The notes: generated by a model not told the origin, from the letters alone. Positions 1 through 64,000 are shown, counted from the stretch's first letter. The stretch is DNA of 64,000 nucleotides from Chiloscyllium plagiosum (GCF_004010195.1 NC_057718.1:5747110-5811109); one strand, 5' to 3'. Translations and numbers: made by a program.

Positions 1-150
1 GGGGGGTGATCTGGTGGCTATCGACTGGGGTAGGGGGCTGTGGAATCTGGCGGAACCGTGTGCGGGTGTCGGGGATCTGTTCTGGCGGATCCAGGCTGGT
101 GTATTTTAAGCGCGGGGTTGGGGGAGGAAGCGCTGGCCGCTTTGGCGCTC
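1..150. promoter_or_regulatory. GC/CpG-rich segment, probable 3' edge of the FBXO5 promoter/exon-1 CpG island (start of intron 1)
   Basis: Many CpGs and high G content in 1-150, unlike the CpG-poor remainder; lies 4 kb upstream of the first visible FBXO5 exon, which begins with a splice acceptor. Confidence 0.5.
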
Positions 151-3100
151 ACTGAGCAAGCTCCGAAACTGAGAAACTCAACCTTTTATTAAATGGAGAG
201 AGTTGCCCCTCAGAGACTGGTGGGTGGGGGGTATTGCAGATTGAAGCCTCTGTCCCCCACCTCCCGAGATCTAGGGCTCTTGTCTCACTGCGACATCCTG
301 AGAGAGTTGCTACAAAGTAGCAAACTGACAAAAGTTACATTGAAACAATCTGCTCTGTAGCACTTTCGGCTAAACCAAGGGTTAGACCCAGTGAGACAAG
401 TCTAACCTGCACAACTTTAATTCAGTTAACTCCTCTTTCCTTTCCCCAAGGGCGTTTGGGGAGGGTAGAGGGCCAAAATAGGTGGGTTAGAGGGGAATGG
501 GGTGGGGAGAGGAAGATGTGATCTTTCCCCTGACCATGAGTGTCCCGAGCAAGAGGCTCTCAGGTTTCAGGATAGGCCATTCTGCTCCGAGATAAAGAGG
601 AATTTCTTCACGGTGAACCTGTGGAATTCTCCAGCATAAATGGCAATAGAGATCAAATCCCTCAATATATTTAAGCAAGAAATACATTTCCAGAGGCTAA
701 AAGGACGTGTAGACAGAGTAGGGATATGATGCAGTGATAAAGGATCAGTCATGGTCATGTTAGATGGCAGACTAGGCTCAAAGGGTCCATTTTCCATGTT
801 TTTGTCCCTGTTGATTGACTTGTTGTCACATACACCAGGATACAGTGAAAAGTGTTGTTCTGCTTGATACACAGGCAGATCTTACCATACAAAGTGCATC
901 AGGGTAGCAGAATACAGTGTTACAGCTGTATTTGGGGAACTGTGGATAAAATTTTAACCTTGACCTCGAACAAAAACAGGAAGTGAAGTTGTCCTTCAAA
1001 TATATGTAACACTGGACTGTCCCCATCTGGAGAGAGAGTGGGGTAGTGATAATGTCACTGGATGAATAACCCAGAGCCCCAGGCTAATGTTCTGGGGAAC
1101 AAATACAGGGGTGCTAGAAAAATGGAGCGGATCTGGCACCATCTGTGGAGAGAGAAACCAAGTTAGCGTTATGAGTTCAAATCTCAGTTTAGAAAATTAA
1201 TATATATACAATTGTAATGACCCCGTCCCAAGAAAGGAATAAAACACACTAAGTTGTGGGCAGTGCACTCTATCACATTGACATGGGAGGGGTGTGAGTA
1301 TAGATTCATCAGAGAGATACATGAACACACTATGTTTCTCAGTATATAGACAGAGGCAACGTTTCAGATTAATAATCCTTGATTAGATGATTCAATTACA
1401 ATGATACTGGGGTGAACAGGGATTATTTATCACATTGCCTTCAGAATCTTGGTTTAGTAAGCTGGCAGGTTGATCCAATTCAGGTGTTTAAAATGAAGGA
1501 GGAATTTGATTGAGTGGACAGAGAGAAATTGTTTCCTTCGGTGGGGAGGAGTCTAGAATAGGAGTGGCAGGGTTTGGGTATGAACAATTAGAGCTGGGAC
1601 TTTTCAGGGGTGAATATAGAACAGTACAGCACAGGAAAATGCCCTTAGCCCACCATATCCATGCCAACCTTGATACCATTCCATCCTAATCTGCCTGCAC
1701 GCGTTCACGGGTGGAGAATCACTTCATACATGGAATGTTTGCATCTCTCTCTCACACACACATACACACCTCTACATCTCGCAACTTTCTGACCACTCCA
1801 GACATGGCTCAAAGACTGGTGTGGGTGGAATTGGCTTCAGCTCATGAGGCACTAGTACCAGTCCTGGGGTGGAAGGTGGGATGGGTTTCACTTGAAATAC
1901 ACAAAATCCAATATCCTGATGCATTGAATGACTGACTAGGGCTGTTGAGGGGAATTTAAAGTATTTAGAGAAGAGTTTTGGCGGGCTGGGGATGTAGACT
2001 TACAATGCAAAATAATTGCAGAGCAGTTGTATGAATAACAACACCCAGAGTGGAACAGAATGACCGAAAAAGAAAAGTAGCAGCAAATAACATCTAAAAG
2101 GAAAAATAAATGGCAAAAAAACAAAGCTAATGGCTGTTTGCTTAAATGCACATGGTGCAAAATAAATCACTTAACTACACAAATGTGTTTACAAGAAGAT
2201 CAAATCTGGGAGTGAAATATTCTGGAGTGTGTAAATCTTTGACAGGAAGGTAAGCATGACAGAGTAACTTTGTTAGTAAGAAATGGAAAAAGCACAACAG
2301 CAAAAATTGATCTTGGATCAGAAGATATAGAACTCGTGTAGCTGGCGGTAAGTTTAAAAATAACAAGGGGAAGTAGACAGTAGTGGTAGTAATCCGTTGA
2401 CTCTTTAACGGTAGCTGTGTTGTAGGATAGAGAATAAATTAAGAAATAATGAGGATGTATTAATCATGGTTGTCTTTAATCTTATTGATATATATAAAAT
2501 TCTTGGGGGACTTGACAGTTTAGATGCAGAGAAGTTGTTTCCCCTCTTGGGAGAATGCAAGACCAGAGGGCATAATCTTGAAATAAAGGGTTAAGGCAGT
2601 GAAGAGTAGAGAGTTGTGAATCTGGAATTCTTTATTGCAAAGGGCTGTCTCTCTGACATTATTAAGTATATTCGCAGTTGAGATAAATTTTTAATCAGAA
2701 GTTAGGAGGAAAAGGCAGAAATTAGGAGTTGCGGATTATCAGGTAAACCATTGAATGGCCTATTCCTCCTGTGTTTTGTGGACCAATTGGTTGTACACGC
2801 TCTAATAGACTTTTGTGATGGTTGAGGCTGTTCAGGAATGCAGAATTGAGGTTCAGATCAGAAAATGTCTGATTGAGTGGTAGAATAGGCTAAACAGCTT
2901 TCATACACTCATTGTCATATATGAATATCTAATGCGTAAATTCAGCCTCTAAATTATGCATGATTTAATCCCATTCGGGAAAATGAATTTGTTCCTCAAT
3001 CTTTAGCCTGGTGTTTTTTTTTCGTTAAACTTTCATGGGTGCCAGTGACAAGACCAGAATTTGTTGCCCATCTTTCATTGCCTCTTGAAACCCGCAGTTC

Positions 3101-3509
3101 AGAGAACAGTTAAGAGTACCACATTACTGTGGGTCTGGACTCACTTGTAGATCAGACACAAAAAATGGCAGATTACCTTCCCTCAAGGCTATTTGTGGAC
3201 CAGATGTGTTTTTATGACGATTGATTCCATCAGGTGCTGTAGTGGTTTTGAACCCAGACAGAAGTCATGGCCTCTGAATGTTTAGTTCAGTGATATTAAC
3301 ACTGCAGTTCTATATTCCCAGATGTGTTTGAAGCATTGTGTTCCTTCAATTCTGGCCTCTTCAAATCTCTCAATTTCATCATTGTATTGTTGCTAGTTGT
3401 GCCTTCAGCAGCCAAGCCCATAGGTTTCCTCTCTAACTCTCTCACTTTCCTCCTTTTAAGATGTTGCTTAAAACTTGTGTCTTTTTTAGTAACCTGTTGA
3501 ACTTATCCC

Positions 3510-3945
3510 CTTGGGTGGCAAGGCTGGTGTATGAAGAGAGACTGGATCAGTTAGGACCATATTCACTAGAGTTTAGAAGAATGAGGGGGAAGCTAATTCT
3601 CAAAGAAGCTAATAAATTTCTGACAGGACGAGATAGGGTAATCACAAGAAGGTGTTCGCGATGATCAAGGGGTCACAGCTTAAAGTTTTGGGGTAGGCTA
3701 ATTAGGAGTGAGCTGAGGAGAAATGTCTTCACCCACAGAATGGTGAGCTTGAGAAATTCCTTGTTACAGAAAGCAGTCGAAGCCAATATATTGAATTTTT
3801 TCAAGAAGGAGTTAAATATAGTTCTAAAGGGGTCAAAGGATATGCAGAGAAAGCAGGAACAAGGAGCTGAGTTGGATGGTCAAACACAATCGTACTGAAT
3901 GGTTTGAAGGACAAAATGGCTAACTCCTCTTATTTTCTATGTTTC
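3510..3945 (+). mobile_element. CR1 LINE 3' fragment
   Basis: YEERLDQLGPYSLEFRRMRG motif followed by CR1 3' UTR ending (t)ttctatgtttctat. Confidence 0.8.
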
Positions 3946-4080
3946 TATAAATAAGGTCATTCCAGGTTTTGGTCTGAGATTGATCATCTCAATTCCTTCC
4001 TCTGTGGACAATCATTAGGGTGCCATTCTCTTCATAAGATTTTAGATGGTGTATTTATTTAAAATAATGTTTCTTTTCAG

Positions 4081-4939
4081 TTTCAGTATTGCGAGAAGCT
4101 GCTGGAGAGACTACAATTCTCAATACCTTCGACATGAAGTATACCAATCGTGTCAGTCACTGGAGCAGTTGTCTGAGTCGCACAGTGAGCAGTGCCTGTT
4201 CCAACGACAACGATAATATGAAGGCGCGCTCTTGGAAGGCAGTCAATTTACAGCGTGACTCTAACTGTCCGCAGCACTGCCCAAACACAGGGTCTCCAGA
4301 CTCCAGCATCGATGCCAGAATCTCATCCTCTGCTGTGGGCAAATTGACTGTGGCGGTGCCTGCTGAACCTCAGCCGAAACTAGTGGTCTGCTCTTATGTC
4401 ACTTCTGAATCTAACCCCAACTTGTCACCGGACAGCGGTCTCTTGTCTCCAGACAGTGGTTACCTGTCTCAGCTGAATCAGTCCTCTCTCTCAGTTGAGG
4501 AAGAAGGAAATCTTGTCCAGGATGGCAATGACCGAATTTGGGGCTCTTCTGAAGACCAAGCACATGAGGGGGAGCAGCCTTCAGGGAAGAAGGTGGAAGA
4601 TCCCGCCGCCGTTTCACCTACGCAAAATCGGACAGGGGATCCTGGACTTGAGGCTAAGCCAAGCGAGAAGAACCACGCACTGACCAAATGGCAGCGGTTG
4701 CCAGCCCTTCAGGTTGGGTGGGCAGTCTGCCAGAGTATGGGCCGTGTAAAGGGCAAGCTCAGAGTGGACAAGTCCCTGCTCAAGGAGACGTTACGGGGGC
4801 AAGTCTTCACTGTGGACAACCTTATCGGCAGGAAGATGGGGCTAGAGTACGTGGACATCTGGAAAGAATTGTTGGATCGAGGATTCCCCAACCTTCTGAA
4901 AATAATCCTGAGGTTCCTGACTCTCCCCAACCTCCTGAA
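4081..4939 (+). CDS. FBXO5: FBXO5 (Emi1) exon 2: DSGxxS degron region and start of F-box
   Basis: Acceptor ttcttttcag|4081 (phase 1), donor AA|gtaagt at 4940; open frame has DSGYLSQLNQSSLSVEEEG, LPALQVGWAVC and KLRVDKSLLKE..LIGRKMGLEYVDIWKELLDRG, resembling human Emi1; in-frame ATG (DMKY) at 4134 is a possible start (439 aa product). Confidence 0.88.
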
Positions 4940-5299
4940 GTAAGTTCCTTGTTCTCACTTGCGCCCACCTAGCAGCCTTATTTGTGGTGTAAAACACCTC
5001 AGTTGGGACACGTGTGGAGCTCTCTATATGGTTCTGGTCTGCCATGTTGTGTGAAGTATATATAGGCCCTGGATAAATTGTGTGTAAGGAGTTATAAGGA
5101 TTATGCTTTAATTGAGAGGTTCTACCCATCACCAGGTGCTCAACAGTCTGGGGTCTTACATTTTGAAAGGAGAGATAATAAGATGTAGGAGGAGAATTAG
5201 GCCATTCAACCCATCAAGTCTGCTCCACCATTTGTTAAGGCTGATATGTTTCTTAACCCCATGACCCTTGATCTCCTTACTAATCATGAACTTCTCCAT

Positions 5300-5396
5300 A
5301 ATAAAACAGCAACTGCTGGAGAAACCCAGTAGCTCTGGCAGCAGCTGTGGAGAGAAAGCAGAGTTAACATTTCAGGTCCAGTGACCCTTCTTCAGG
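5300..5396 (-). mobile_element. PLE-derived hammerhead-motif element (subfamily C) inside a CR1 fragment
   Basis: Minus strand CUGAAGA-A-GGGUC-ACUG-GACCU-GAAA-U-GUU-AAC at about 5363-5395. Confidence 0.65.
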
Positions 5397-6029
5397 ACCT
5401 ATCTGTTTCTGTCTTAAAGACTTTCAAGGACTCTGTCTCCACAGCCTTTCTCAGTAATGAGTTCCACAGGTTCACCACCCTCTGGCTGAAGGAATTCCTC
5501 CTCATCTCAGTTCTAAAGGATCATCCCTCGCTCTGAGGCTGTGCTGTCAGGCCCTAGTCTCTCCTACAAGTGGAATTATATTCATCACTTCCACTCTATT
5601 CATACCTTTCTGTATTCCATAAGTTTCAATCAGATCCCCTGTCATCTTACTAAAGTACAGACCCGGAATCCTCAACTGTTTCTCTACAATAGAGCTTTAA
5701 GATTGTGAAAGGAAGAGAGTAGATATGGAGGAAATGTATCCACTTGCTAATGAGACCAGAACTAGCACCCAGAAATGTCAGACTATCCACGATAAATCCA
5801 ATGGAGGAGAAGCCTGTTTAATTAGACAAAGTTTGCAATGTGTCTGAGCTGGGCTTAATGGTGGTAATTATTCTCTAAAACCAATGAAGCTGTGTGTCTG
5901 TGGGTTATGTTGATAACTGTGGGATGATGTTTTTGCAACTAGATGGCTGTTTCTAGTGGGATTCCGCGGGTCCCCTTGGCTCCCTGTGGCACATGTTAAA
6001 GATTTGTGGGGAGGAGTGAAACAACCAAA

Positions 6030-7185
6030 CAATTGTTTGAACAACATAACAATACAACGCAGAACAGTCCCTTCGGCCCTCGATGTTGCGCCGACCTGTG
6101 AACTAATCCAAGCCCATCCCCCTACACTATCCCATCATTATCCATTTGCTTATCCAAGGACTGTTTAAATGCCCCTAATGTGGCTGAGTTACATACATTG
6201 GCAGGAAGGGTAATCCACGCCCTTATCACTCTGGGTAATGAATCTGCCTTTGACATCTGTCTTAAATCTATCACTCTTCAGTTTGCAGCTATGCCCCCTC
6301 GTAGAAGCCATCGTCAACATCCTAGGAAAAAGACTATCACTGTCTACCCTACCTAATCCTCTGATCATCTTGTATGTCTCCATCAAATCCCCTCTTAGCC
6401 TTCTTTTCTCCAATAAGAACAGACCCAAGTCTCTCAGCCTTTCTTCATAAGACCTTCCCTCCAGACCAGGCAACGTCCTGGTAAATCTCCTCTGCACCTT
6501 TTCCAATGCTTCCACATCCTTCCTGTAATGGGATGATCAGAACTGTACGCAATACTCCAAGTGTGCCCGCACTGGTGTTTTGTATAGTTGCAGCACGGCA
6601 TCATGGCTGCAGAACTCAATCCCTCTACCAATAAAACCTAACACACCGTATGCCTTCTTAACAGCATTATCAACCTGGGTGGCAACTTTCAGGGATCTCT
6701 GTACATGGACTCCAAGATCCCTGTGCACATCCACACTACCAAGAATCTTTCCATTGACCCAATACTCTGCCTTCCTGTTATTCTTCCCAAAGTGCATCAC
6801 CTCACATTTATCTGCATGAACTCCATTTGTCACCTCTCAGCCCAATTCTGCAGTTTATCCAAGTCTCCCTGCAACCTGCAACATTCTTCCACATTTTAGT
6901 GTCATCTGTACACTTATTAATCCATCCACCTATACCTGCATCCAAGTCATTTATAAAAATGACAAACAGCAGTAGTCCCAAAACAGATCCTTGTGGCACA
7001 CCACTAGTAACCGGACTCCAGGCTGAATATTTTCCATCAACCACCACTTACAGAAAGACAGTTTCTAATCCAAACTGGTAAATCACCCTCAATCCCATGT
7101 GTCTGCATTTTCTCCAACAGCCTACATGTGGAACCTTATGAAAGGCTTTACTGAAGTCCATGTGCACCATGTCAACTGCCCTACA
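6030..7185 (-). mobile_element. CR1 LINE ORF2 RT and 3' end (3' part of an interrupted long copy)
   Basis: Frameshifted ORFs with MDFSKAFHKVPH, SGVPQGSVLG, DKCEVMHFG, LEKVQRRFTR. Confidence 0.92.
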
Positions 7186-8507
7186 AGTTTGGAACAAGTT
7201 GTTGGAGGGAGTCCTGAGGAAAAGGATGTACAATTATTTGGAAAGGCAAGGACTGCTTAGGGATAGTCAACATGGCTTTGTGTGTGGGAAATCATATCTC
7301 ACAAACTTGATTGAGATTTTTTTGAAGAAGTAACAAAGAGGATTAATGAGGGCAGAGCGGTGGATGTGATCTATATGGACTTCAGTAAGCGTTCGAAAGT
7401 TTCCCCATGGGCGACTGGTGAGCAGGGTTAGATCTCATGGAATACAGGGAGAACTTGCCATTTGGATACAGAACCGGCTCAAAGGTAGAAGACAGCGGGT
7501 GGTGGTGGTGGAGGGTTGTTTTTCAGACTGGAGGTCTGTGACCAATGGAATACCACATGGATCGGTGCTGGGTCCACTACTTTTCAACATTTATATAAAT
7601 GATTTAGATGTGAGCATAAGAAGTACAGTTAGTAAGTTTGCAGATGACACCAAAATTGGAGGTGTAGTGAACAGAGAGGAAGGTTACCTCAGATTACAAC
7701 GGGATCTTGATCAGATGGGCCAATGGGCTGAGAAGTGGCAGATGGAATTTAATTCAGATAAATGCGAGGTGCTGCATTTTGGGAAAGCAAATCTTAGCAG
7801 GACTTATACACTTAATGGTAAGGTCTGAGGGAGTGTTGCTGAACAAAGAGACCTTGGAGTGCAGGTTCATAGCTCCTTGAAAGTGGAATCCTGGGTAGAT
7901 AGGATGGTGAAGAAGGCATTTGGTATACTTTCCTTTATTGGTCAAAATATTGAGTACAGGAGTTGGGAGGTCATGTTGCGGCTGTACAGGACATTGGTTA
8001 GGCCACAGTTGGAATATTGCGTGCAAGTCTGGTCTCTTTCCTATTCGAAAGATGTTGTGAAACTTGAAAGGGTTCAGAAAAGATTTGTAAGGATGTTGCC
8101 AGGATTGGAGGATCTGAGCTACAGGGAGAAACTGAACAGGCTGGGGCTGTTTTCCCTGGAGTGTCAGAGACTGAGGGGTGACCTTATAGAGGTTTATAAA
8201 ATCATGAGGGGCAGGGATAGGATAAATAGATTGCAGAACTAGAGGGCATAGATTTAGGGTGAGAGGGGAAAGATATAAAAGAGGCCTAAGGGGCAACTTT
8301 TTCACACTGAGGGCGGTACGTGTATGGAATGAGTTGCCAGAGGGAGTGGTGAAGGCTAGTACAATTGCAACACTTAAAAGGCATCTGGATGGATATATGA
8401 CTTGGAAGGATAATGGCCAGGTGCTGGCAGGTTGGATGGGGATATCTGGTTGGCATGGACGAGTTGGACCGAAGGGTCTGTTTCCGTATTGTACATATCT
8501 TTGACTC
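7186..8507 (+). mobile_element. CR1 LINE (5'-truncated RT to 3' end) nested in opposite orientation
   Basis: ORFs 7418-7828 (SKFADDTKIGG) and 7859-8242 (LERVQKRF); CR1 tail. Confidence 0.92.
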
Positions 8508-10335
8508 TAATTGCAATCCTCCAGTCCTCTGGTACTAAATCTGTAGACCATGACAACTCAAAGATCAAGGACAAAGGCTCCAACATCTCCCTAACCTCCT
8601 AGGGAATTATCTGTTAAATCCCATCCAGCCCAAGGGACCTAATTACTTTCACATCTTCTGGAATTGATAACACCTCCTCCTTAATAACCACATTCCTTTC
8701 TAATCTAATAGTCAATATCCCAGTCTTCTCTACAATATTCTCCTTTTTCTCTGTGAAAACAGATGAGAAATATTTGTTTAGCAATTTTCCGATCTGCACA
8801 GGGTTCACACACAATTTTCCACTCCTGTCCTTGACTAACCCCTATTCCAACCCTCGTCATCCTTTTATTCCTCATACCTATACGGTTTCTTTAGGGTTAT
8901 CCTTTATTGTATTTGCTAAAGACTGCTTATGTTCTCTCCTTGTTCTTTTAAACTCTCTCTTTAAATCCTTCCTAGCTAATCTATAACTCTCCATCGCATC
9001 ATCTGAACCATCTCATCTCAATGTCACATAAGCCTCCCTCTTCTGCTTAACAAGACATACAATTCCTTTAATAAACCACGGTTCCCTTACCTTATCACTT
9101 CCTCCCAGTCTGAAAGGGACATATCTATCAAGGACATGCAATATCTGTTCCTTAAACCAGCTTCACATTTCGATTGTTCCCATCCCCTTCATTTTGCTAC
9201 CTCATTCTATGCCTGCTAAGTCTTGGCTAATTGCATTATAATTGCCCTTCCTTCATCGATAACTCTTGCCCTGTGGCATGTACCTATGCCTTTCCATCGC
9301 TAAACAAAATGTAACTGAATTATGGTCACTCTCTTCAAAGTGTTCACCTACAACTAAATCAAACACCTGGCCGAGTTCAAGACCAAGTACCAGATCCAGT
9401 GTGGCCTCCCCTCTTGTCGGCCCTTCGACCTACTGTGTCAGGAAACCCTCCTGCACACAATTGACAAAAACTGATCCATCCAACGTTCTGGAGTAAAAGC
9501 AGTTCCAGTCAATGTTGGGGAAGTTAAAGTCCCCCATAATTATCACTCTGTTCCTTTCACTCCTACCCAAAATTGTTTTGCCAATCCTCTCCTCCACATC
9601 CCTGGAATTCTGTGGAGGCCTATAAAAAAACTCCCAGCATGTGACCTCTCCTCTCCTGTTTCTGACCTCAGCCCATACCACATCAGTAGACGAGTCCTCG
9701 TCAAAAGTTCTTTCAGCCACCATTATACTGTCCTTGACTAACAAGGCCACACCTCCCCCTCTTTTTCCACCTTGCCTGTTCATAATGAAAGATCTAAACC
9801 CTGGAACCTGCAACATCCATTCCTCACCCTGCTCTATCCATGTCTCCGAAATGGCCACAACATTGAAGTCCCAGGTACCTATCCATGCTGCAAGCTCACC
9901 TACCTTATTCCAGATACCCCTGGCATTGAAGTAGAGGCACTTCAAACCAGCTTGCTGTCTGCCAACATAATCCTGTCCGTGTCCTCCCTACTCTCATCCT
10001 CCTGTGCACTGGAACTACACCTCAGTTTTCCATCCCCCGCTGAGCTAGTTTAAACCCACCCGAATAGCATTTCCAAATTTCCCACTCAGGATATTAGTAC
10101 CCCTCTGGTTCAAGTGAAAACCGTCCTGTTTATAGAGGTCCTACCTTCCCCAGAATGAGCCCCAATTATCCATGTACCTGAAACCCTCCCTCCTGCACCA
10201 TCCCTGCAGCCACGTGTTCAGCTGATATTTCTCCCTGTTCCTTGCCTCGCTATCACGTGGCATGGGTAACAAACCAGAGATAACAACTCTGTTTGTTCCA
10301 GCTCTCAGCTTCCACTCGAGCTCCCTGAAATCCTG
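8508..10335 (-). mobile_element. CR1 LINE 5' part: ORF2 APE endonuclease and linker, end of ORF1
   Basis: ORF 9430-9945 LYFNARG..ISETW..GGGVALLVK..YRPP..MGDFNFPNIDW; PEDWRIA at about 8510-8540. Confidence 0.92.
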
Positions 10336-11210
10336 CCTTACATCCCTATCCCTCGTTGGTTGGCAGTGAGGAGGGAAGGTGTAGACAGCAGGAAGATATC
10401 AATGGAAAGGTCAAGTGGGCAGGAAGATGTCAAAAGGAATTTAATCTAGAGAAGTCAATCATGCATTTGAAGAAGTCAATCAAGGCAAAGTGGTGCATAA
10501 TAAATGAAAAGGTATTGGATGGTGTTGAGGAAGCAAGGAACTTTGGAGTGAATGTTTGAATATTCCTGAAGGTAGCAGTTACAGGCCCATGAGATGGTTA
10601 GGAAGGCAAATGGAACTGTTTTGCTTTTAGATGCAGTTTAGAATATTAGAGCAGGGAGGTTGTGCTGGAGCTGTGTAAATCATCAGCCACAAATTGAATA
10701 TTGTATGTGGTTATTCAGAATAAAAAGGATAGAAATGCAGGATAGAGGGGACAGAATAGACAATGCTGTTGTCAGGACTGGAAAAATGCAGCTCATGTGG
10801 AAAGATTAAATATGTAGGATTTGCTGCCTCCTTGGATTTCAGGAGGCTCAGGAGATTGGATTGAAATGTACACATTATGAGGGGGCATGGAGATAGTGAA
10901 ATGAAAGGCCTCAGTGTGCAGGTCAGTGAGTGTGAGGAGCATTGAAATCAATATCAATTAACAGATGTTTAGAAGGGAGACTAGGAAAGATTTTTGCTCC
11001 AGAGGGTGGTTGGGGTCTGGAACTCCCTGTTGCAGGACCCCCTTACTGATTGCAAAGGTGTCTGGAGATCTGCACTCTATGTTCAATCTCCCTCCTGCAG
11101 GGGCTGCAGGTAAAATACTGGAGAGTCAGATTAAGCTGGGTGGCCTGTCCTTTGACCGGTGCAGTAACGATGGGCCAAGTGGCCTCTTTCAATGCTGTAA
11201 ATCCTCAATG
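10336..11210 (+). mobile_element. Old, decayed CR1 LINE 3' fragment
   Basis: Remnants of KWA..EFNLEK and CR1 3' UTR with many stops. Confidence 0.65.
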
Positions 11211-11707
11211 ATTGTATGTCTGGAGATATGTGTTGAACTAAGATGTATGGCATTGTGGAGGGAACTTCAGCCTGGAACAAAGATGTGCCGAGAATCTTGA
11301 GCACACAGTCTGGCCTGATTTTCCGGGTCAATGATGGCCCATTGACAATTGCAGTGTTGGGTGGGGGAGCTGCTATTTCTCTGATGCTATCTGTGGTGAT
11401 AAATTGCTGATATTCCCTTTGCCCCCATTTGCTGCCCTACAGTCAGTCGGTTTAGAATGTTGTCTGACGTAAAATATCCAAAGACTGCTCCCACTGCCCA
11501 ACTGACGCCTAGGATTGAAGTTGGGTCTCTTCGAACCACACGCTTAGAGGAGCTTAGGCAGGAAAGGGTCTCCTTGAGAGGCTGCTGGATTAGTTTGATT
11601 GAAACCCCATTTCTGTTTATCAGCAGAACAGACAGTTTTGGAAATGCTCAGTAGGTCTGGCTGCCTCTGCAGAGATGTCACATTTCAAGTTCCGCATGAC
11701 TTCAAGT

Positions 11708-11960
11708 CACAGTCTTATAACATGGAGAAAAGCCCCTTGGTCCAACTTGTCTGTGCAGACCAGATATCCTCAACTAATCTCGCTCCATTTATCAACATTG
11801 GGCTCATATTCCTCTAGACCCTTCATATTCATATACCGATTCAGGTGCCTTTTAATTGTTGTAATTGTACCAGCCTCCACCACTTTCTCAGGAGGCTAAA
11901 TCCCCACACGCACCACCCCCGTGTGAAAAAGTTACCGCTCAGGTCTTTTACAACTCCTTC
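11708..11960 (-). mobile_element. CR1 3' end fragment
   Basis: Matches recurring cagatatcc..ttgtaattgtaccagcctccaccact CR1 tail. Confidence 0.75.
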
Positions 11961-12051
11961 CTCCTGCTGAGCTCCAACAAATACTCTTGAGAACTCATTT
12001 TCTATTTGTCAAGATGTAGTCATCATGCTTCTCAATGTTCTTTCTCAACAG

Positions 12052-12142
12052 CTGTGTCAAAGTGAGCAAGACCTGGAAGAGGATTGTCTATGACGATAAA
12101 AGAGCAAGCCAGCTCTTGAGGAATGCTTTGCATTTACAAAGA
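12052..12142 (+). CDS. FBXO5: FBXO5 exon 3 (F-box C-terminal half), 91 bp
   Basis: tttctcaacag| ... AGA|gtaggt; phase fits exon 2; translates (N)CVKVSKTWKRIVYDDKRASQLLRNALHLQR, like Emi1 VSKVSTTWKKILEDDK; absent from the ORF track. Confidence 0.9.
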
Positions 12143-13374
12143 GTAGGTGATTGTTTCTATTCTTTCCTGTCTCCATAAGAGTTCTGATAAATACTTGTGT
12201 AGGGCAAATGATTGGGAATGGCTGATCTACAATTTGTGGCATTGATGAGTCTTTATACAAAAGAACTGGGAGCTGGACGAGGCCATTCAGCACCTTGAGC
12301 TTGTTCTGTCATTCAATAAAGATCATGTCAGCTCTGTTTTATCACCTTGGATCCCTCGATTACTCAAGGGAAGCAGCCTCTCAATATCTATCAACTCAGG
12401 ACCTCATTTAGATGTGACATTTAGTGAGGTCTCATGAATTGCCTCGAGCATGTGGCTTACCTTTACATGGAACGCTCATCCTCAACACAAGCATTTAAAA
12501 CCATGACTGTCACCAGCTTTTCACTGCACTACTGTTGGAGGTTTTGCTTAAACAGATGTGGGTAGGGCACTGAAAAGCTGCAGGTTAAGTGAGTACACAA
12601 CAAGATGGTTGAAGAAGTATGTTGTCAGTAGACTTGAGGTTTTTCACTTCAGTTGTAAGAGTAGAAGCAGTATTTTTCAAAAGGGTCCGAATCCTGTAAA
12701 TGTATTCAGTGAGGCTTGAATGCGCTCATAGAAGGAGCATAGAGAGTTAGCAGGCAGGTACAACAAGCAAGTAAGAAGGCAAATAGTATATTTGCCCTTT
12801 ATTGCAAGGAGACCGGAATACAAGAATAAAAAATATCTCATGACAATTCTATGGTGTTTTGGTGAGATCATATCTAGAATACTGTTTTCTCTATATTTAA
12901 GGAGGGATTGGATTACAGCTACAGTTAACTAAATTGCTCTCTGAATAGAGGTGGGTTCTCCTACAATAAGATGCTGTGCAAGCTGCACCTATTTTCTCTG
13001 GAGTTTCAAAATAAATGAATTGATCTGATTGAAATATTTGGGATTCTGAAGTGGTTTGATGCTGGGAGTCTGTCAGATGTATGGTGCTATTCCTTGTAAA
13101 GAGGTGTTGCAGGGACAGATGTTGATAACTATGCTACAGTTGCATGGAGTTTAGGATAAAATTCTGGGCTGCAGTCTTGTTGACGGGGTCCTTGCGATAG
13201 GATTTTTTAAAAGTGGTAGCTTCAGTTCATTTGGAAATCAGACACAAGAAATGGAGCTCATCAGGAAGATGGTGGGAAGTGGAGATTTGTTGGTGATTGT
13301 ATAATTTTGGGCATCTTGCTGTGGCGGACATTATTACTGTGTGAACCTGAACACGGTTGCTGGCTTAAAATCGT

Positions 13375-13461
13375 GTGTGCTGGAGAAACTCTGCAGGTCT
13401 GGCAGAGTTTGTGGGGAGAAAGCAGAGTTAACCTTTCAAGTCTGACGCCTCTTCATCAGAA
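13375..13461 (-). mobile_element. Decayed PLE-derived hammerhead-motif element (subfamily C)
   Basis: gctggagaaactc..gagttaacctttcaagtc..ctcttcatcag = minus-strand CUGAUGA...GAAA. Confidence 0.55.
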
Positions 13462-14076
13462 CACCAATGTTGCTGGGTTGTTTAACTATGAACAAAGAGT
13501 AACTGGGTAGTTAAGATGATCCCTACCCAGATGACTTGGTGTTTGTATTCCTGGTCCAGACAATTGAAGGAGAAGTGGGCCAAGTGTATACTTGGTTTGT
13601 ATTTGCTGGTTTAGAAGATTGAGGAATCATCTGATTGAGGTGTTCAAAATGTCAAGAGGATTTAAAAGGATAGATAGAAGGAAACAGATTATCCTGACAG
13701 AGGAATACAGGCCAAAGGGGCAGAAACTTAAAGTTAATTTAGGGGCCATTTAGAGGTGATCAGGAAGCAATTCCTCAAACAAACAGCAGGGGAAATCTGG
13801 AATTTTCTCTCTTAAATGGCTGGGAAGTCATTTGGAACTTTCAAGCTGAGAACGGTAAATTTTAGTTGGACAAAAGCAAATGGAGTGAGGTGAAATATCA
13901 GTCTAACTGAAAGGTAAACCAGTCTAGAGAGGCTGAACACCCTTCTCCAGTTCCCAATGTTCTCTGGTCCCACAGTTGTATTTCTGAATACATCCAATAT
14001 TTCTGCATCCTGTCTGTTGTAAATTATTCTCGAATTTTTTTTAAACTTGCGTTTTTTTCTTTCCACACTTTATCAG

Positions 14077-14250
14077 TTGTCTGGTGCTGACTCTCTGGGT
14101 GACACAGCTGTCCGCAGGAACGTGGTTTCCCGAGGGGTGCTGTCTTCCGTGCAGCGTGTGAGCATGAGTTCCCCTCAGAAATGCTTGACTCAGCCCTCCA
14201 GCCCAGTGAAACTAAATCGTGTTTCCCAAAGAAGCATTCGGCATCAACAG
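14077..14250 (+). CDS. FBXO5: FBXO5 exon 4 (D-box RGVLSSVQ), 174 bp
   Basis: ctttatcag| ... CAG|gtaact, phase 0/0; RxxLxSVQ D-box as in Emi1 RTPLASVQ. Confidence 0.88.
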
Positions 14251-15235
14251 GTAACTAACTTCTCTCCGCCCACATTGCAACCAATTCTTTCCTGACTTCA
14301 CTCTTTACCTGCTCGGCTTTAATTGTGAGGCTACACTTCTTTGTTAGAATCATTTCCCACCAAATTGCTCATTGTCTCCTCGAGAAGCTGGAGGAGAGTC
14401 CTGACTAAGGTGTGCAGAGTTCTGAGGGGAATAGAAAGAGAGAAACCATTCACCTCAGTAGAGGGATCAATAACCAGTTGTAAGGTAAGGAGCAGTAGGT
14501 TTAGAGGAGACTGGAGATAAAACAATTTTTACCTACAGGGTGGTGAATATCTGGAACACATTGCCGACAGGGGTGGTAGAGCTGTAGCGAGGAAGATATA
14601 TGTAAGAAATATTTAGACAATCACTTGAAACACCGCAGCATGGAAGTCAATGGGCCAAGTGCTGAAAATGGAATTAGAGTGGATAGATGCTTGATGACCG
14701 GTTGGACATGATGAAACAAAAGGGACTTTTATTTGTAAAAACTCTATGCTTCTACCATGTCAAATCTCTGATATTTTTGAAAAGGAATCAGTCCCACCAT
14801 GTACCTTGTCAAACCTCCAGGGGATGCAAGCCCTAATGTCATTATAATTTAACTGTTTGAGCTCCTGTATTAATCTGGCGTTCAGTGATACACTCATCTT
14901 TATTCCTCAGTGGGAATCTGATGTGGACTTTATACTAATTTCTCCTTCATGAGTGGAACTACCTCCTATTACAGAGAGGGAGCAGGCTTTATTCTTGATG
15001 CCAAAAGACTGAGAGAACCTGTACACAGGAGTCCAGTCAGTGCTAGAGCACGTTGAACAGTAATGCCGAGGAAGAATGTGGTTTTTGAGAAGTCAAACAT
15101 CCCCCAAGTGCCTAGTTGCCATTCTGTCTGTATCCCGTTTGTTTTTCAAACATTGTTGTAACAATTTCCCTCCGTGTTGGTGTCAGCACGTTTAAAACAC
15201 ACTGTGCGTTCTCTCTCTTCCCCTGCCCCACCCAG

Positions 15236-15484
15236 GTTGTGAAGACACTCAAGCAGGATGAGACCCTCAAGACTTGCCCCTTGTGTGCCTCACCGGCCAA
15301 ATTTACACCTTGCGAGGAGAGGGCGATCTGCAGCAACGAAAACTGCTCCTACGATTACTGCTCACTGTGTTTCGACACCTTTCATGGGTCAAAAGAATGT
15401 GCTCGCCGCCACTACAGAAACCATTCCAAATCACAGCCACAAGCAGGAAGCAAAAAGAGCAAACGGAACTTAAAACGATTGTGA
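15236..15484 (+). CDS. FBXO5: FBXO5 last coding exon: zinc-binding region (ZBR) and RL tail
   Basis: Polypyrimidine tract + cccag|; VVKTLKQDETLKTCPLCASPAK..C..C..DYCSLC..FHGSKEC..GSKKSKRNLKRL*. Confidence 0.93.
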   Translation, partial: VVKTLKQDETLKTCPLCASPAKFTPCEERAICSNENCSYDYCSLCFDTFHGSKECARRHYRNHSKSQPQAGSKKSKRNLKRL

Positions 15485-15965
15485 CAGAGGAGAGCGAGAG
15501 CGTCTGTCTGAGTGTGCTAGATTTATTTTTGTTCATTAGTAGAAAATGAATTTCAGAAAAGAAAATGTATTTTAAGAAAGTTTTATGGAAAATATTGAAC
15601 TGCAGTTTTATTTATAAATCCAGAAAATCTACTTAAAAGAAAACGTTTTAAAAATTAATATATGAAATACCAAGAGATGTCATCACTGCAGAATGAACAC
15701 GACACAAATATTTTAATAATGTAACATTCCAGTTAAATTGAAGATTCAGCAATATAAAATAAACTTTTTATGTATATATTTATGTAATTGACCCAGGACA
15801 TTGAATATTCTGTCTGGCTCATTGCTCACTATATAGTTTCTGTTGACTGTATGCCATCCTTTTTAGAGTGTTTCTATTATTGTATATTATTTCCTAAAAT
15901 TTATATTACTTTTTCTCCCTCGTGTAATATATTCACTGTTCAATAAATGTGTAAAAAAAACCTGT
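15485..15965 (+). promoter_or_regulatory. FBXO5: FBXO5 3' UTR with two AATAAA signals (15758, 15942) and CPE/ARE/Pumilio-like motifs
   Basis: Very AT-rich unique sequence after the stop; AATAAA at 15758-15763 and 15942-15947; TTTTAT/TTTTAAT, ATTTA and TGTATATA motifs. Confidence 0.7.
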
Positions 15966-16189
15966 GGTTATGTTGGAACACTTTGTTCAAAAATTAAAAC
16001 AGGTTATAATTTGTGCTGAGAAAGTTACCTAAACTGGAGGATGGGTGGGTCATTGGATGATCTGCACTGGCCTGGAATTAGGAAAATTGTGTGAGCTGGG
16101 ACTCACTGGTGTCACAAAGAGAGGAGAAGACTAAAGTAGTCAGACACTTGCATGGTTCTGTGACCCTTGGGATGAAACAAGTATCAGGA

Positions 16190-16718
16190 GCCATAGAAAT
16201 GTACAGCACGGAAACAGAATCTTCGGTTCAACATGTCCATGCCGGCCAGATATCCTAAATTAATCTAGTCCTATTTTCCAGCATTTGGCCCATCTCCCTC
16301 TAAACCCTTCCTATTCATTTACCTATCCAGATGCCTTTTTAAATAGTTTAATTGTACCAGCTTCCACCACTTCCTTTGGCAGTTCGTTCCATACTAGTCC
16401 CAACCTCCGTGTAAAAAATGTTTCCCTTTAGGTCCCTTTTAAGTCTTTTCCCCTCTCACCTCAAACAAATGCCCTACAGTTTTCGAGTTCCCCCTCCCTA
16501 GGGGAATGTCCTTATCTATGCTTCTCATGATTTTATAAATCTCTATAAGGTCACCCTTCAGTCTGTATACTCCAGGGAAAATAGCCCCAGCCTATTCAGT
16601 CTCACCCTCTACATCCAACCCTGCCAACATTCTTATCTGAATCCTTTCAAGTTTCACAACATCCTTCCTATATCAGGGAGATCAGAATTGTGCACAAAAT
16701 TCCAAAAGTGGCCTAACC
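16190..16718 (-). mobile_element. CR1 LINE 3' fragment
   Basis: Same family as 36845-37485. Confidence 0.85.
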
Positions 16719-17727
16719 AATAGTAATATAAACTAGAATAATTGAAATAAAATGTGTTAGACCTTCCTGAGAAAGTATAGAATTGCTACTCTTTTTACCC
16801 AGTTTTTTTTTTGTAAATAGTGAATCCAGTGAATACTTAACTTGTTGCATTGTGCCTCTAAAAGGTTTTCTTGTAAGATTTCTGTACTTTCTACTCTTAT
16901 GCCTGATGCGATCATAGCTAAAGCATAGCAAGTTGATTGCAGGCCTATGACCATGTTTGGATTCTTCCACAACAGTAGCTGGTCTGAGGTGATGAGCCAA
17001 CTCTTTCTCAGCCACTGAGCAGATAAAACACTGATAGAGTATGACACTAGCTATCTCCATTCATCCTGCCAGCTTGAGCAATGACTGTTGTTTGACCATC
17101 TACACAACCTCAGGTAGACTTTAATATTCAACCTAACAGCTGACGTCTCCACAAGATAAATCGTCAGTCAACATCTTTAAATTGTTTCAACAGGGTCCTC
17201 CAACACATCAATAAGTCCATAGGAAATAGGAGCAGGAGTAGGCCATTTGGCTCCTTGAGCCAATTTTCCCATTCAATAGGATAATGGCTAATCTGATGTT
17301 TCTCACATCCACTTTTCCCCATTCTCCTATTGATCAAAAGTCTATCTCTGTCCTAAATTTATACAAGGACTATGCCCTCACAGCTCTGTGCCAACGAGTT
17401 GTAAAGACACATGACCCTCTCAGAGAAGAAATTCCTCTTCACTTCAGCCTTAACTTGATGCCTTTTTATTCTTAGACTATGCCCTTTGATTCTAGACTTT
17501 CCATGAAGGGGAACGTTCAGCATTTACACCCTCCAAGCCCGTTAAGAATTGCCAATGGTTTCAATGAAACCTCTGCTCATTCCTCTAAACTGGATGAGTG
17601 TCAACCTGCTTAACCTTTGTTCATAAAACAATCCCTCTGCACCAGGCATGATCCAGGTGAATCTCTGAACTGCCTCCAATGAAATGACATATTTCCTTAA
17701 CGGAACCAAAACAGCTCACAATACTCC

Positions 17728-18107
17728 AGAGTCATAGAGATGTACAGCATGGAAACAGACCCTTCGGTCCAACCCGTCCATGCCGACCAGATATCCCAAC
17801 CTAATCTCGTCCCACCTGCCAGCACCCGGCCCATATCCCTCCAAACCCTTCCTATTCATATACCCATCCAAATGCCTTTTAAATGTTGCAATTGTACCGG
17901 CCTCCACCACTTCCTCTGGCAGCTCATTCCATACACATACCATCCTGTGTGGAAAAGTTGCCCCATAGGTCTCTTTGCCCCTCTCACCCTAAATCTGCGT
18001 CCTCTAGTTCTGGACTCCACCACCCCAGGGAAGAGACCTTGTCTATTTACCCTATCCATGCCCCTCAAAATTTTGTAAACCTCTATAAGGTCACCCCTCA
18101 GCCTCCA
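17728..18107 (-). mobile_element. CR1 LINE 3' end, young
   Basis: VWNELPEEVVEAGTIATFKRHLDGYM; ctatgact tail. Confidence 0.9.
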
Positions 18108-18111
18108 ACAA

Positions 18112-18292
18112 GCTTACACACATGCAAAGCTATGTACACATGTCTACATGTATGGACCGATGCACAAGTTCACATACACACTAACACACATATAGACAAC
18201 AGGATAAACACATGCTTGCCCACAATTCCCATGCATGCACACAACCATGCACAGGTGTACACATACACAAACATTCACATGTGTATATATTT
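18112..18292. repeat. CA/TA-rich low-complexity tract
   Basis: Degenerate (CA)n/(CATG) runs. Confidence 0.7.
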
Positions 18293-18307
18293 ACTCTGCC
18301 ATGTGCA

Positions 18308-18529
18308 GGAGGCATGGTGGCTTAGTGACTAGCACTGCTGCCTCACTGTGCCAGGGGCCCGGGTTCAATTCTACCTTCCGGCGACTGCCTGTGTGGAATT
18401 TGCATGTCTCCCTGAGTCTGCATCAGTTTCCTCTGAGTGCTCTTGTTTCCTTTCACAATCACAAAGATGTGCGGGTTAGGTGGGTTAGTCAGGGTAGAGG
18501 GGTGAGTCTTGGTGGGATGCACCTTGGTG
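18308..18529 (+). mobile_element. HE1/V-SINE (tRNA-derived), truncated by assembly gap
   Basis: A-box-like tggtggcttagtg, B-box gggttcaattc, V-domain tttgcatgtctccc..tttcc. Confidence 0.8.
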
Positions 18530-18735
18530 NNNNNNNNNNNNNNNNNNNNNNNNNNNNNNNNNNNNNNNNNNNNNNNNNNNNNNNNNNNNNNNNNNNNNNN
18601 NNNNNNNNNNNNNNNNNNNNNNNNNNNNNNNNNNNNNNNNNNNNNNNNNNNNNNNNNNNNNNNNNNNNNNNNNNNNNNNNNNNNNNNNNNNNNNNNNNNN
18701 NNNNNNNNNNNNNNNNNNNNNNNNNNNNNNNNNNN
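18530..18735. other. Assembly gap (N run)
   Basis: Ns in sequence. Confidence 1.
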
Positions 18736-19078
18736 GATGCCTTTTAAATGTTGCAATTGTACCAGCCTCCACCACTTCCTCTGGCAACTCATTCCATACA
18801 TGTACCAATCTCTGTGTGAAAAAGTTACCCCTTAGGTCTCTTATATCTTTCCCCTCTCACCCTAAACCTATGCCCTCTAGTTCTGGACTCCCCCACTCCA
18901 CATCCTATCCATGCGCCTCATGATTTTATAAACCTCTATAAGGTCACCCCTCAGTCTCCGGCACTCCAGGGAAAGCAGCCCCAGCCTGTTCAGCCTCTCC
19001 CTGTAGCTCAAATCCTCCAACCCTGGCAACATCCTTGTAAACCTTGTCTGAACCCTTTCAAGTTTCACAACATCTTCC
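18736..19078 (-). mobile_element. CR1 LINE 3' fragment
   Basis: KLERVQTRFTRMLPGLEDLSYRERL. Confidence 0.9.
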
Positions 19079-19084
19079 GATTTG

Positions 19085-19550
19085 ATTTAATGTATTATTG
19101 TGACTTGTGACATAGTGACAGATACAGGGAAGAGTATTGTTTTATCTGCTAACCAGACAAATCATACCTTACTTAAGTACATCAGAGTAATGGAAGAATA
19201 TAGTGTTACAACTGCAGGGAAGCACAGAAACATTAACTAATGAATGAGAGATCTGTACTTAAGTCTGATAATAGCAGGGAAGAAGCTGTTCTTAAATCTG
19301 TTGATATGTGTTTTCAAATGTTTGTATCTTCTGCCCAATGGAAGAGGGTAGAAGAGAGTATAACTGGGGTGGGAAGGGTCTTTGATGATGTTGACTGCTT
19401 TCCCGAGGCAGCGGGAGTGCAAACTGAGTCAATGGATGGAAGGCTGGTTGTCATGATGGACTGGGCTTCATTCATGACTCTGCAATTTCTTGGCAATACC
19501 AGGCTGTGATGCATCTGAATAGGATGCTTTCTATGGTGCATCTATAAAAA
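19085..19550 (-). mobile_element. Rex1/Babar-type LINE 3' end
   Basis: IIKDPSHPSYTLFYPLPLGRRY..RFKNSFFPAIIRL C-terminal motif. Confidence 0.75.
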
Positions 19551-19984
19551 TTGATAACAGTATTTGGTAAGTAATTGGTAAATTATCTCTGGGAGAAGTA
19601 ACATCACTAAGTCAACAAAGAAAACAATGCAACTTGGACTTGGCTAAGAAAAAGATGGGATTCATCCTTTAGTGTTGGTCTGTTCTCATTCCCCGAAACC
19701 CTGACAAATTATTTTACACTGTATTGGCAAACCAGAAGAAGACAATAGTTCTCATGCAGAAGTACATAACCATATTTGCCAAAATCAATGATAAAGTATA
19801 AGGGGAAAAGTTTATCCCAACAGCAAGGAACCTACCAAGGCTGAATAAGCACCCCCAAATGTTCCCATAAAATCTGGATCCCACACTGCCGTTATCTATC
19901 TCAGAGACTCCCTTTACGTGCCACACTTTCAATTGGCTTCCTACACACTTTCAGAGGCAACTAAAAAGTTAAACATATTTAAAA

Positions 19985-20135
19985 AAAAAATGTGGATGCT
20001 GAAAATCAGAAACAAAATCATAAATTGCTGGAAAAACTCAGCAGGTCTGGCAGAGTCTGTGGAGAGGAATCAGAGTTAACATTTCGGGTCCAGTGACCCT
20101 TCTTCAGACCTGCTGAGTTTTTCCAGCAATTTCTG
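19985..20135 (-). mobile_element. Hairpin PLE-derived element with hammerhead motif (subfamily C)
   Basis: Inverted arms attgctggaaaaactcagcaggtctg / cagacctgctgagtttttccagcaat; minus strand CUGAAGA-A-GGGUC-ACUG-GACCC-GAAA at 20075-20107. Confidence 0.7.
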
Positions 20136-20582
20136 GAAGATTTTATTTTTATTCATCCATAGGATGTGCGCATCACTGCCAGCATTTTTGCCCATCTTGA
20201 ATTGCCTAGATGGAGTCAAATGTCAGCCAGACCAGGTAAGAAAGCAGTGTCCGAGAGGACATTAGTGAACTAGATGCATTTTGCCAACAATTGACAATGG
20301 ATTTATGGTCATCAGATTTTGTTAATTAAATTCAAACTCTACCACTTCCCGAATATTGGTTGGATTAACAGGCCCGTGATAAGCCCATTACACTTCCATT
20401 GCCTCCCCTAGCCATGCTGCTGTTGAACTGAAGTCACTTGTAGGCCTTGACAAGATGACAGTTTTCCTCCCAGCAAGGAAATTAAGTCTTTATGGAAATC
20501 TGACACCTCAAGATTTCTTTTACTGATAATGATGTTTCATTTTAAAACTTTATTAAAATTCCCTACTTTCCATTTGTGATTA

Positions 20583-21280
20583 CAGAATCATAGAATTTTA
20601 CAGTACAGAAGGAGGTCATTTTTCCAACCTTATATGTACCAGCTCCTGAAACAGCTACCCAGCTAGTCCCATTGTCCAACACTACTTCCGTAATCTTCTG
20701 AATTTATTTCTTTCAAATATTTATCCAGATCTCTTTGAAATCTCCTATGCAATCCACCTCCCCCACCCTCCCAGGCAGTGCATTCGAAATCCCAACAACT
20801 CTCTGAGTAAAGAAGTTTCTCCTCATCTCACTCCTAGCTCTCTTGCTGACAATCTTGAAATTGTGTTCCCCCCTAGTTACTGACATACCAACTAGTTGAA
20901 GCAGAAATTTCTTCTTTATCCTGTCAAACTTGTTCATAATTTTGAACACCTCAACAAGGATACCCATTCGTTGTCACTGTTCTAAGAAGAATAAGTCCAA
21001 TTTCTCTAATCTTTCCTTGTATCTAAAATTCATTATTCCTGATATCATTCTAGTAAATCTCCTTTGCACTCTCTCCATAGTTTTAGCACTTTTCCCTAAA
21101 TGAGGCGCCCAGAACTGAACACAATACTCCAAATGTGGTTTGACCAATGATTTGTAGAGGTGTAGTATCACTTTCTCGCTTTTACACTCTACGCCTTCAT
21201 TCACAAACTCAAGGATCCTAAAAGCCTTCTTAAAAACTGTTTTGACTTGCCTGGCCACCTTCAGAGAATGATACACTTGA
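20583..21280 (-). mobile_element. CR1 LINE RT 3' fragment
   Basis: LYKSLVKPHLEYCVQFWAP..ERVQRRFTRMI. Confidence 0.88.
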
Positions 21281-22086
21281 TTTACAAAGTACAGCAAAGC
21301 TGAATATCAGTGTAATACACAATCTTGTCACTAGATGTCAGACCATCATAGTTCTGGAGCAAGCAGTTTTGCTGCAGCGATGAGTGAACTTCCTCAATGG
21401 TACAATGTAACAACTCGGGTAATTCATTTGAAATAAATAACCAGGACCTCTGGGGCAAAAATTGCAACAACCCCATGTTCAGATGTAAGTAACATTTCAC
21501 CCCACACTACACCATCAACACAGATGTGACTAAAATCGTCATAGCCCTCCTCCCTCATTTGAGAGAGACAAGACTGGTGGTGAGTTTAACCTGAGAGTCA
21601 CCTTGCCCCAGGCTAGGGGAATGGTTGCGAAGGAGGGAGTGTTAGTATCACACTAACACAAGCCAGCAGTCCAGGTGATTGAGCTAACCTACCCTGCTCA
21701 CCCTGTGATATGCCAACTGGAACCTGTGTCAGCGAGATATGGAAGAGAACATCAAAGATATCACAAAAGCTGGAAGCCTTCCACTAAGATTGCCTACATA
21801 AGGCCCTGGGCACCATTGGGAAAGATAACAGACCAATGACAAGGCTAGTCACAGACACCTAAAGGACATTGTGACAGAGAGCCAACTGGGAAGGCAATTT
21901 TGTTTCTCAGACATTAGCTCTAAAATCACTTACTTGAAAACCAGGCCTCAACTCATGTAAAAAGAAATCACCATGGCTACAGAAATATTTACATTTTAAT
22001 TATTCATTTCAGGCACACAGAAAATTCACAACTTACTGATCCAAAAATGAAAAGCCTTATTTTGTGTATATATAAAATGCATAAAT

Positions 22087-22625
22087 TGGGGAGATGGTGG
22101 CCTGGTGGTGTCATTGCTGGAGCTGTTAATTCAGAGACACAGATAATGTTCTGAGGATCTGGATTCAAATCCTACCATGATAGATGGTGGAATTTGAATT
22201 CAATAAACATCTGGAATTATGAGCCTAATGATGACCATGAAACTATAGTTTATTGTCAGGTAAAAACCCATCTGGCTCACTAATTACCTTATGGGAAGGA
22301 AACTGCCACCCTTACCTAGTCTGGCCAACATGTGACTCCAGACCCACAACAATATGGTTGACTCCTCACTGCCGTCTGGACAATGAAAGCTACCCCAGCC
22401 AATGATGACTTGGAGGTGCCAGTGTTGGACTGGGATGGTCAAAGTTAAAAATCACACAACACCAGGTTATAATCCAACAGGTTTATTTGGAAGCACTAGC
22501 TTTCATAGCGCTGCTCCTTCTTCAGGTTCTCCACAATCACCTAATGAAGGAGCAGCACTCCGAAAGCTAGTGCTTCCAAATAAACCAGCCAATGGTGCCC
22601 ACATCCTGTATACTTATTAAAAATA
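22087..22625 (+). mobile_element. tRNA-headed SINE (second family), interrupted by a hairpin element
   Basis: Same family as 60308-60665 and 61281-61655 (ggttcaaatcc B-box; tgtgactccagacccacagcaatgtggttgactct core). Confidence 0.75.
22405..22584. mobile_element. Hairpin PLE-derived element (subfamily B) with two inverted, degenerate hammerhead motifs; TSD ccagccaatg
   Basis: ggtttatttggaagcactagcttt / aaagctagtgcttccaaataaacc arms; ccagccaatg at 22395-22404 and 22585-22594. Confidence 0.75.
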
Positions 22626-23198
22626 AACACCGTTTAAATCATAAATAGGAAGGAGGAAACTTGTATAGAGCATGCCACTAGCAAGTACCAGACCAGTTTT
22701 AATGTAATGCTGCAATTATATTAATAAACTGTGTGTAGATGTCATCTAATTAGATGTCAATGATCAGAATGACGGGGAATACATTGAAGTACGTTAGACA
22801 ACCTAACCCCATCAGAAACAAGGGCACAGCTACCTAAGACAAAGTGACACAGAGACAAGGGCTGGAGTATTATCTACGGTTGTGGATGCCACATTATATG
22901 GAAGAGATGAGCACAGTGGAGAGAATGCAGAAGCAGTCTATAATAATGGTTCCAGGAAGGGAAAACCACAGTTATAAGGATGCATTATAGAAGTTGGAGC
23001 TGTTCTCTTTGGAAAGAAGAAGGGTAGGAGGAGATTTGAAAGACATTTTTTAAATCATGAATGGACATGAACAGGGAAACTTCTCCTGCTTGTAAAAGGA
23101 TGAAGGATGAGAGGACACAGAGTTCAAGTCATTGTAAAAGAAGCAAGTAGTTAGGACATGGAATGCACTGCCTGAAAGTGTGATGAAAGCCATTTCAA

Positions 23199-23366
23199 TG
23201 GAGGTGGTGATGCAGGAGGTGGAGGTGGTGATGAAGGTGGTGGAGGTGTAGGATCTTGGAAGTGGTGATGGAGGTTGAAGTGGAGGTGGTGATGGCGGAG
23301 ATTGTGGAGCTGGACTTGGAGGTCGGGATGGAGGTGGTGGTGGAGGTGGCGGTAGTGGAGGAGGAC
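23199..23366. repeat. Degenerate (GGT/GGA)n trinucleotide tract
   Basis: ggaggtggtg repeats. Confidence 0.85.
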
Positions 23367-23911
23367 TGAGCCTCAGAACCCACAGATGCTACCATACCAG
23401 CAGAGTCTCTCCAACAATTTCTGTTTTTGTTTCTGATTTACAGCAGCCGCAGTTCTTTTGGCTTTTAACATATCATTAGGACTTGACAGAAATGTGGATG
23501 TAACAGCCCACAAGCTGCATCTTCTAACAGCCACACTGTAGGTATTTAGAACAATGAAAGGATCTTACACACATTACTGAAGCTAAGCTCCCAGCATCAT
23601 AAGCCTTCACAAGCCATCAGCATTGAATAGTTCTTTGCGGAGATTAAACAAATGACTTATTTGTCTGACAGATGTTGTGCTTTGAAAAATATTTGCATGC
23701 TTCAGCAAAGCACTCAGATTTTATTGGCCAACCAGTCACCCAGCTTTTCTGCTCCTTCCCTCTTTGTCAGCTGGAACTCAGTCAGTCACATTTGCTTGTA
23801 AAGTCAGGCTCATTTGGGAATTAAAACACAACAGCGAATGCTGGAGATTGGAAACAAAACAGAAATTTCTGCAGAGACTCTGCTGATATGGTAGCATCTG
23901 TGAGAAGAAAG

Positions 23912-25599
23912 GACAGGAGTGGGAATTTGTGCTTGGAGTCCGAGGAGATAGGAGAGGTGCTAAATGAATATTTTTCATTAGTATTTACACTGGAAAGAGA
24001 CAATGTTGTTGAGGAGAACACTGAGGTACAGGCTATTAGATGAGATGGGACTGAGGTTCGTAAGGAGGAGGTGTTAGCAATTCTGGAAAGTGTGAAAATA
24101 GATAAGTCCCCTGGGCCGGATGTGATTTATCCTCAGATTCTCTGGGAAGCCAGGAAGGAGATTGCAGAACATTTGGCTTTGATCTTTATGTCGTCATTGT
24201 CGACAGAAATTGTGCCAGAAGACTGGAAGATAGCAAATGTTGTCCCCTTGTTCAAGAAGGGGAGTAGAGACAACTTTGGTAATTATAGAGCAGTGAGCCT
24301 TACTTCAGTTGTGGGTAAAGTGCTGGAAAGAATTATAAGATATAGGATTTATTATTAACTAGAAAGGAACAATTTGATTAGGGATAGTCAACACAGTTTT
24401 GTGAAGGGCAGGTCGTGCCTCGCAAAGCTTATTGAGATGGTTGAGAAGATGAATGAGGGTATAGTGGTTGATGTGGTGTACATGGATTTCAGTAAAGCGT
24501 TTGATAAGGTTCCCCATGGTAAGCTGTTGCAGTAAATATGGAGGTATGGGATTGAGGGTGATTTAGTGGTATGAATCAGAAATTGGTTAGCTGAAAGAAG
24601 ACAGAGAGTGGTGGTGGCAAATGTTCATCCTGGTGTTCAGTTATTAGTGGTATACCATAAGGATCTGTTTAGGGGCCACTGCTGTTTGTCATTTTTATAC
24701 ATGACCTGGATGATGGCGTAGAAGGATGGGTTAGTAAATTTACAAATGACTCTAAGGTCGGTCGAGCTGTGGACAGTGCTGAAGGATATTGCTGCTTACA
24801 GAGGGACATAGATAAGCTGCAGAGTTGGGCTGAAAGGTGGCAAATGGAGTTTAATGCAGAAAAGTGTGAGGTGATTCATTTTGGAAGAAGTAACAGTAAT
24901 ACAGAGTACTGGGGTAATGGTAAGGTTCTTGCAGTGTGGATGAGCAGAAAGATCTCCGTGTCCATGTACATAGATCCCTGAAAGTTGCCACCCAGGTTAA
25001 TAGGATTGTTAAGAAGGCATATGAACCATGGGGTTATGTTGCAGCTGTAGGAAACTATGGTGTGGCCGCACTTGGAGTATTGCGTACAGTTCTGGTTACC
25101 ACATTATAGGAAGGATGTGTAAGTTTTGGAAAAGATGCAGAGGAGATTTATGAGGATATTGTCTGGTATGGAAGGAAGGTCTTCTGAGGAAAGACTGAGT
25201 GACCTGAGGCTGTTTTCGTTAGAAGGAAGAGGTTGAGAGGTGACTTAATAGAGATGTGAAAGATGATCAGAGGATTAGATAGTGTTAGCAGAGAGAGACG
25301 TTTTCCTCGGATAGTGATGGCTAGCATGAGAGGACATAGCTTTAAATTGAGCGGTGATAGATATAGGACAGATGTCAGAGGGGTAGTTTCTTTACTCAGA
25401 GAGTAGTAATGGCGTGAAACTCCCTGCCTGCAACTGTAGTAGACTCACCGACTTTAATGTCTTTTTAAATGGCCATTGGATAAACATATGGATGATAATG
25501 CAACAATGCAGGTTAGTTCAGCTTCAGGCTGGTTTCACAGGTCAGCACAACATTGAGGGTCAGAGAGCCTGGACTGTGCTGTAATGTTCTGTGTTCTTT
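23912..25599 (+). mobile_element. CR1 LINE ORF2 (RT) to 3' end, inserted into a PLE terminal segment
   Basis: DKSPGPDVIYP..PEDWKIANVVPLFKKG..; QMEFNAEKCEVIHFG; PLE-terminus sequence continues on both sides with gaaag repeated. Confidence 0.92.
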
Positions 25600-25709
25600 G
25601 AAAGCAAGATAATATTTCGAGTCTGGCGATTCTTCATCAGAACTGTTAACAGCTCAGGAAAGGTGGTAATATATTGAAGTGACGTTTGTGGGAAGGGGTT
25701 GGTCTTGCA

Positions 25710-26046
25710 CAAGGTGACTTACTTGCCGATTTACTTCCTCCAACCTCAGTATCCAAGGCCTCAGGCACACCTTCCAGGTGAAGCAGCAGCTTACCTGCAC
25801 TTCTCTCAACTCATTTATTTCATTCACTGCTCAGAATGTGGTCTCCTGTATATCGGGGGAGATGAAACACAGATTTGATGACCGCTTTGCTGAACACCTA
25901 CACTCTGTCTGTAAAACATGACCCAGAGTTTCCCACTGCCTCCACTTCAACACACCACTGTGTTCCTACACCAACATTTCTGTCCCAGATCTGTTGCAGT
26001 GTTCCTTAACGCAAGTTCAAAGAACAACACTTCATTTTCCACTTGG
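25710..26046 (+). mobile_element. Penelope-like element GIY-YIG endonuclease fragment (pseudogenised)
   Basis: Across frameshifts: FQVKQQLTCTS..IHCSECGLLYIG/EMKHRFDDRFAEHLHSV..HFNTP..RKFKEQHFIFHLG. Confidence 0.8.
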
Positions 26047-26162
26047 TTCGACGTTTCGGGCACAGGCCCTTCCTGAAGAAGGGCCTGTGCCCGAAACGTC
26101 GAATCTCCTGTTCCCTGGATGCTGCCTGACCTGCTGTGCTGTTCCAGCAATAAAGTTTCAAC
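26047..26162 (+). ncRNA. PLE-type minimal hammerhead ribozyme motif (subfamily A) in a short hairpin insertion
   Basis: UUC-CUGAAGA-A-GGGC-CUGU-GCCC-GAAA-C-GUC-GAA at 26070-26103; 26071-26162 is the exact reverse complement of 32021-32112. Confidence 0.7.
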
Positions 26163-27703
26163 CTTCCTTTCTAAAGCAAACCTTGACCCTCACTGAGGGT
26201 CACTCTGATTCAGCGCATTGTTGGGTGGCGGATGAATGAATGAGAGTGAGAGTGAAAATGAAAAGCTTAAAGGTGCAATCACCAGCCTCATCGCATTCTA
26301 TTACCAACTTATGCTGAATAGAAATACTGTGCAGGTGACTGATCCAACAATGAACAATGGAAAGTAAAAGAGAAGAGCCCATTGTTCAGTTCTCAGTATC
26401 TGTCCTTTCTGAATTCTTAAAGGGACAGGAGAACGTCATCTGCCCCTCAAACCCACAGATCCTGTAGGGAAGGAGAAACGGTAGAGAACCAGAGAACGCC
26501 CACATAAAGTGAATGGCAAAAAGAGTCAAAAGTAACATAAGGAAGAACATTATTACACAGTAGTTCGGATCTGAGTACACTGATTCAGAGTGTGTTGGAG
26601 TCAGATTCATTTTAAACTTCTAAAAGGAGATTGGAGAAGAACTTGAAGATAAAAGAGTTTTGCAGGTCTCCAGGGAGAAGGGCTGGGGAATGGAACGAAA
26701 CTGAGTAACTCCTGCAGAAGACCAACATAAACATGATGGGTTGAATGGTCACCTTCTGTACTGTACTGAGACTCAGTAGCAGCTTCCTTACGCAGTAAGT
26801 GATTAAATTATATAGGTTGCTAGCACAGGTAGAGAACATGGACCATATTGAAGTCGGAGCTAGATAGATACATGAGAGATGAAGGAGGACGTGAATGTGT
26901 TGATAAGGTAAGATGGAGAAGGATAGGAAGATGCTCATGTGGAGTATAACATTAGCATGGAGCAATTGGACTGAATGGCCAGATTTGGTGCTGTATGGCT
27001 GAGGTAATTATGCAAGGTGACCCTTCATTCAGTTTAGGCCCAGCTAATCTGTAACTCAGATCAATTTAACCACTCTAGCTCTATATACCTTGACCAACAA
27101 ATATCCATCTAACAGTAACAGTGCGATGAGCCATTAACTTTCTTTGTGTTAATCACTTCTCTTGCATTGTCTCATTTTCATCTGAAGTTTGGGTTTAGTA
27201 TTTGGAGTGGGGGAATGACATTGACCCAGGATCTAAACTACCAGTTTTGGACTTGTCCTGAAAGCTAGTAATCTGCTAATCCTTCAAACATGTTCATCCA
27301 TCACTGGGTTATCAAGAACAGCCATTATATACTTTTTGTAAAAATTCTTTTATTTTCTTAAGAACAGTCATTATATTAATTCAACTTGATTGCACTTTGG
27401 CGTTAAAAGTAGATCGAATATTCTTTATTGACTTGCCTAAGGGTCACTTGACCCAAAACATTAATTCTGCTTTCTCTCCACTGATGCTGCCAGACTTGCT
27501 GAGCTTTTCCAGGAATTTCTGTTTGTGTTTCTAATTTCCAGCATCTGCAGTTCTTTGCTTTTTTTTGTTTGCTAAAACATACAGCTATTTATCTTATAAT
27601 GGTTTGTTGGGATCTCATAGTGCACAAATTAACTGTTGTGATTCCTACATTACAAACTGTGACTACACCTCAAAAGTCATTGAGTAACTGCAAAATGCTT
27701 TGG

Positions 27704-28090
27704 AGAGCCCGGGTGTCTCTGGAGAAAGAGCACACAGTGTCCACCAACACCCTCGAGATTTTCAGGGAGAGGTAGGCGCCGTAGGGAGTGGAGTGTATTA
27801 TTTCCCCCTCCAACTCTATTTTGATTTAATCCCTGTCCTCCCATTCACTGTTTGATCACGGTTTGAGAAGGGCACTGCTTGTCACTGGCCTTTCTTTCTT
27901 CCTGGTGGTGGAATATAAATAAAGAATTGCACACTTGTTGTTTTTCACTGTGTCCAACACCTGCACACACGTGACATCGGTACTGGGGAAACATAAGCAC
28001 TACCACCGGGGGTGGGGGGAGGAGGGGGGATGGAAGAAGAAGAAAAACAAAAATCAGGAGGTTCACTCTGAGAGCTGTGTCTGTGGAAAA
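27704..28090 (+). mobile_element. Tx1/L1-clade LINE 3' end with A-rich tail, inserted in a DeuSINE tail; TSD aaaatgctttgg
   Basis: RARVSLEKEHTVSTNTLEIFRER..GVECIISPSNSILI* C-terminus; TSD at 27692-27703 and 28091-28102. Confidence 0.7.
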
Positions 28091-29775
28091 AAAATGCTTT
28101 GGGTCAGCCTGTGGTCTTGTGAGGTGCTTTGTAAATTCCTTCCTTGCTCCTTGCCTCCCACAATTCCTTCCTCTCCTTTTCTCCTGTTTTGATTCCTACC
28201 CTCCCTACCTGGTAAATGCAACATTGAGCCAGTCAGTCATGAGAGCGGCCCGGTTTGAGACATAGTCTTGTTGTATCAGGCACAATGGTTAGGTACTGAG
28301 TTGCCCTCAGGACCAAGTTGTGCTTAAACCAGCTCATGGGGCCTCTTCCTAAGCACTAAAGTAAAAAGAATTCCAGCCAGAAAGTGATAAGCTCATATTA
28401 GACTGCAAACATGAACAGAGCTGTACCCCCCCCACCAAAAGCCTGGATCAGGATCCTTCAGGACAGTCAGGATGACATTCTCAGAGTGACATAGACACAG
28501 CTGAACATAAGTATGATATACACTAAAATAAAACAAAGAAGTTTGGTGCTGACGTTTGGAAACAAAGACAGACAGTGCTGGAGAAGCTCAGCAGGTCTCA
28601 CAGTATCTGTGGAAAGAAAGAACAGTGTTAACATTTCAAGTCCAGTGACCCTTGTTCAGTGACATGTGTTTTCCAAAAAAACTAGAACAGAAATTTCAAA
28701 CCAATACAAAAAGTAACAGTTCAAAGATCAGTTCAAAGATCAACTGTTTTATCTACCCATTAGGAAGCAACCTTGATCAGAATCTGCATTCCTCCTGCAG
28801 TGTAATCTGTTAGTGAGCCCTTTCAGGAGAAAGCTCTTCTCTAGGTAAAAGAGGCTGGGGAGTTCAGGGTGTATAGTATGGTTGGACCTGCCTTGAAACC
28901 TTTGTGAATTATGACAGAACAGGTGTGGATAGAATTGTTCCACTTGTGGTGTTTAACAGAATTAGGGGCGATCAAGATAACAGAATCATTAATAACCCTA
29001 AAAGGAAATTCAGGAGAAACCTCTTTACTCAGACACTAGTGAGAAAGTAATACTTGTTACAACAGGGAGCAGCGAATGGAAAGGAGGATAAGGATATGCT
29101 GATCAGCTGACAGGAAGAAACTTGGGAGGAGGGCATGTGGAGCATAAATACTATCATAACCTAGCTGGGCTGAATGGCCTTTTTCTATGCCCTTGATTCC
29201 AGGACATTCACTGGGTAGTCTATTCTTTCATATCACAGAAATGAAACACACGCTTTACACCATCTCTTTTTCAAAATTAGTTTAAGAGACTGTTAGGAAG
29301 GTCTCCCAGGATAAGTTGACTTTAGAAGGAACATACCTTGACAGTAAAGCAATATTGAGACTTTTAATGATCACAATGTCTTGGTGTGAGAGTCCTTAAT
29401 GCAATCAGCTGTAAATCTGTCTGCACTGTCAGAGGAAAATGTTCGTAAATTGCCATTAAGAGAGAACTTCAGGCTTCATGTGTCAGCCCATCAATTCTCT
29501 ACTATTATTATTTAATGGCTATTGAACTGCCTCGGTGTGTAATCTGTGTTAGTGGCTCCTCTTTTTCATTAGTATTACTTTACAAAGGCTCACTCGGGCA
29601 AACTTCATAATTCTTGCTATTTTCCTCCACAGATTTCCTTTCACACTCAGTAACAAAATTGACGTTAGTGACAGTAACTGTAGGATGACTTTTTTTCAAT
29701 ACGTGAGCCTATTGTCAATTTAAATACCCCAAAATAGATACAACATGGGGTAGATGTAGAGTAAAACTACCTCCA

Positions 29776-30098
29776 TGGGCTCTGCAGGGAGTGGAGTGTA
29801 TTATTTCCCCCTCCAACTCTATTTTGATTTAATCCCTGCCCTCCCCTTCACTGTTTGATCACACAGCATTGCCCTTTGATGTGAAGGGCACTGCTTGTCA
29901 CTGGCCACTTTGGAGTTTCCTTTCTTCCTGGTGGTGGAAATTTGAATAAAGATTTGTGCACCTTCTGCCCTTCACTGTGTCTCGCACCTGCACACACACA
30001 ACATGGGTGCAGGGGGACAAATAAGCACCACCGCAGCTCGGCGGCAGTGTGGGAGTGGAAAAAAAAAACAAAAAAAAAAGAAGAAAAGAAGGAAAAAA
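29776..30098 (+). mobile_element. Second Tx1/L1-clade 3' end with poly(A), inserted in a minisatellite unit
   Basis: Homologous to 27781-28050; TSD taaaactac(c/t)tcca at 29762-29775 and 30099-30112. Confidence 0.72.
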
Positions 30099-30521
30099 TA
30101 AAACTACTTCCACACTGTTCCTATCAAACGTTCCCAGAACAGGAACAGCACAGGGTTAGACAAAAAATGGAAGCGAAGCACTCGCTCAACTTTTGAACTG
30201 ATCGTAAAGCACCCATCTTTTGATGTCCCCATTATAAACTCCAAAGGACAGGGACAGCACAGACTTAGATATTGAGTAAATCACCCTCTATCCTTTGAAG
30301 CTAAATTTGAAGCTCTCTCCACACTATCCCCTTCAAACACTCTCAGGACAGTAGGATCACCGTGTTCAATCCAGAGTAAAACTTCCTTTACATTGTCCCT
30401 GACATACACTTTCAGGACAGGGTTTAATATTGTCCACATGCAACACTCCAAGGGTAGGTAGAGCATGGTTTGGTTGCAGTGTAAAACTGCCCCTGCACAC
30501 CATTACCAAAATAATCCCATT

Positions 30522-30750
30522 GTGGCTCAGTGGTTAGCACTAATGTCTTACAGGGACACATGTTCAATTCCACCCTCAGGTGACTGTGTGAAGTTTGCAC
30601 ATTCTCTCTGTGTCTGTGTGGGTTTCCTCCCACAGTCCAAAAATGTGCAGGTTAGGTAGACTAGCCATGACAAATGTGGAGTGACATGGTGAGTATGAGT
30701 AGGATCCTCATTCGAGGTTTGCTCTGCTTCCACACTGTAAGGGTTCTATG
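30522..30750 (+). mobile_element. HE1/V-SINE
   Basis: gtggctcagtggttagcact..tttgcacattctc..cccacagtccaaa. Confidence 0.8.
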
Positions 30751-31004
30751 TACAGTGGGGGTTAAATGCAGAATAGAGCACCCTTTACCCTGACTCAACT
30801 AAACTCTCCCAGGACAGGTGAGAAACTAGGTACATCATCCACCAATTCGGTCACATTCTGACCCAGTTAGTTCCTGAGTAAAGTTCCCTGTATATTTTGA
30901 ACATCAATTCCTTTCAGGGCAGGTACAGCACAGGGTTAGATAGAGAGTAAAGTTCCTTTTATATTATCCTCATCAAGCTCTCCCGGGGGGTGGTTAAATA
31001 CAGA

Positions 31005-31135
31005 GGGAGAAAGTGAGGACTGCAGACGCTGGAGTACCAGAGTTGAAAAATGTGGTGCTGGAAAAACACAGCAGGCCAGGCAGCATCCGAGGAGCAGGAG
31101 AATCGATGTTTCGGGCATAAGCCCTTCTTCAGGAA
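31005..31135 (-). mobile_element. PLE-derived hammerhead-motif element (subfamily A)
   Basis: Minus strand AUUC-CUGAAGA-A-GGGC-UUAU-GCCC-GAAA-C-AUC-GAU. Confidence 0.7.
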
Positions 31136-31860
31136 TACTGAATAAAGCTCCTTTTACTTTACTATCAGGCAGCTCATTGCCAATATTTCAAAACCACTCC
31201 TTGGGCTCAGATTCAATGAATGAGAGATTTTATAGAATGACAAGAACTGCCAAGATGGAGAAGGCTTATTAACAGTACAGGAAGATTAAAAACAAATTGA
31301 CAGGTTGACATTTGGGGAGCAGAAATATCCATTAGAAGTATGCACATTGCGTCATGAACTAGCCCGAACGTCAGAGGAAAGAATCAGTCTGAAAACAAAT
31401 AAAGGAGTAGTTTTGAATATGAAATGAGATTGAGTGTGCAGTGTACATTGTAGAAATTCTACATTCCACAAATAAAATTGTAAAAAATTGCATGTCTTTC
31501 ATATGCCTTAGACAAGCATCTGTAATACTCACTGTCTACCTGCTGGGGTCACTGCTCATTGTTCCAGTCATCACAGTCAATGGAGAAGTATGTTGTTATA
31601 TTCGTCCACAGGATGTGAGAATCTCTGGCTAGGCCAGCATTTATTGGCTATCCCGAATTGCCCAAAGGGCAGTTCAGAGTCAATGACATTGTTGTGGATC
31701 TGGAGTCACATGTAGTCCAGACCAGATCAAGATGGGGTTCCTATTATTGTAATGTTATAAGACCATAAGAAATTGGAATGGGAGTAAGCCATTTAGCCCC
31801 TTGAGCCAGCTCCACCATCCAATAGGCTCATGGCTGATCCAATATGGCTGATATTGATTA

Positions 31861-32520
31861 TGATATGGCCTAATGGAACCGGGTGTCTTGCTATTACTTA
31901 ATGAGCTTTGGGACCGACTTCAGTAGGTCTGCTAACTTTTGGCTGTAACTAGGAAATAAAGAACATGACATCTGATGAATTGTTAAAAATCCAACTGAAA
32001 CATTTGTAATCTCTGAGCCTGTTGAAACTTTATTGCTGGAACAGCACAGCAGGTCAGGCAGCATCCAGGGAACAGGAGATTCGACGTTTCGGGCACAGGC
32101 CCTTCTTCAGGAATGAGCCTCACAGACCTCACTTTCTCCCCTAATCTCTGAGCCTCTCCATCCTCCTGTGCACCACTGATTTTTAATCATTCAAACATTC
32201 CTCTCCTTGATCTCAGAGGGTTATCTACCTTGAGGGAAACACATGGGTAAAGCAGCATTTATTTTGGGACTTGTAGTTTCAGTGAAGACAGTTAGAGTCA
32301 GCCAGGTTCTGTAGATCAGGAGTTACAAACGTTTCAGTCTGAATCAAGGTGATAAAACTCCTTTCCTGAAGACATAAGTGGAACAGTCGGATTTCTAACA
32401 ATTCATCAGATGTCATGTTCTTTATTTCCGAGTTACAGCCAAAAGCTAGCAGACCTACTGAAGTTGGACCCAAAGCTCACTAAGTGATAGCAAGACACCT
32501 GGATCCATTAGGCCATATCA
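31861..32520. mobile_element. Foldback/MITE-like element with ~137 bp terminal inverted repeats
   Basis: 31861-31997 is the near reverse complement of 32384-32520; TA on both outer flanks. Confidence 0.6.
32021..32141 (-). ncRNA. Young PLE-derived insertion with complete minimal hammerhead motif (32079-32114); 14 bp TSD
   Basis: Minus strand AUUC-CUGAAGA-A-GGGC-CUGU-GCCC-GAAA-C-GUC-GAAU; taatctctgagcct at 32007-32020 and 32142-32155. Confidence 0.75.
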
Positions 32521-33049
32521 TAAGCCCTAAGATCTGGATTTCCCTTCCTAAACCTCTTCAGCTCTCTCTCTCTCTCTTTTCCCTCAAAATGGCCCTCAAA
32601 GCCTAACATTTTGAAAGAGTTTCTAGGCACCTGTGCTAACATCACATCATGTGGCTGTATCAAATCTGCCTGATAATGCCTTTAAAGCATTCTGGGACAT
32701 TTTATAACATTAAAGGGGCTATATAAATGAAAGTTGGTGTTTCTGTTCTGTTGCACAGATCTTTCCAATTAACACCCCTGCTGTAGTAGTCACAAGAAAA
32801 CTTACAAGAAGCCAGACAGGGTCTAAGTTTACCACTGTTGACAGAGAGCTTTAATAGTACAGCACTCCCTCAACATTGTTCTTGACATGTAAGCACAAAA
32901 TTTATTAACTGGCCTCTGGATTGGGACATGAACCAAGAGCCATCTGACTCAGAGATAAAAGTGCTACAGTCTGCACCATCTAAAAGATGAAGGGTTCACA
33001 AATTTCATTCACAATGATCTGTTCATGGTCAATTGGGGTTAAGATTGAT

Positions 33050-33510
33050 AGAGCCATAGAGCTGTACAGCATGGAAACAGATGCTTTGGTCCAACTCATT
33101 CATGCTGACCAGAAATCCTTAATTAATCTAGTCTCATTTACCAACATTTAGCACATATCCCTCTAAACTCTTTGTATTCATGTACCTACCCAGATGTCTT
33201 TTAAATGGTGTAATTGTACCAGCCTCCACCACTTCCTCTGGCAGCTCATTCCATACACATACCACGCTCTGCATGAAAACATTATCCCTTGGGTCCCTTT
33301 TAAATCTTTCCCACTCACCTTAAACCTATCCCTCTAGTTTTCGATTTCCCTACCCTGAGAAAAATACCTTGGCCAATCACCCTATCCATGCCTCTCATGA
33401 TTTTATAAACCTCCATAGGGTCACCCTGCAGCCTCTGAAATTCCAGGGAAAATAACCTCAGCCTATTCACCATCTTCCGACAGCTCAAACCTTCCAACTC
33501 TGGCAATATT
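33050..33510 (-). mobile_element. CR1 LINE 3' fragment
   Basis: LFSLEFQRLQGDPMEVYKIMRGMDRV. Confidence 0.85.
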
Positions 33511-33649
33511 CTCAGTTGCTCAGATTTGGGAATTTGTGAAGAAAGCAAATGATGTTTTGAATTTGTCAGAGTGAGGATGGAGAAAATATCTAAGGTCTAG
33601 AGAGTCAGTCCAAGGTCTGCTGTTTGGAAGAGTGTTCTTCTCAATCTTG

Positions 33650-33990
33650 AGACAATGATGCCACTGAGCTAGTCATCCACGGGCCTAGACCAATGCCCAA
33701 GGGACACAAGATCAAATCTAACCAGAGCATTTGGTGGACTTTAAAGCCAATTCATAATTCTGGAATATAAAAGTAGCCTCAGCAATGACTACCACAACAG
33801 CTATCACCAATTGTTGTAAAGCCTTGAATGGATCACCAATATCCTTTGGGCAAGGAAATCTGTCCTTATCTAGTCTGGCCTACATGTGACTCCAGCAATG
33901 TGGTTGACTCTTAATTGCCCTCTAGGCAATTAGACATGGTCAATAAATGCTGGCCCAGCCAGCGACTCCTTCATCCCAAGAAATAATACA
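33650..33990 (+). mobile_element. tRNA-headed SINE (second family)
   Basis: tgtgactccagcaatgtggttgactctt..aataaatgctggcccagccagcga tail. Confidence 0.7.
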
Positions 33991-34169
33991 TTTTAAAAGC
34001 TGGACTAATTATATTGGTCCCCAAACAATCCAGAGAATGGGAGTTCAAATCCCATCATGAGCAATTTGAGAAGGTGAATTTGATTTTTAAAGTAATTCTG
34101 GGAATGGAAAGTTGGGGTTAGTAAAAGTGACCGCAAGGTTGTTGGATCAAGTGTAGTTAGTTACTAATA

Positions 34170-34459
34170 GGGTGACATGGTGGCTCAGTGGCTAGCACTG
34201 CTGCCTCACAGCGCCAGGAACCTGGGTTCAACTCCTGCCTCAGGCAACTGTTTATGTGGAGTTTGCACATTCTCCCTGTGTCTATATTGGTTTCCTCCCA
34301 CAGTCCAAAGGTGTGCAGGTTAGGTGAATTGGCCATGCTAAATTGTCCATAGTGTTAAGTGTAGGGGAATGAGTCTGGGTGGGTTGCTCTTCGGCGGGTC
34401 GGTGTGGACTTGTTGGACCAAAGGGCCTGTTTCCACACTGTAGGGAATCTAATCTAATC
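34170..34459 (+). mobile_element. HE1/V-SINE, full length with (AATCT)n tail
   Basis: A/B boxes, V-domain, CR1-like tail gggcctgtttccacactgtagggaatctaatctaatc. Confidence 0.88.
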
Positions 34460-34914
34460 CTTTAGGGAAGGAATTTTGATGCCTTTACCTGGTGTTGGTC
34501 TAAATATAATCTCACAAATGGCACAATTTGCTCTTAATCTCTCCATTCAGCCCAATGCCCTCAAGCAACACATTAAGAGGCCACTGCCTCAATCCTAAGT
34601 ATGCGGCTATCTCCAAACATTTACCCATTTAGCAAAGGCTATTCATGGTAGAAAAAGTTTTAACTGATTTTTATAACTCATTCACGAGATGTGGGCACTG
34701 CTACATAGGCCAGAACTTATTGCTGTTCCCTAAACACATAAAAACAGAAATTGCTGGAGAAATTCAGCTGCAGCACCTGTAGAGACAAAAGGGATTTAAT
34801 TCTTCAAGTCCAGTGACCCATCTTCACTGCTTTCTTTCTACAGATGCTGAGCTTACCCAGCCCATTCTGTTTTTGTTTTAGATTTCTGGCATTCTTTAGT
34901 TTATTTACCTGAAA

Positions 34915-35278
34915 TGTACAAGATTCTTTGACAGGGTGGATATGGATAGGTTGTTGCCCCTTGTGGAAGACTTCCAGGCCAAAGGGCATAACCTCAGTTG
35001 GAGGAGTCACACATTTAAGACAGAGATGAGGAAGAATTTCTTCTTTCAGATGGAGTGAATCTGTGGATTCCTTTCCAAAAAAGAGCTGTTGACGTCCGGT
35101 CATTGAGTACATTCAAGGCTGAGGTGCATTCTTAATCAGAAAGGGAATTAAGAGTTTTAGGGAAAAGGCAGGAGAGTGGAGTTGAGGATTAGCAGGTCAG
35201 CCATGATCTCATTGTTTTGCGGAGCAGACTAAATGGGCTGAATGGCCTACTTCTGCTCCCATGTCTTATGGTCTTATT
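34915..35278 (+). mobile_element. CR1 LINE 3' end
   Basis: acagagatgaggaagaatttcttc..tcttatggtcttat tail. Confidence 0.8.
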
Positions 35279-35572
35279 CCCCTGGAGAAAGTGTGCCAAA
35301 TTGGTAAATAAATATAAGCACAGTTAATAATTATAAAGGTTCATGATTTTACCAACTGAATTGAACTATGTTAATGATCACTCTCTAGTAACAGGGTTAC
35401 CAATGAACTGTAATCTGTCCAGCAGGTAGTGGGTACAAACTAGGAATGTTACAAAACACAGTCAGCCCAGAGCCAGGCATGGTCTGTTCAAGCTGCTGGG
35501 GAAGGACAGTTCGACAAATGAATGTTAATTGGATTAGCTGGATCCAGTGTGGATTCCAGTCCAGCATTAAGG

Positions 35573-36021
35573 AGAGAATAAATGTCAGTGTTGATGAGCT
35601 GATGATGACATTTCTGTTTAAAAATACAGCCTGTGGGGACTAGTGCCGAAGATAATTGAGGAAACAATAAATAGTTTGCATGATTACTGGTGGAAATCAC
35701 ATTGGGTACAAGTTTAGCCAGTTGCTACTAAGTCTCTCCTTTCTACTGTTGAGTGAAATTGTGCAGTTATTTGAAAACAATTGGGTTGTGATTAGTGCTA
35801 AAGTAACTGATGCTAGGATATTTTATGGGGTGTGTTAAGAATGTAATGGTATAAAGGTACAACTGTCCCAGGGTTAAGTGTTTGTGAGCTCTCGTCTTCT
35901 CCACAGACACTGGCACTTCAAGGCGGGACTGAGTGAGTGTTGCATTGTCAGTGGTCCCATGTTTTAGATGAGATGATAAATTGAGACCCATTGTGGGTTG
36001 TTTGATGATGTCTTGGAACAA
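35573..36021 (+). repeat. 449 bp segment duplicated at 38586-39033
   Basis: Only one substitution and one 1 bp indel seen between the copies. Confidence 0.92.
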
Positions 36022-36612
36022 TATTGAAGAAGCTTTGGAAGCTTTGACACTGGCACTGTGCCTTAATGATTAGCACTGCTGCCTCACAGCACCAGGGACT
36101 CAAGTTGGATTGGGAGACTGTATGTGGACTTTTCATGTCCTCCTGTGTTTACATGGGTTTCCTCCGGGTGCTCTGGTTTCCTTCCACAGATCCAAGATGT
36201 GTAGGTTAGTTGGATGGCCATGCTTAATTGCCCATTGTGTCCATGGATTTGAGGGTTAGGTAGATTAGTTATAAGAAATGCAGGATGATGAGGATGGGAT
36301 AGGTCTGAGTGAGATGCTCTTTGGTGGATTAGTACAGACTCGATGGGCCGAATGGTCTGCTTCTACACTACAGGGTTCTATAATTTTCCCTAGCGTCCTG
36401 CTCAATATTGATCCTTCAGTTAACACCACTTTTTAAATATCTTAAAGTCTTTATATTTCTGATAGTGGGGACTTGCTGTACAGATATATAGGCTGTCACA
36501 TTTCCCACAATACAACAGTGACTGCACTTCAAAACTACTTTATCAACTGGGCAGCACTTTCAAATGCCCTGAGATTGTATCAGATGTTACATAAATGCAA
36601 GCTTGTTTTTCA
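35860..36612 (+). mobile_element. DeuSINE (SacSINE1/AmnSINE1-like), old, interrupted by an HE1 SINE at about 36050-36381
   Basis: actgagtgagtgttgcattgtcag..tagatgagatg Deu-domain-like core; tacaacagtgactgcacttcaaaa..ataaatgcaag tail. Confidence 0.6.
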
Positions 36613-36844
36613 TTTTTACAGGCAATTTAGGGCTGACAACAGGAAATTGTTCACATGTAGTGCAGTGAACTTCCAGGTAGTTTCAGGAAGTCTGGAATTA
36701 GTGAAGAAGCTTTGGCCATGTGTTGGAAAACTCCTGACTTTCTAGGTGGATGTGTTAAGGTCAGCTAGAAGACTGTTGTCATCTCTACATATCTTGGAAC
36801 CTTTCAAAGATTCTAGTATTCAATTCAGCAAAAACTTACTGGCA

Positions 36845-37485
36845 TAGAGTCATAGAGATGTACTGCATGGAAACAAACCCTTCGGTCCAACCCGTCCATG
36901 CCAAACAGATATCCCAACCCAATCTAGTCCCACCTGCCAGTACCCGGCCCATATCCCTCCAAACCCTTCCTATTCATATACCCATCCAAATGCCTCTTAA
37001 ATGTTGTAATTGTACCAGCCTCCACCACTTCCTCTGGCAGCTCATTCCATACCCATACCACCCTCTGTGTGAAAAAGTTGCCCCAAGATCTCTTTTATAT
37101 ATTTCCCCTCTCACCATAAATCTATGCCCTCTAGTTCTGGACTCCCCAACCCCTGGGAAAAGACTTTGCCTATTTACCCTATCCATGCCCCTCATAATTT
37201 TGTAAACCTCTATAAGGTCACCCCTCAGCCTCCGACGCTCCAGTGAAAACAGCCCCAGCCTGTTCAGCCTCTCCCGATAGCTCAAATTCTCCAACCCTGA
37301 CAATATCCTTGTAAATCTTTTCTGAACCCTTTCAAGTTTCATAACATCTTTCTGATAGGAAGGAGACCAGAATTACACGCAATATTCCAACAGTGGCCTA
37401 ACCAATGTTCTGTACAGCTGCAACATGACCTCCCAACTCCTGTACTCAACAGTCTGGCCAACAAAAGAAAGCATACCAAACGCCA
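36845..37485 (-). mobile_element. CR1 LINE 3' end, young
   Basis: ORF 36974-37342; (ctatga)n tail. Confidence 0.92.
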
Positions 37486-37615
37486 TTGGAACTATCCTTT
37501 TTCAACTCCAAACCATTTCAATGTTATCAATTTGAACTCAAAATCCATCTGAATAACAGCTCAGTTCCATCCTGAAACTACAATGAAATGTTTATAATAT
37601 ACAGTCATCATTTGG

Positions 37616-37764
37616 CCTCATCAGTTCTGAAGAAGGGACACTGGATCCGAACCTCTAACTCTGATTTCTCTCCACAAGTGCAGGCAGATCTGCTGAGATT
37701 TTCCAGCAATTTCTATTTTTGTTTCTGATTTCCAAGCATCTGCAGTTCTATCCCATTTTTATTT
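37616..37764 (+). mobile_element. PLE-derived element (subfamily C, degenerate hammerhead); TSD gtcatcatttgg
   Basis: cagttctgaagaagggacactggatccgaa; TSD at 37604-37615 and 37765-37776. Confidence 0.65.
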
Positions 37765-38192
37765 GTCATCATTTGGGAACGTGGTTCTGAATTAGTGTCA
37801 AAATGGATTTGTAGTTTTAAATGCTGTGAAATACTTTTTAAAGGAAGGTCAGAATGTCTTTTTGGGCACTGAAGTCAAAGTAGCTTTTCCAAGAAAACAT
37901 GTCACTTAAGCTAAATGACTCAATCGGCTACCTGGCAAGTCATCTGTAAACACATATAAAGTTAACTTCCATTTTATTCATTCAGAGGATGTAAGCAATG
38001 TTGGCTTTGTCAGTATTTATGGACTTTCCCTGATTGCCCAGGGGACAGTTCGGGGTTAACAATGGTGCTATTGGTTTGGAGTCACAGGTAGGCATGACTA
38101 CATATGGACGGCAGATTCCCTTCCCTAAAGTTAGTGAACCTGTTCGGTTTTTATAACAATCAACAGTAGTCACAAGGTCATCGTAAGTTTAG

Positions 38193-39179
38193 AAACCAAA
38201 AGAGAAAATGCTGGAAAATCTCAGCAAGTCTGGCAGCATTTGTAAGGAGAGAAAAGAGCTGATGTCTTGAGTCTAGATTAGATTCCCTACAGTGTGGAAA
38301 CAGGCTCTTCGGCCCAACCAGTCTACACCCACCCTCCGAAGAGTAACCCACCCAGACCCATTTCACTCTGAGTAACGCACTTAACATGATGGACAATTTA
38401 GCATGGCCAATTCACCTGACCTGCACATCTTTGGACTGTGGGAGGAAACCAGAGCACCTGGAGGAAACCCACACAGACACAGGGAGAACGTGCAAACTCC
38501 ACACAGTCAGTCACCTGGGGCTGGAATCGAACCAGGGACCGTGGTGCTGTGAGACTGCAGTGCTAACCACTGAGCCATCGTGGTTAGAGAATAAATGCCA
38601 GTGTTGATGAGCTGATGATGACATTTCTGTTTAAAAATACAGCCTGTGGGGACTAGTGCCGAAGATAATTGAGGAAACAATAAATAGTTTGCATGATTAC
38701 TGGTGGAAATCACATTGGGTACAAGTTTAGCCAGTTGCTACTAAGTCTCTCCTTTCTACTGTTGAGTGAAATTGTGCAGTTATTTGAAAACAATTGGGTT
38801 GTGATTAGTGCTAAAGTAACTGATGCTAGGATATTTTATGGGGTGTGTTAAGAATGTAATGGTATAAAGGTACAATGTCCCAGGGTTAAGTGTTTGTGAG
38901 CTCTCGTCTTCTCCACAGACACTGGCACTTCAAGGCGGGACTGAGTGAGTGTTGCATTGTCAGTGGTCCCATGTTTTAGATGAGATGATAAATTGAGACC
39001 CATTGTGGGTTGTTTGATGATGTCTTGGAACAAGCCCCCAAAACCTTTGACAAAGGGTCAATTAGACTTGAAGCGTCAGCTCTTTTCTCTCCTTACAGAT
39101 ACTGCCAGATCTGCTGAGATTTTCCAGCATTTTCTCTTTAGGTTTCAGATTCCAGCATCAGCAGTAATTTGCTTTTATC
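38193..39179. mobile_element. Composite hairpin PLE-derived element containing an HE1 SINE (38275-38583, -) and a 448 bp local duplicate
   Basis: Inverted arms about 38193-38275 and 39063-39146; TSD catcgtaagtttag at 38179-38192 and 39180-39193; splits an older minus-strand SINE. Confidence 0.75.
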
Positions 39180-39444
39180 CATCGTAAGTTTAGCTTTTAT
39201 ACCAGACCTTGTTTTTATTGAGTTCAAATTCCACTAGCTGCCACTGTGGGATTCATAGTGGGAACATTAATCTGTGGTTTTTAATTATTAGATCAGTAAT
39301 GTTACCACTATGCTACTGCCTTCCCTTATCATTGACAGAAAAGATGTTCAGAAGTCACTTCCAGGTTGGATTCAGAAGAAAGATTTATGCCAGAAGAAGG
39401 ACAGCATTTAGTCTGTGGACATCTCTAGGCACGAGACTTGGAAA

Positions 39445-39649
39445 AAACTAGATAAAAACAAGGACAGCAGATGCTGGAAACCAGACTCTAGATTAGAGTG
39501 GTGCTGGAAAAGCACAGCAGGTCAGGCAGCATCCAAGGAGCAGGAAAATCGCATTTCGGGCAAAAGCCCTTCATCAGAAACGTCGATTTTCCTGCTCCTT
39601 GGATGCTGCCTGACCTGCTGTGCTTTTCCAGCACTACTCTAATCTAGAA
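39445..39649. mobile_element. Hairpin PLE-derived element (subfamily A); TSD gagacttggaaa
   Basis: ~65 bp inverted arms; minus strand CUGAUGA-A-GGGC-UUUU-GCCC-GAAA; TSD at 39433-39444 and 39650-39661. Confidence 0.75.
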
Positions 39650-41055
39650 GAGACTTGGAAAGATGTCTCTTGGCCATCCAAAGTATCTGGAAGTCTCAAG
39701 CAGTTTCTGCAGTTCAAGGAGAGGGCGAATTAATCTGAATGCATGTGTCTCCAGGAGAGAGAGAGTCACATCAGTCCGGTGAGTGTGCAGAAAGCCAGAT
39801 GAGTAAAAATAATATTCCTAAGGTGAAGCTGCTTTCCTGATTGAGTGTCGTAAAGGCAAAGTCATCATAGTCTTACCAGGCTGCTCTCTTATTAGAGAGA
39901 AGGAGACAACTGATGGTGGTTTAACCTAAGGGTCACCACATCTCAGGTGAGAGGTTGAGAACATGAGCTGGCAGGGCAGTGGGGAAAGACCACTGTCTAT
40001 GCTCTTTCAGCCAAAGTCAAATAGGGGTCTGTTCAGTTATCAGGACCTCCCAATGCCTCCAAGATATGTAAATGTAGTCTTGTATAAGTAAGAAATGTCT
40101 TTGGTTTGTTTGCTCCACTGTTTGTCAGTTTCTTTATCTGCTGCTGTACCTAACCGAACTGCTTTAGTGACTATATATGTATATAAAGATTTTTTTTATC
40201 AATAAAGTACATTTTTGAGATTAAAAATAAAGCATCAGCTGGCATGGAATTTGAATCTGTGCTGTTAGCCTCACACTACTGCAAATCAGCTATCTACCAA
40301 CTGAGGTATTGAATTGATTGTCACGTGTACCAAGACACAGTGAAAAGCTTTGTCTTGTGAGCAATACAGGCAGATCACAGAGTTAAGTATCATAGATAGT
40401 AAATAATAGGTAAACAACAGCAAAAACAAAAACACTGGTATTAAGAGTTTGTGAGTCCATTCAGTATTTTAACAACAGTAGGGTAGAAACTGTTGTGAAA
40501 CCGGCTGGTGTGTGTGTCCAGGCCTCTGTACCTGAGGTAAAGAGTACTGCTGGGAAATGGGTTGACGTTTTCTTTTTGCTGTTGACGTCATGAATTGTCA
40601 CATACATATAAAATAGTTTTGCTTCATTTGTTTATGAAGTAACACGTTAACAGTCTCATATTAGTGACTGACCATCGTGGTAATCACACTGAAAAAATAA
40701 CATTTATAATCTGTCCAGTCAGGTTTCACTCTGAGATTTTAGTTGACCACTATTACAATCTGTTGGGATCATAACAAAAAGCAGTACTTATATCTTGTTT
40801 CACACCATCCTCTTGTGAGGAATAGTAATTAAAACAACTATTTAATAAAACCAAGCAAGTGAAGAATACTCATGAAGCAATAGGAAGGTTACTCAGACAC
40901 GTCTTCCTCATTTTAAGCAGCAGGAGTCAGTCTGAAGCATTTGTGGGACAGGGAGCTAGGCAACAAGAGAGGTATGTGGAGAGAGAAAAAGAGAGAAAGA
41001 GAAATAAACATGCAATCCCATCAAACACTCCTAAGACAAGAACATTGCAGAGTCA

Positions 41056-41547
41056 GGTACAGAGTAAAGCTTACTTTACATTGTCCTCATCAAACAGTAT
41101 TAGTGCATGTATAGGACAGTGGTAGATACAGAGTAAAGCTGCCTCTACACAGTCCTCTTCAAACAGTCTTAGGGCATGTATAGGACAGTGTTAGATACAG
41201 AGTAAAACTGCCTCTACACTGTCCTCTTCAAACAGTCTTAGAGCATGTATAGGACATGTGTTAGATACAGAGTAAAGCTGTCTCTACACTGTCCCCATCA
41301 AACAGTCTTAGGGCATGTATAGGACATGTGTTAGACACAGAGTAAAGCTGTCTCTACACTGTCCTCATCGAACAGTCTTAGGGCATGTATAGGGCATGTG
41401 TTAGATACAGGGTAAAGCTGCCTCTACACTGTCCTCTTCAAACAGTCTTAGGGCATGTATAGGGCATGTGTTAGATACAGAGTAAAGCTGTCTCTACACT
41501 GTCCCCATCGAACAGTATAGGACAGTGGTAGATACAGAGTAAAGCTC
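41056..41547 (+). repeat. 69-70 bp tandem minisatellite, about 7 units
   Basis: agatacagagtaaagctg recurs at 41124, 41193, 41263, 41333, 41403, 41473, 41530. Confidence 0.95.
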
Positions 41548-41849
41548 CAGAACAGATACAGTACCTCAAGCTGCCTCAATAATGTCCTCCTTGAAGACTC
41601 ACAGTTCTGAAGAAAGGTCAGTGACCTGAGTCCTTAACTCACATTCCTTTTCCACAGATGCTGCCGGACCTGCTTAGTATTCCCCGAAATTTGTGTTTTC
41701 ATTTCAACACATGTTGCAAACATCACAGGGTAAAACCTGAACATCCAAACATCATCTGTGGAGAGAGAGAAAAACAGTTAATATTTCAAGTCAATTACTT
41801 TTCATCACTTTTCACAGGCTTTGGAGGTGATATTATCCCTACGCTGCAA

Positions 41850-42140
41850 AAGCAGGCCATTCTGCCCATCAAATCCTCGGCAATCTTCCTAAAGAACACC
41901 CCATCCAGACCCACCCTATCCCTATAACTGCATGTTTTTCCATGTCTAATCCACCAAACCTACACATCCCTAGACACTATGGGCAAAATACTAGGCCAAT
42001 CTACCTAAACTACACATCTTTGGACTCTGGGAGGAAACCAAATCACCCAGAGGAAATCCACACAGACACAAGGACGATACATAAACTCCACACAGTTAGC
42101 TGCCCTGGCACTGTGAGACAGCAGTACTAACCACTGAGCC
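41850..42140 (-). mobile_element. HE1/V-SINE
   Basis: tttggactctgggaggaaacc..aaactccacacag..taaccactgagcc. Confidence 0.75.
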
Positions 42141-42599
42141 CCAATTAGTTACCTGTTCAAGTGGACATGAAAGATGCTGTGGCAGTGTCTTCACCTTTGA
42201 GTCAGAAGGTCAGGGCTCCAGTCTCACCTGCCCAGAGGTGTGTCATAATATATCCGAACAAGTCAAATTGAAACAACTGAAAATATACACAATGATATTA
42301 CTTTAAAGAAAAGCAAGGGCTTCCCCTCAACACTCTTCCTTTACCTTCAAACAGATGGACAGGTGGCCCTTCAGACTTGCTGTTTGTGGGATCTTGTATT
42401 TTACAAAATCAGTAGCTACATTTGCCGTTATAATAGCAGTGACTTTATGGAAGGGTGATATACAAATGAAAGCTCTTCTTTAGATTCACAGGATTGCCAA
42501 ATTGTTACAGTGTGGAAGTAAGCCATTTAGCCCCTTGTGCCTGTGCTAACTCTCCAAATGAGCATCTCACTTTGTGCTGTTCCCTTACCTTCTCCAGGC

Positions 42600-42811
42600 A
42601 GGAGAAAGTGAGGACTACAGATGCTAGGGATCAGAGTTGAGAGTGTGGTGCTGGAAAAGCACAGCCAGTCAAGCAATATCTGAGGAGCAGGAGAATCGAC
42701 GTTTCAGGCATAAGCCCATTCCTGATGTAGGGTTTATGCCTGAAACATCAATTCTCCTGCTCCTCAGATGCTGCCTGACTGGCTGCGCTTTTCCAGCGCT
42801 GCACTCTTGAC
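42600..42811. mobile_element. Hairpin PLE-derived element (subfamily A, degenerate hammerhead)
   Basis: Long inverted arms centred about 42715; imperfect TSD tac(c/t)ttctcca. Confidence 0.7.
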
Positions 42812-43324
42812 TACTTTCTCCAAGTACCCCAGCACATTATTAGAAATACAGAATAGAGTTACATGTTGCTGAAGTGAAATATGCAACATTAATATCGCTT
42901 GAATCAGAAAGCATTCATCTATACAGAGCCTTCAAGAGATCTCAAAATGTTTAAAGCCACTGTCATACTTTTGATGTGCTATCATGTAGGGAATGTAGGT
43001 AATGCTGCACTCAACTGGCACATAAATGAGCTTCTACAAATAACAACGTGACGTGTTTTAGACATTAATTGAGGGATAGGTATTGATTAATCAGATCATT
43101 ATTTACCTTATCGAATGGCGGAGCAGATTCGAGGGTCAGAATGACCATTCCCACTCCTAATTCATACGATTGTGTAATCAGGGCAGCAAGCAGCACTTTC
43201 TTACTCCACTTTGAATGCTGCTTTGGTATCTTTTAAGTCGACACTAGAGGGCAGATGTGACTTTAGTTTAACATTTCATCCAAATGATAGCACCTCAGAC
43301 AGTGTAGTGCTCTGGTGCATTGCA

Positions 43325-43511
43325 AGAGAAAGTGAGGACTACAGATGCTGGAGATCAGAGTCAAGAGTGCAGTGCTGGAAAAGCACGGCAGGTCAGGCAG
43401 CATCCGAGGAGCAGGAGAATTAACATTTTGGGAATATGCCCGAAATGTTGATTCTCCTGCTCCTTGGATGCTGCCTGACTTGCTGTGCTTTTCCAGCAAC
43501 TCACTCTTGAC
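43325..43511. mobile_element. Hairpin PLE-derived element (subfamily A) inserted in a DeuSINE
   Basis: Inverted arms; imperfect TSD ctctggtgcattgca / ctctggtgtactgca. Confidence 0.7.
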
Positions 43512-44077
43512 TCTGGTGTACTGCAGCATTACAGCCTAAGCAATATTCTGAGCATTGCAGAGCGTATCCTGAACTCTAACTTGAAATCTACTGATACTGA
43601 AACAAACGGACTAGGTAGTTAGCTATACATTTTCAACACACCTAAGGATGCTGCACACCATTCCATATTTTTTCATCTTATCAACTTCGGGTCAATTTAT
43701 TCAGTCCTGTTAAAGCAAACATAGGTGATGGTTTTTAATATCTTGAGCCATTAGGCAGGAAGTAAACCCTTCAGTTTTTATTTTATTGGTGCTTCTTCTG
43801 TCATCTGACTAGGTGCCAGGCCACAACATTTCCTTTAATATCATTGTTCAGGCTGACTGTCAGCAATTGTCCAGATTATATCAAATGAATATTTTTCATG
43901 AGATTTTTGGACCAATCTACATACTGGGCATCATAGGCATGAGGCATGATTAACCAGACACCAAAGTGACTCTGGTGCTTTAGTGCATACACTGTGCTTT
44001 GGGCCTTAAGGGCAGTGTTTTTCAAGCATTTCTTTGGAAAAGAGAAAGCACAGGATTGGCTCAAAGATGCCTTTCAT

Positions 44078-44402
44078 AGAATAAAATCCTCTGCTGTAGA
44101 AGGAGGCCATTTGGTGCATTGAATCCACACCGACCCTCTGAAGAGCACCCCACCCCATCCCATCCCAGTAACCCTGCATTTCCCATGGCTAATCCACACA
44201 GCTTGCGCATCGCTGGGAAATACCAGCAGTTTCCCATGGCCAATCCACCTAACCTGCACATCTTTGGACTGTGGGAGGAAACCCATGCAGGTGGAGAGAG
44301 ACTGTGCAAACTCCACACAGCCAATTGCCCAAGGGTGGATTTGAACCTGGTTCCCTAGCACTGTGAGCCACCATGCTGCCCACTGAGCCACTGTGCCACC
44401 CC
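44078..44402 (-). mobile_element. HE1/V-SINE
   Basis: Reverse complement of ggtggcacagtggctcagtgg..V-domain. Confidence 0.8.
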
Positions 44403-44681
44403 ATCTTTTTGATTTTGAAAGACGTTTATGCGGTAGACCTTGTGAGGATGTTTCCATATGTGCAGAAGAGAACAAATCTATGGTCATAAATTTAAAATAG
44501 TCTCTAATAAGTCCAATGGTTTAAGAAGTGCAGATATTTTATTTGGAATATAAAGTAGAAAATGTGAGCGTGGACAGCTGTGCTGCAGGTAATGAACCAG
44601 TTGTTTTACTTTATTGTAATTAGAAGAACAAGTCGAAGTGGCCCCTTATTTGTGAAGAACATGCAACTTTTCTTAGAAGCT

Positions 44682-44874
44682 ATGATTTGGAGATGCCGGT
44701 GTTGGACTGGGGTGTACAAAGTTAAAAATCACACAACACCAGGTTATAGTCCAACAGGTTTAATTGGAAGCACACTAGCTTTCGGAGCTGATGAAGGAGC
44801 GTCGTTCCGAAAGCTAGTGTGCTTCCAATTAAACCTGTTGGACTATAACCTGGTGTTGTGTGATTTTTAACTTT
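44682..44874 (+). mobile_element. Perfect hairpin PLE-derived element (subfamily B) with a hammerhead core at the loop
   Basis: 69 bp perfect inverted repeat 44718-44786 / 44806-44874; CUGAUGA-A-GGAGC-GUC-GUUCC-GAAA-G-CUA at 44788-44816; TSD tttcttagaagct at 44669-44681 and 44872-44884. Confidence 0.8.
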
Positions 44875-44989
44875 CTTAGAAGCTGGATTTGATACTTTTA
44901 TGAGACTAACGGGCACACAGAGTGCTTTTGCGCTGGGGAAGAAAAGTAACAGCCCAGCAATACTAACAAGGTTAAGGCTTATACAATTA

Positions 44990-45805
44990 ATGTTAGGGCC
45001 TTTGGTAATGTTGTAGAACAGAGATATGTGGGGGATCAGGTACATGATTCGTTGAAGTTTATATCACATATGGACAAGGTGGTTAAAAAAGCATTTAGCA
45101 CGCTTGTCTTCATTGCTCAGTCCTTTGAGTGTAGGAGTTAGGATTTCCCGTTGAGGTTGTAGAGGACATTGATAAATCGACATTTCGGGCATAAGCCCTT
45201 CTTCAGGCGCTTTTCCAGCAACACATTTTTCAGCTCTGATCTCCAACATCTGCAGTCTTCACTTTCTCCCAGGACATTGGTAAGGCCTCTTCTGGAATAC
45301 TGTATCCAGTTCTGGTCACCCAGTTATAGGAAGGATATTGTTAAGCTGGAGAGGGCTCGGAAGTGTTTGGCAGGAGTATGTAAGTATTGAGATATAAACA
45401 AAGGATGGATAGGCAGGGACTCTTTCACTGGAGCATAGGACGTTGAGATGTGACCTTATAGAATATTATAAAATAATGAAGGGTATAGAAAGAGTTAGTT
45501 GTAGTTGTCTTTTCACTAGGATGGGGTATGTCAAGACCATGGGGCACATTTTTAAGGTGAGAGGAGAGAGATTTAAAAAAAAACATAAGACGCAATTTTT
45601 TTACACAGAGGGTGGTTTGCATATGGAATGAACTTCCTGAAGAAGTGGTAGATGTGTGTACATTTACAATGTTTCAAAAACATTTGGATAAGTGCATGAA
45701 TAGGAAGGATTTGGAGGGATATAGGCCAGGAGCAGGCAGGTAGGACTAGTTTAGTTTGGGATTATGTTTGACATGGACTGGTTGGACAGAGGGATCTGTT
45801 TCTAT
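44990..45805 (+). mobile_element. CR1 LINE 3' fragment with nested insertions
   Basis: RTLVRPLLEYCIQFWSPSYRKDIVKLER. Confidence 0.85.
45172..45270 (-). mobile_element. 99 bp PLE-derived hammerhead insertion; TSD aggacattg; empty site at 46745
   Basis: Minus strand CUGAAGA-A-GGGC-UUAU-GCCC-GAAA-U-GUC; TSD at 45163-45171 and 45271-45279. Confidence 0.8.
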
Positions 45806-46332
45806 TTTTTTACAGCCCGTCCCCTTCCCTGGGACGACAGCGTGTAGGGTAGCCCACAAGCCTTCCGGATCTCAGCCCGCCCCTACGTGCCTTCTGGCTC
45901 TCGGCTGCTCTGACACCTTTCGACCACCTCTAGGACAGCCCGCCCCGGTACCCGCCCAGGGTGACAGCAGTCAGGACGGCCTACCCACCTTCCGGCTTCA
46001 CTAACCACCCTCAGCACCTTTCGACCACCTCTGGGGCAGCCCGCCCCGGTACCTGCCCGGGGTGACAGTGCCGAGGACGGCTACCCGCCTTCTGGCTCTC
46101 GGTCTGCCCCTAGGTACCATTGGGCTCTCACCCACCCCGCTGCACCTCCGACCAGTGGGTTATCCTGGCACACCTTTCGGCCACCTCTAGGACAGCCCGT
46201 CCCCTTCCCTGGGACGACAGCGTGTAGGGTAGCCCACAAGCCTTCCGGATCTCAGCCCGCCCCCACGTGCCTTCTGGCTCTCGTCTGCTCTGACACCTTT
46301 CGACCACCTCTAGGACAGCCCGTCCCGATTAC
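45806..46332. mobile_element. CpG-rich, internally repetitive insertion with 15 bp TSD
   Basis: gggatctgtttctat at 45791-45805 and 46333-46347; ~130 bp block at 45812 repeated at 46192. Confidence 0.75.
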
Positions 46333-46617
46333 GGGATCTGTTTCTATGCTATATCACTCAATGACTCTGTAATAGTCTTGGATTGCATCTAACGAGCAGT
46401 TTGTCACAAACTTTGATGGGCTATAACCATCAAAGGCCTCAAGCAGGATTCCTCTCTCTATCTCTCTCTCTCTCTCTCTTTTTGAGTGTGAAAGGCTGTG
46501 TAAAGAAATAATTGTTTTAATTCAAGAGAAGGTCTAGGTCTAACTGACCAGCTAACTAACAATAGATTGTCCTGGTTGACAACAATGTGACATCATCCCC
46601 AAAAACCAAATAAAAAG

Positions 46618-46778
46618 TCAGGTACGTGATTCGTTGAAGTTTATATCACATATGGACAAGGTGGTTAAAAAAGTATTTAGCACGCTTGTCTTCATTGCTC
46701 AGTCCTTTGAGGGTAGGAGTTAGGATTTCCTGTTGAGGTTGTAGAGGACATTGGTAAGGCCTCTTCTGGAATGCTGTA
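46618..46778 (+). repeat. Local duplicate of CR1 fragment 45036-45304, lacking the hammerhead insertion
   Basis: Near-identical apart from a few substitutions and the missing insert plus one TSD copy. Confidence 0.85.
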
Positions 46779-47584
46779 ATCCGTTCTAGTTGTGGTTTGG
46801 ACTCTTGATCCACAGAATTTGTTCCATTATGCCTCTATTTTTCATGCATCTTAGTCTTGAAAAATGGTTTCTCTGATCGCTGTTGTCCATCCTATTCGTG
46901 AATGAATTTATGCGTTTTTGGATTTTAAAGTGGCACTGTAAAGTTTGTGTATTACTAATGAATAATTCACTGTTACATGTCAGAGGATAAGTTTGTTATT
47001 GAAAATTTGTTGGTGAAAACTGGTGTTTCTTTTATCTTAAATAGTGGACAGTCAGACATTAATTAGCTAGAGATTGAATTGGTCACTTTTGCAATGAACT
47101 GTGGGATAGTCAGTTTCAATTCCTAATGCAGTCTGGAGAGTTCAGGTGAAACCTCGTACCCCTGAAAATGTGGAGGTTTGGGGATAATGTAGTTAAAGTT
47201 GTAGGTAAAATGGGCAATGGTACATGGGGTGCACAATTTGCTCCTTCGCTGTCTTTGCTGCTGTGTGTTCACTGTCAGCTAATTCTTGCAGCTACCTGCT
47301 CTCTGGTCTCCTGTATTTAAACTAAGATTTCTGACCCAACCTGAGCAGTTCTGATGCTACATTGGTAGTGTCCCTAATAATGACAGCACTGAACAGGTTG
47401 ATTAGAAAATTATCTAAATCTGACCTACAGCTGTAATAAATAAATCACTAGTGAGGGGCTATCTGATTAAATTAAAGGTTAATTAAAACATAGCCTTTCT
47501 AAAGGTTAAGTATTTGAATGAGGTAGAGTTGGACACTAAAACCCACTAATTAATTAAAATGGGCTATTAACACCGTGATACCTA

Positions 47585-47765
47585 CCTAGGAGAAAGTGAG
47601 GACTGCAGATGCTGGAGATCAGAGTCAAAAAATGTGGAGCTGGAAAAACACAGCAGGTCAGGCAGCATCCGAGGAGCAGGAGAATTGACATTTCGGGCAT
47701 AAGCTCCGAAGCTTCTCGGTTGCTGCCTGACCGGCTGTGCTTTTCCAGCACCACACTTTTCGACT
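47585..47765. mobile_element. Hairpin PLE-derived element (subfamily A); TSD gtgataccta
   Basis: Inverted arms; TSD at 47575-47584 and 47766-47775. Confidence 0.72.
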
Positions 47766-47954
47766 GTGATACCTATCATCAGATCAACAGTGTGTGTGTG
47801 GGAAGAATATCTCTGATGGGCGAAGTAGGTCCATTTCCATTACATTCACCCACCAGAGGAAACCAATTCTCTGCAGCTATCCTACTGAAACCTTTTAACA
47901 GGTTGAACATTTTGATTAGATCATCCAAAACCATTTCTTACTCAAGAAGTGTGT

Positions 47955-48365
47955 TCATAGAGTCATAGAGTCATGCAGCACAGAAACAGACTCTTCAATC
48001 TAACCAGTCCGTGCTGAATATGATCCCAAATTAATTGATCCATCCCGAAAATAATCTCACCTGTCTGCTCCTGGAATATAATGTTCCAAAACCTTCCTAT
48101 TTATGTATTTAACTAATTGTCTTTTAAGCTTGTAACTCTGCCCATGTCCATTACTTTCTCAGGAAGTTCATTCCACATATGAACCACCCTTTGTGCAAAC
48201 AATTTGCCCCTCCTGTTTTGTAAAAAATATCTGTTCTCCCACCTTAAAATGCCCCGAGTCTTGAAATCCCTCAACCCAGGGAAAGGACAACTACCAATAA
48301 CCCTATCAACGCTCCTCATGATTTTAACAATCTCTGTGAGGTCATCTCTCAACCTCACATGCTCC
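47955..48365 (-). mobile_element. CR1 LINE 3' end
   Basis: QRVVHMWNELPEKV; (ctatga)n tail. Confidence 0.85.
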
Positions 48366-48457
48366 GTTGGGTCTCAATGGGATGAAAGAGGAAAAGAATC
48401 TAGAGATACAAATGAGTGATCAAAGTTCGTCACACACGCACACCAACGTAACAACAA

Positions 48458-49110
48458 ATAAGATAGTGAAGAAGGCGTTTGGTATGCTTTCCTTTATTGG
48501 TCAGAGTATTGAGTACAGGGGTTGGGAGATCATGTTGCAGCTGTACAGGACATTGGTTAGGCCACTGTTGGAGTATTGCTGTAATTCTGGTCTCCTTCCT
48601 ATCGGAAAGATGTTGTGAAACTTGAAAGGGTTCAGAAAAGATTTACATGGATGTTGCCAGGGTTGGAGCATCTGAGCTACAGGGAGAGGCTGAACAGGCT
48701 GGGGCTGTTTTCCCTGGAGCATCGGAAGCTGAGGGGTGACGTTATAGAGGTTTACAAAATTATGAGAGGAATGGATAGGATAAATAGACAAAGTCTTTTC
48801 CCTGGGTTCGGGGAGTCCAGAACTAGAGGGAATAGGTTTAGGGTGAGAGGGGAAAGATATAAAAGAGACCTAAGGGGCAACATTTTCACGCAGAGGGTGG
48901 TACGTGTATGGAATGAGCTGCCAGAGGGAGTGGTGGAGGCTGGTACAATTGCAACATTTAATCGGCATTTGGATGGTATATGAATAGGAAGGGTTTGGAG
49001 GGATAGGGGCCGGGTGCTGGCAGGTGGGACTAGATTGGGTTGGGATATCTGGATGGGTTGGACCGAAAGGTCTGTTTCCGTGCTGTACATTTCTATGACT
49101 CTATGACTCT
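48458..49110 (+). mobile_element. CR1 LINE 3' end, young
   Basis: ORF 48615-48983; ctatgactctatgactct tail. Confidence 0.92.
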
Positions 49111-49273
49111 AAATACGGGATAGCGATTTATTTTTGGAAATGTAGAATTGTAAAACAGTGGTCTCTTGTGGTTGCATGGTTTCCCATTCCTTTCTATGTG
49201 CCACTTCCTTGGCCAATCAGAGTCACTTTAAAAGGAGAGGCTGAATAGACTGGGGCTATTTTCACCTGAGCGT

Positions 49274-49725
49274 TAGATTACTTACAGTGTGGAAACAGGC
49301 CCTTTGACCCAACAAGTCCACATCAACCCTCCAAAGAGCAACCCACCCAGATCCATACCCCTATGTTTACCCCTTCATCTAACACTATGGACAATTTAGC
49401 ATGGCCAATTCACTGAGATTAGATTACTTACAGTGTGGAAACAGGCCCTTTGACCCAACAAGTCCACATCAATCCTCCAAAGAGCAACCCACCCAGATCC
49501 ATACCCCTATGTTTACCCCTTCATCTAACACTATGGGCAATTTAGCATGGCCAATTCACCTAACCTGCACATTTTTGGACTGTGGGAGGTAACCGGAGCA
49601 CCAGGAGGAAACCCGTGCAGACACAGGAAGAATGTGCAAACTCCACACAGACAGTTGCCTGAGGCAGGAATTGAACCCAGGTCTCTGGTGCTGTGAGGCA
49701 GCAGTGCTAGCTACTGTGCCACCCT
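49274..49725 (-). mobile_element. HE1/V-SINE with tandem-duplicated 3' half
   Basis: 49275-49412 repeated near-identically at about 49422-49559. Confidence 0.85.
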
Positions 49726-51539
49726 GCTGGAAAAGCTGAAAACTCTCAATGGATCAGGCAACATCTGTGGAAAAGAACCAGAGCTTACGTTTCAGATCAA
49801 TGACCATTCATCAGGACTAGGAAAAATTGGAAATGTTTTTGGGAGAGTGAGGAAGAGAACAAAATAATAATTTGTGATACGGTGAAAGGCAAGAGAGATA
49901 AAGCACAACTGGTTTGTTAGTGCAGGGCAAATGGATGTGGTAGCGGATGTATCTTGAAGAGGTGTGAAGGGCAGAATGATGAATACCTGGTCTCCAAATG
50001 GAGAAACAAGAGAAAAATGGGACTAAGATCAAAACTTGTCAAGAAAAAGGAAATAAAATGGAGACAGAGATGAGCACACCCATGCTAGTCACACACTCTC
50101 TAGTTGTGCCAACATCCTTCAAGATCTGTCCTGACTTGGCATAGCTCTGCTTCCAGATGACTGAACTTCATCTCAACACCACACTGCTCATTCACCATGA
50201 CTTTTTCATTTAGTAGATAGAAAAGCATACTGGAGATCACAACTAGGATCTCGAGGGACACTTCTCTGTTGAGTAATGCAGTGGACAACTCCAATGATGC
50301 ATCTCTTAGAAGAGGTGCCAGAGAGTAATTAGGGCTCAGCTACTGATAATATCAATCAACTTACACTTGTGTTACCAAGGAAAGATATCTTGCAGTACTT
50401 ACCTTCAACCTGCATTAAATACACAATGTGACAGGATTTGTTGGTGAAGTCCCCTATTCAATTAGTGGGAAGGACGTTCTATCAACTCACTGATTGTATG
50501 AAAATTGCACATTTTCACATCCCAAGATGCCCAAAGGAGTGAGAGCCAAGACAAATGAATTTTGGATAGGTAAGTTTTTAAAGCAGTCACTTTCCTGGCT
50601 TTGACTGTGAAGTATATGCAAACATAAAGTGAGCATTTCAGAAAGTGCACCATGTAACATTTGGGGTGTACAGACTGGGTTTACTGTTTGCGAAGCAACA
50701 TCTTTTTCTTACCTCACACTATTACACCTCTTAGATATAGATTAGGCTTAATCTGAAGCTACCTAACTGACAGGGCAAGTTGAATACCAGCCAGAGAGGA
50801 CTTTGCTGATTTTGGTCAACAATAAGATATTGGGTGGTTTGCTGTAATGACTTTCTTTGAAATGGACAGGAACTCTAATACATACAAGAATCCCAGAATC
50901 CCCAAGAGTCGCTTCACTATTAGTCAATTAATTTCTGAAGTGTAATCACACTTGATATTTCGGCAAACAGAAGAGATTGGATCCAGCAAGATCCCATAAC
51001 CTGAAAATGAGAGAAATGACCAAATTATGATGGAGCCTCAGTAAGATGTTTCTTAAATTAAGCTGATACTTTCCTGACTTCAATAAACTCTGTAATTTGT
51101 TTTGTTTAGCAGCAGAATGAGACAGAGAATATTATAAGGTGGCAACGAGTGAAGAGACAGTGTGATGATGTCTCTGTAATTACCAAAAGGCTTTTGAGCA
51201 GGTTGCATAAATGTGGTAGACGTGTGGCTGAATTGGTGCCAAATATCGAGAAGATATCATGCTGCATTTAGCCTTGCAGTGAAAGTGAGTACTGAGCAGG
51301 TCAGTATGTTATGGTTTGCAATGAATGTGTAGATGACAACCCAGTTGGCACGCGATTGACAGAGAAAATGCTACATTAGGGAAGTAATAAAAACATTGGA
51401 AGCCCATTTCAGTCTGTAAAAAAATATAATTTTTTAAAATTAATACTGAGGATGTGGGCATCACTGGCTGAGCCAATGTTTTTGCCCATCCCTTGTTGCC
51501 CTTGAGAAGGTGATGTTTTCTTGAAACACTGCACACCAT

Positions 51540-51721
51540 TTAGATTAGATTAGATTAGATTAGATTATTTACAGTGTGGAAACAGGCCCTTCGGCCCAAC
51601 AAGTCCACACCGACCCTCCAAAGAGCAACACATCCAGACCCATTCCCTTACATTTACCCCTGCACCTAACACTACGGGCAATTTAGCATGGCCAACTCAC
51701 CTAACCTGCACATTTTTGGAC
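51540..51721 (-). mobile_element. HE1 SINE 3' half with (TTAGA)n tail
   Basis: ttagattagattagatt..acagtgtggaaacaggccc. Confidence 0.85.
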
Positions 51722-51844
51722 AGTTAGGGAAGAAATTCCAGAAGTTTCCTTAGAGCCCTCTTCTTGAAGTTCTACAAAGCCACTGTGGTAATATGTTAAT
51801 TTGAGGAATCAAGGACTTCATAAAGAAAAGACATCAATAATGTT

Positions 51845-52315
51845 AGACCATAAGACCATAAGACATAGGAGTGGAAGTAAGGCCATTCGGCCCATCGAGT
51901 CCACTCCGCCATTCAATCATGGCTGATGCGCATTTCAGCTCCACTTACCAGCGTTCTCCCCGTAGCCCTTAATTCCTCTAGACAACAAGAATCTATCAAT
52001 CTCGGCCTTGAAGACATTTAGCGTTCCGGCTTCCACTGCACTCCGTGGCAATGAATTCCACAGGCCCACCACTCTCTGGCTGAAGAAATGTCTCCGCATT
52101 TCTGTTCTGAAATGACCCCCTCTAATTCTAAGGCTGTGTCCACGGGTCCTAGTCTCCTCGTCTAACTGAAACAATTTCCTAGCATCCACCTTTTCCAAGC
52201 CATGTATTATTTTGTACATCTCTATTAAGTCTCCCCTTAATCTTCTAAACTCCAACGAATACAATCCCAGTATCCTCAGCCGTTCCTCATATGTTAGACC
52301 TGTCATTCCAGGGAT
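51845..52315 (-). mobile_element. Young CR1 LINE 3' end with intact ORF2 C-terminus
   Basis: ORF 51935-52306; (tcttatgg)n tail; tgtt flanks. Confidence 0.92.
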
Positions 52316-54622
52316 CTGTTTGAAGCACTTCCCCTTATCTACTGCTCTCTCTGAAGATTAAAATCTCACAACTCCAATGTCCATTGGTCCCATATTAAGC
52401 AGGAATTAATTTATTTCCATGCATTTTCATCTTATTGCTAACTGGCCTCCCGTCCTTTCATTGGAGGTCCCAATTCTCTTTCTCCTCTCTTGCCACATAA
52501 TTCAACAGGCTGAATTTTATCATTGATTTGCTAAGTATCAATTTTTGTGAGTTTCATGGAAGGTTTCACTCCATGAGTTCAGGGGAGTTTTCTCAAAATA
52601 TCTTCCTAAACCTGCCTCAGCTGCTATGTGCCATGATTCTATTGGGCTTCGCTCGTCATATTCTCCCATTGCCATAAGTGGAGGAATTGGCCACTGATAG
52701 GACCACTTTTCCAGCACCCCACTCTCACCAGCAAGAATCCCTTACTGCCATTTTGATAATGGGACCTTTCACTTTCAACATTGAGAAGCTCCTCACTGAC
52801 CATCTCACTCAATTCTCCTAACTTTTTGCCATTATCCAACATAAGAGCATAAGATATAGGAGCTTAATTCTACAATTTAGCCCTTTCAGGTCTGCTCTGC
52901 CAATTGATCGTGGCTGCTATGTTCCTCAACACCATTCTCTTGCCTTCTCCCTTGATCCCCTTACTAATCAAGAACCTACTGATCTCTGCCTTAAATTGTT
53001 TCATTGACTTGACTCCATTGCACTTTGTGGTACTGAGTTCCATCAATTCACCACCACCACATCAGTCAGGGGTAGGAAGATTCTATCCTATGGTTTGGAA
53101 AGGCCGAATGCATACTATTAAACTAAAGAATGAAGCGTTTAGTGAGAAAAATCACCATGGTTCATGATAGACTGCATGCTCTGAGCCTTTCCCAAAAGTA
53201 CACATTGCCAAAATATGGGAAAATGCGGCTCTAAGGGTATTATATATGGCACCTAAGAGGTATTGGCCAATCCCAAAATTTATCAAGGAGATAAATCAGG
53301 AAGATTCATCCTTTATGATGTAGAATCAGAGAAGGAAATTGTTTCAGGATTTGGTAGCTAACAACAACATTGAGATGATCCCTCTACATAACAGATACTT
53401 TATATTATCCGCTAGTAACTGCCTGCTGAGATTTAATACGAAACTCTTGCGTGTTTGAAGTGAAAGGCAGACGGTCATTAGGAAAGAGTTGAAGTACTAC
53501 AGTTGGCATGAAAACAATTAGCATCCCGTTGTAAAGGTCTGCTCTGGCAGATCAAGGCATACATACATCGACAAGAATAGAAGAAAACAACAGTAGACGT
53601 TAAGAGAAAGAAAAATCCGAGGAAATGATTGATGTTTTTGCTTCAGTTGATAAAATGTGGTGTAGTTGTAAAGATCAACATCTCCTCTGGTCTTTGAAGT
53701 ATTTGATTGCAGTTCTTTAATGAAAGCACCTCATTTCAGACACGACTTCCCTTGACAATTTTCCAAATTTACTCATCATCACACGCTCTTGACAAGCTGA
53801 ATATTGTCTGTAATACATTGAGCAGAAATGTGGAAAGGATGACAGGAATCCATCCAATTGATGTCCATTTATGTGACCAGTATTCCAGACACGCTACTTT
53901 GTTTCAGCCCATCAGCAAACAGCTTCCTTCAATTAAGCACTAAAGCAAAGAATTCCCTGAAACTCGTGTTCAGTTCCAACAGTTATTAGAGAATCAGCCT
54001 ACTGCAACAAATTGCATTTATAAAGTGCCTTTAACTTGGCAAAATACCACAAAGTGATTCACAGCATTCAAAGGGAGGTATTGGGACAGGTGACCAAAAG
54101 TATTGTCAATGAGGCAATCGTTAGAGAATTTAGTTAGCTCAGTTGACTAGATGGCAGGTTTGCAACAAAGAGTGATCTCAACAGAGTGAGTTTGATTCCC
54201 ATACTGACTGAGGTTATCGTGAGGGACTCTCCTTAACTTCTCCCCTCAGCTGAGGTGTGGTGACTCTCAGGTTAAACTTTCCCTAATGAGAAAGCAGACC
54301 CATGGTCCGGTAGAACTATGGTGACCTTCCCATACCATGAACGTGTGTGTTAAAGCAGGAGGGTAGGATCAATGGAAAGGTTTATTCTGGGCATTTCAGA
54401 GCATAGATGGCTGAAGGCACAGCCTCGAATGATAGGACATGTGCAAGGAGTCAGTATTGGAGAAATTGCATAGATCCTGGAGGGTTGTAAGGCCATGGGA
54501 AGTTATAGAGAAGTGGAGGAATGAGGCCAGGGATTTACACCATAGTACACATACATTTTAATTCTCTTGATCCTCTAACATTCACAGTGAATAGACAGTC
54601 CAACTTTCCCCAATGGTTCTTT

Positions 54623-54940
54623 TTAGATTAGATTCCCTACAGTGTGGAAACAGGCCCTTCGGCCCAACTAGCCCACATTGACCCTCTGAAGGGTAATCCA
54701 CCCAGACCCATTTCCTTCTGACTAATGCACCTAGCACTATGGGCAATTTAACATGGCCAATTCACCTGACCTGCACTTCTTTGGACTGTGGGAGGAAACC
54801 AGAGCACATGGAGGAAACCCATGCAGACACAGGGAGAATATGCAAACTCCACACAGGCAGTTGCCTGAGACTGGGATTGAACCTGAGACCCTGTTGGTGT
54901 GAGGCAGCAGTGCTAACCTCTGAGCCACCGTGCCACCCCG
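54623..54940 (-). mobile_element. HE1/V-SINE, full length
   Basis: 5' ggggtggcacggtggctcagagg on minus strand; V-domain; TTAGA tail. Confidence 0.88.
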
Positions 54941-55369
54941 TTTTGAGTAGGATAACCTCAACCCATAAGTATGTTAATACTTATGGCTGTGAAAGGAATC
55001 CTTTACATGATTCTTAGCTTTAATGAGGACAGTCCTAGGGTCTACTTTGACCAGAGTTTGGTAATGGCTGTCAAATAAGCAATAGTCATTTTTAACATTT
55101 AGAAGGAAATATTACTGTGGAGACAGGAGCATGAGCAGTTTCCACTTCAACCTAAAGTCATGCTGGAAAAAATGGTTTGCAGCCAGCCAATGGTATACAA
55201 AGTTTAGCTGGAATAACAGGTGGACCACAACTAGGAGGTCTCGCTTTATTGAACAAAATAGAGAGGTCTCCACACAAAGCTCTGCCCACTTCTGAGGCAG
55301 TCCTCCAATTCCTTCCCTGTCCACTCTCAATCCCCCCCCCAACTAAGGATTGGAGTGTTAACTGGAAAT

Positions 55370-55960
55370 ATCATAGCGGAGGTCCTGTGGGTGTTTGATG
55401 TGGGCAGTGTAGAGGAAGCTTACTCTGTATCCAATCCCATGTTGTTCCTCTTGTAGAAGTGTTTAATGGGGACAATGTCAAAGCAGATTTACTGTGTGTC
55501 TAATCCCCTGCTGTCCCTCTTCTGGGTGTGTTGAATGGGGACAGTGTAGAGAGAACCTTACTCTGTATCTAACCCAGTGCTGTCCTTGTCCTGGCAAGTT
55601 TGATGGAGACAATGCAGAGGGAGCTTTACTCTGTATCTAACCCCGTGCTGTCCCTGTCCTGGGAGAGTTTGATGGAGGAAATTTTACTCTGTATCTAATG
55701 CCATTCTGCCCTGACCAGGTTGTGTTAGATGGGGGTAATGCAAAGGGAGCTTTACTTTGTATCTAATGCGTGCGGTCCTAGAACTGGGAGTGTATGATGG
55801 GGACAACACAGAGGGAGTCTTACTCTGTCTTGAATCCAGTCTTGCACCTATCCTGCCAGTGTTTGATGTGGACAGTGCAGAGGGAACTTTATCCTTTTTC
55901 AAACTCCGTGTTATACCTCCCTACGAGTATTTAATGAGGACAACGTAGAAAAAGCTTTGA
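55370..55960 (-). repeat. Decayed ~69 bp minisatellite (same family as 41056-41547)
   Basis: gagctttactctgtatctaaccc..tgtcct units. Confidence 0.75.
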
Positions 55961-56529
55961 AATTCTTCCTTTTCCTGTACTGGTAACAGCATTTATGTTC
56001 AGCTTGATGAACTAAACAAAAATAAAACTACCTATATCTTTACATTTAACTGGTGTACACTGAAGCTCTGTGGTTATGGAAAATGTAATTACAAATATTT
56101 ACAATGCAAGTTAATATGTTTATAATAAGGTTACAATGGCTACACAGAAATGCTGCTTTATTTACACATCTGTGCAAAGATATAATCAAATTTTTAATCA
56201 TGATTTTAATTTATACACTTGTGGTTAATTGTCTTACTACTGTCTGTAAAGTAGCACAAATAATCAACAGTTTGCTATTCTGAGCAAATAGTTTTTAAAA
56301 TGTCTATCTCGACCCAACAGGTTTCTCTGTGGAATATTGTTCAGCTTTTCCAGGAGAATTATTTATTTCAGAGAACTCACCTTTCAGACATTTTGGAATA
56401 TTGTGACGAAGTATTCACTGAAGAGAGAGCCTTGTGAGTACTTGCTGCAGAACCTTAAGAAACTGCAGGAATAATTTATGGTTTCCAGCCAATGTCTACA
56501 AGCTCCCAAAAGGAAATTCCTTTTCTCAC

Positions 56530-56755
56530 TAAAACAAAGTTCTGCGGATGCTGGAAATCGGAATCAAAAATAGAAATTGCTGGAGAACCTCAGCAGGTGT
56601 GGCATGGGAGCATTTTTGGAGAGAAAACGCAGTTTATGCTTCAGTTCCAGAGTAACCCTTCTTCAGATCAGAACGCTGTGGACTCAAAATGTTAACACTT
56701 CTCCACAGATGCTGCCAGATTCGCTGAGTATCTCCAGCTGTCTCTGGTTTTGTTT
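56530..56755. mobile_element. Decayed hairpin PLE-derived element (subfamily C)
   Basis: gctggagaacctcagc / gctgagtatctccagc arms; cccttcttcag. Confidence 0.6.
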
Positions 56756-56829
56756 CATTTCTAAATCATGTCTGGAAGCAAGGAAGAACAACAATCTAAG
56801 TCAGCATCGAAAAGTCAAAGGAATTGTTC

Positions 56830-57048
56830 ATGTGCTGACCAACATTTCTCTCTCAATCAATGGCACTAAAAGCAGAGTATCAGGTTATTACTGCTGTTGT
56901 TTGTGGGAGATGGATGTTGACAAATTAGCTGATACTTTTCCTACATTGCGGCAGCGACCATACTCCAAAAACATTTCATTTTTTATTTAAGTTCTTTGGA
57001 ACATCCTAAGGTTGTGAACAGTGCGATACAAATGCAATCCTTTCTTTC
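56830..57048 (+). mobile_element. DeuSINE 3' portion
   Basis: tgtttgtgggag..caaattagctg..ttcctacatt..atacaaatgcaatcctttctttc. Confidence 0.6.
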
Positions 57049-57632
57049 TACTTATCAGTATAACATCAGTGTGTTCTAAAATAAGATATTGTCCACGATG
57101 TGAATTGAGATTCCTAAGATGGGATGACGTCTGATTTTAATACAAGTTTTCATGAAGATTCTATCTCACAGGAGCTGCTAATGCTCCCCAGAATTGTGCC
57201 ACTTTGTCATATTACTACTTAACATTGTAGGCAGAGCAATCTTGTTTCATTTTCCGTTAACCACGGGCACTGGAAAATGTCTCTAAATATTTTAACAGGG
57301 TCAGACAGTGGTAGAAAAAGCCTTGAAGTGGAATGCATCACTTTTAATGATGCAGACCGATACTGCCCTTTCACAGAATTCCCAGTTGCTTGGGAAAAGA
57401 AAAGGGATAAGAATTGGCAGGTTACTCATGACTGAACTGCACATGACAAACTTGCAATTAAAACGATTAAACATGAGATTAGAGAGAACCTTGCAGAGTC
57501 GTGTTACCGTGTAGTAGCCTGGTGTTTCATGTGCAGGACTGGTGACTCATTATTACTGCCATCCATTTTCTAGAACTACGTTATACACGCGTTTGGCACA
57601 GACAATTGTGTTCTCATCTCTAAATCTAAAGG

Positions 57633-57912
57633 TTTAGATTAAATTCAATTCCCTACAGTGTGGAAACAGGCCCTTCAACCCTCCAAAGAGTAGCCAACCC
57701 AGATCCATTTCCCTCTGACTAATACACCTAACACTATGGGCAATTCACTTGACTGCACATCTTTGGATTGCGGGTGGAAACCGGAGCACCCGGAGGAAAC
57801 CCACACAGACACAAGAAGAATGTGCAAACTCCACAGACAGTCACCTGAGGCGGGAATCAAATCCAGGTCCCTGGCGCTGTAAGGCAACAGTGCTAACCAC
57901 TGAGCCACCATG
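57633..57912 (-). mobile_element. HE1/V-SINE
   Basis: V-domain and tRNA-like head on minus strand. Confidence 0.85.
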
Positions 57913-58934
57913 TCATTGCAGACTCAGTTTTCACTCTGCAGTTAAAATTTCCCCTGACAAGGTACAGCAGTCCAGGAGGGAGTGTCGCATGGCCACAGGG
58001 ATCTGTGTTTGTCCTCTCTTGTGGCTCGAGAAGATCCCATGTATCACTCTGAAGAAGAACAGGGGGATCTCCACAACTAACCTCACTAAAGCAGATGGTC
58101 GGTTCAATGCCATTCTGCTTCTCATGGGACCACGCTCCGAAGCAAGCTTTTCTCTTGTATCAAGTACTAGCAAGTTTTACAAGAATAAGGAAAGTAGACA
58201 GAACACCTGGCGTCGACTCATTGGAAACGACAATGGCAAACGTAGTTCTGTCAACCCTGTAAGGTTTTCCTGACTAACATTTCGGAGCTAATGCCAAAGT
58301 TGGAACTGTCTCACAGAGGAGTCAACAACAGCCTAACATAGCATACTCACAGTATCATAGCGTAAAGGCAATGCTCCAGACACCAACTTCCCTGGGTGTA
58401 TCCTGTCTCACTAACAGGACAGACCCAGCAAAGATGGCAGAATAGTATTATACAGTCAGGAGAGAGTTGTCTGGGAGTTCTCAACATTGACTTTGGAACT
58501 TATGAAGTCATAGCATCAAGTCAATCATGGGCAAGGAAATTGAATGCTGACTACCACCCACCATTTCCAACTTTCTCAAGAGCAACTAAATGACAGGCAA
58601 TAAATGCTGGCCAGTTAGTGAAGCTCATGTACTGTGAATGAATATAGCAGTAATATCGCTGCTGCAATGTCCTACATAAAAAAGTTGCTGCACTTCAAAA
58701 AAAAGGTTGTTGGGATATCCCAAGGTTGTGAAACATGTTGTCTCTGATTGACTGAGCCACAAATCTTTCTGAGTGAGAATGAACCTCCGTTGAAAAGTTG
58801 ACACTGTCATCCTCTTGAAAACCAGGCCAAATATCAGATCAGTTACCTCATTTGGATTAGGAGTAAAGCATTTGCACTGGGATTCTGTCTATGCCTTTGT
58901 CAAAAGTATAAGAATGCTATTGACTTTTATCTTT

Positions 58935-59064
58935 CAGTTCTGAAGAAGAGTCTCACTGGACTTGAAACTTTAACTCTGTCTCTCTCACGCTACAGATGCT
59001 GCCAGACCTGCTGAGTTTCACCACCATTTTCCATGTTTATTTCAGATTTCCAGAAAAAGCAGTA
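58935..59064 (+). mobile_element. PLE-derived element (subfamily C) with hammerhead-like fold
   Basis: AGUU-CUGAAGA-A-GAGUC-UCACUG-GACUU-GAAA-C-UUU-AACU; ttttatcttt at 58925-58934 and 59065-59074. Confidence 0.65.
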
Positions 59065-59997
59065 TTTTATCTTTACTCACTGTAAGGCTGATTGGTGTGG
59101 GGAATGGGCATTGTGCAGTAAGATTGGCTTAAAACATGTTGTTCTCCACGTTAAGCAATACAGTCCAATTTCACGAACAGGCCAGCAACCCTGTCACAAG
59201 CACGGGCACAAAAATGTTACACTCAGAAATTTTACATCAATGCTGCACACCTGACAGTTTAGTTTAATATGATTTACAGCTCTTTCACAACACTCTCACC
59301 AACTCCTTGATGCTCATACGCAGAAATTAGCATCATCCTTTGCTTGTGCTTTCACTCTGCCCCTGTTCTTTTGTGTGATAGAATCACCCTGAGAATGAAA
59401 AACAAAATCTCACCTCCTCATGATGCTCATCTAATCTCTTTTGGAACTGGAATCAAAAATAAAACGGGCTGCTATTTAAACAAATGTTATGGTAATCGCT
59501 CACTTGTGATTCAGTTCAACAACTGCTTAGAATTTCCATCAGAAAACTATCTGTCTGCCTCTGTCCAATCATCAAAGTGAGTTGATTAACAATAAACATG
59601 CAAACCGTGACCTATAGCTAAATATCAATGTCCAAACTGTCACAATTGGAATTGACATCCGGATAGAGTTTAACATCGCATGACCACACATAGCAAATAA
59701 AGATGCAGTCAATTAAAAGCTGGGTCTGTCTGAATGGAATTTGGAATATCATGCAAAGAAAATGCTCTTTAGCTTCACTCTTCATTTGTGAAGACCACCA
59801 ATGCCGAGTTTCAGTTCGACAGTTGTTAAGTGCCCTCTGTTTACTGTAACAATTCATGTACACAGGCTATTCAACCACGATGGGGGCAATAGAGGAATGG
59901 GGTTGAGGATTTGTGAGTCTCACAGTTGACTAGGTCCTCATCCACGCACCTTCCTGCCAAAGCCCATTATGCAGAGATTGACAGCTAGAATGTAGAC

Positions 59998-60283
59998 TTT
60001 AGATTACTGACAGTGTGTAAACAGGCCCTTCGGCCCAACAAGACCACATCAACCCACCGAAGCGTAACCCACGCAGACCCATTCCCCTACACCTAACACT
60101 ACGAGCAATTTAGCATGGTCAATTCACCTAACCTGCACATTTTTGGACTGTGGGAGGAAACCGGAGCAAACCCACGCAGACACAGGGAGAATGTACAAAC
60201 TCCACACAGACTGTCGCCTGAGGCGGTAATTGAACCCGGGTCTCTAGCACTGTGAGGTAGCAGTGCCAACCACTGTGCCACCG
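59998..60283 (-). mobile_element. HE1/V-SINE
   Basis: acggtggcacagtggttggcact head on minus strand; V-domain. Confidence 0.88.
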
Positions 60284-60307
60284 TTTCTTCCTCCACCCTA
60301 ACACTTC

Positions 60308-60665
60308 AGGGGAGGTGATGGCCTAGTGCACTATGTCTGGACTGTTAACCCAGAAACCCAGATAATGTTCAGGGCACCTGGGTTTGAATCCTGCAGCAGC
60401 AGGTGGTGGAATTGAATTCAATAAAACAAAAATTGGAATTAAGAGTCTAATGACAACCATGAATCCATTGTTGATTATTGGGAAAACTCCATCTGGTTCT
60501 CTAATGTCCTTTAGGGAAAGAAGCTGCCATCCTTACCTGGTCTGGTCTACTTGTGACTCCAGACACACAGCAGTGTGTGGTTGACTCTTAACTGCCCTCT
60601 GGGTTATTAGGGATGGGTATTAAATGCTGTTTAGCCAGCGATGCCCTTATCCCGTGAATGAATGA
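60308..60665 (+). mobile_element. tRNA-headed SINE (second family), full length
   Basis: gatggcctagtg A-box-like, gggtttgaatcc B-box, tail taaatgctg..agccagcgatgcc..atgaatgaa. Confidence 0.75.
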
Positions 60666-61280
60666 ATTAAACAATACTTGATTACTAAAGCTGATTATTA
60701 ATGTCTCACAATACTGATGATAGATGTGGGAGTTCAGTCCAGACCTGGAAGAAAATGCAGGATTTTCCTTATTTCCTTGCAGTATTGGGTCCTGCCTGCC
60801 ATCAGTTTTTTGAGGCTTCCGAGAATGGCATTATGAAAAATGCAGAGTTAGCAAGGTGGAGATAAGGCTCATTGGCAATTCATTCAGATAAATAGACTTT
60901 TAGCTTCAGGAGCTCTCTCACAGTACATCAGGGAGAATGGTAACATCGCCGTTCCTTTACTGTCGCTGGGTCAAAATTCTGAAACTCTCTCCCTAATGAT
61001 ATTGTGGGTCTACCTAGAGTGAGTAAAAGCCAGCACAATTCATAATGAATCCCCATTCAAGAAAGCCTGTGGCATTTTCCAACAGGACATTGATAAATAT
61101 TATTTTTGCTTCCTAAGCACAATATGGCAATGGAATTGGGAGAATGATTTGTAAACATCATGCCACAGACCCACCTACATTTACATCATTACAAATGCTT
61201 ATAGACCGAATCTCCATTCTAAATGTCTACATGGGGGCTTTCAATATTGAGATCAAAATGCACCAAAATTATCAAAATCC

Positions 61281-61655
61281 AGGGGAGACGATCGGGTAGT
61301 GGTAATGTCACTGAACTACAAATCCAGAATTCTAAATTAATGTTCTGAGGATATGTGTTCACATCACATCATGGCAAATGGTGAAATTTGAATTCAATCA
61401 AAATCTGGAATTAAAAACTAGCATAATGGTGACCATGCCCCCAGTCTCAGTTGATGTAAAACCCCATCTGGTTCACTACTGTCTGTTGTGGAAGGAAATT
61501 TGCCATCCTTACCTAGTCTGGTCTACATGTGGCTCCAGACCCACAGCAATGTGGTTTACTCTTAACTGCCCTCTGGACTTCACCAGTTTCCTCATTTCCC
61601 AGGGATGGGCAATAAGTGCTGGCCTGACCAGAGACACCCTCATTCCATTGACAAC
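61281..61655 (+). mobile_element. tRNA-headed SINE (second family) with short PLE snippet inside
   Basis: Homologous to 60308-60665; extra ggacttcaccagtttcctcatttccc at about 61576-61600. Confidence 0.7.
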
Positions 61656-62144
61656 TTAAAATAATGTGGTAGTTAGAAGTATCAGCATTCAGAGGATTTC
61701 GGTTATCATATAAAAATTGTGTGGTCATAAAAATAACCTTTATAGAAAAATAGGATGTACATAATCTAACTACATTTACCTATGTGCACAATGCGTTAAG
61801 GATGGTGGAAGTCTAGAATTCTTTTCCTCAAATGACAGTGGAAGCAGGATCTTTTAATTCTGAGATGGACAGATTTCTGTTAAGCAAAGATATTAAGGGA
61901 TAAGGGCCAAAAGCAGGTATATGGAGGTAGGCCACAGATCATCCACGATTTCATTGAATGGTGGTACAGGCTAGAGAGACAGAATGGCCTGTCCTTATCT
62001 TCCAATGTCATGTATTCTCTGCTGGAGACAGTTCTGGGACTCACTGACTGCTGGTGTTTCAGTCTGAGCTGTTGTTTTAGTCAGTGGTGGTTTACTATGC
62101 CTCCTACTCTTAGGGGCAGGAGAAGAAGGCAGGTCCCTATCCTA

Positions 62145-62507
62145 GTAAGGACTGCAGATGCTCGAAACCAGAGTTTAGATCAGAGTGGTGCTGGAAAAGC
62201 ACAGCAGGTCAGACAGCATCCGAGGAGCAGGAAAATCAATGTTTCAGGCAAAAGCCCTTCATCAGGAATAGAGGCAGGAAGCCTTCGGGGTGGAGAGATA
62301 AATGGTGGTGGTGGTGGTGGTGGTGGNNNNNNNNNNNNNNNNNNNNNNNNNNGGGATGGAGGTGATAGGTCAGAGGGGAGGGTGGAGAGGATAGGTGGGA
62401 AGGGAGATGGGTAGATAAGACTGTCATGAGGACAGTGCTGAGCTGGAAAGTTGGAACTGAGGCAAGGTGGGGGGGAGGGGAAATGAGGAAACTGGTGAAG
62501 TGCATTT
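62145..62507 (-). mobile_element. PLE 3' terminal fragment (end of ORF, 3' region, hammerhead motif); TSD cctatccta; contains N-gap
   Basis: Minus strand ..FTSFLIS followed by pyrimidine-rich region and AUUC-CUGAUGA-A-GGGC-UUUU-GCCU-GAAA; TSD at 62136-62144 and 62508-62516. Confidence 0.7.
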
Positions 62508-63329
62508 CCTATCCTACCCCAGCCAGAATGGGAATCAAAGCCTCACTGTTGGCATTATTCCAAACCATGCACTAGCTTCCCAGCCAACTGAGCTAACCGT
62601 CCCGGTATGTATCTATATAAGAATAAATGTATCAGCTTTTACTGGTTGTATATTTCCAGATTTTTCTTTTGAACTTCCCTGGTGAGATTTGAATTCACGC
62701 CTGAGCACATTGTGTGTCGATTCCCCTGAGCCTTCTGCCTCCTCCGAGGCATTGGAACACTAGGCTGCAGTCAGACAGAATTTCATTTGTTGGCTGGTGA
62801 GAGGAAATTTGCAATGAAGTGTGGTTTCTGCTGGACCAAATGCCCAAGCTGGAGTTAAACAGTGGCTTGCTGTGTTTAAATGAGTTACACATTGCTAAGG
62901 AAATTATTGGCTGGAAATGGCAAAAAGGAGTTTAGTATTAAATAATTGCAATAGTTCTGTCATCAGGCATCAGCACTCCAAAGGTCAGCTGTATACCTCA
63001 CTGTCACTGCTTCCTAATCCTGTCTCCTACCACTAGGAATGCAAGTTGGAGAAATATAAGACGTGCTACTGTCAAGAGATTAACCATTAGACTCCCAGTA
63101 TCACTCGGAAAATGCCTGCATTTCCTGGAATCGACTGTTGTTACTTTATAAGACCATGACAGCATAAGAAATAGATACAGGAGTAGGTTATTTGCACCCC
63201 TGAGACTGCTCGGCCATTCAATAGGATCATGGCTGATCTGATGTTCCTCACATCCAGTTTCTTGCCCTTTATCCTTAACCCTTGACCCTTTACTGTTCAA
63301 TAATCTATCTATACCAGCCTTAAACATAC

Positions 63330-63737
63330 ATGATTTGGAGATGCTGGTGTTAGACTGGGGTGTACAAAGTTAAAAATCACACAATACCAAGGTTATAGTC
63401 CAACAGGTTTATTTGGAAGCACTAGCTTTCAGAGCGCTGCTCCTTCATCAGGTGGTTGTGGAGGATAAGATCGTAAAACACAGAATACATAGCAAATGTT
63501 TACAGTGTGATGTAACTGAAATTATATATTGAAAAAGATCTGGATTGCTTGTTCAGTCTCTCATCTTTTAGAATTAACATGTTGGTTTCAGTTTACCACA
63601 GAGAGCTGTGAGGGCAGTGACCTTGTGTATATATAAGGTTAAAAAATCACACAACACCGGATTATAGTCCAACAGGCTTATTTCGAAGCACTAGCTTTTG
63701 GAGCTCTGCTTCTTCATCAGGTGGTTGTGGAATATAA
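63330..63737 (-). mobile_element. Two direct copies of subfamily-B PLE terminus with hammerhead motifs, inside a CR1 fragment
   Basis: Minus strand CAC-CUGAUGA-A-GGAGC-AGC-GCUCU-GAAA-G-CUA-GUG at 63420-63454; second degenerate copy at about 63637-63735. Confidence 0.7.
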
Positions 63738-63744
63738 AACCGGA

Positions 63745-64000
63745 AGTCATAGAGATATACAGCATGGAAATAGACCCTTCAGTCCAACCCTTCTATGCCG
63801 ACCAGATATCCCAACCCAATCTAATCCCACCTACCAGCAACCGGCCCATGTCCCTCCAAACCCTTTCTATTCATAGACCCATCCCAATGCCTCTTAAATG
63901 TTGTAATTGTACCAGCCTCCACCACTATCTCTGTCAGCTCATTCCATACACTTACCACCCTCTGCGTGAAAAAGCTGTCCCTTAGGTCTCTTTTATATCT
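63745..64000 (-). mobile_element. CR1 LINE 3' end (runs off window)
   Basis: Same tail as 17728 and 36845 copies. Confidence 0.88.

Follow-up and report, generated by a model that had tools for sequence, protein, structure and literature searches.

Predicted minimal hammerhead ribozymes in probable 3'-terminal modules of Penelope-like elements in a shark genome

Dimer cleavage of minimal hammerhead ribozymes has reportedly been described by Lunse, Weinberg, and Breaker. The minimal hammerheads (min-HHRs) of metazoan Penelope-like elements (PLEs) are of type I. Helix I is short and open, a base between A9 and G10.1 is left unpaired, G10.1 pairs with C11.1, and positions 15.2/16.2 are palindromic, but there is no helix III hairpin. 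These min-HHRs form many consensus families with compensatory changes, are associated with PLE terminal regions, and are mostly solo dispersed copies, with some opposite-strand pairs (PMC4209133). The motifs described here, from a 64,000-nucleotide stretch of Chiloscyllium plagiosum DNA (the window), are alike in all of these respects, and four PLE min-HHR features listed by Cervera and de la Pena (PMC4209133) match features found here. In sequence, they have all the features of minimal type I PLE hammerheads. PLE insertions are 5' truncated, often have an inverted 5'-truncated copy, and carry the hammerhead near the 3' end (PMC8557442). We found no shark case of PLE min-HHRs in the published literature.

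Predicted hammerhead motifs in the window

A sequence-only reading of this DNA had listed nine sites with a minimal hammerhead motif (CUGANGA-N-helix II-GAAA-NN-UH), and the motif was found at all nine. These were in family A at 32075-32116(-), 26067-26108(+), 31097-31138(-), and 45171-45212(-); family B at 63415-63457(-) and 44782-44824(+); and family C at 20070-20113(-), 5358-5401(-), and 58934-58979(+). A plain scan of both strands of the 64-kb window for CTGANGA-N6-30-GAAA gave 23 matches, with 16 in the repeat families. The other seven (7214, 31972, 52080, 60714, 47782, 32561, and 32409) were unrelated to these families. A strict min-HHR descriptor (core boxes and a helix II of at least 4 bp with a closing Watson-Crick pair) matched seven times in the window, whereas 200 dinucleotide-preserving shuffles averaged 0.065 matches and never gave more than 1. 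U16.1-H17 was also present in six of the seven (shuffle mean, 0.01). A covariance model trained on 11 A, C, and D copies gave 23 matches at E<0.01, although 11 of these were its own training rows, and it matched family B copies weakly (E of 0.1 to 2). Rfam hammerhead models had no match in the window even at E<=10, which is expected because the motif has no helix III hairpin.

Decayed and tail-only copies were added by BLAST with family references. This brought the total to about 30 related loci, or 1 per 2.1 kb. The high abundance claimed earlier stands, with a larger count than the original estimate of about 20 elements and ~1 per 3 kb. Family copies at E<=1e-6 cover 3,036 of the 64,000 bases (4.7%). 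The loci are as follows (coordinates, strand, description).

5303-5398, -, family C, both core boxes kept (CTGAAGA..GAAA; helix II GGGTC/GACCT); FBXO5 intron 1, antisense; 62.8 bits
13378-13467, -, family C, core kept; FBXO5 intron 2, antisense; 53.6 bits
19995-20134, -, family C, core kept; short inverted partner arm 20105-20134 (+), making a long hairpin; 63.3 bits
22406-22586, -, family B head-to-head pair; main arm 22406-22527 (-), inverted arm 22526-22586 (+)
23380-23459, +, family C tail only, 5' truncated, without hammerhead
23821-23909, -, family C tail only, 5' truncated
25601-25648, -, C-like hammerhead motif, diverged tail; 51 bits
25709-25984, +, weak PLE endonuclease-region ORF remnant, immediately 5' of the A copy at 26070; 31% identity to P0004 residues 674-767 (tblastn E 3e-5)
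26047-26152, +, family A (CTGT loop) head-to-head pair, found by strict descriptor and covariance model; right arm 26070-26152 with motif fully intact, inverted left arm 26047-26080 truncated inside the CUGANGA box
27429-27565, +, family C, core box decayed; 30.7 bits
28532-28671, -, family C, core decayed (CTGAACA); 32.1 bits
31000-31137, -, family A (TTAT loop) solo unit of ~135 bp, starts at ATTC, CpGs partly decayed; 58.1 bits
32021-32141, -, family A (CTGT loop) insertion, perfect motif 32075-32116; a 27-nt inverted piece similar to the A 3' end precedes the insertion; 14-nt flanking direct repeats AGGCTCAGAGATTA at 32142-32155 and 32007-32020; 59.3 bits
34740-34832, -, family C, decayed; 14.5 bits
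37622-37770, +, family C unit of nearly full length (~150 bp), GAAA box decayed; 38.5 bits
38191-38254, -, family C tail only
39039-39165, +, family C, decayed; found by covariance model
39461-39637, -, family A (TTTT loop) head-to-head pair, long hairpin; a deletion removed the cleavage triplet
41594-41705, +, family C, CTGAAGA kept, GAAA decayed; 33.5 bits
42601-42797, unstranded, family A head-to-head pair; arms 42601-42717 (-) and 42718-42797 (+)
43326-43527, unstranded, family A perfect palindrome centered on the helix II loop; both arms without CUGANGA box
44683-44874, unstranded, family B head-to-head pair; + arm motif intact at 44788
45175-45277, unstranded, family A, rearranged; 33-nt hammerhead piece (-) adjoins an inverted A tail piece (+)
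47586-47772, unstranded, family A head-to-head pair, core box lost
49776-49822, -, single diverged motif "D," CTGATGA-A-TGGTC..GATCT-GAAA-CGTA; 48.9 bits
56542-56756, unstranded, family C head-to-head pair, decayed
58935-59052, +, family C, CAGTT 5' end, core kept; 56.8 bits
62144-62270, -, family A (TTTT loop); upstream flank runs into C-rich PLE 3' UTR-like sequence
63331-63593, -, family B, 263 bp; part of PLE 3' UTR, hammerhead 63415-63457, and ~100-nt tail past the cut site
63632-63764, -, family B, GAAA decayed to AAAA

The motifs have the type I form, with a helix I of 3 to 4 bp, a helix II of 4 to 6 bp, and a single base left unpaired after A9. In place of a helix III hairpin there is only a palindrome, ACGU or AGCU. 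In families A, B, C, and E, the core boxes and U16.1-H17 are all kept, A9 and G10.1 are separated by an extra base, G10.1 pairs with C11.1, and positions 15.2/16.2 are palindromic. Helix II differs from family to family yet is complementary in each (GGGC/GCCC, GGAGC/GCUCC, GGGUC/GACCC, and GUUACC/GGUGAC), and the helix I sequence also varies. Pairing was tested in a model-fitted alignment of 47 rows, with 500 shuffles and slid partners as controls. In this alignment, 83.0% of cells paired, compared with 73.1% in the shuffles (none of the 500 was as high) and 16 to 48% with slid partners, and double changes were seen in eight of nine pairs. This agrees with the covarying stems claimed earlier. 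Helix II was paired in 95.5% of cells. Helix I was weak (70.6%), and in the most common A subfamily it includes a U-U mismatch. For the 42-nt motif at 32110, the minimum-free-energy fold is exactly helix I plus helix II (-7.7 kcal/mol). Two details given for family C held only in part. Its helix I, AGUU, is present at 58940 but reads AGGU at 20107 and GGUC at 5395. No family C copy in the window keeps the ACGU palindrome, which has decayed to AUGU or ACUU, whereas the CpG form (GAAACGTTAAC) occurs elsewhere in the genome, in 51 copies.

Modules downstream of PLE open reading frames

The copies are noncoding and extremely abundant, in support of the sequence-only reading. The genome has 80,723 perfectly intact family A motifs and 14,834 perfectly intact family B motifs, and exact intact-motif matches for the three families together number 95,608. 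Two copies are antisense in FBXO5 introns, also as claimed (5303-5398 in intron 1 and 13378-13467 in intron 2). FBXO5 is on the + strand, and its product is 98% identical to the Hemiscyllium protein, which places the host among the orectolobiform sharks.

A genome search with PF01541 (GIY-YIG) gave 14,403 first-look candidates. At 7 of 14 distinct GIY-YIG places, there was a hammerhead 0 to 500 nt downstream on the same strand, and at an eighth (L042) the hammerhead box was mutated. Alignments of PLE loci run from the ORF through a C-rich 3' UTR to the family A module, after which similarity ends, and the 3' UTR is 150 to 640 nt long. A 429-aa ORF adjoining an A module matches RVT_1 plus GIY-YIG proteins of 750 to 1000 aa (E 3e-75). 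Family B has a common end point and starts that vary up to inside the GIY-YIG ORF; 21 of 28 copies extend upstream, by variable lengths. The A:TTTT subfamily likewise behaves as variably 5'-truncated PLE ends. The modules therefore lie after GIY-YIG/RT-type ORFs, and the derivation from PLEs proposed earlier holds, because elsewhere in the genome the motifs are contiguous with these ORFs and 3' UTRs. Very probably, the "mini-elements" are 3'-terminal modules of several PLE lineages, each with a hammerhead and then ~90 to 110 nt to a fixed element 3' end. The sequence is N across the RT parts of the PLE loci, and the two candidate loci are degenerate.

The copies have a common 3' end and variable 5' ends, with target-site duplications of variable length (8 to 16 bp), and an inverted partial copy often stands at the 5' end. 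Of 23 young A copies, 10 were flanked by direct repeats of 9 nt or more, compared with 1.8% of mismatched controls. Family A forms a discrete unit of ~130 bp that starts exactly at helix I. Nothing is conserved upstream of ATTC in 38 A:TTAT copies, and 36 of 69 unselected A copies reach this point. Insertion 5' ends did not pile up at the predicted cut site (5 of 69 were near it); nothing in the DNA record points to cutting by the ribozyme. Of 50 family A arms, 22 had an inverted partner, as did 7 of 33 family B arms, and there are 12,443 palindromic A loci genome-wide. In nearly all palindromic A loci listed, the helix II loops of the two arms agree, and junction types recur. The arms of head-to-head pairs are unequal, and their junctions vary in position and carry a few extra bases. 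About two-thirds of copies have no inverted arm. Variable 5' truncation, target-site duplications, and head-to-head inverted copies are published PLE signatures, so they fit a PLE origin.

How the copies might arise

We suggest that PLE reverse transcriptase makes the copies. It would prime ~100 nt 3' of the hammerhead, at a fixed internal site, and copy toward the RNA 5' end; PLE RT is described as starting internally (PMC11167929). For the ~130-bp family A unit, the template RNA itself would begin 4 to 7 nt upstream of the CUGANGA box, and the cDNA would run off there. The start at ATTC would most likely be a transcription start in the terminal repeat, where PLE transcripts are described as starting (PMC6765202, PMC2377424). 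Because the RT parts read N and the two candidate loci are degenerate, we infer this account of the sharp 5' end. Head-to-head pairs may come about when short self-complementary stretches (helix II or UUC/GAA) let the free cDNA end fold back and serve as its own primer. Acting as a dimer or helped by protein, the hammerhead would remove upstream RNA from PLE transcripts, and the RNAs actually copied into DNA would be uncleaved. Against this mechanism, PAc (the Anolis carolinensis Poseidon PLE), the sole PLE studied in vitro, has RT start sites upstream of its hammerhead, which is opposite to the arrangement here (PMC11167929). Also, Craig et al. describe hammerhead-less PLEs as proliferating well, so the motif may be dispensable (PMC8557442).

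The ~130-bp family A unit could be either a self-propagating nonautonomous lineage or a run-off product of PLE transcripts. It is possible, but doubtful, that this unit (and the ~150-bp family C unit) is a true SINE-like lineage, self-transcribed (an internal promoter might overlap the hammerhead block) and served by PLE RT in trans. Such a lineage would suit a discrete unit with a sharp ATTC 5' end and flanking 8- to 16-bp target-site duplications, the huge numbers with several loop subfamilies, and a 3' end common to unit and PLE, as for SINEs and their partner. The 5' end, YYATTCC, also resembles the initiator consensus. Furthermore, in Drosophila Penelope a LINE-like internal promoter lies just past the start site (PMC2377424). 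However, the same module, with the same loops (TTAT, TCAT), ends ORF-bearing PLE copies, so the short units could all be dead-on-arrival products of PLE transcripts. The sequence-only reading had seen SINE/retrozyme-like PLE derivatives, but a separate SINE-like class was not borne out: family B and A:TTTT behave as plain 5'-truncated PLE ends. The retrozyme part was not supported. Non-LTR retrozymes would be tandem head-to-tail copies that give oligomeric RNA, which is cut to units, circularized, and reverse transcribed. The type I hammerhead, with a palindromic helix III needing a partner, is what they have, a one-turn copy of a circle would likewise give a sharp unit length, and PLE terminal repeats are given as the origin of animal retrozymes in a 2026 preprint, which also reports retrozymes in the one chondrichthyan that it includes (10.64898/2026.07.22.740005). 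Even so, this origin is very improbable, because an A hammerhead start follows within 30 nt of only 40 of 56,217 family A 3' ends, by a rough estimate about the level from random neighboring insertions. For the bulk of the copies, it is largely refuted. There is no tandem pair in the window, and the copies run between the RT start site and ATTC rather than being permuted around the cut site.

We think it unlikely that the conserved block is not a functional ribozyme but a PLE protein binding site, RT-related signal, or promoter element with an inherited hammerhead likeness. The very low in vitro activity reported for metazoan min-HHRs (PMC4209133) would fit such a role, as would the ends that do not pile up at the predicted cut site here, the thriving of hammerhead-less PLEs (PMC8557442), and the findings on PAc, in which hammerhead mutants insert normally and no reads end at the cut site (PMC11167929). 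However, four families whose helices are wholly changed yet paired retain each of the 11 invariant core positions and obey the NUH rule, which a noncatalytic role would not obviously demand. PAc RNA also cleaves with protein, and C3/G8 mutants abolish this cleavage (PMC11167929). A reading of the long inverted repeats as microRNA precursors or as foldback/MITE DNA transposons, with the hammerhead-like loop incidental, is hardly credible. Rfam microRNA models do match five hairpin loci below gathering scores (for example, MIR860 at 44730-44863, 68.4 bits versus 89, and MIR1861 at 43374-43497 and 47639-47749), but these are plant families, and the subthreshold matches reflect only long perfect stems. 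The many copies without an inverted arm, the unequal arms and variable junctions, flanking duplications of variable length, and continuity with PLE ORFs all argue against it.

Comparison with known systems

As 3'-terminal PLE modules, the copies can be compared with several described elements. Helix II is 4 to 6 bp here and 7 to 8 bp in the min-HHRs of Schistosoma (PMC4209133). Like PAc (PMC11167929), they belong with GIY-YIG and RT and have a hammerhead near a fixed insertion 3' end. An RT start at a defined internal site, a template RNA that would be uncleaved, and no ends at the cut site are further likenesses. However, PAc RT start sites are upstream of the hammerhead and its ORF begins inside helix II (PMC11167929), whereas here insertions end ~100 nt past the cut site, and the ORF and 3' UTR come before the module. 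Animal non-LTR retrozymes are also short and noncoding, with a type I hammerhead needing a partner (PMC7229834, 10.64898/2026.07.22.740005) and a proposed origin in PLE terminal repeats (10.64898/2026.07.22.740005), but they are defined by head-to-tail tandems that give circular RNA.

The schistosome Sm-alpha/Sj-alpha elements are similarly short, dispersed, very abundant noncoding retroposons with a hammerhead near the 5' end. Theirs is a canonical hammerhead with tertiary contacts, preceded by a promoter (PMC6765202), whereas the motif here is minimal, without helix III, and identical to that of the resident PLEs. The HDV-like ribozymes of R2/L1Tc are comparable as self-cleaving motifs (predicted here) at the 5' edge of a retroelement transcript, and they are thought to free element RNA from an upstream cotranscript (PMC6765202). 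That class cuts at its own 5' edge and stays on the element. The hammerhead cuts on its 3' side, so cleaved RNA would lose the motif; the genomic copies here retain it. Hammerhead-bearing PLE ends are thus a known kind of thing, and this case is notable mainly for its very high copy number, with 95,608 exact intact motifs compared with descriptor hits of ~4,000 in coelacanth and ~9,000 in Xenopus (PMC4209133).

Hammerhead motifs in the window

The sequence-only reading had cited nine sites with a minimal hammerhead motif, spread over three repeat families (A, B, and C), and the stated motif was found at all nine. A plain scan for CTGANGA-N6-30-GAAA matched 23 places in the window, 16 in the repeat families and 7 unrelated. 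The strict descriptor matched 7, compared with 0.065 expected from 200 dinucleotide shuffles. A covariance model trained on 11 copies returned 23 window matches at E<0.01 (its own 11 training rows among them), and about 30 loci were reached once BLAST with family references was added. Family loci occupy 4.7% of the window (BLAST, E<=1e-6). Exact family A matches number 2, versus ~1.5 predicted from the genome average. Therefore, the window is typical of the genome.

An Rfam scan of the window returned zero hammerhead families, both with the gathering cutoff and with E<=10. The Rfam hammerhead models (Hammerhead_1 and the other curated models) are built with a helix III hairpin, and the window motifs do not match them. 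Sub-threshold Rfam matches to plant microRNA and plastid-UTR families at five loci were rejected as merely long inverted repeats. A core-box match at 47782 (-) was set aside as chance, its sequence being the reverse complement of the A tail. There was also a sub-threshold mir-460 match at 30719-30771 (-), with 30.7 bits against a gathering threshold of 52 (E 0.003), where there is no locus of a Penelope-like element (PLE).

Sixteen window copies carry the core C3-U4-G5-A6-N7-G8-A9, G12-A13-A14, A15.1, U16.1, and H17 (not G). The predicted cleavage triplets are GUC in A, CUA in B, GUU in C, and GUC in E, a further family that was found by a core-box regular expression without any helix requirement. 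In all 73 recurring-family matches whose helix II reaches 4 bp or more, a one-base offset between A9 and G10.1 was required; the unpaired nucleotide is an A in copies of A, B, and C and a U in copies of E. The first helix II pair of 47 aligned rows was GC in 25, GU in 16, AU in 3, other in 1, and a gap in 2, in keeping with a G10.1-C11.1 pair, and the 16 GU rows reflect a C-to-T change in the CpG that precedes GAAA. The helix III hairpin is absent. Positions 15.2 and 16.2 are complementary, which makes A15.1-N-N-U16.1 a palindrome through which two copies could pair. It reads ACGU in families A and E and in those C copies that are intact, and AGCU in family B; in many of the old copies it has degraded to ACAU or AUGU. 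The minimum free energy fold of the 42-nt motif of the copy at 32110 consists of exactly helices I and II, and a double-hammerhead dimer would be a kissing arrangement rather than a nested one.

The proposal that these helices change sequence and keep pairing held up. In the 47-row alignment, which was fitted to the model and is biased towards structure, and whose rows are related copies, the covariation score of helices I and II was 0.327, compared with 0.203 after shuffling (reached by 0/500) and 0.03-0.12 with slid partners. Changes on both sides of a pair filled 47 cells, versus 19.4 in shuffles, and were seen at 8/9 pairs. Paired cells made up 83.0% of the total, compared with 73.1% in column shuffles (83.0% was reached by 0/500) and 16-48% when the partners were slid; by helix, 95.5% of cells were paired in helix II and 70.6% in helix I. 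Because of the structural bias and the relatedness of the rows, the strongest argument is the comparison between families. A, B, C, and E all retain every invariant core position and the NUH rule, and their helices I and II differ yet pair.

Repeat families, their neighbors, and Penelope-like coding sequence

The family A unit is ~130-135 bp long. It runs through ATTC, CTGA(A/T)GA, A, GGGC-loop-GCCC, GAAA, CGTC, and GA(T/A)T to a ~90-nt tail that terminates ...CACTTTCTCC. Family C is homologous to A over its whole length, starts with CAGTT, and has a 5-bp helix II (GGGTC/GACCC). Family B has a tail unrelated to A and C, and its sequence runs far upstream of the motif. One diverged copy at 49814 was called D, and family E (helix II GTTACC/GGTGAC, unpaired T) was met only in loci outside the window. 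Exact intact-motif matches across the 3.56-Gb genome numbered 80,723 for A, 14,834 for B, and 51 for C; a reversed control pattern gave 0 in every genome count. C copies show 83-88% identity to a window copy, and just 51 across the genome retain both motif CpGs. Identity is 92-95% among B copies and up to 96-98% among A copies. Judged by their sequences, families A, B, and C differ in age. Extrapolation would put the genome-wide loci on the order of a million.

Families A and C share the block GATGCTGCC[T/A]GACCTGCTG[T/A]G.TTTTCCAGCA, ~55-90 nt after the CUGANGA box. Its conservation between A and C equals that of the ribozyme core, and a small hairpin is possible (TGCTG/CAGCA). This block may be a recognition or start region for reverse transcriptase (RT). 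A tRNA-like B box in GAAACGTCGATTC was rejected, by eye only, as lying in the wrong register.

The first-look output of a GIY-YIG profile search of the genome was 14,403 candidates. At 7/14 distinct GIY-YIG places, the endonuclease motif is followed 0-500 nt downstream by a hammerhead of matching strand, and an eighth has a mutated box. Alignment gave the order ORF end, C-rich 3' UTR, family A module, and then the end of similarity. At L045 (L-numbers are PLE/hammerhead loci elsewhere in the genome), a 429-aa ORF matches 750-1000-aa proteins with RVT_1 (PF00078) and GIY-YIG (PF01541) domains (E 3e-75). tblastn with one such protein found PLE coding sequence upstream of A modules at L005, L006, L033, L036, L037, L040, and L045, and a weak match in the window at 25709-25984, adjoining the copy at 26070. 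Because the sequence of the RT portions of these PLE loci reads as N, the RT evidence for them comes only from homologues and tblastn; GIY-YIG was read in the module-adjacent ORFs themselves. The 28 family B copies have one common 3' end and starts scattered over >1 kb, up to inside the GIY-YIG ORF; 7/28 begin 8-14 nt upstream of the motif. A pseudo-LTR would place the hammerhead repeat on both sides of the ORF; here it was seen 3' of the ORF only. Putative 5' copies at L043 and L044 are either degenerate or adjacent to unread sequence, and L045 is likewise degenerate or partly unread. At one family E locus (L039:1920-1923), the TGA stop of the GIY-YIG ORF is hammerhead U4-G5-A6, so the ORF end and the ribozyme motif overlap.

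The motif marks and the link to PLE ORFs bear out the core of the original interpretation. On sequence evidence, the window elements are PLE-derived minimal hammerhead motifs, with cleavage a prediction.

Some copies had been placed antisense in FBXO5 introns, and this was confirmed for the C copies at 5303-5398 and 13378-13467. The relevant features are as follows.

4134-15481, forward strand: FBXO5 (tblastn/ORF match)
7370-7825 (forward), 9433-9987 (reverse), and 24673-24978 (forward): RVT_1 and AP-endonuclease (Exo_endo_phos) ORF fragments, LINE remnants

Matches to F-box only protein 5 of Hemiscyllium ocellatum were found for the ORF at 15233-15481 and for three other exons, with an identity of 98% in the best local alignment with that ORF as query and of 79-98% by exon (tblastn). 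This places the host among orectolobiform sharks or their near relatives. The LINE remnants at 7370-7825 and 9433-9987 sit within FBXO5 intron 1. Directly upstream of the C copy at 5395, ~5400-5510 (-) holds what we take to be the conserved end of the 3' coding region in CR1-type LINEs. Family C was considered as a LINE tail and rejected; because this flank is found in no other C copy, the CR1-type sequence is a chance neighbor.

Other features of the window were also recorded. Inverted ~40-nt copies (…CTGATGAATTGTTA…) at 31960-32000 (+) and 32392-32420 (-), ~440 bp apart, flank the 32110 insertion. It seems that this PLE module was inserted into a different element, one that has terminal inverted repeats. 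An identical 48-nt string at ~35599 and ~38612 (+), 3 kb apart, suggests a local duplication. Runs of N (assembly gaps) lie at 18530-18735 and at 62327-62352, the latter just upstream of the A copy at 62265.

Insertion ends, head-to-head copies, and the sharp 5' end

Flanking direct repeats of at least 9 nt were found at 10/23 young A copies, compared with 1.8% of mismatched controls. Several of the 10 duplications adjoin ATTC, the family A start at helix I, directly. The A units in this set are 127-130 bp long. In the window, the 32110 insertion has a 14-nt duplication. There is zero conservation upstream of ATTC in the A subfamily with loop TTAT, and the upstream sequence of the TTTT subfamily and of B continues into the PLE 3' UTR. 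Of 69 A copies taken without selection, 36 extend to the motif's 5' edge, 15 stop within it, and 18 stop downstream of it; just 5/69 end near the predicted cut site. Therefore, the templates turned into DNA were uncleaved RNAs, not cut at the ribozyme site, and many of them would have started a few nucleotides upstream of helix I.

Nine of the ~30 window loci are inverted pairs. In a sample of genome copies, 22/50 A arms and 7/33 B arms had an inverted partner, and genome-wide there are 12,443 palindromic A loci whose two arms both keep their CpGs intact. By our own reading, both arms share the loop variant in nearly all palindromic loci among the matches listed, so the arms were made in one event. 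Also by our reading, the junctions recur in the helix II loop and in self-complementary stretches around the core box (UUC/GAA or CUUCUUC/GAAGAAG); head-to-head junctions sometimes carry a few extra bases. We infer that these palindromes would be snap-back products. An inverted, 5'-truncated copy beside the 5' end is given as a hallmark of PLE insertion in the available text of PMC8557442.

Two arrangements were noted separately. At L044:6096-7744, four head-to-head family A pairs with a spacing of ~480-520 bp look like local tandem amplification of a palindromic unit. In the window, inverted pieces similar to the A 3' end abut a hammerhead on its 5' side at 32115-32141 (-) and 45207-45277 (+), and these may correspond to the PLE "tail" extension of the literature.

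A SINE- or retrozyme-like class had been suggested for these elements. The retrozyme label, which implies tandem hammerhead units giving circular RNA, was wrong: an A hammerhead starts within 30 nt of just 40/56,217 exact family A 3' ends in the genome, and no tandem head-to-tail pairs were found in the window. By rough estimate, 40 is about the number of junctions that random neighboring insertions would give. The sharp 5' end is better explained, in our view, by PLE replication itself. The PLE transcript would start at ATTC in the terminal repeat, PLE RT would start at a defined internal site ~130 nt downstream of ATTC, and the run-off cDNA would then be exactly unit length. We prefer this explanation because a transcript start in the terminal repeat and an internal RT start are both published for PLEs. 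As far as the accessible text of these reports goes, the start of a downstream element lies within the repeat of its upstream partner (PMC6765202), Drosophila Penelope has an internal promoter beside its start site (PMC2377424), and PLE RT has a defined internal start site (PMC11167929).

The sharp 5' end might instead come from a self-transcribed SINE-like lineage. A SINE would carry an internal promoter from which its own copies are transcribed; of the other SINE features, the elements do have a discrete 127-130-bp noncoding unit, target-site duplications, and a 3' end in common with PLEs. In the A unit, this end is identical to the one found in PLE copies with an ORF, and the SINE label is not proven. 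One form of this idea, which we consider rather unlikely, is that the ~130-bp unit is a self-propagating "hammerhead SINE" that uses internal initiation by PLE RT, its hammerhead block doubling as an initiator or internal promoter that defines the RNA 5' end. If that were true, no ribozyme-motif family described in a vertebrate would be larger than this one, with copies on the order of 10^5-10^6, and the by-products of its snap-back would give rise to >10^4 long, perfect hairpins in introns, possibly feeding small-RNA pathways. The uncleaved templates and their starts near helix I tie the motif to the transcript 5' end rather than to unit-length processing.

Relation to known elements

Minimal hammerheads in PLEs, dispersed solo copies, and the dimer model are already published (available text of PMC4209133 and PMC6765202). 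For the whale shark, another orectolobiform, the accessible part of one preprint reports PLE expansion in introns (bioRxiv 10.1101/443036). Separately, a 2026 preprint includes one chondrichthyan sampled for retrozymes (10.64898/2026.07.22.740005). Our literature searches found no description of these motifs in sharks. PLE termini, which ordinary Rfam scans do not flag, make up much of the repeat load in the introns of this shark. What the hammerhead does in PLEs that carry an endonuclease is treated as an open question in the text available from PMC8557442 and PMC11167929, and the shark genome gives unusual statistical power on it. That power comes from ~95,600 exact intact-motif matches in three families of different age, from sharply bounded insertions with target-site duplications, and from the 12,443 snap-back palindromes.

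The motifs here share four marks with the minimal hammerheads of PLEs (PMC4209133): an unpaired base following A9, a G10.1-C11.1 pair, palindromic positions 15.2/16.2, and a set of families with compensatory change. Strong 5' truncation and inverted copies, which the accessible text of PMC8557442 describes for PLE insertions, were both found, as was the common 3' end of such insertions. With the Poseidon PLE of Anolis carolinensis (PAc), hammerhead mutants insert normally in vitro and zero reads end at the cut site, according to the available text of PMC11167929. This agrees with the uncleaved templates of the shark insertions. The scale differs. Coelacanth and Xenopus have ~4,000-9,000 descriptor matches (PMC4209133), and the exact matches in the shark exceed these by an order of magnitude.
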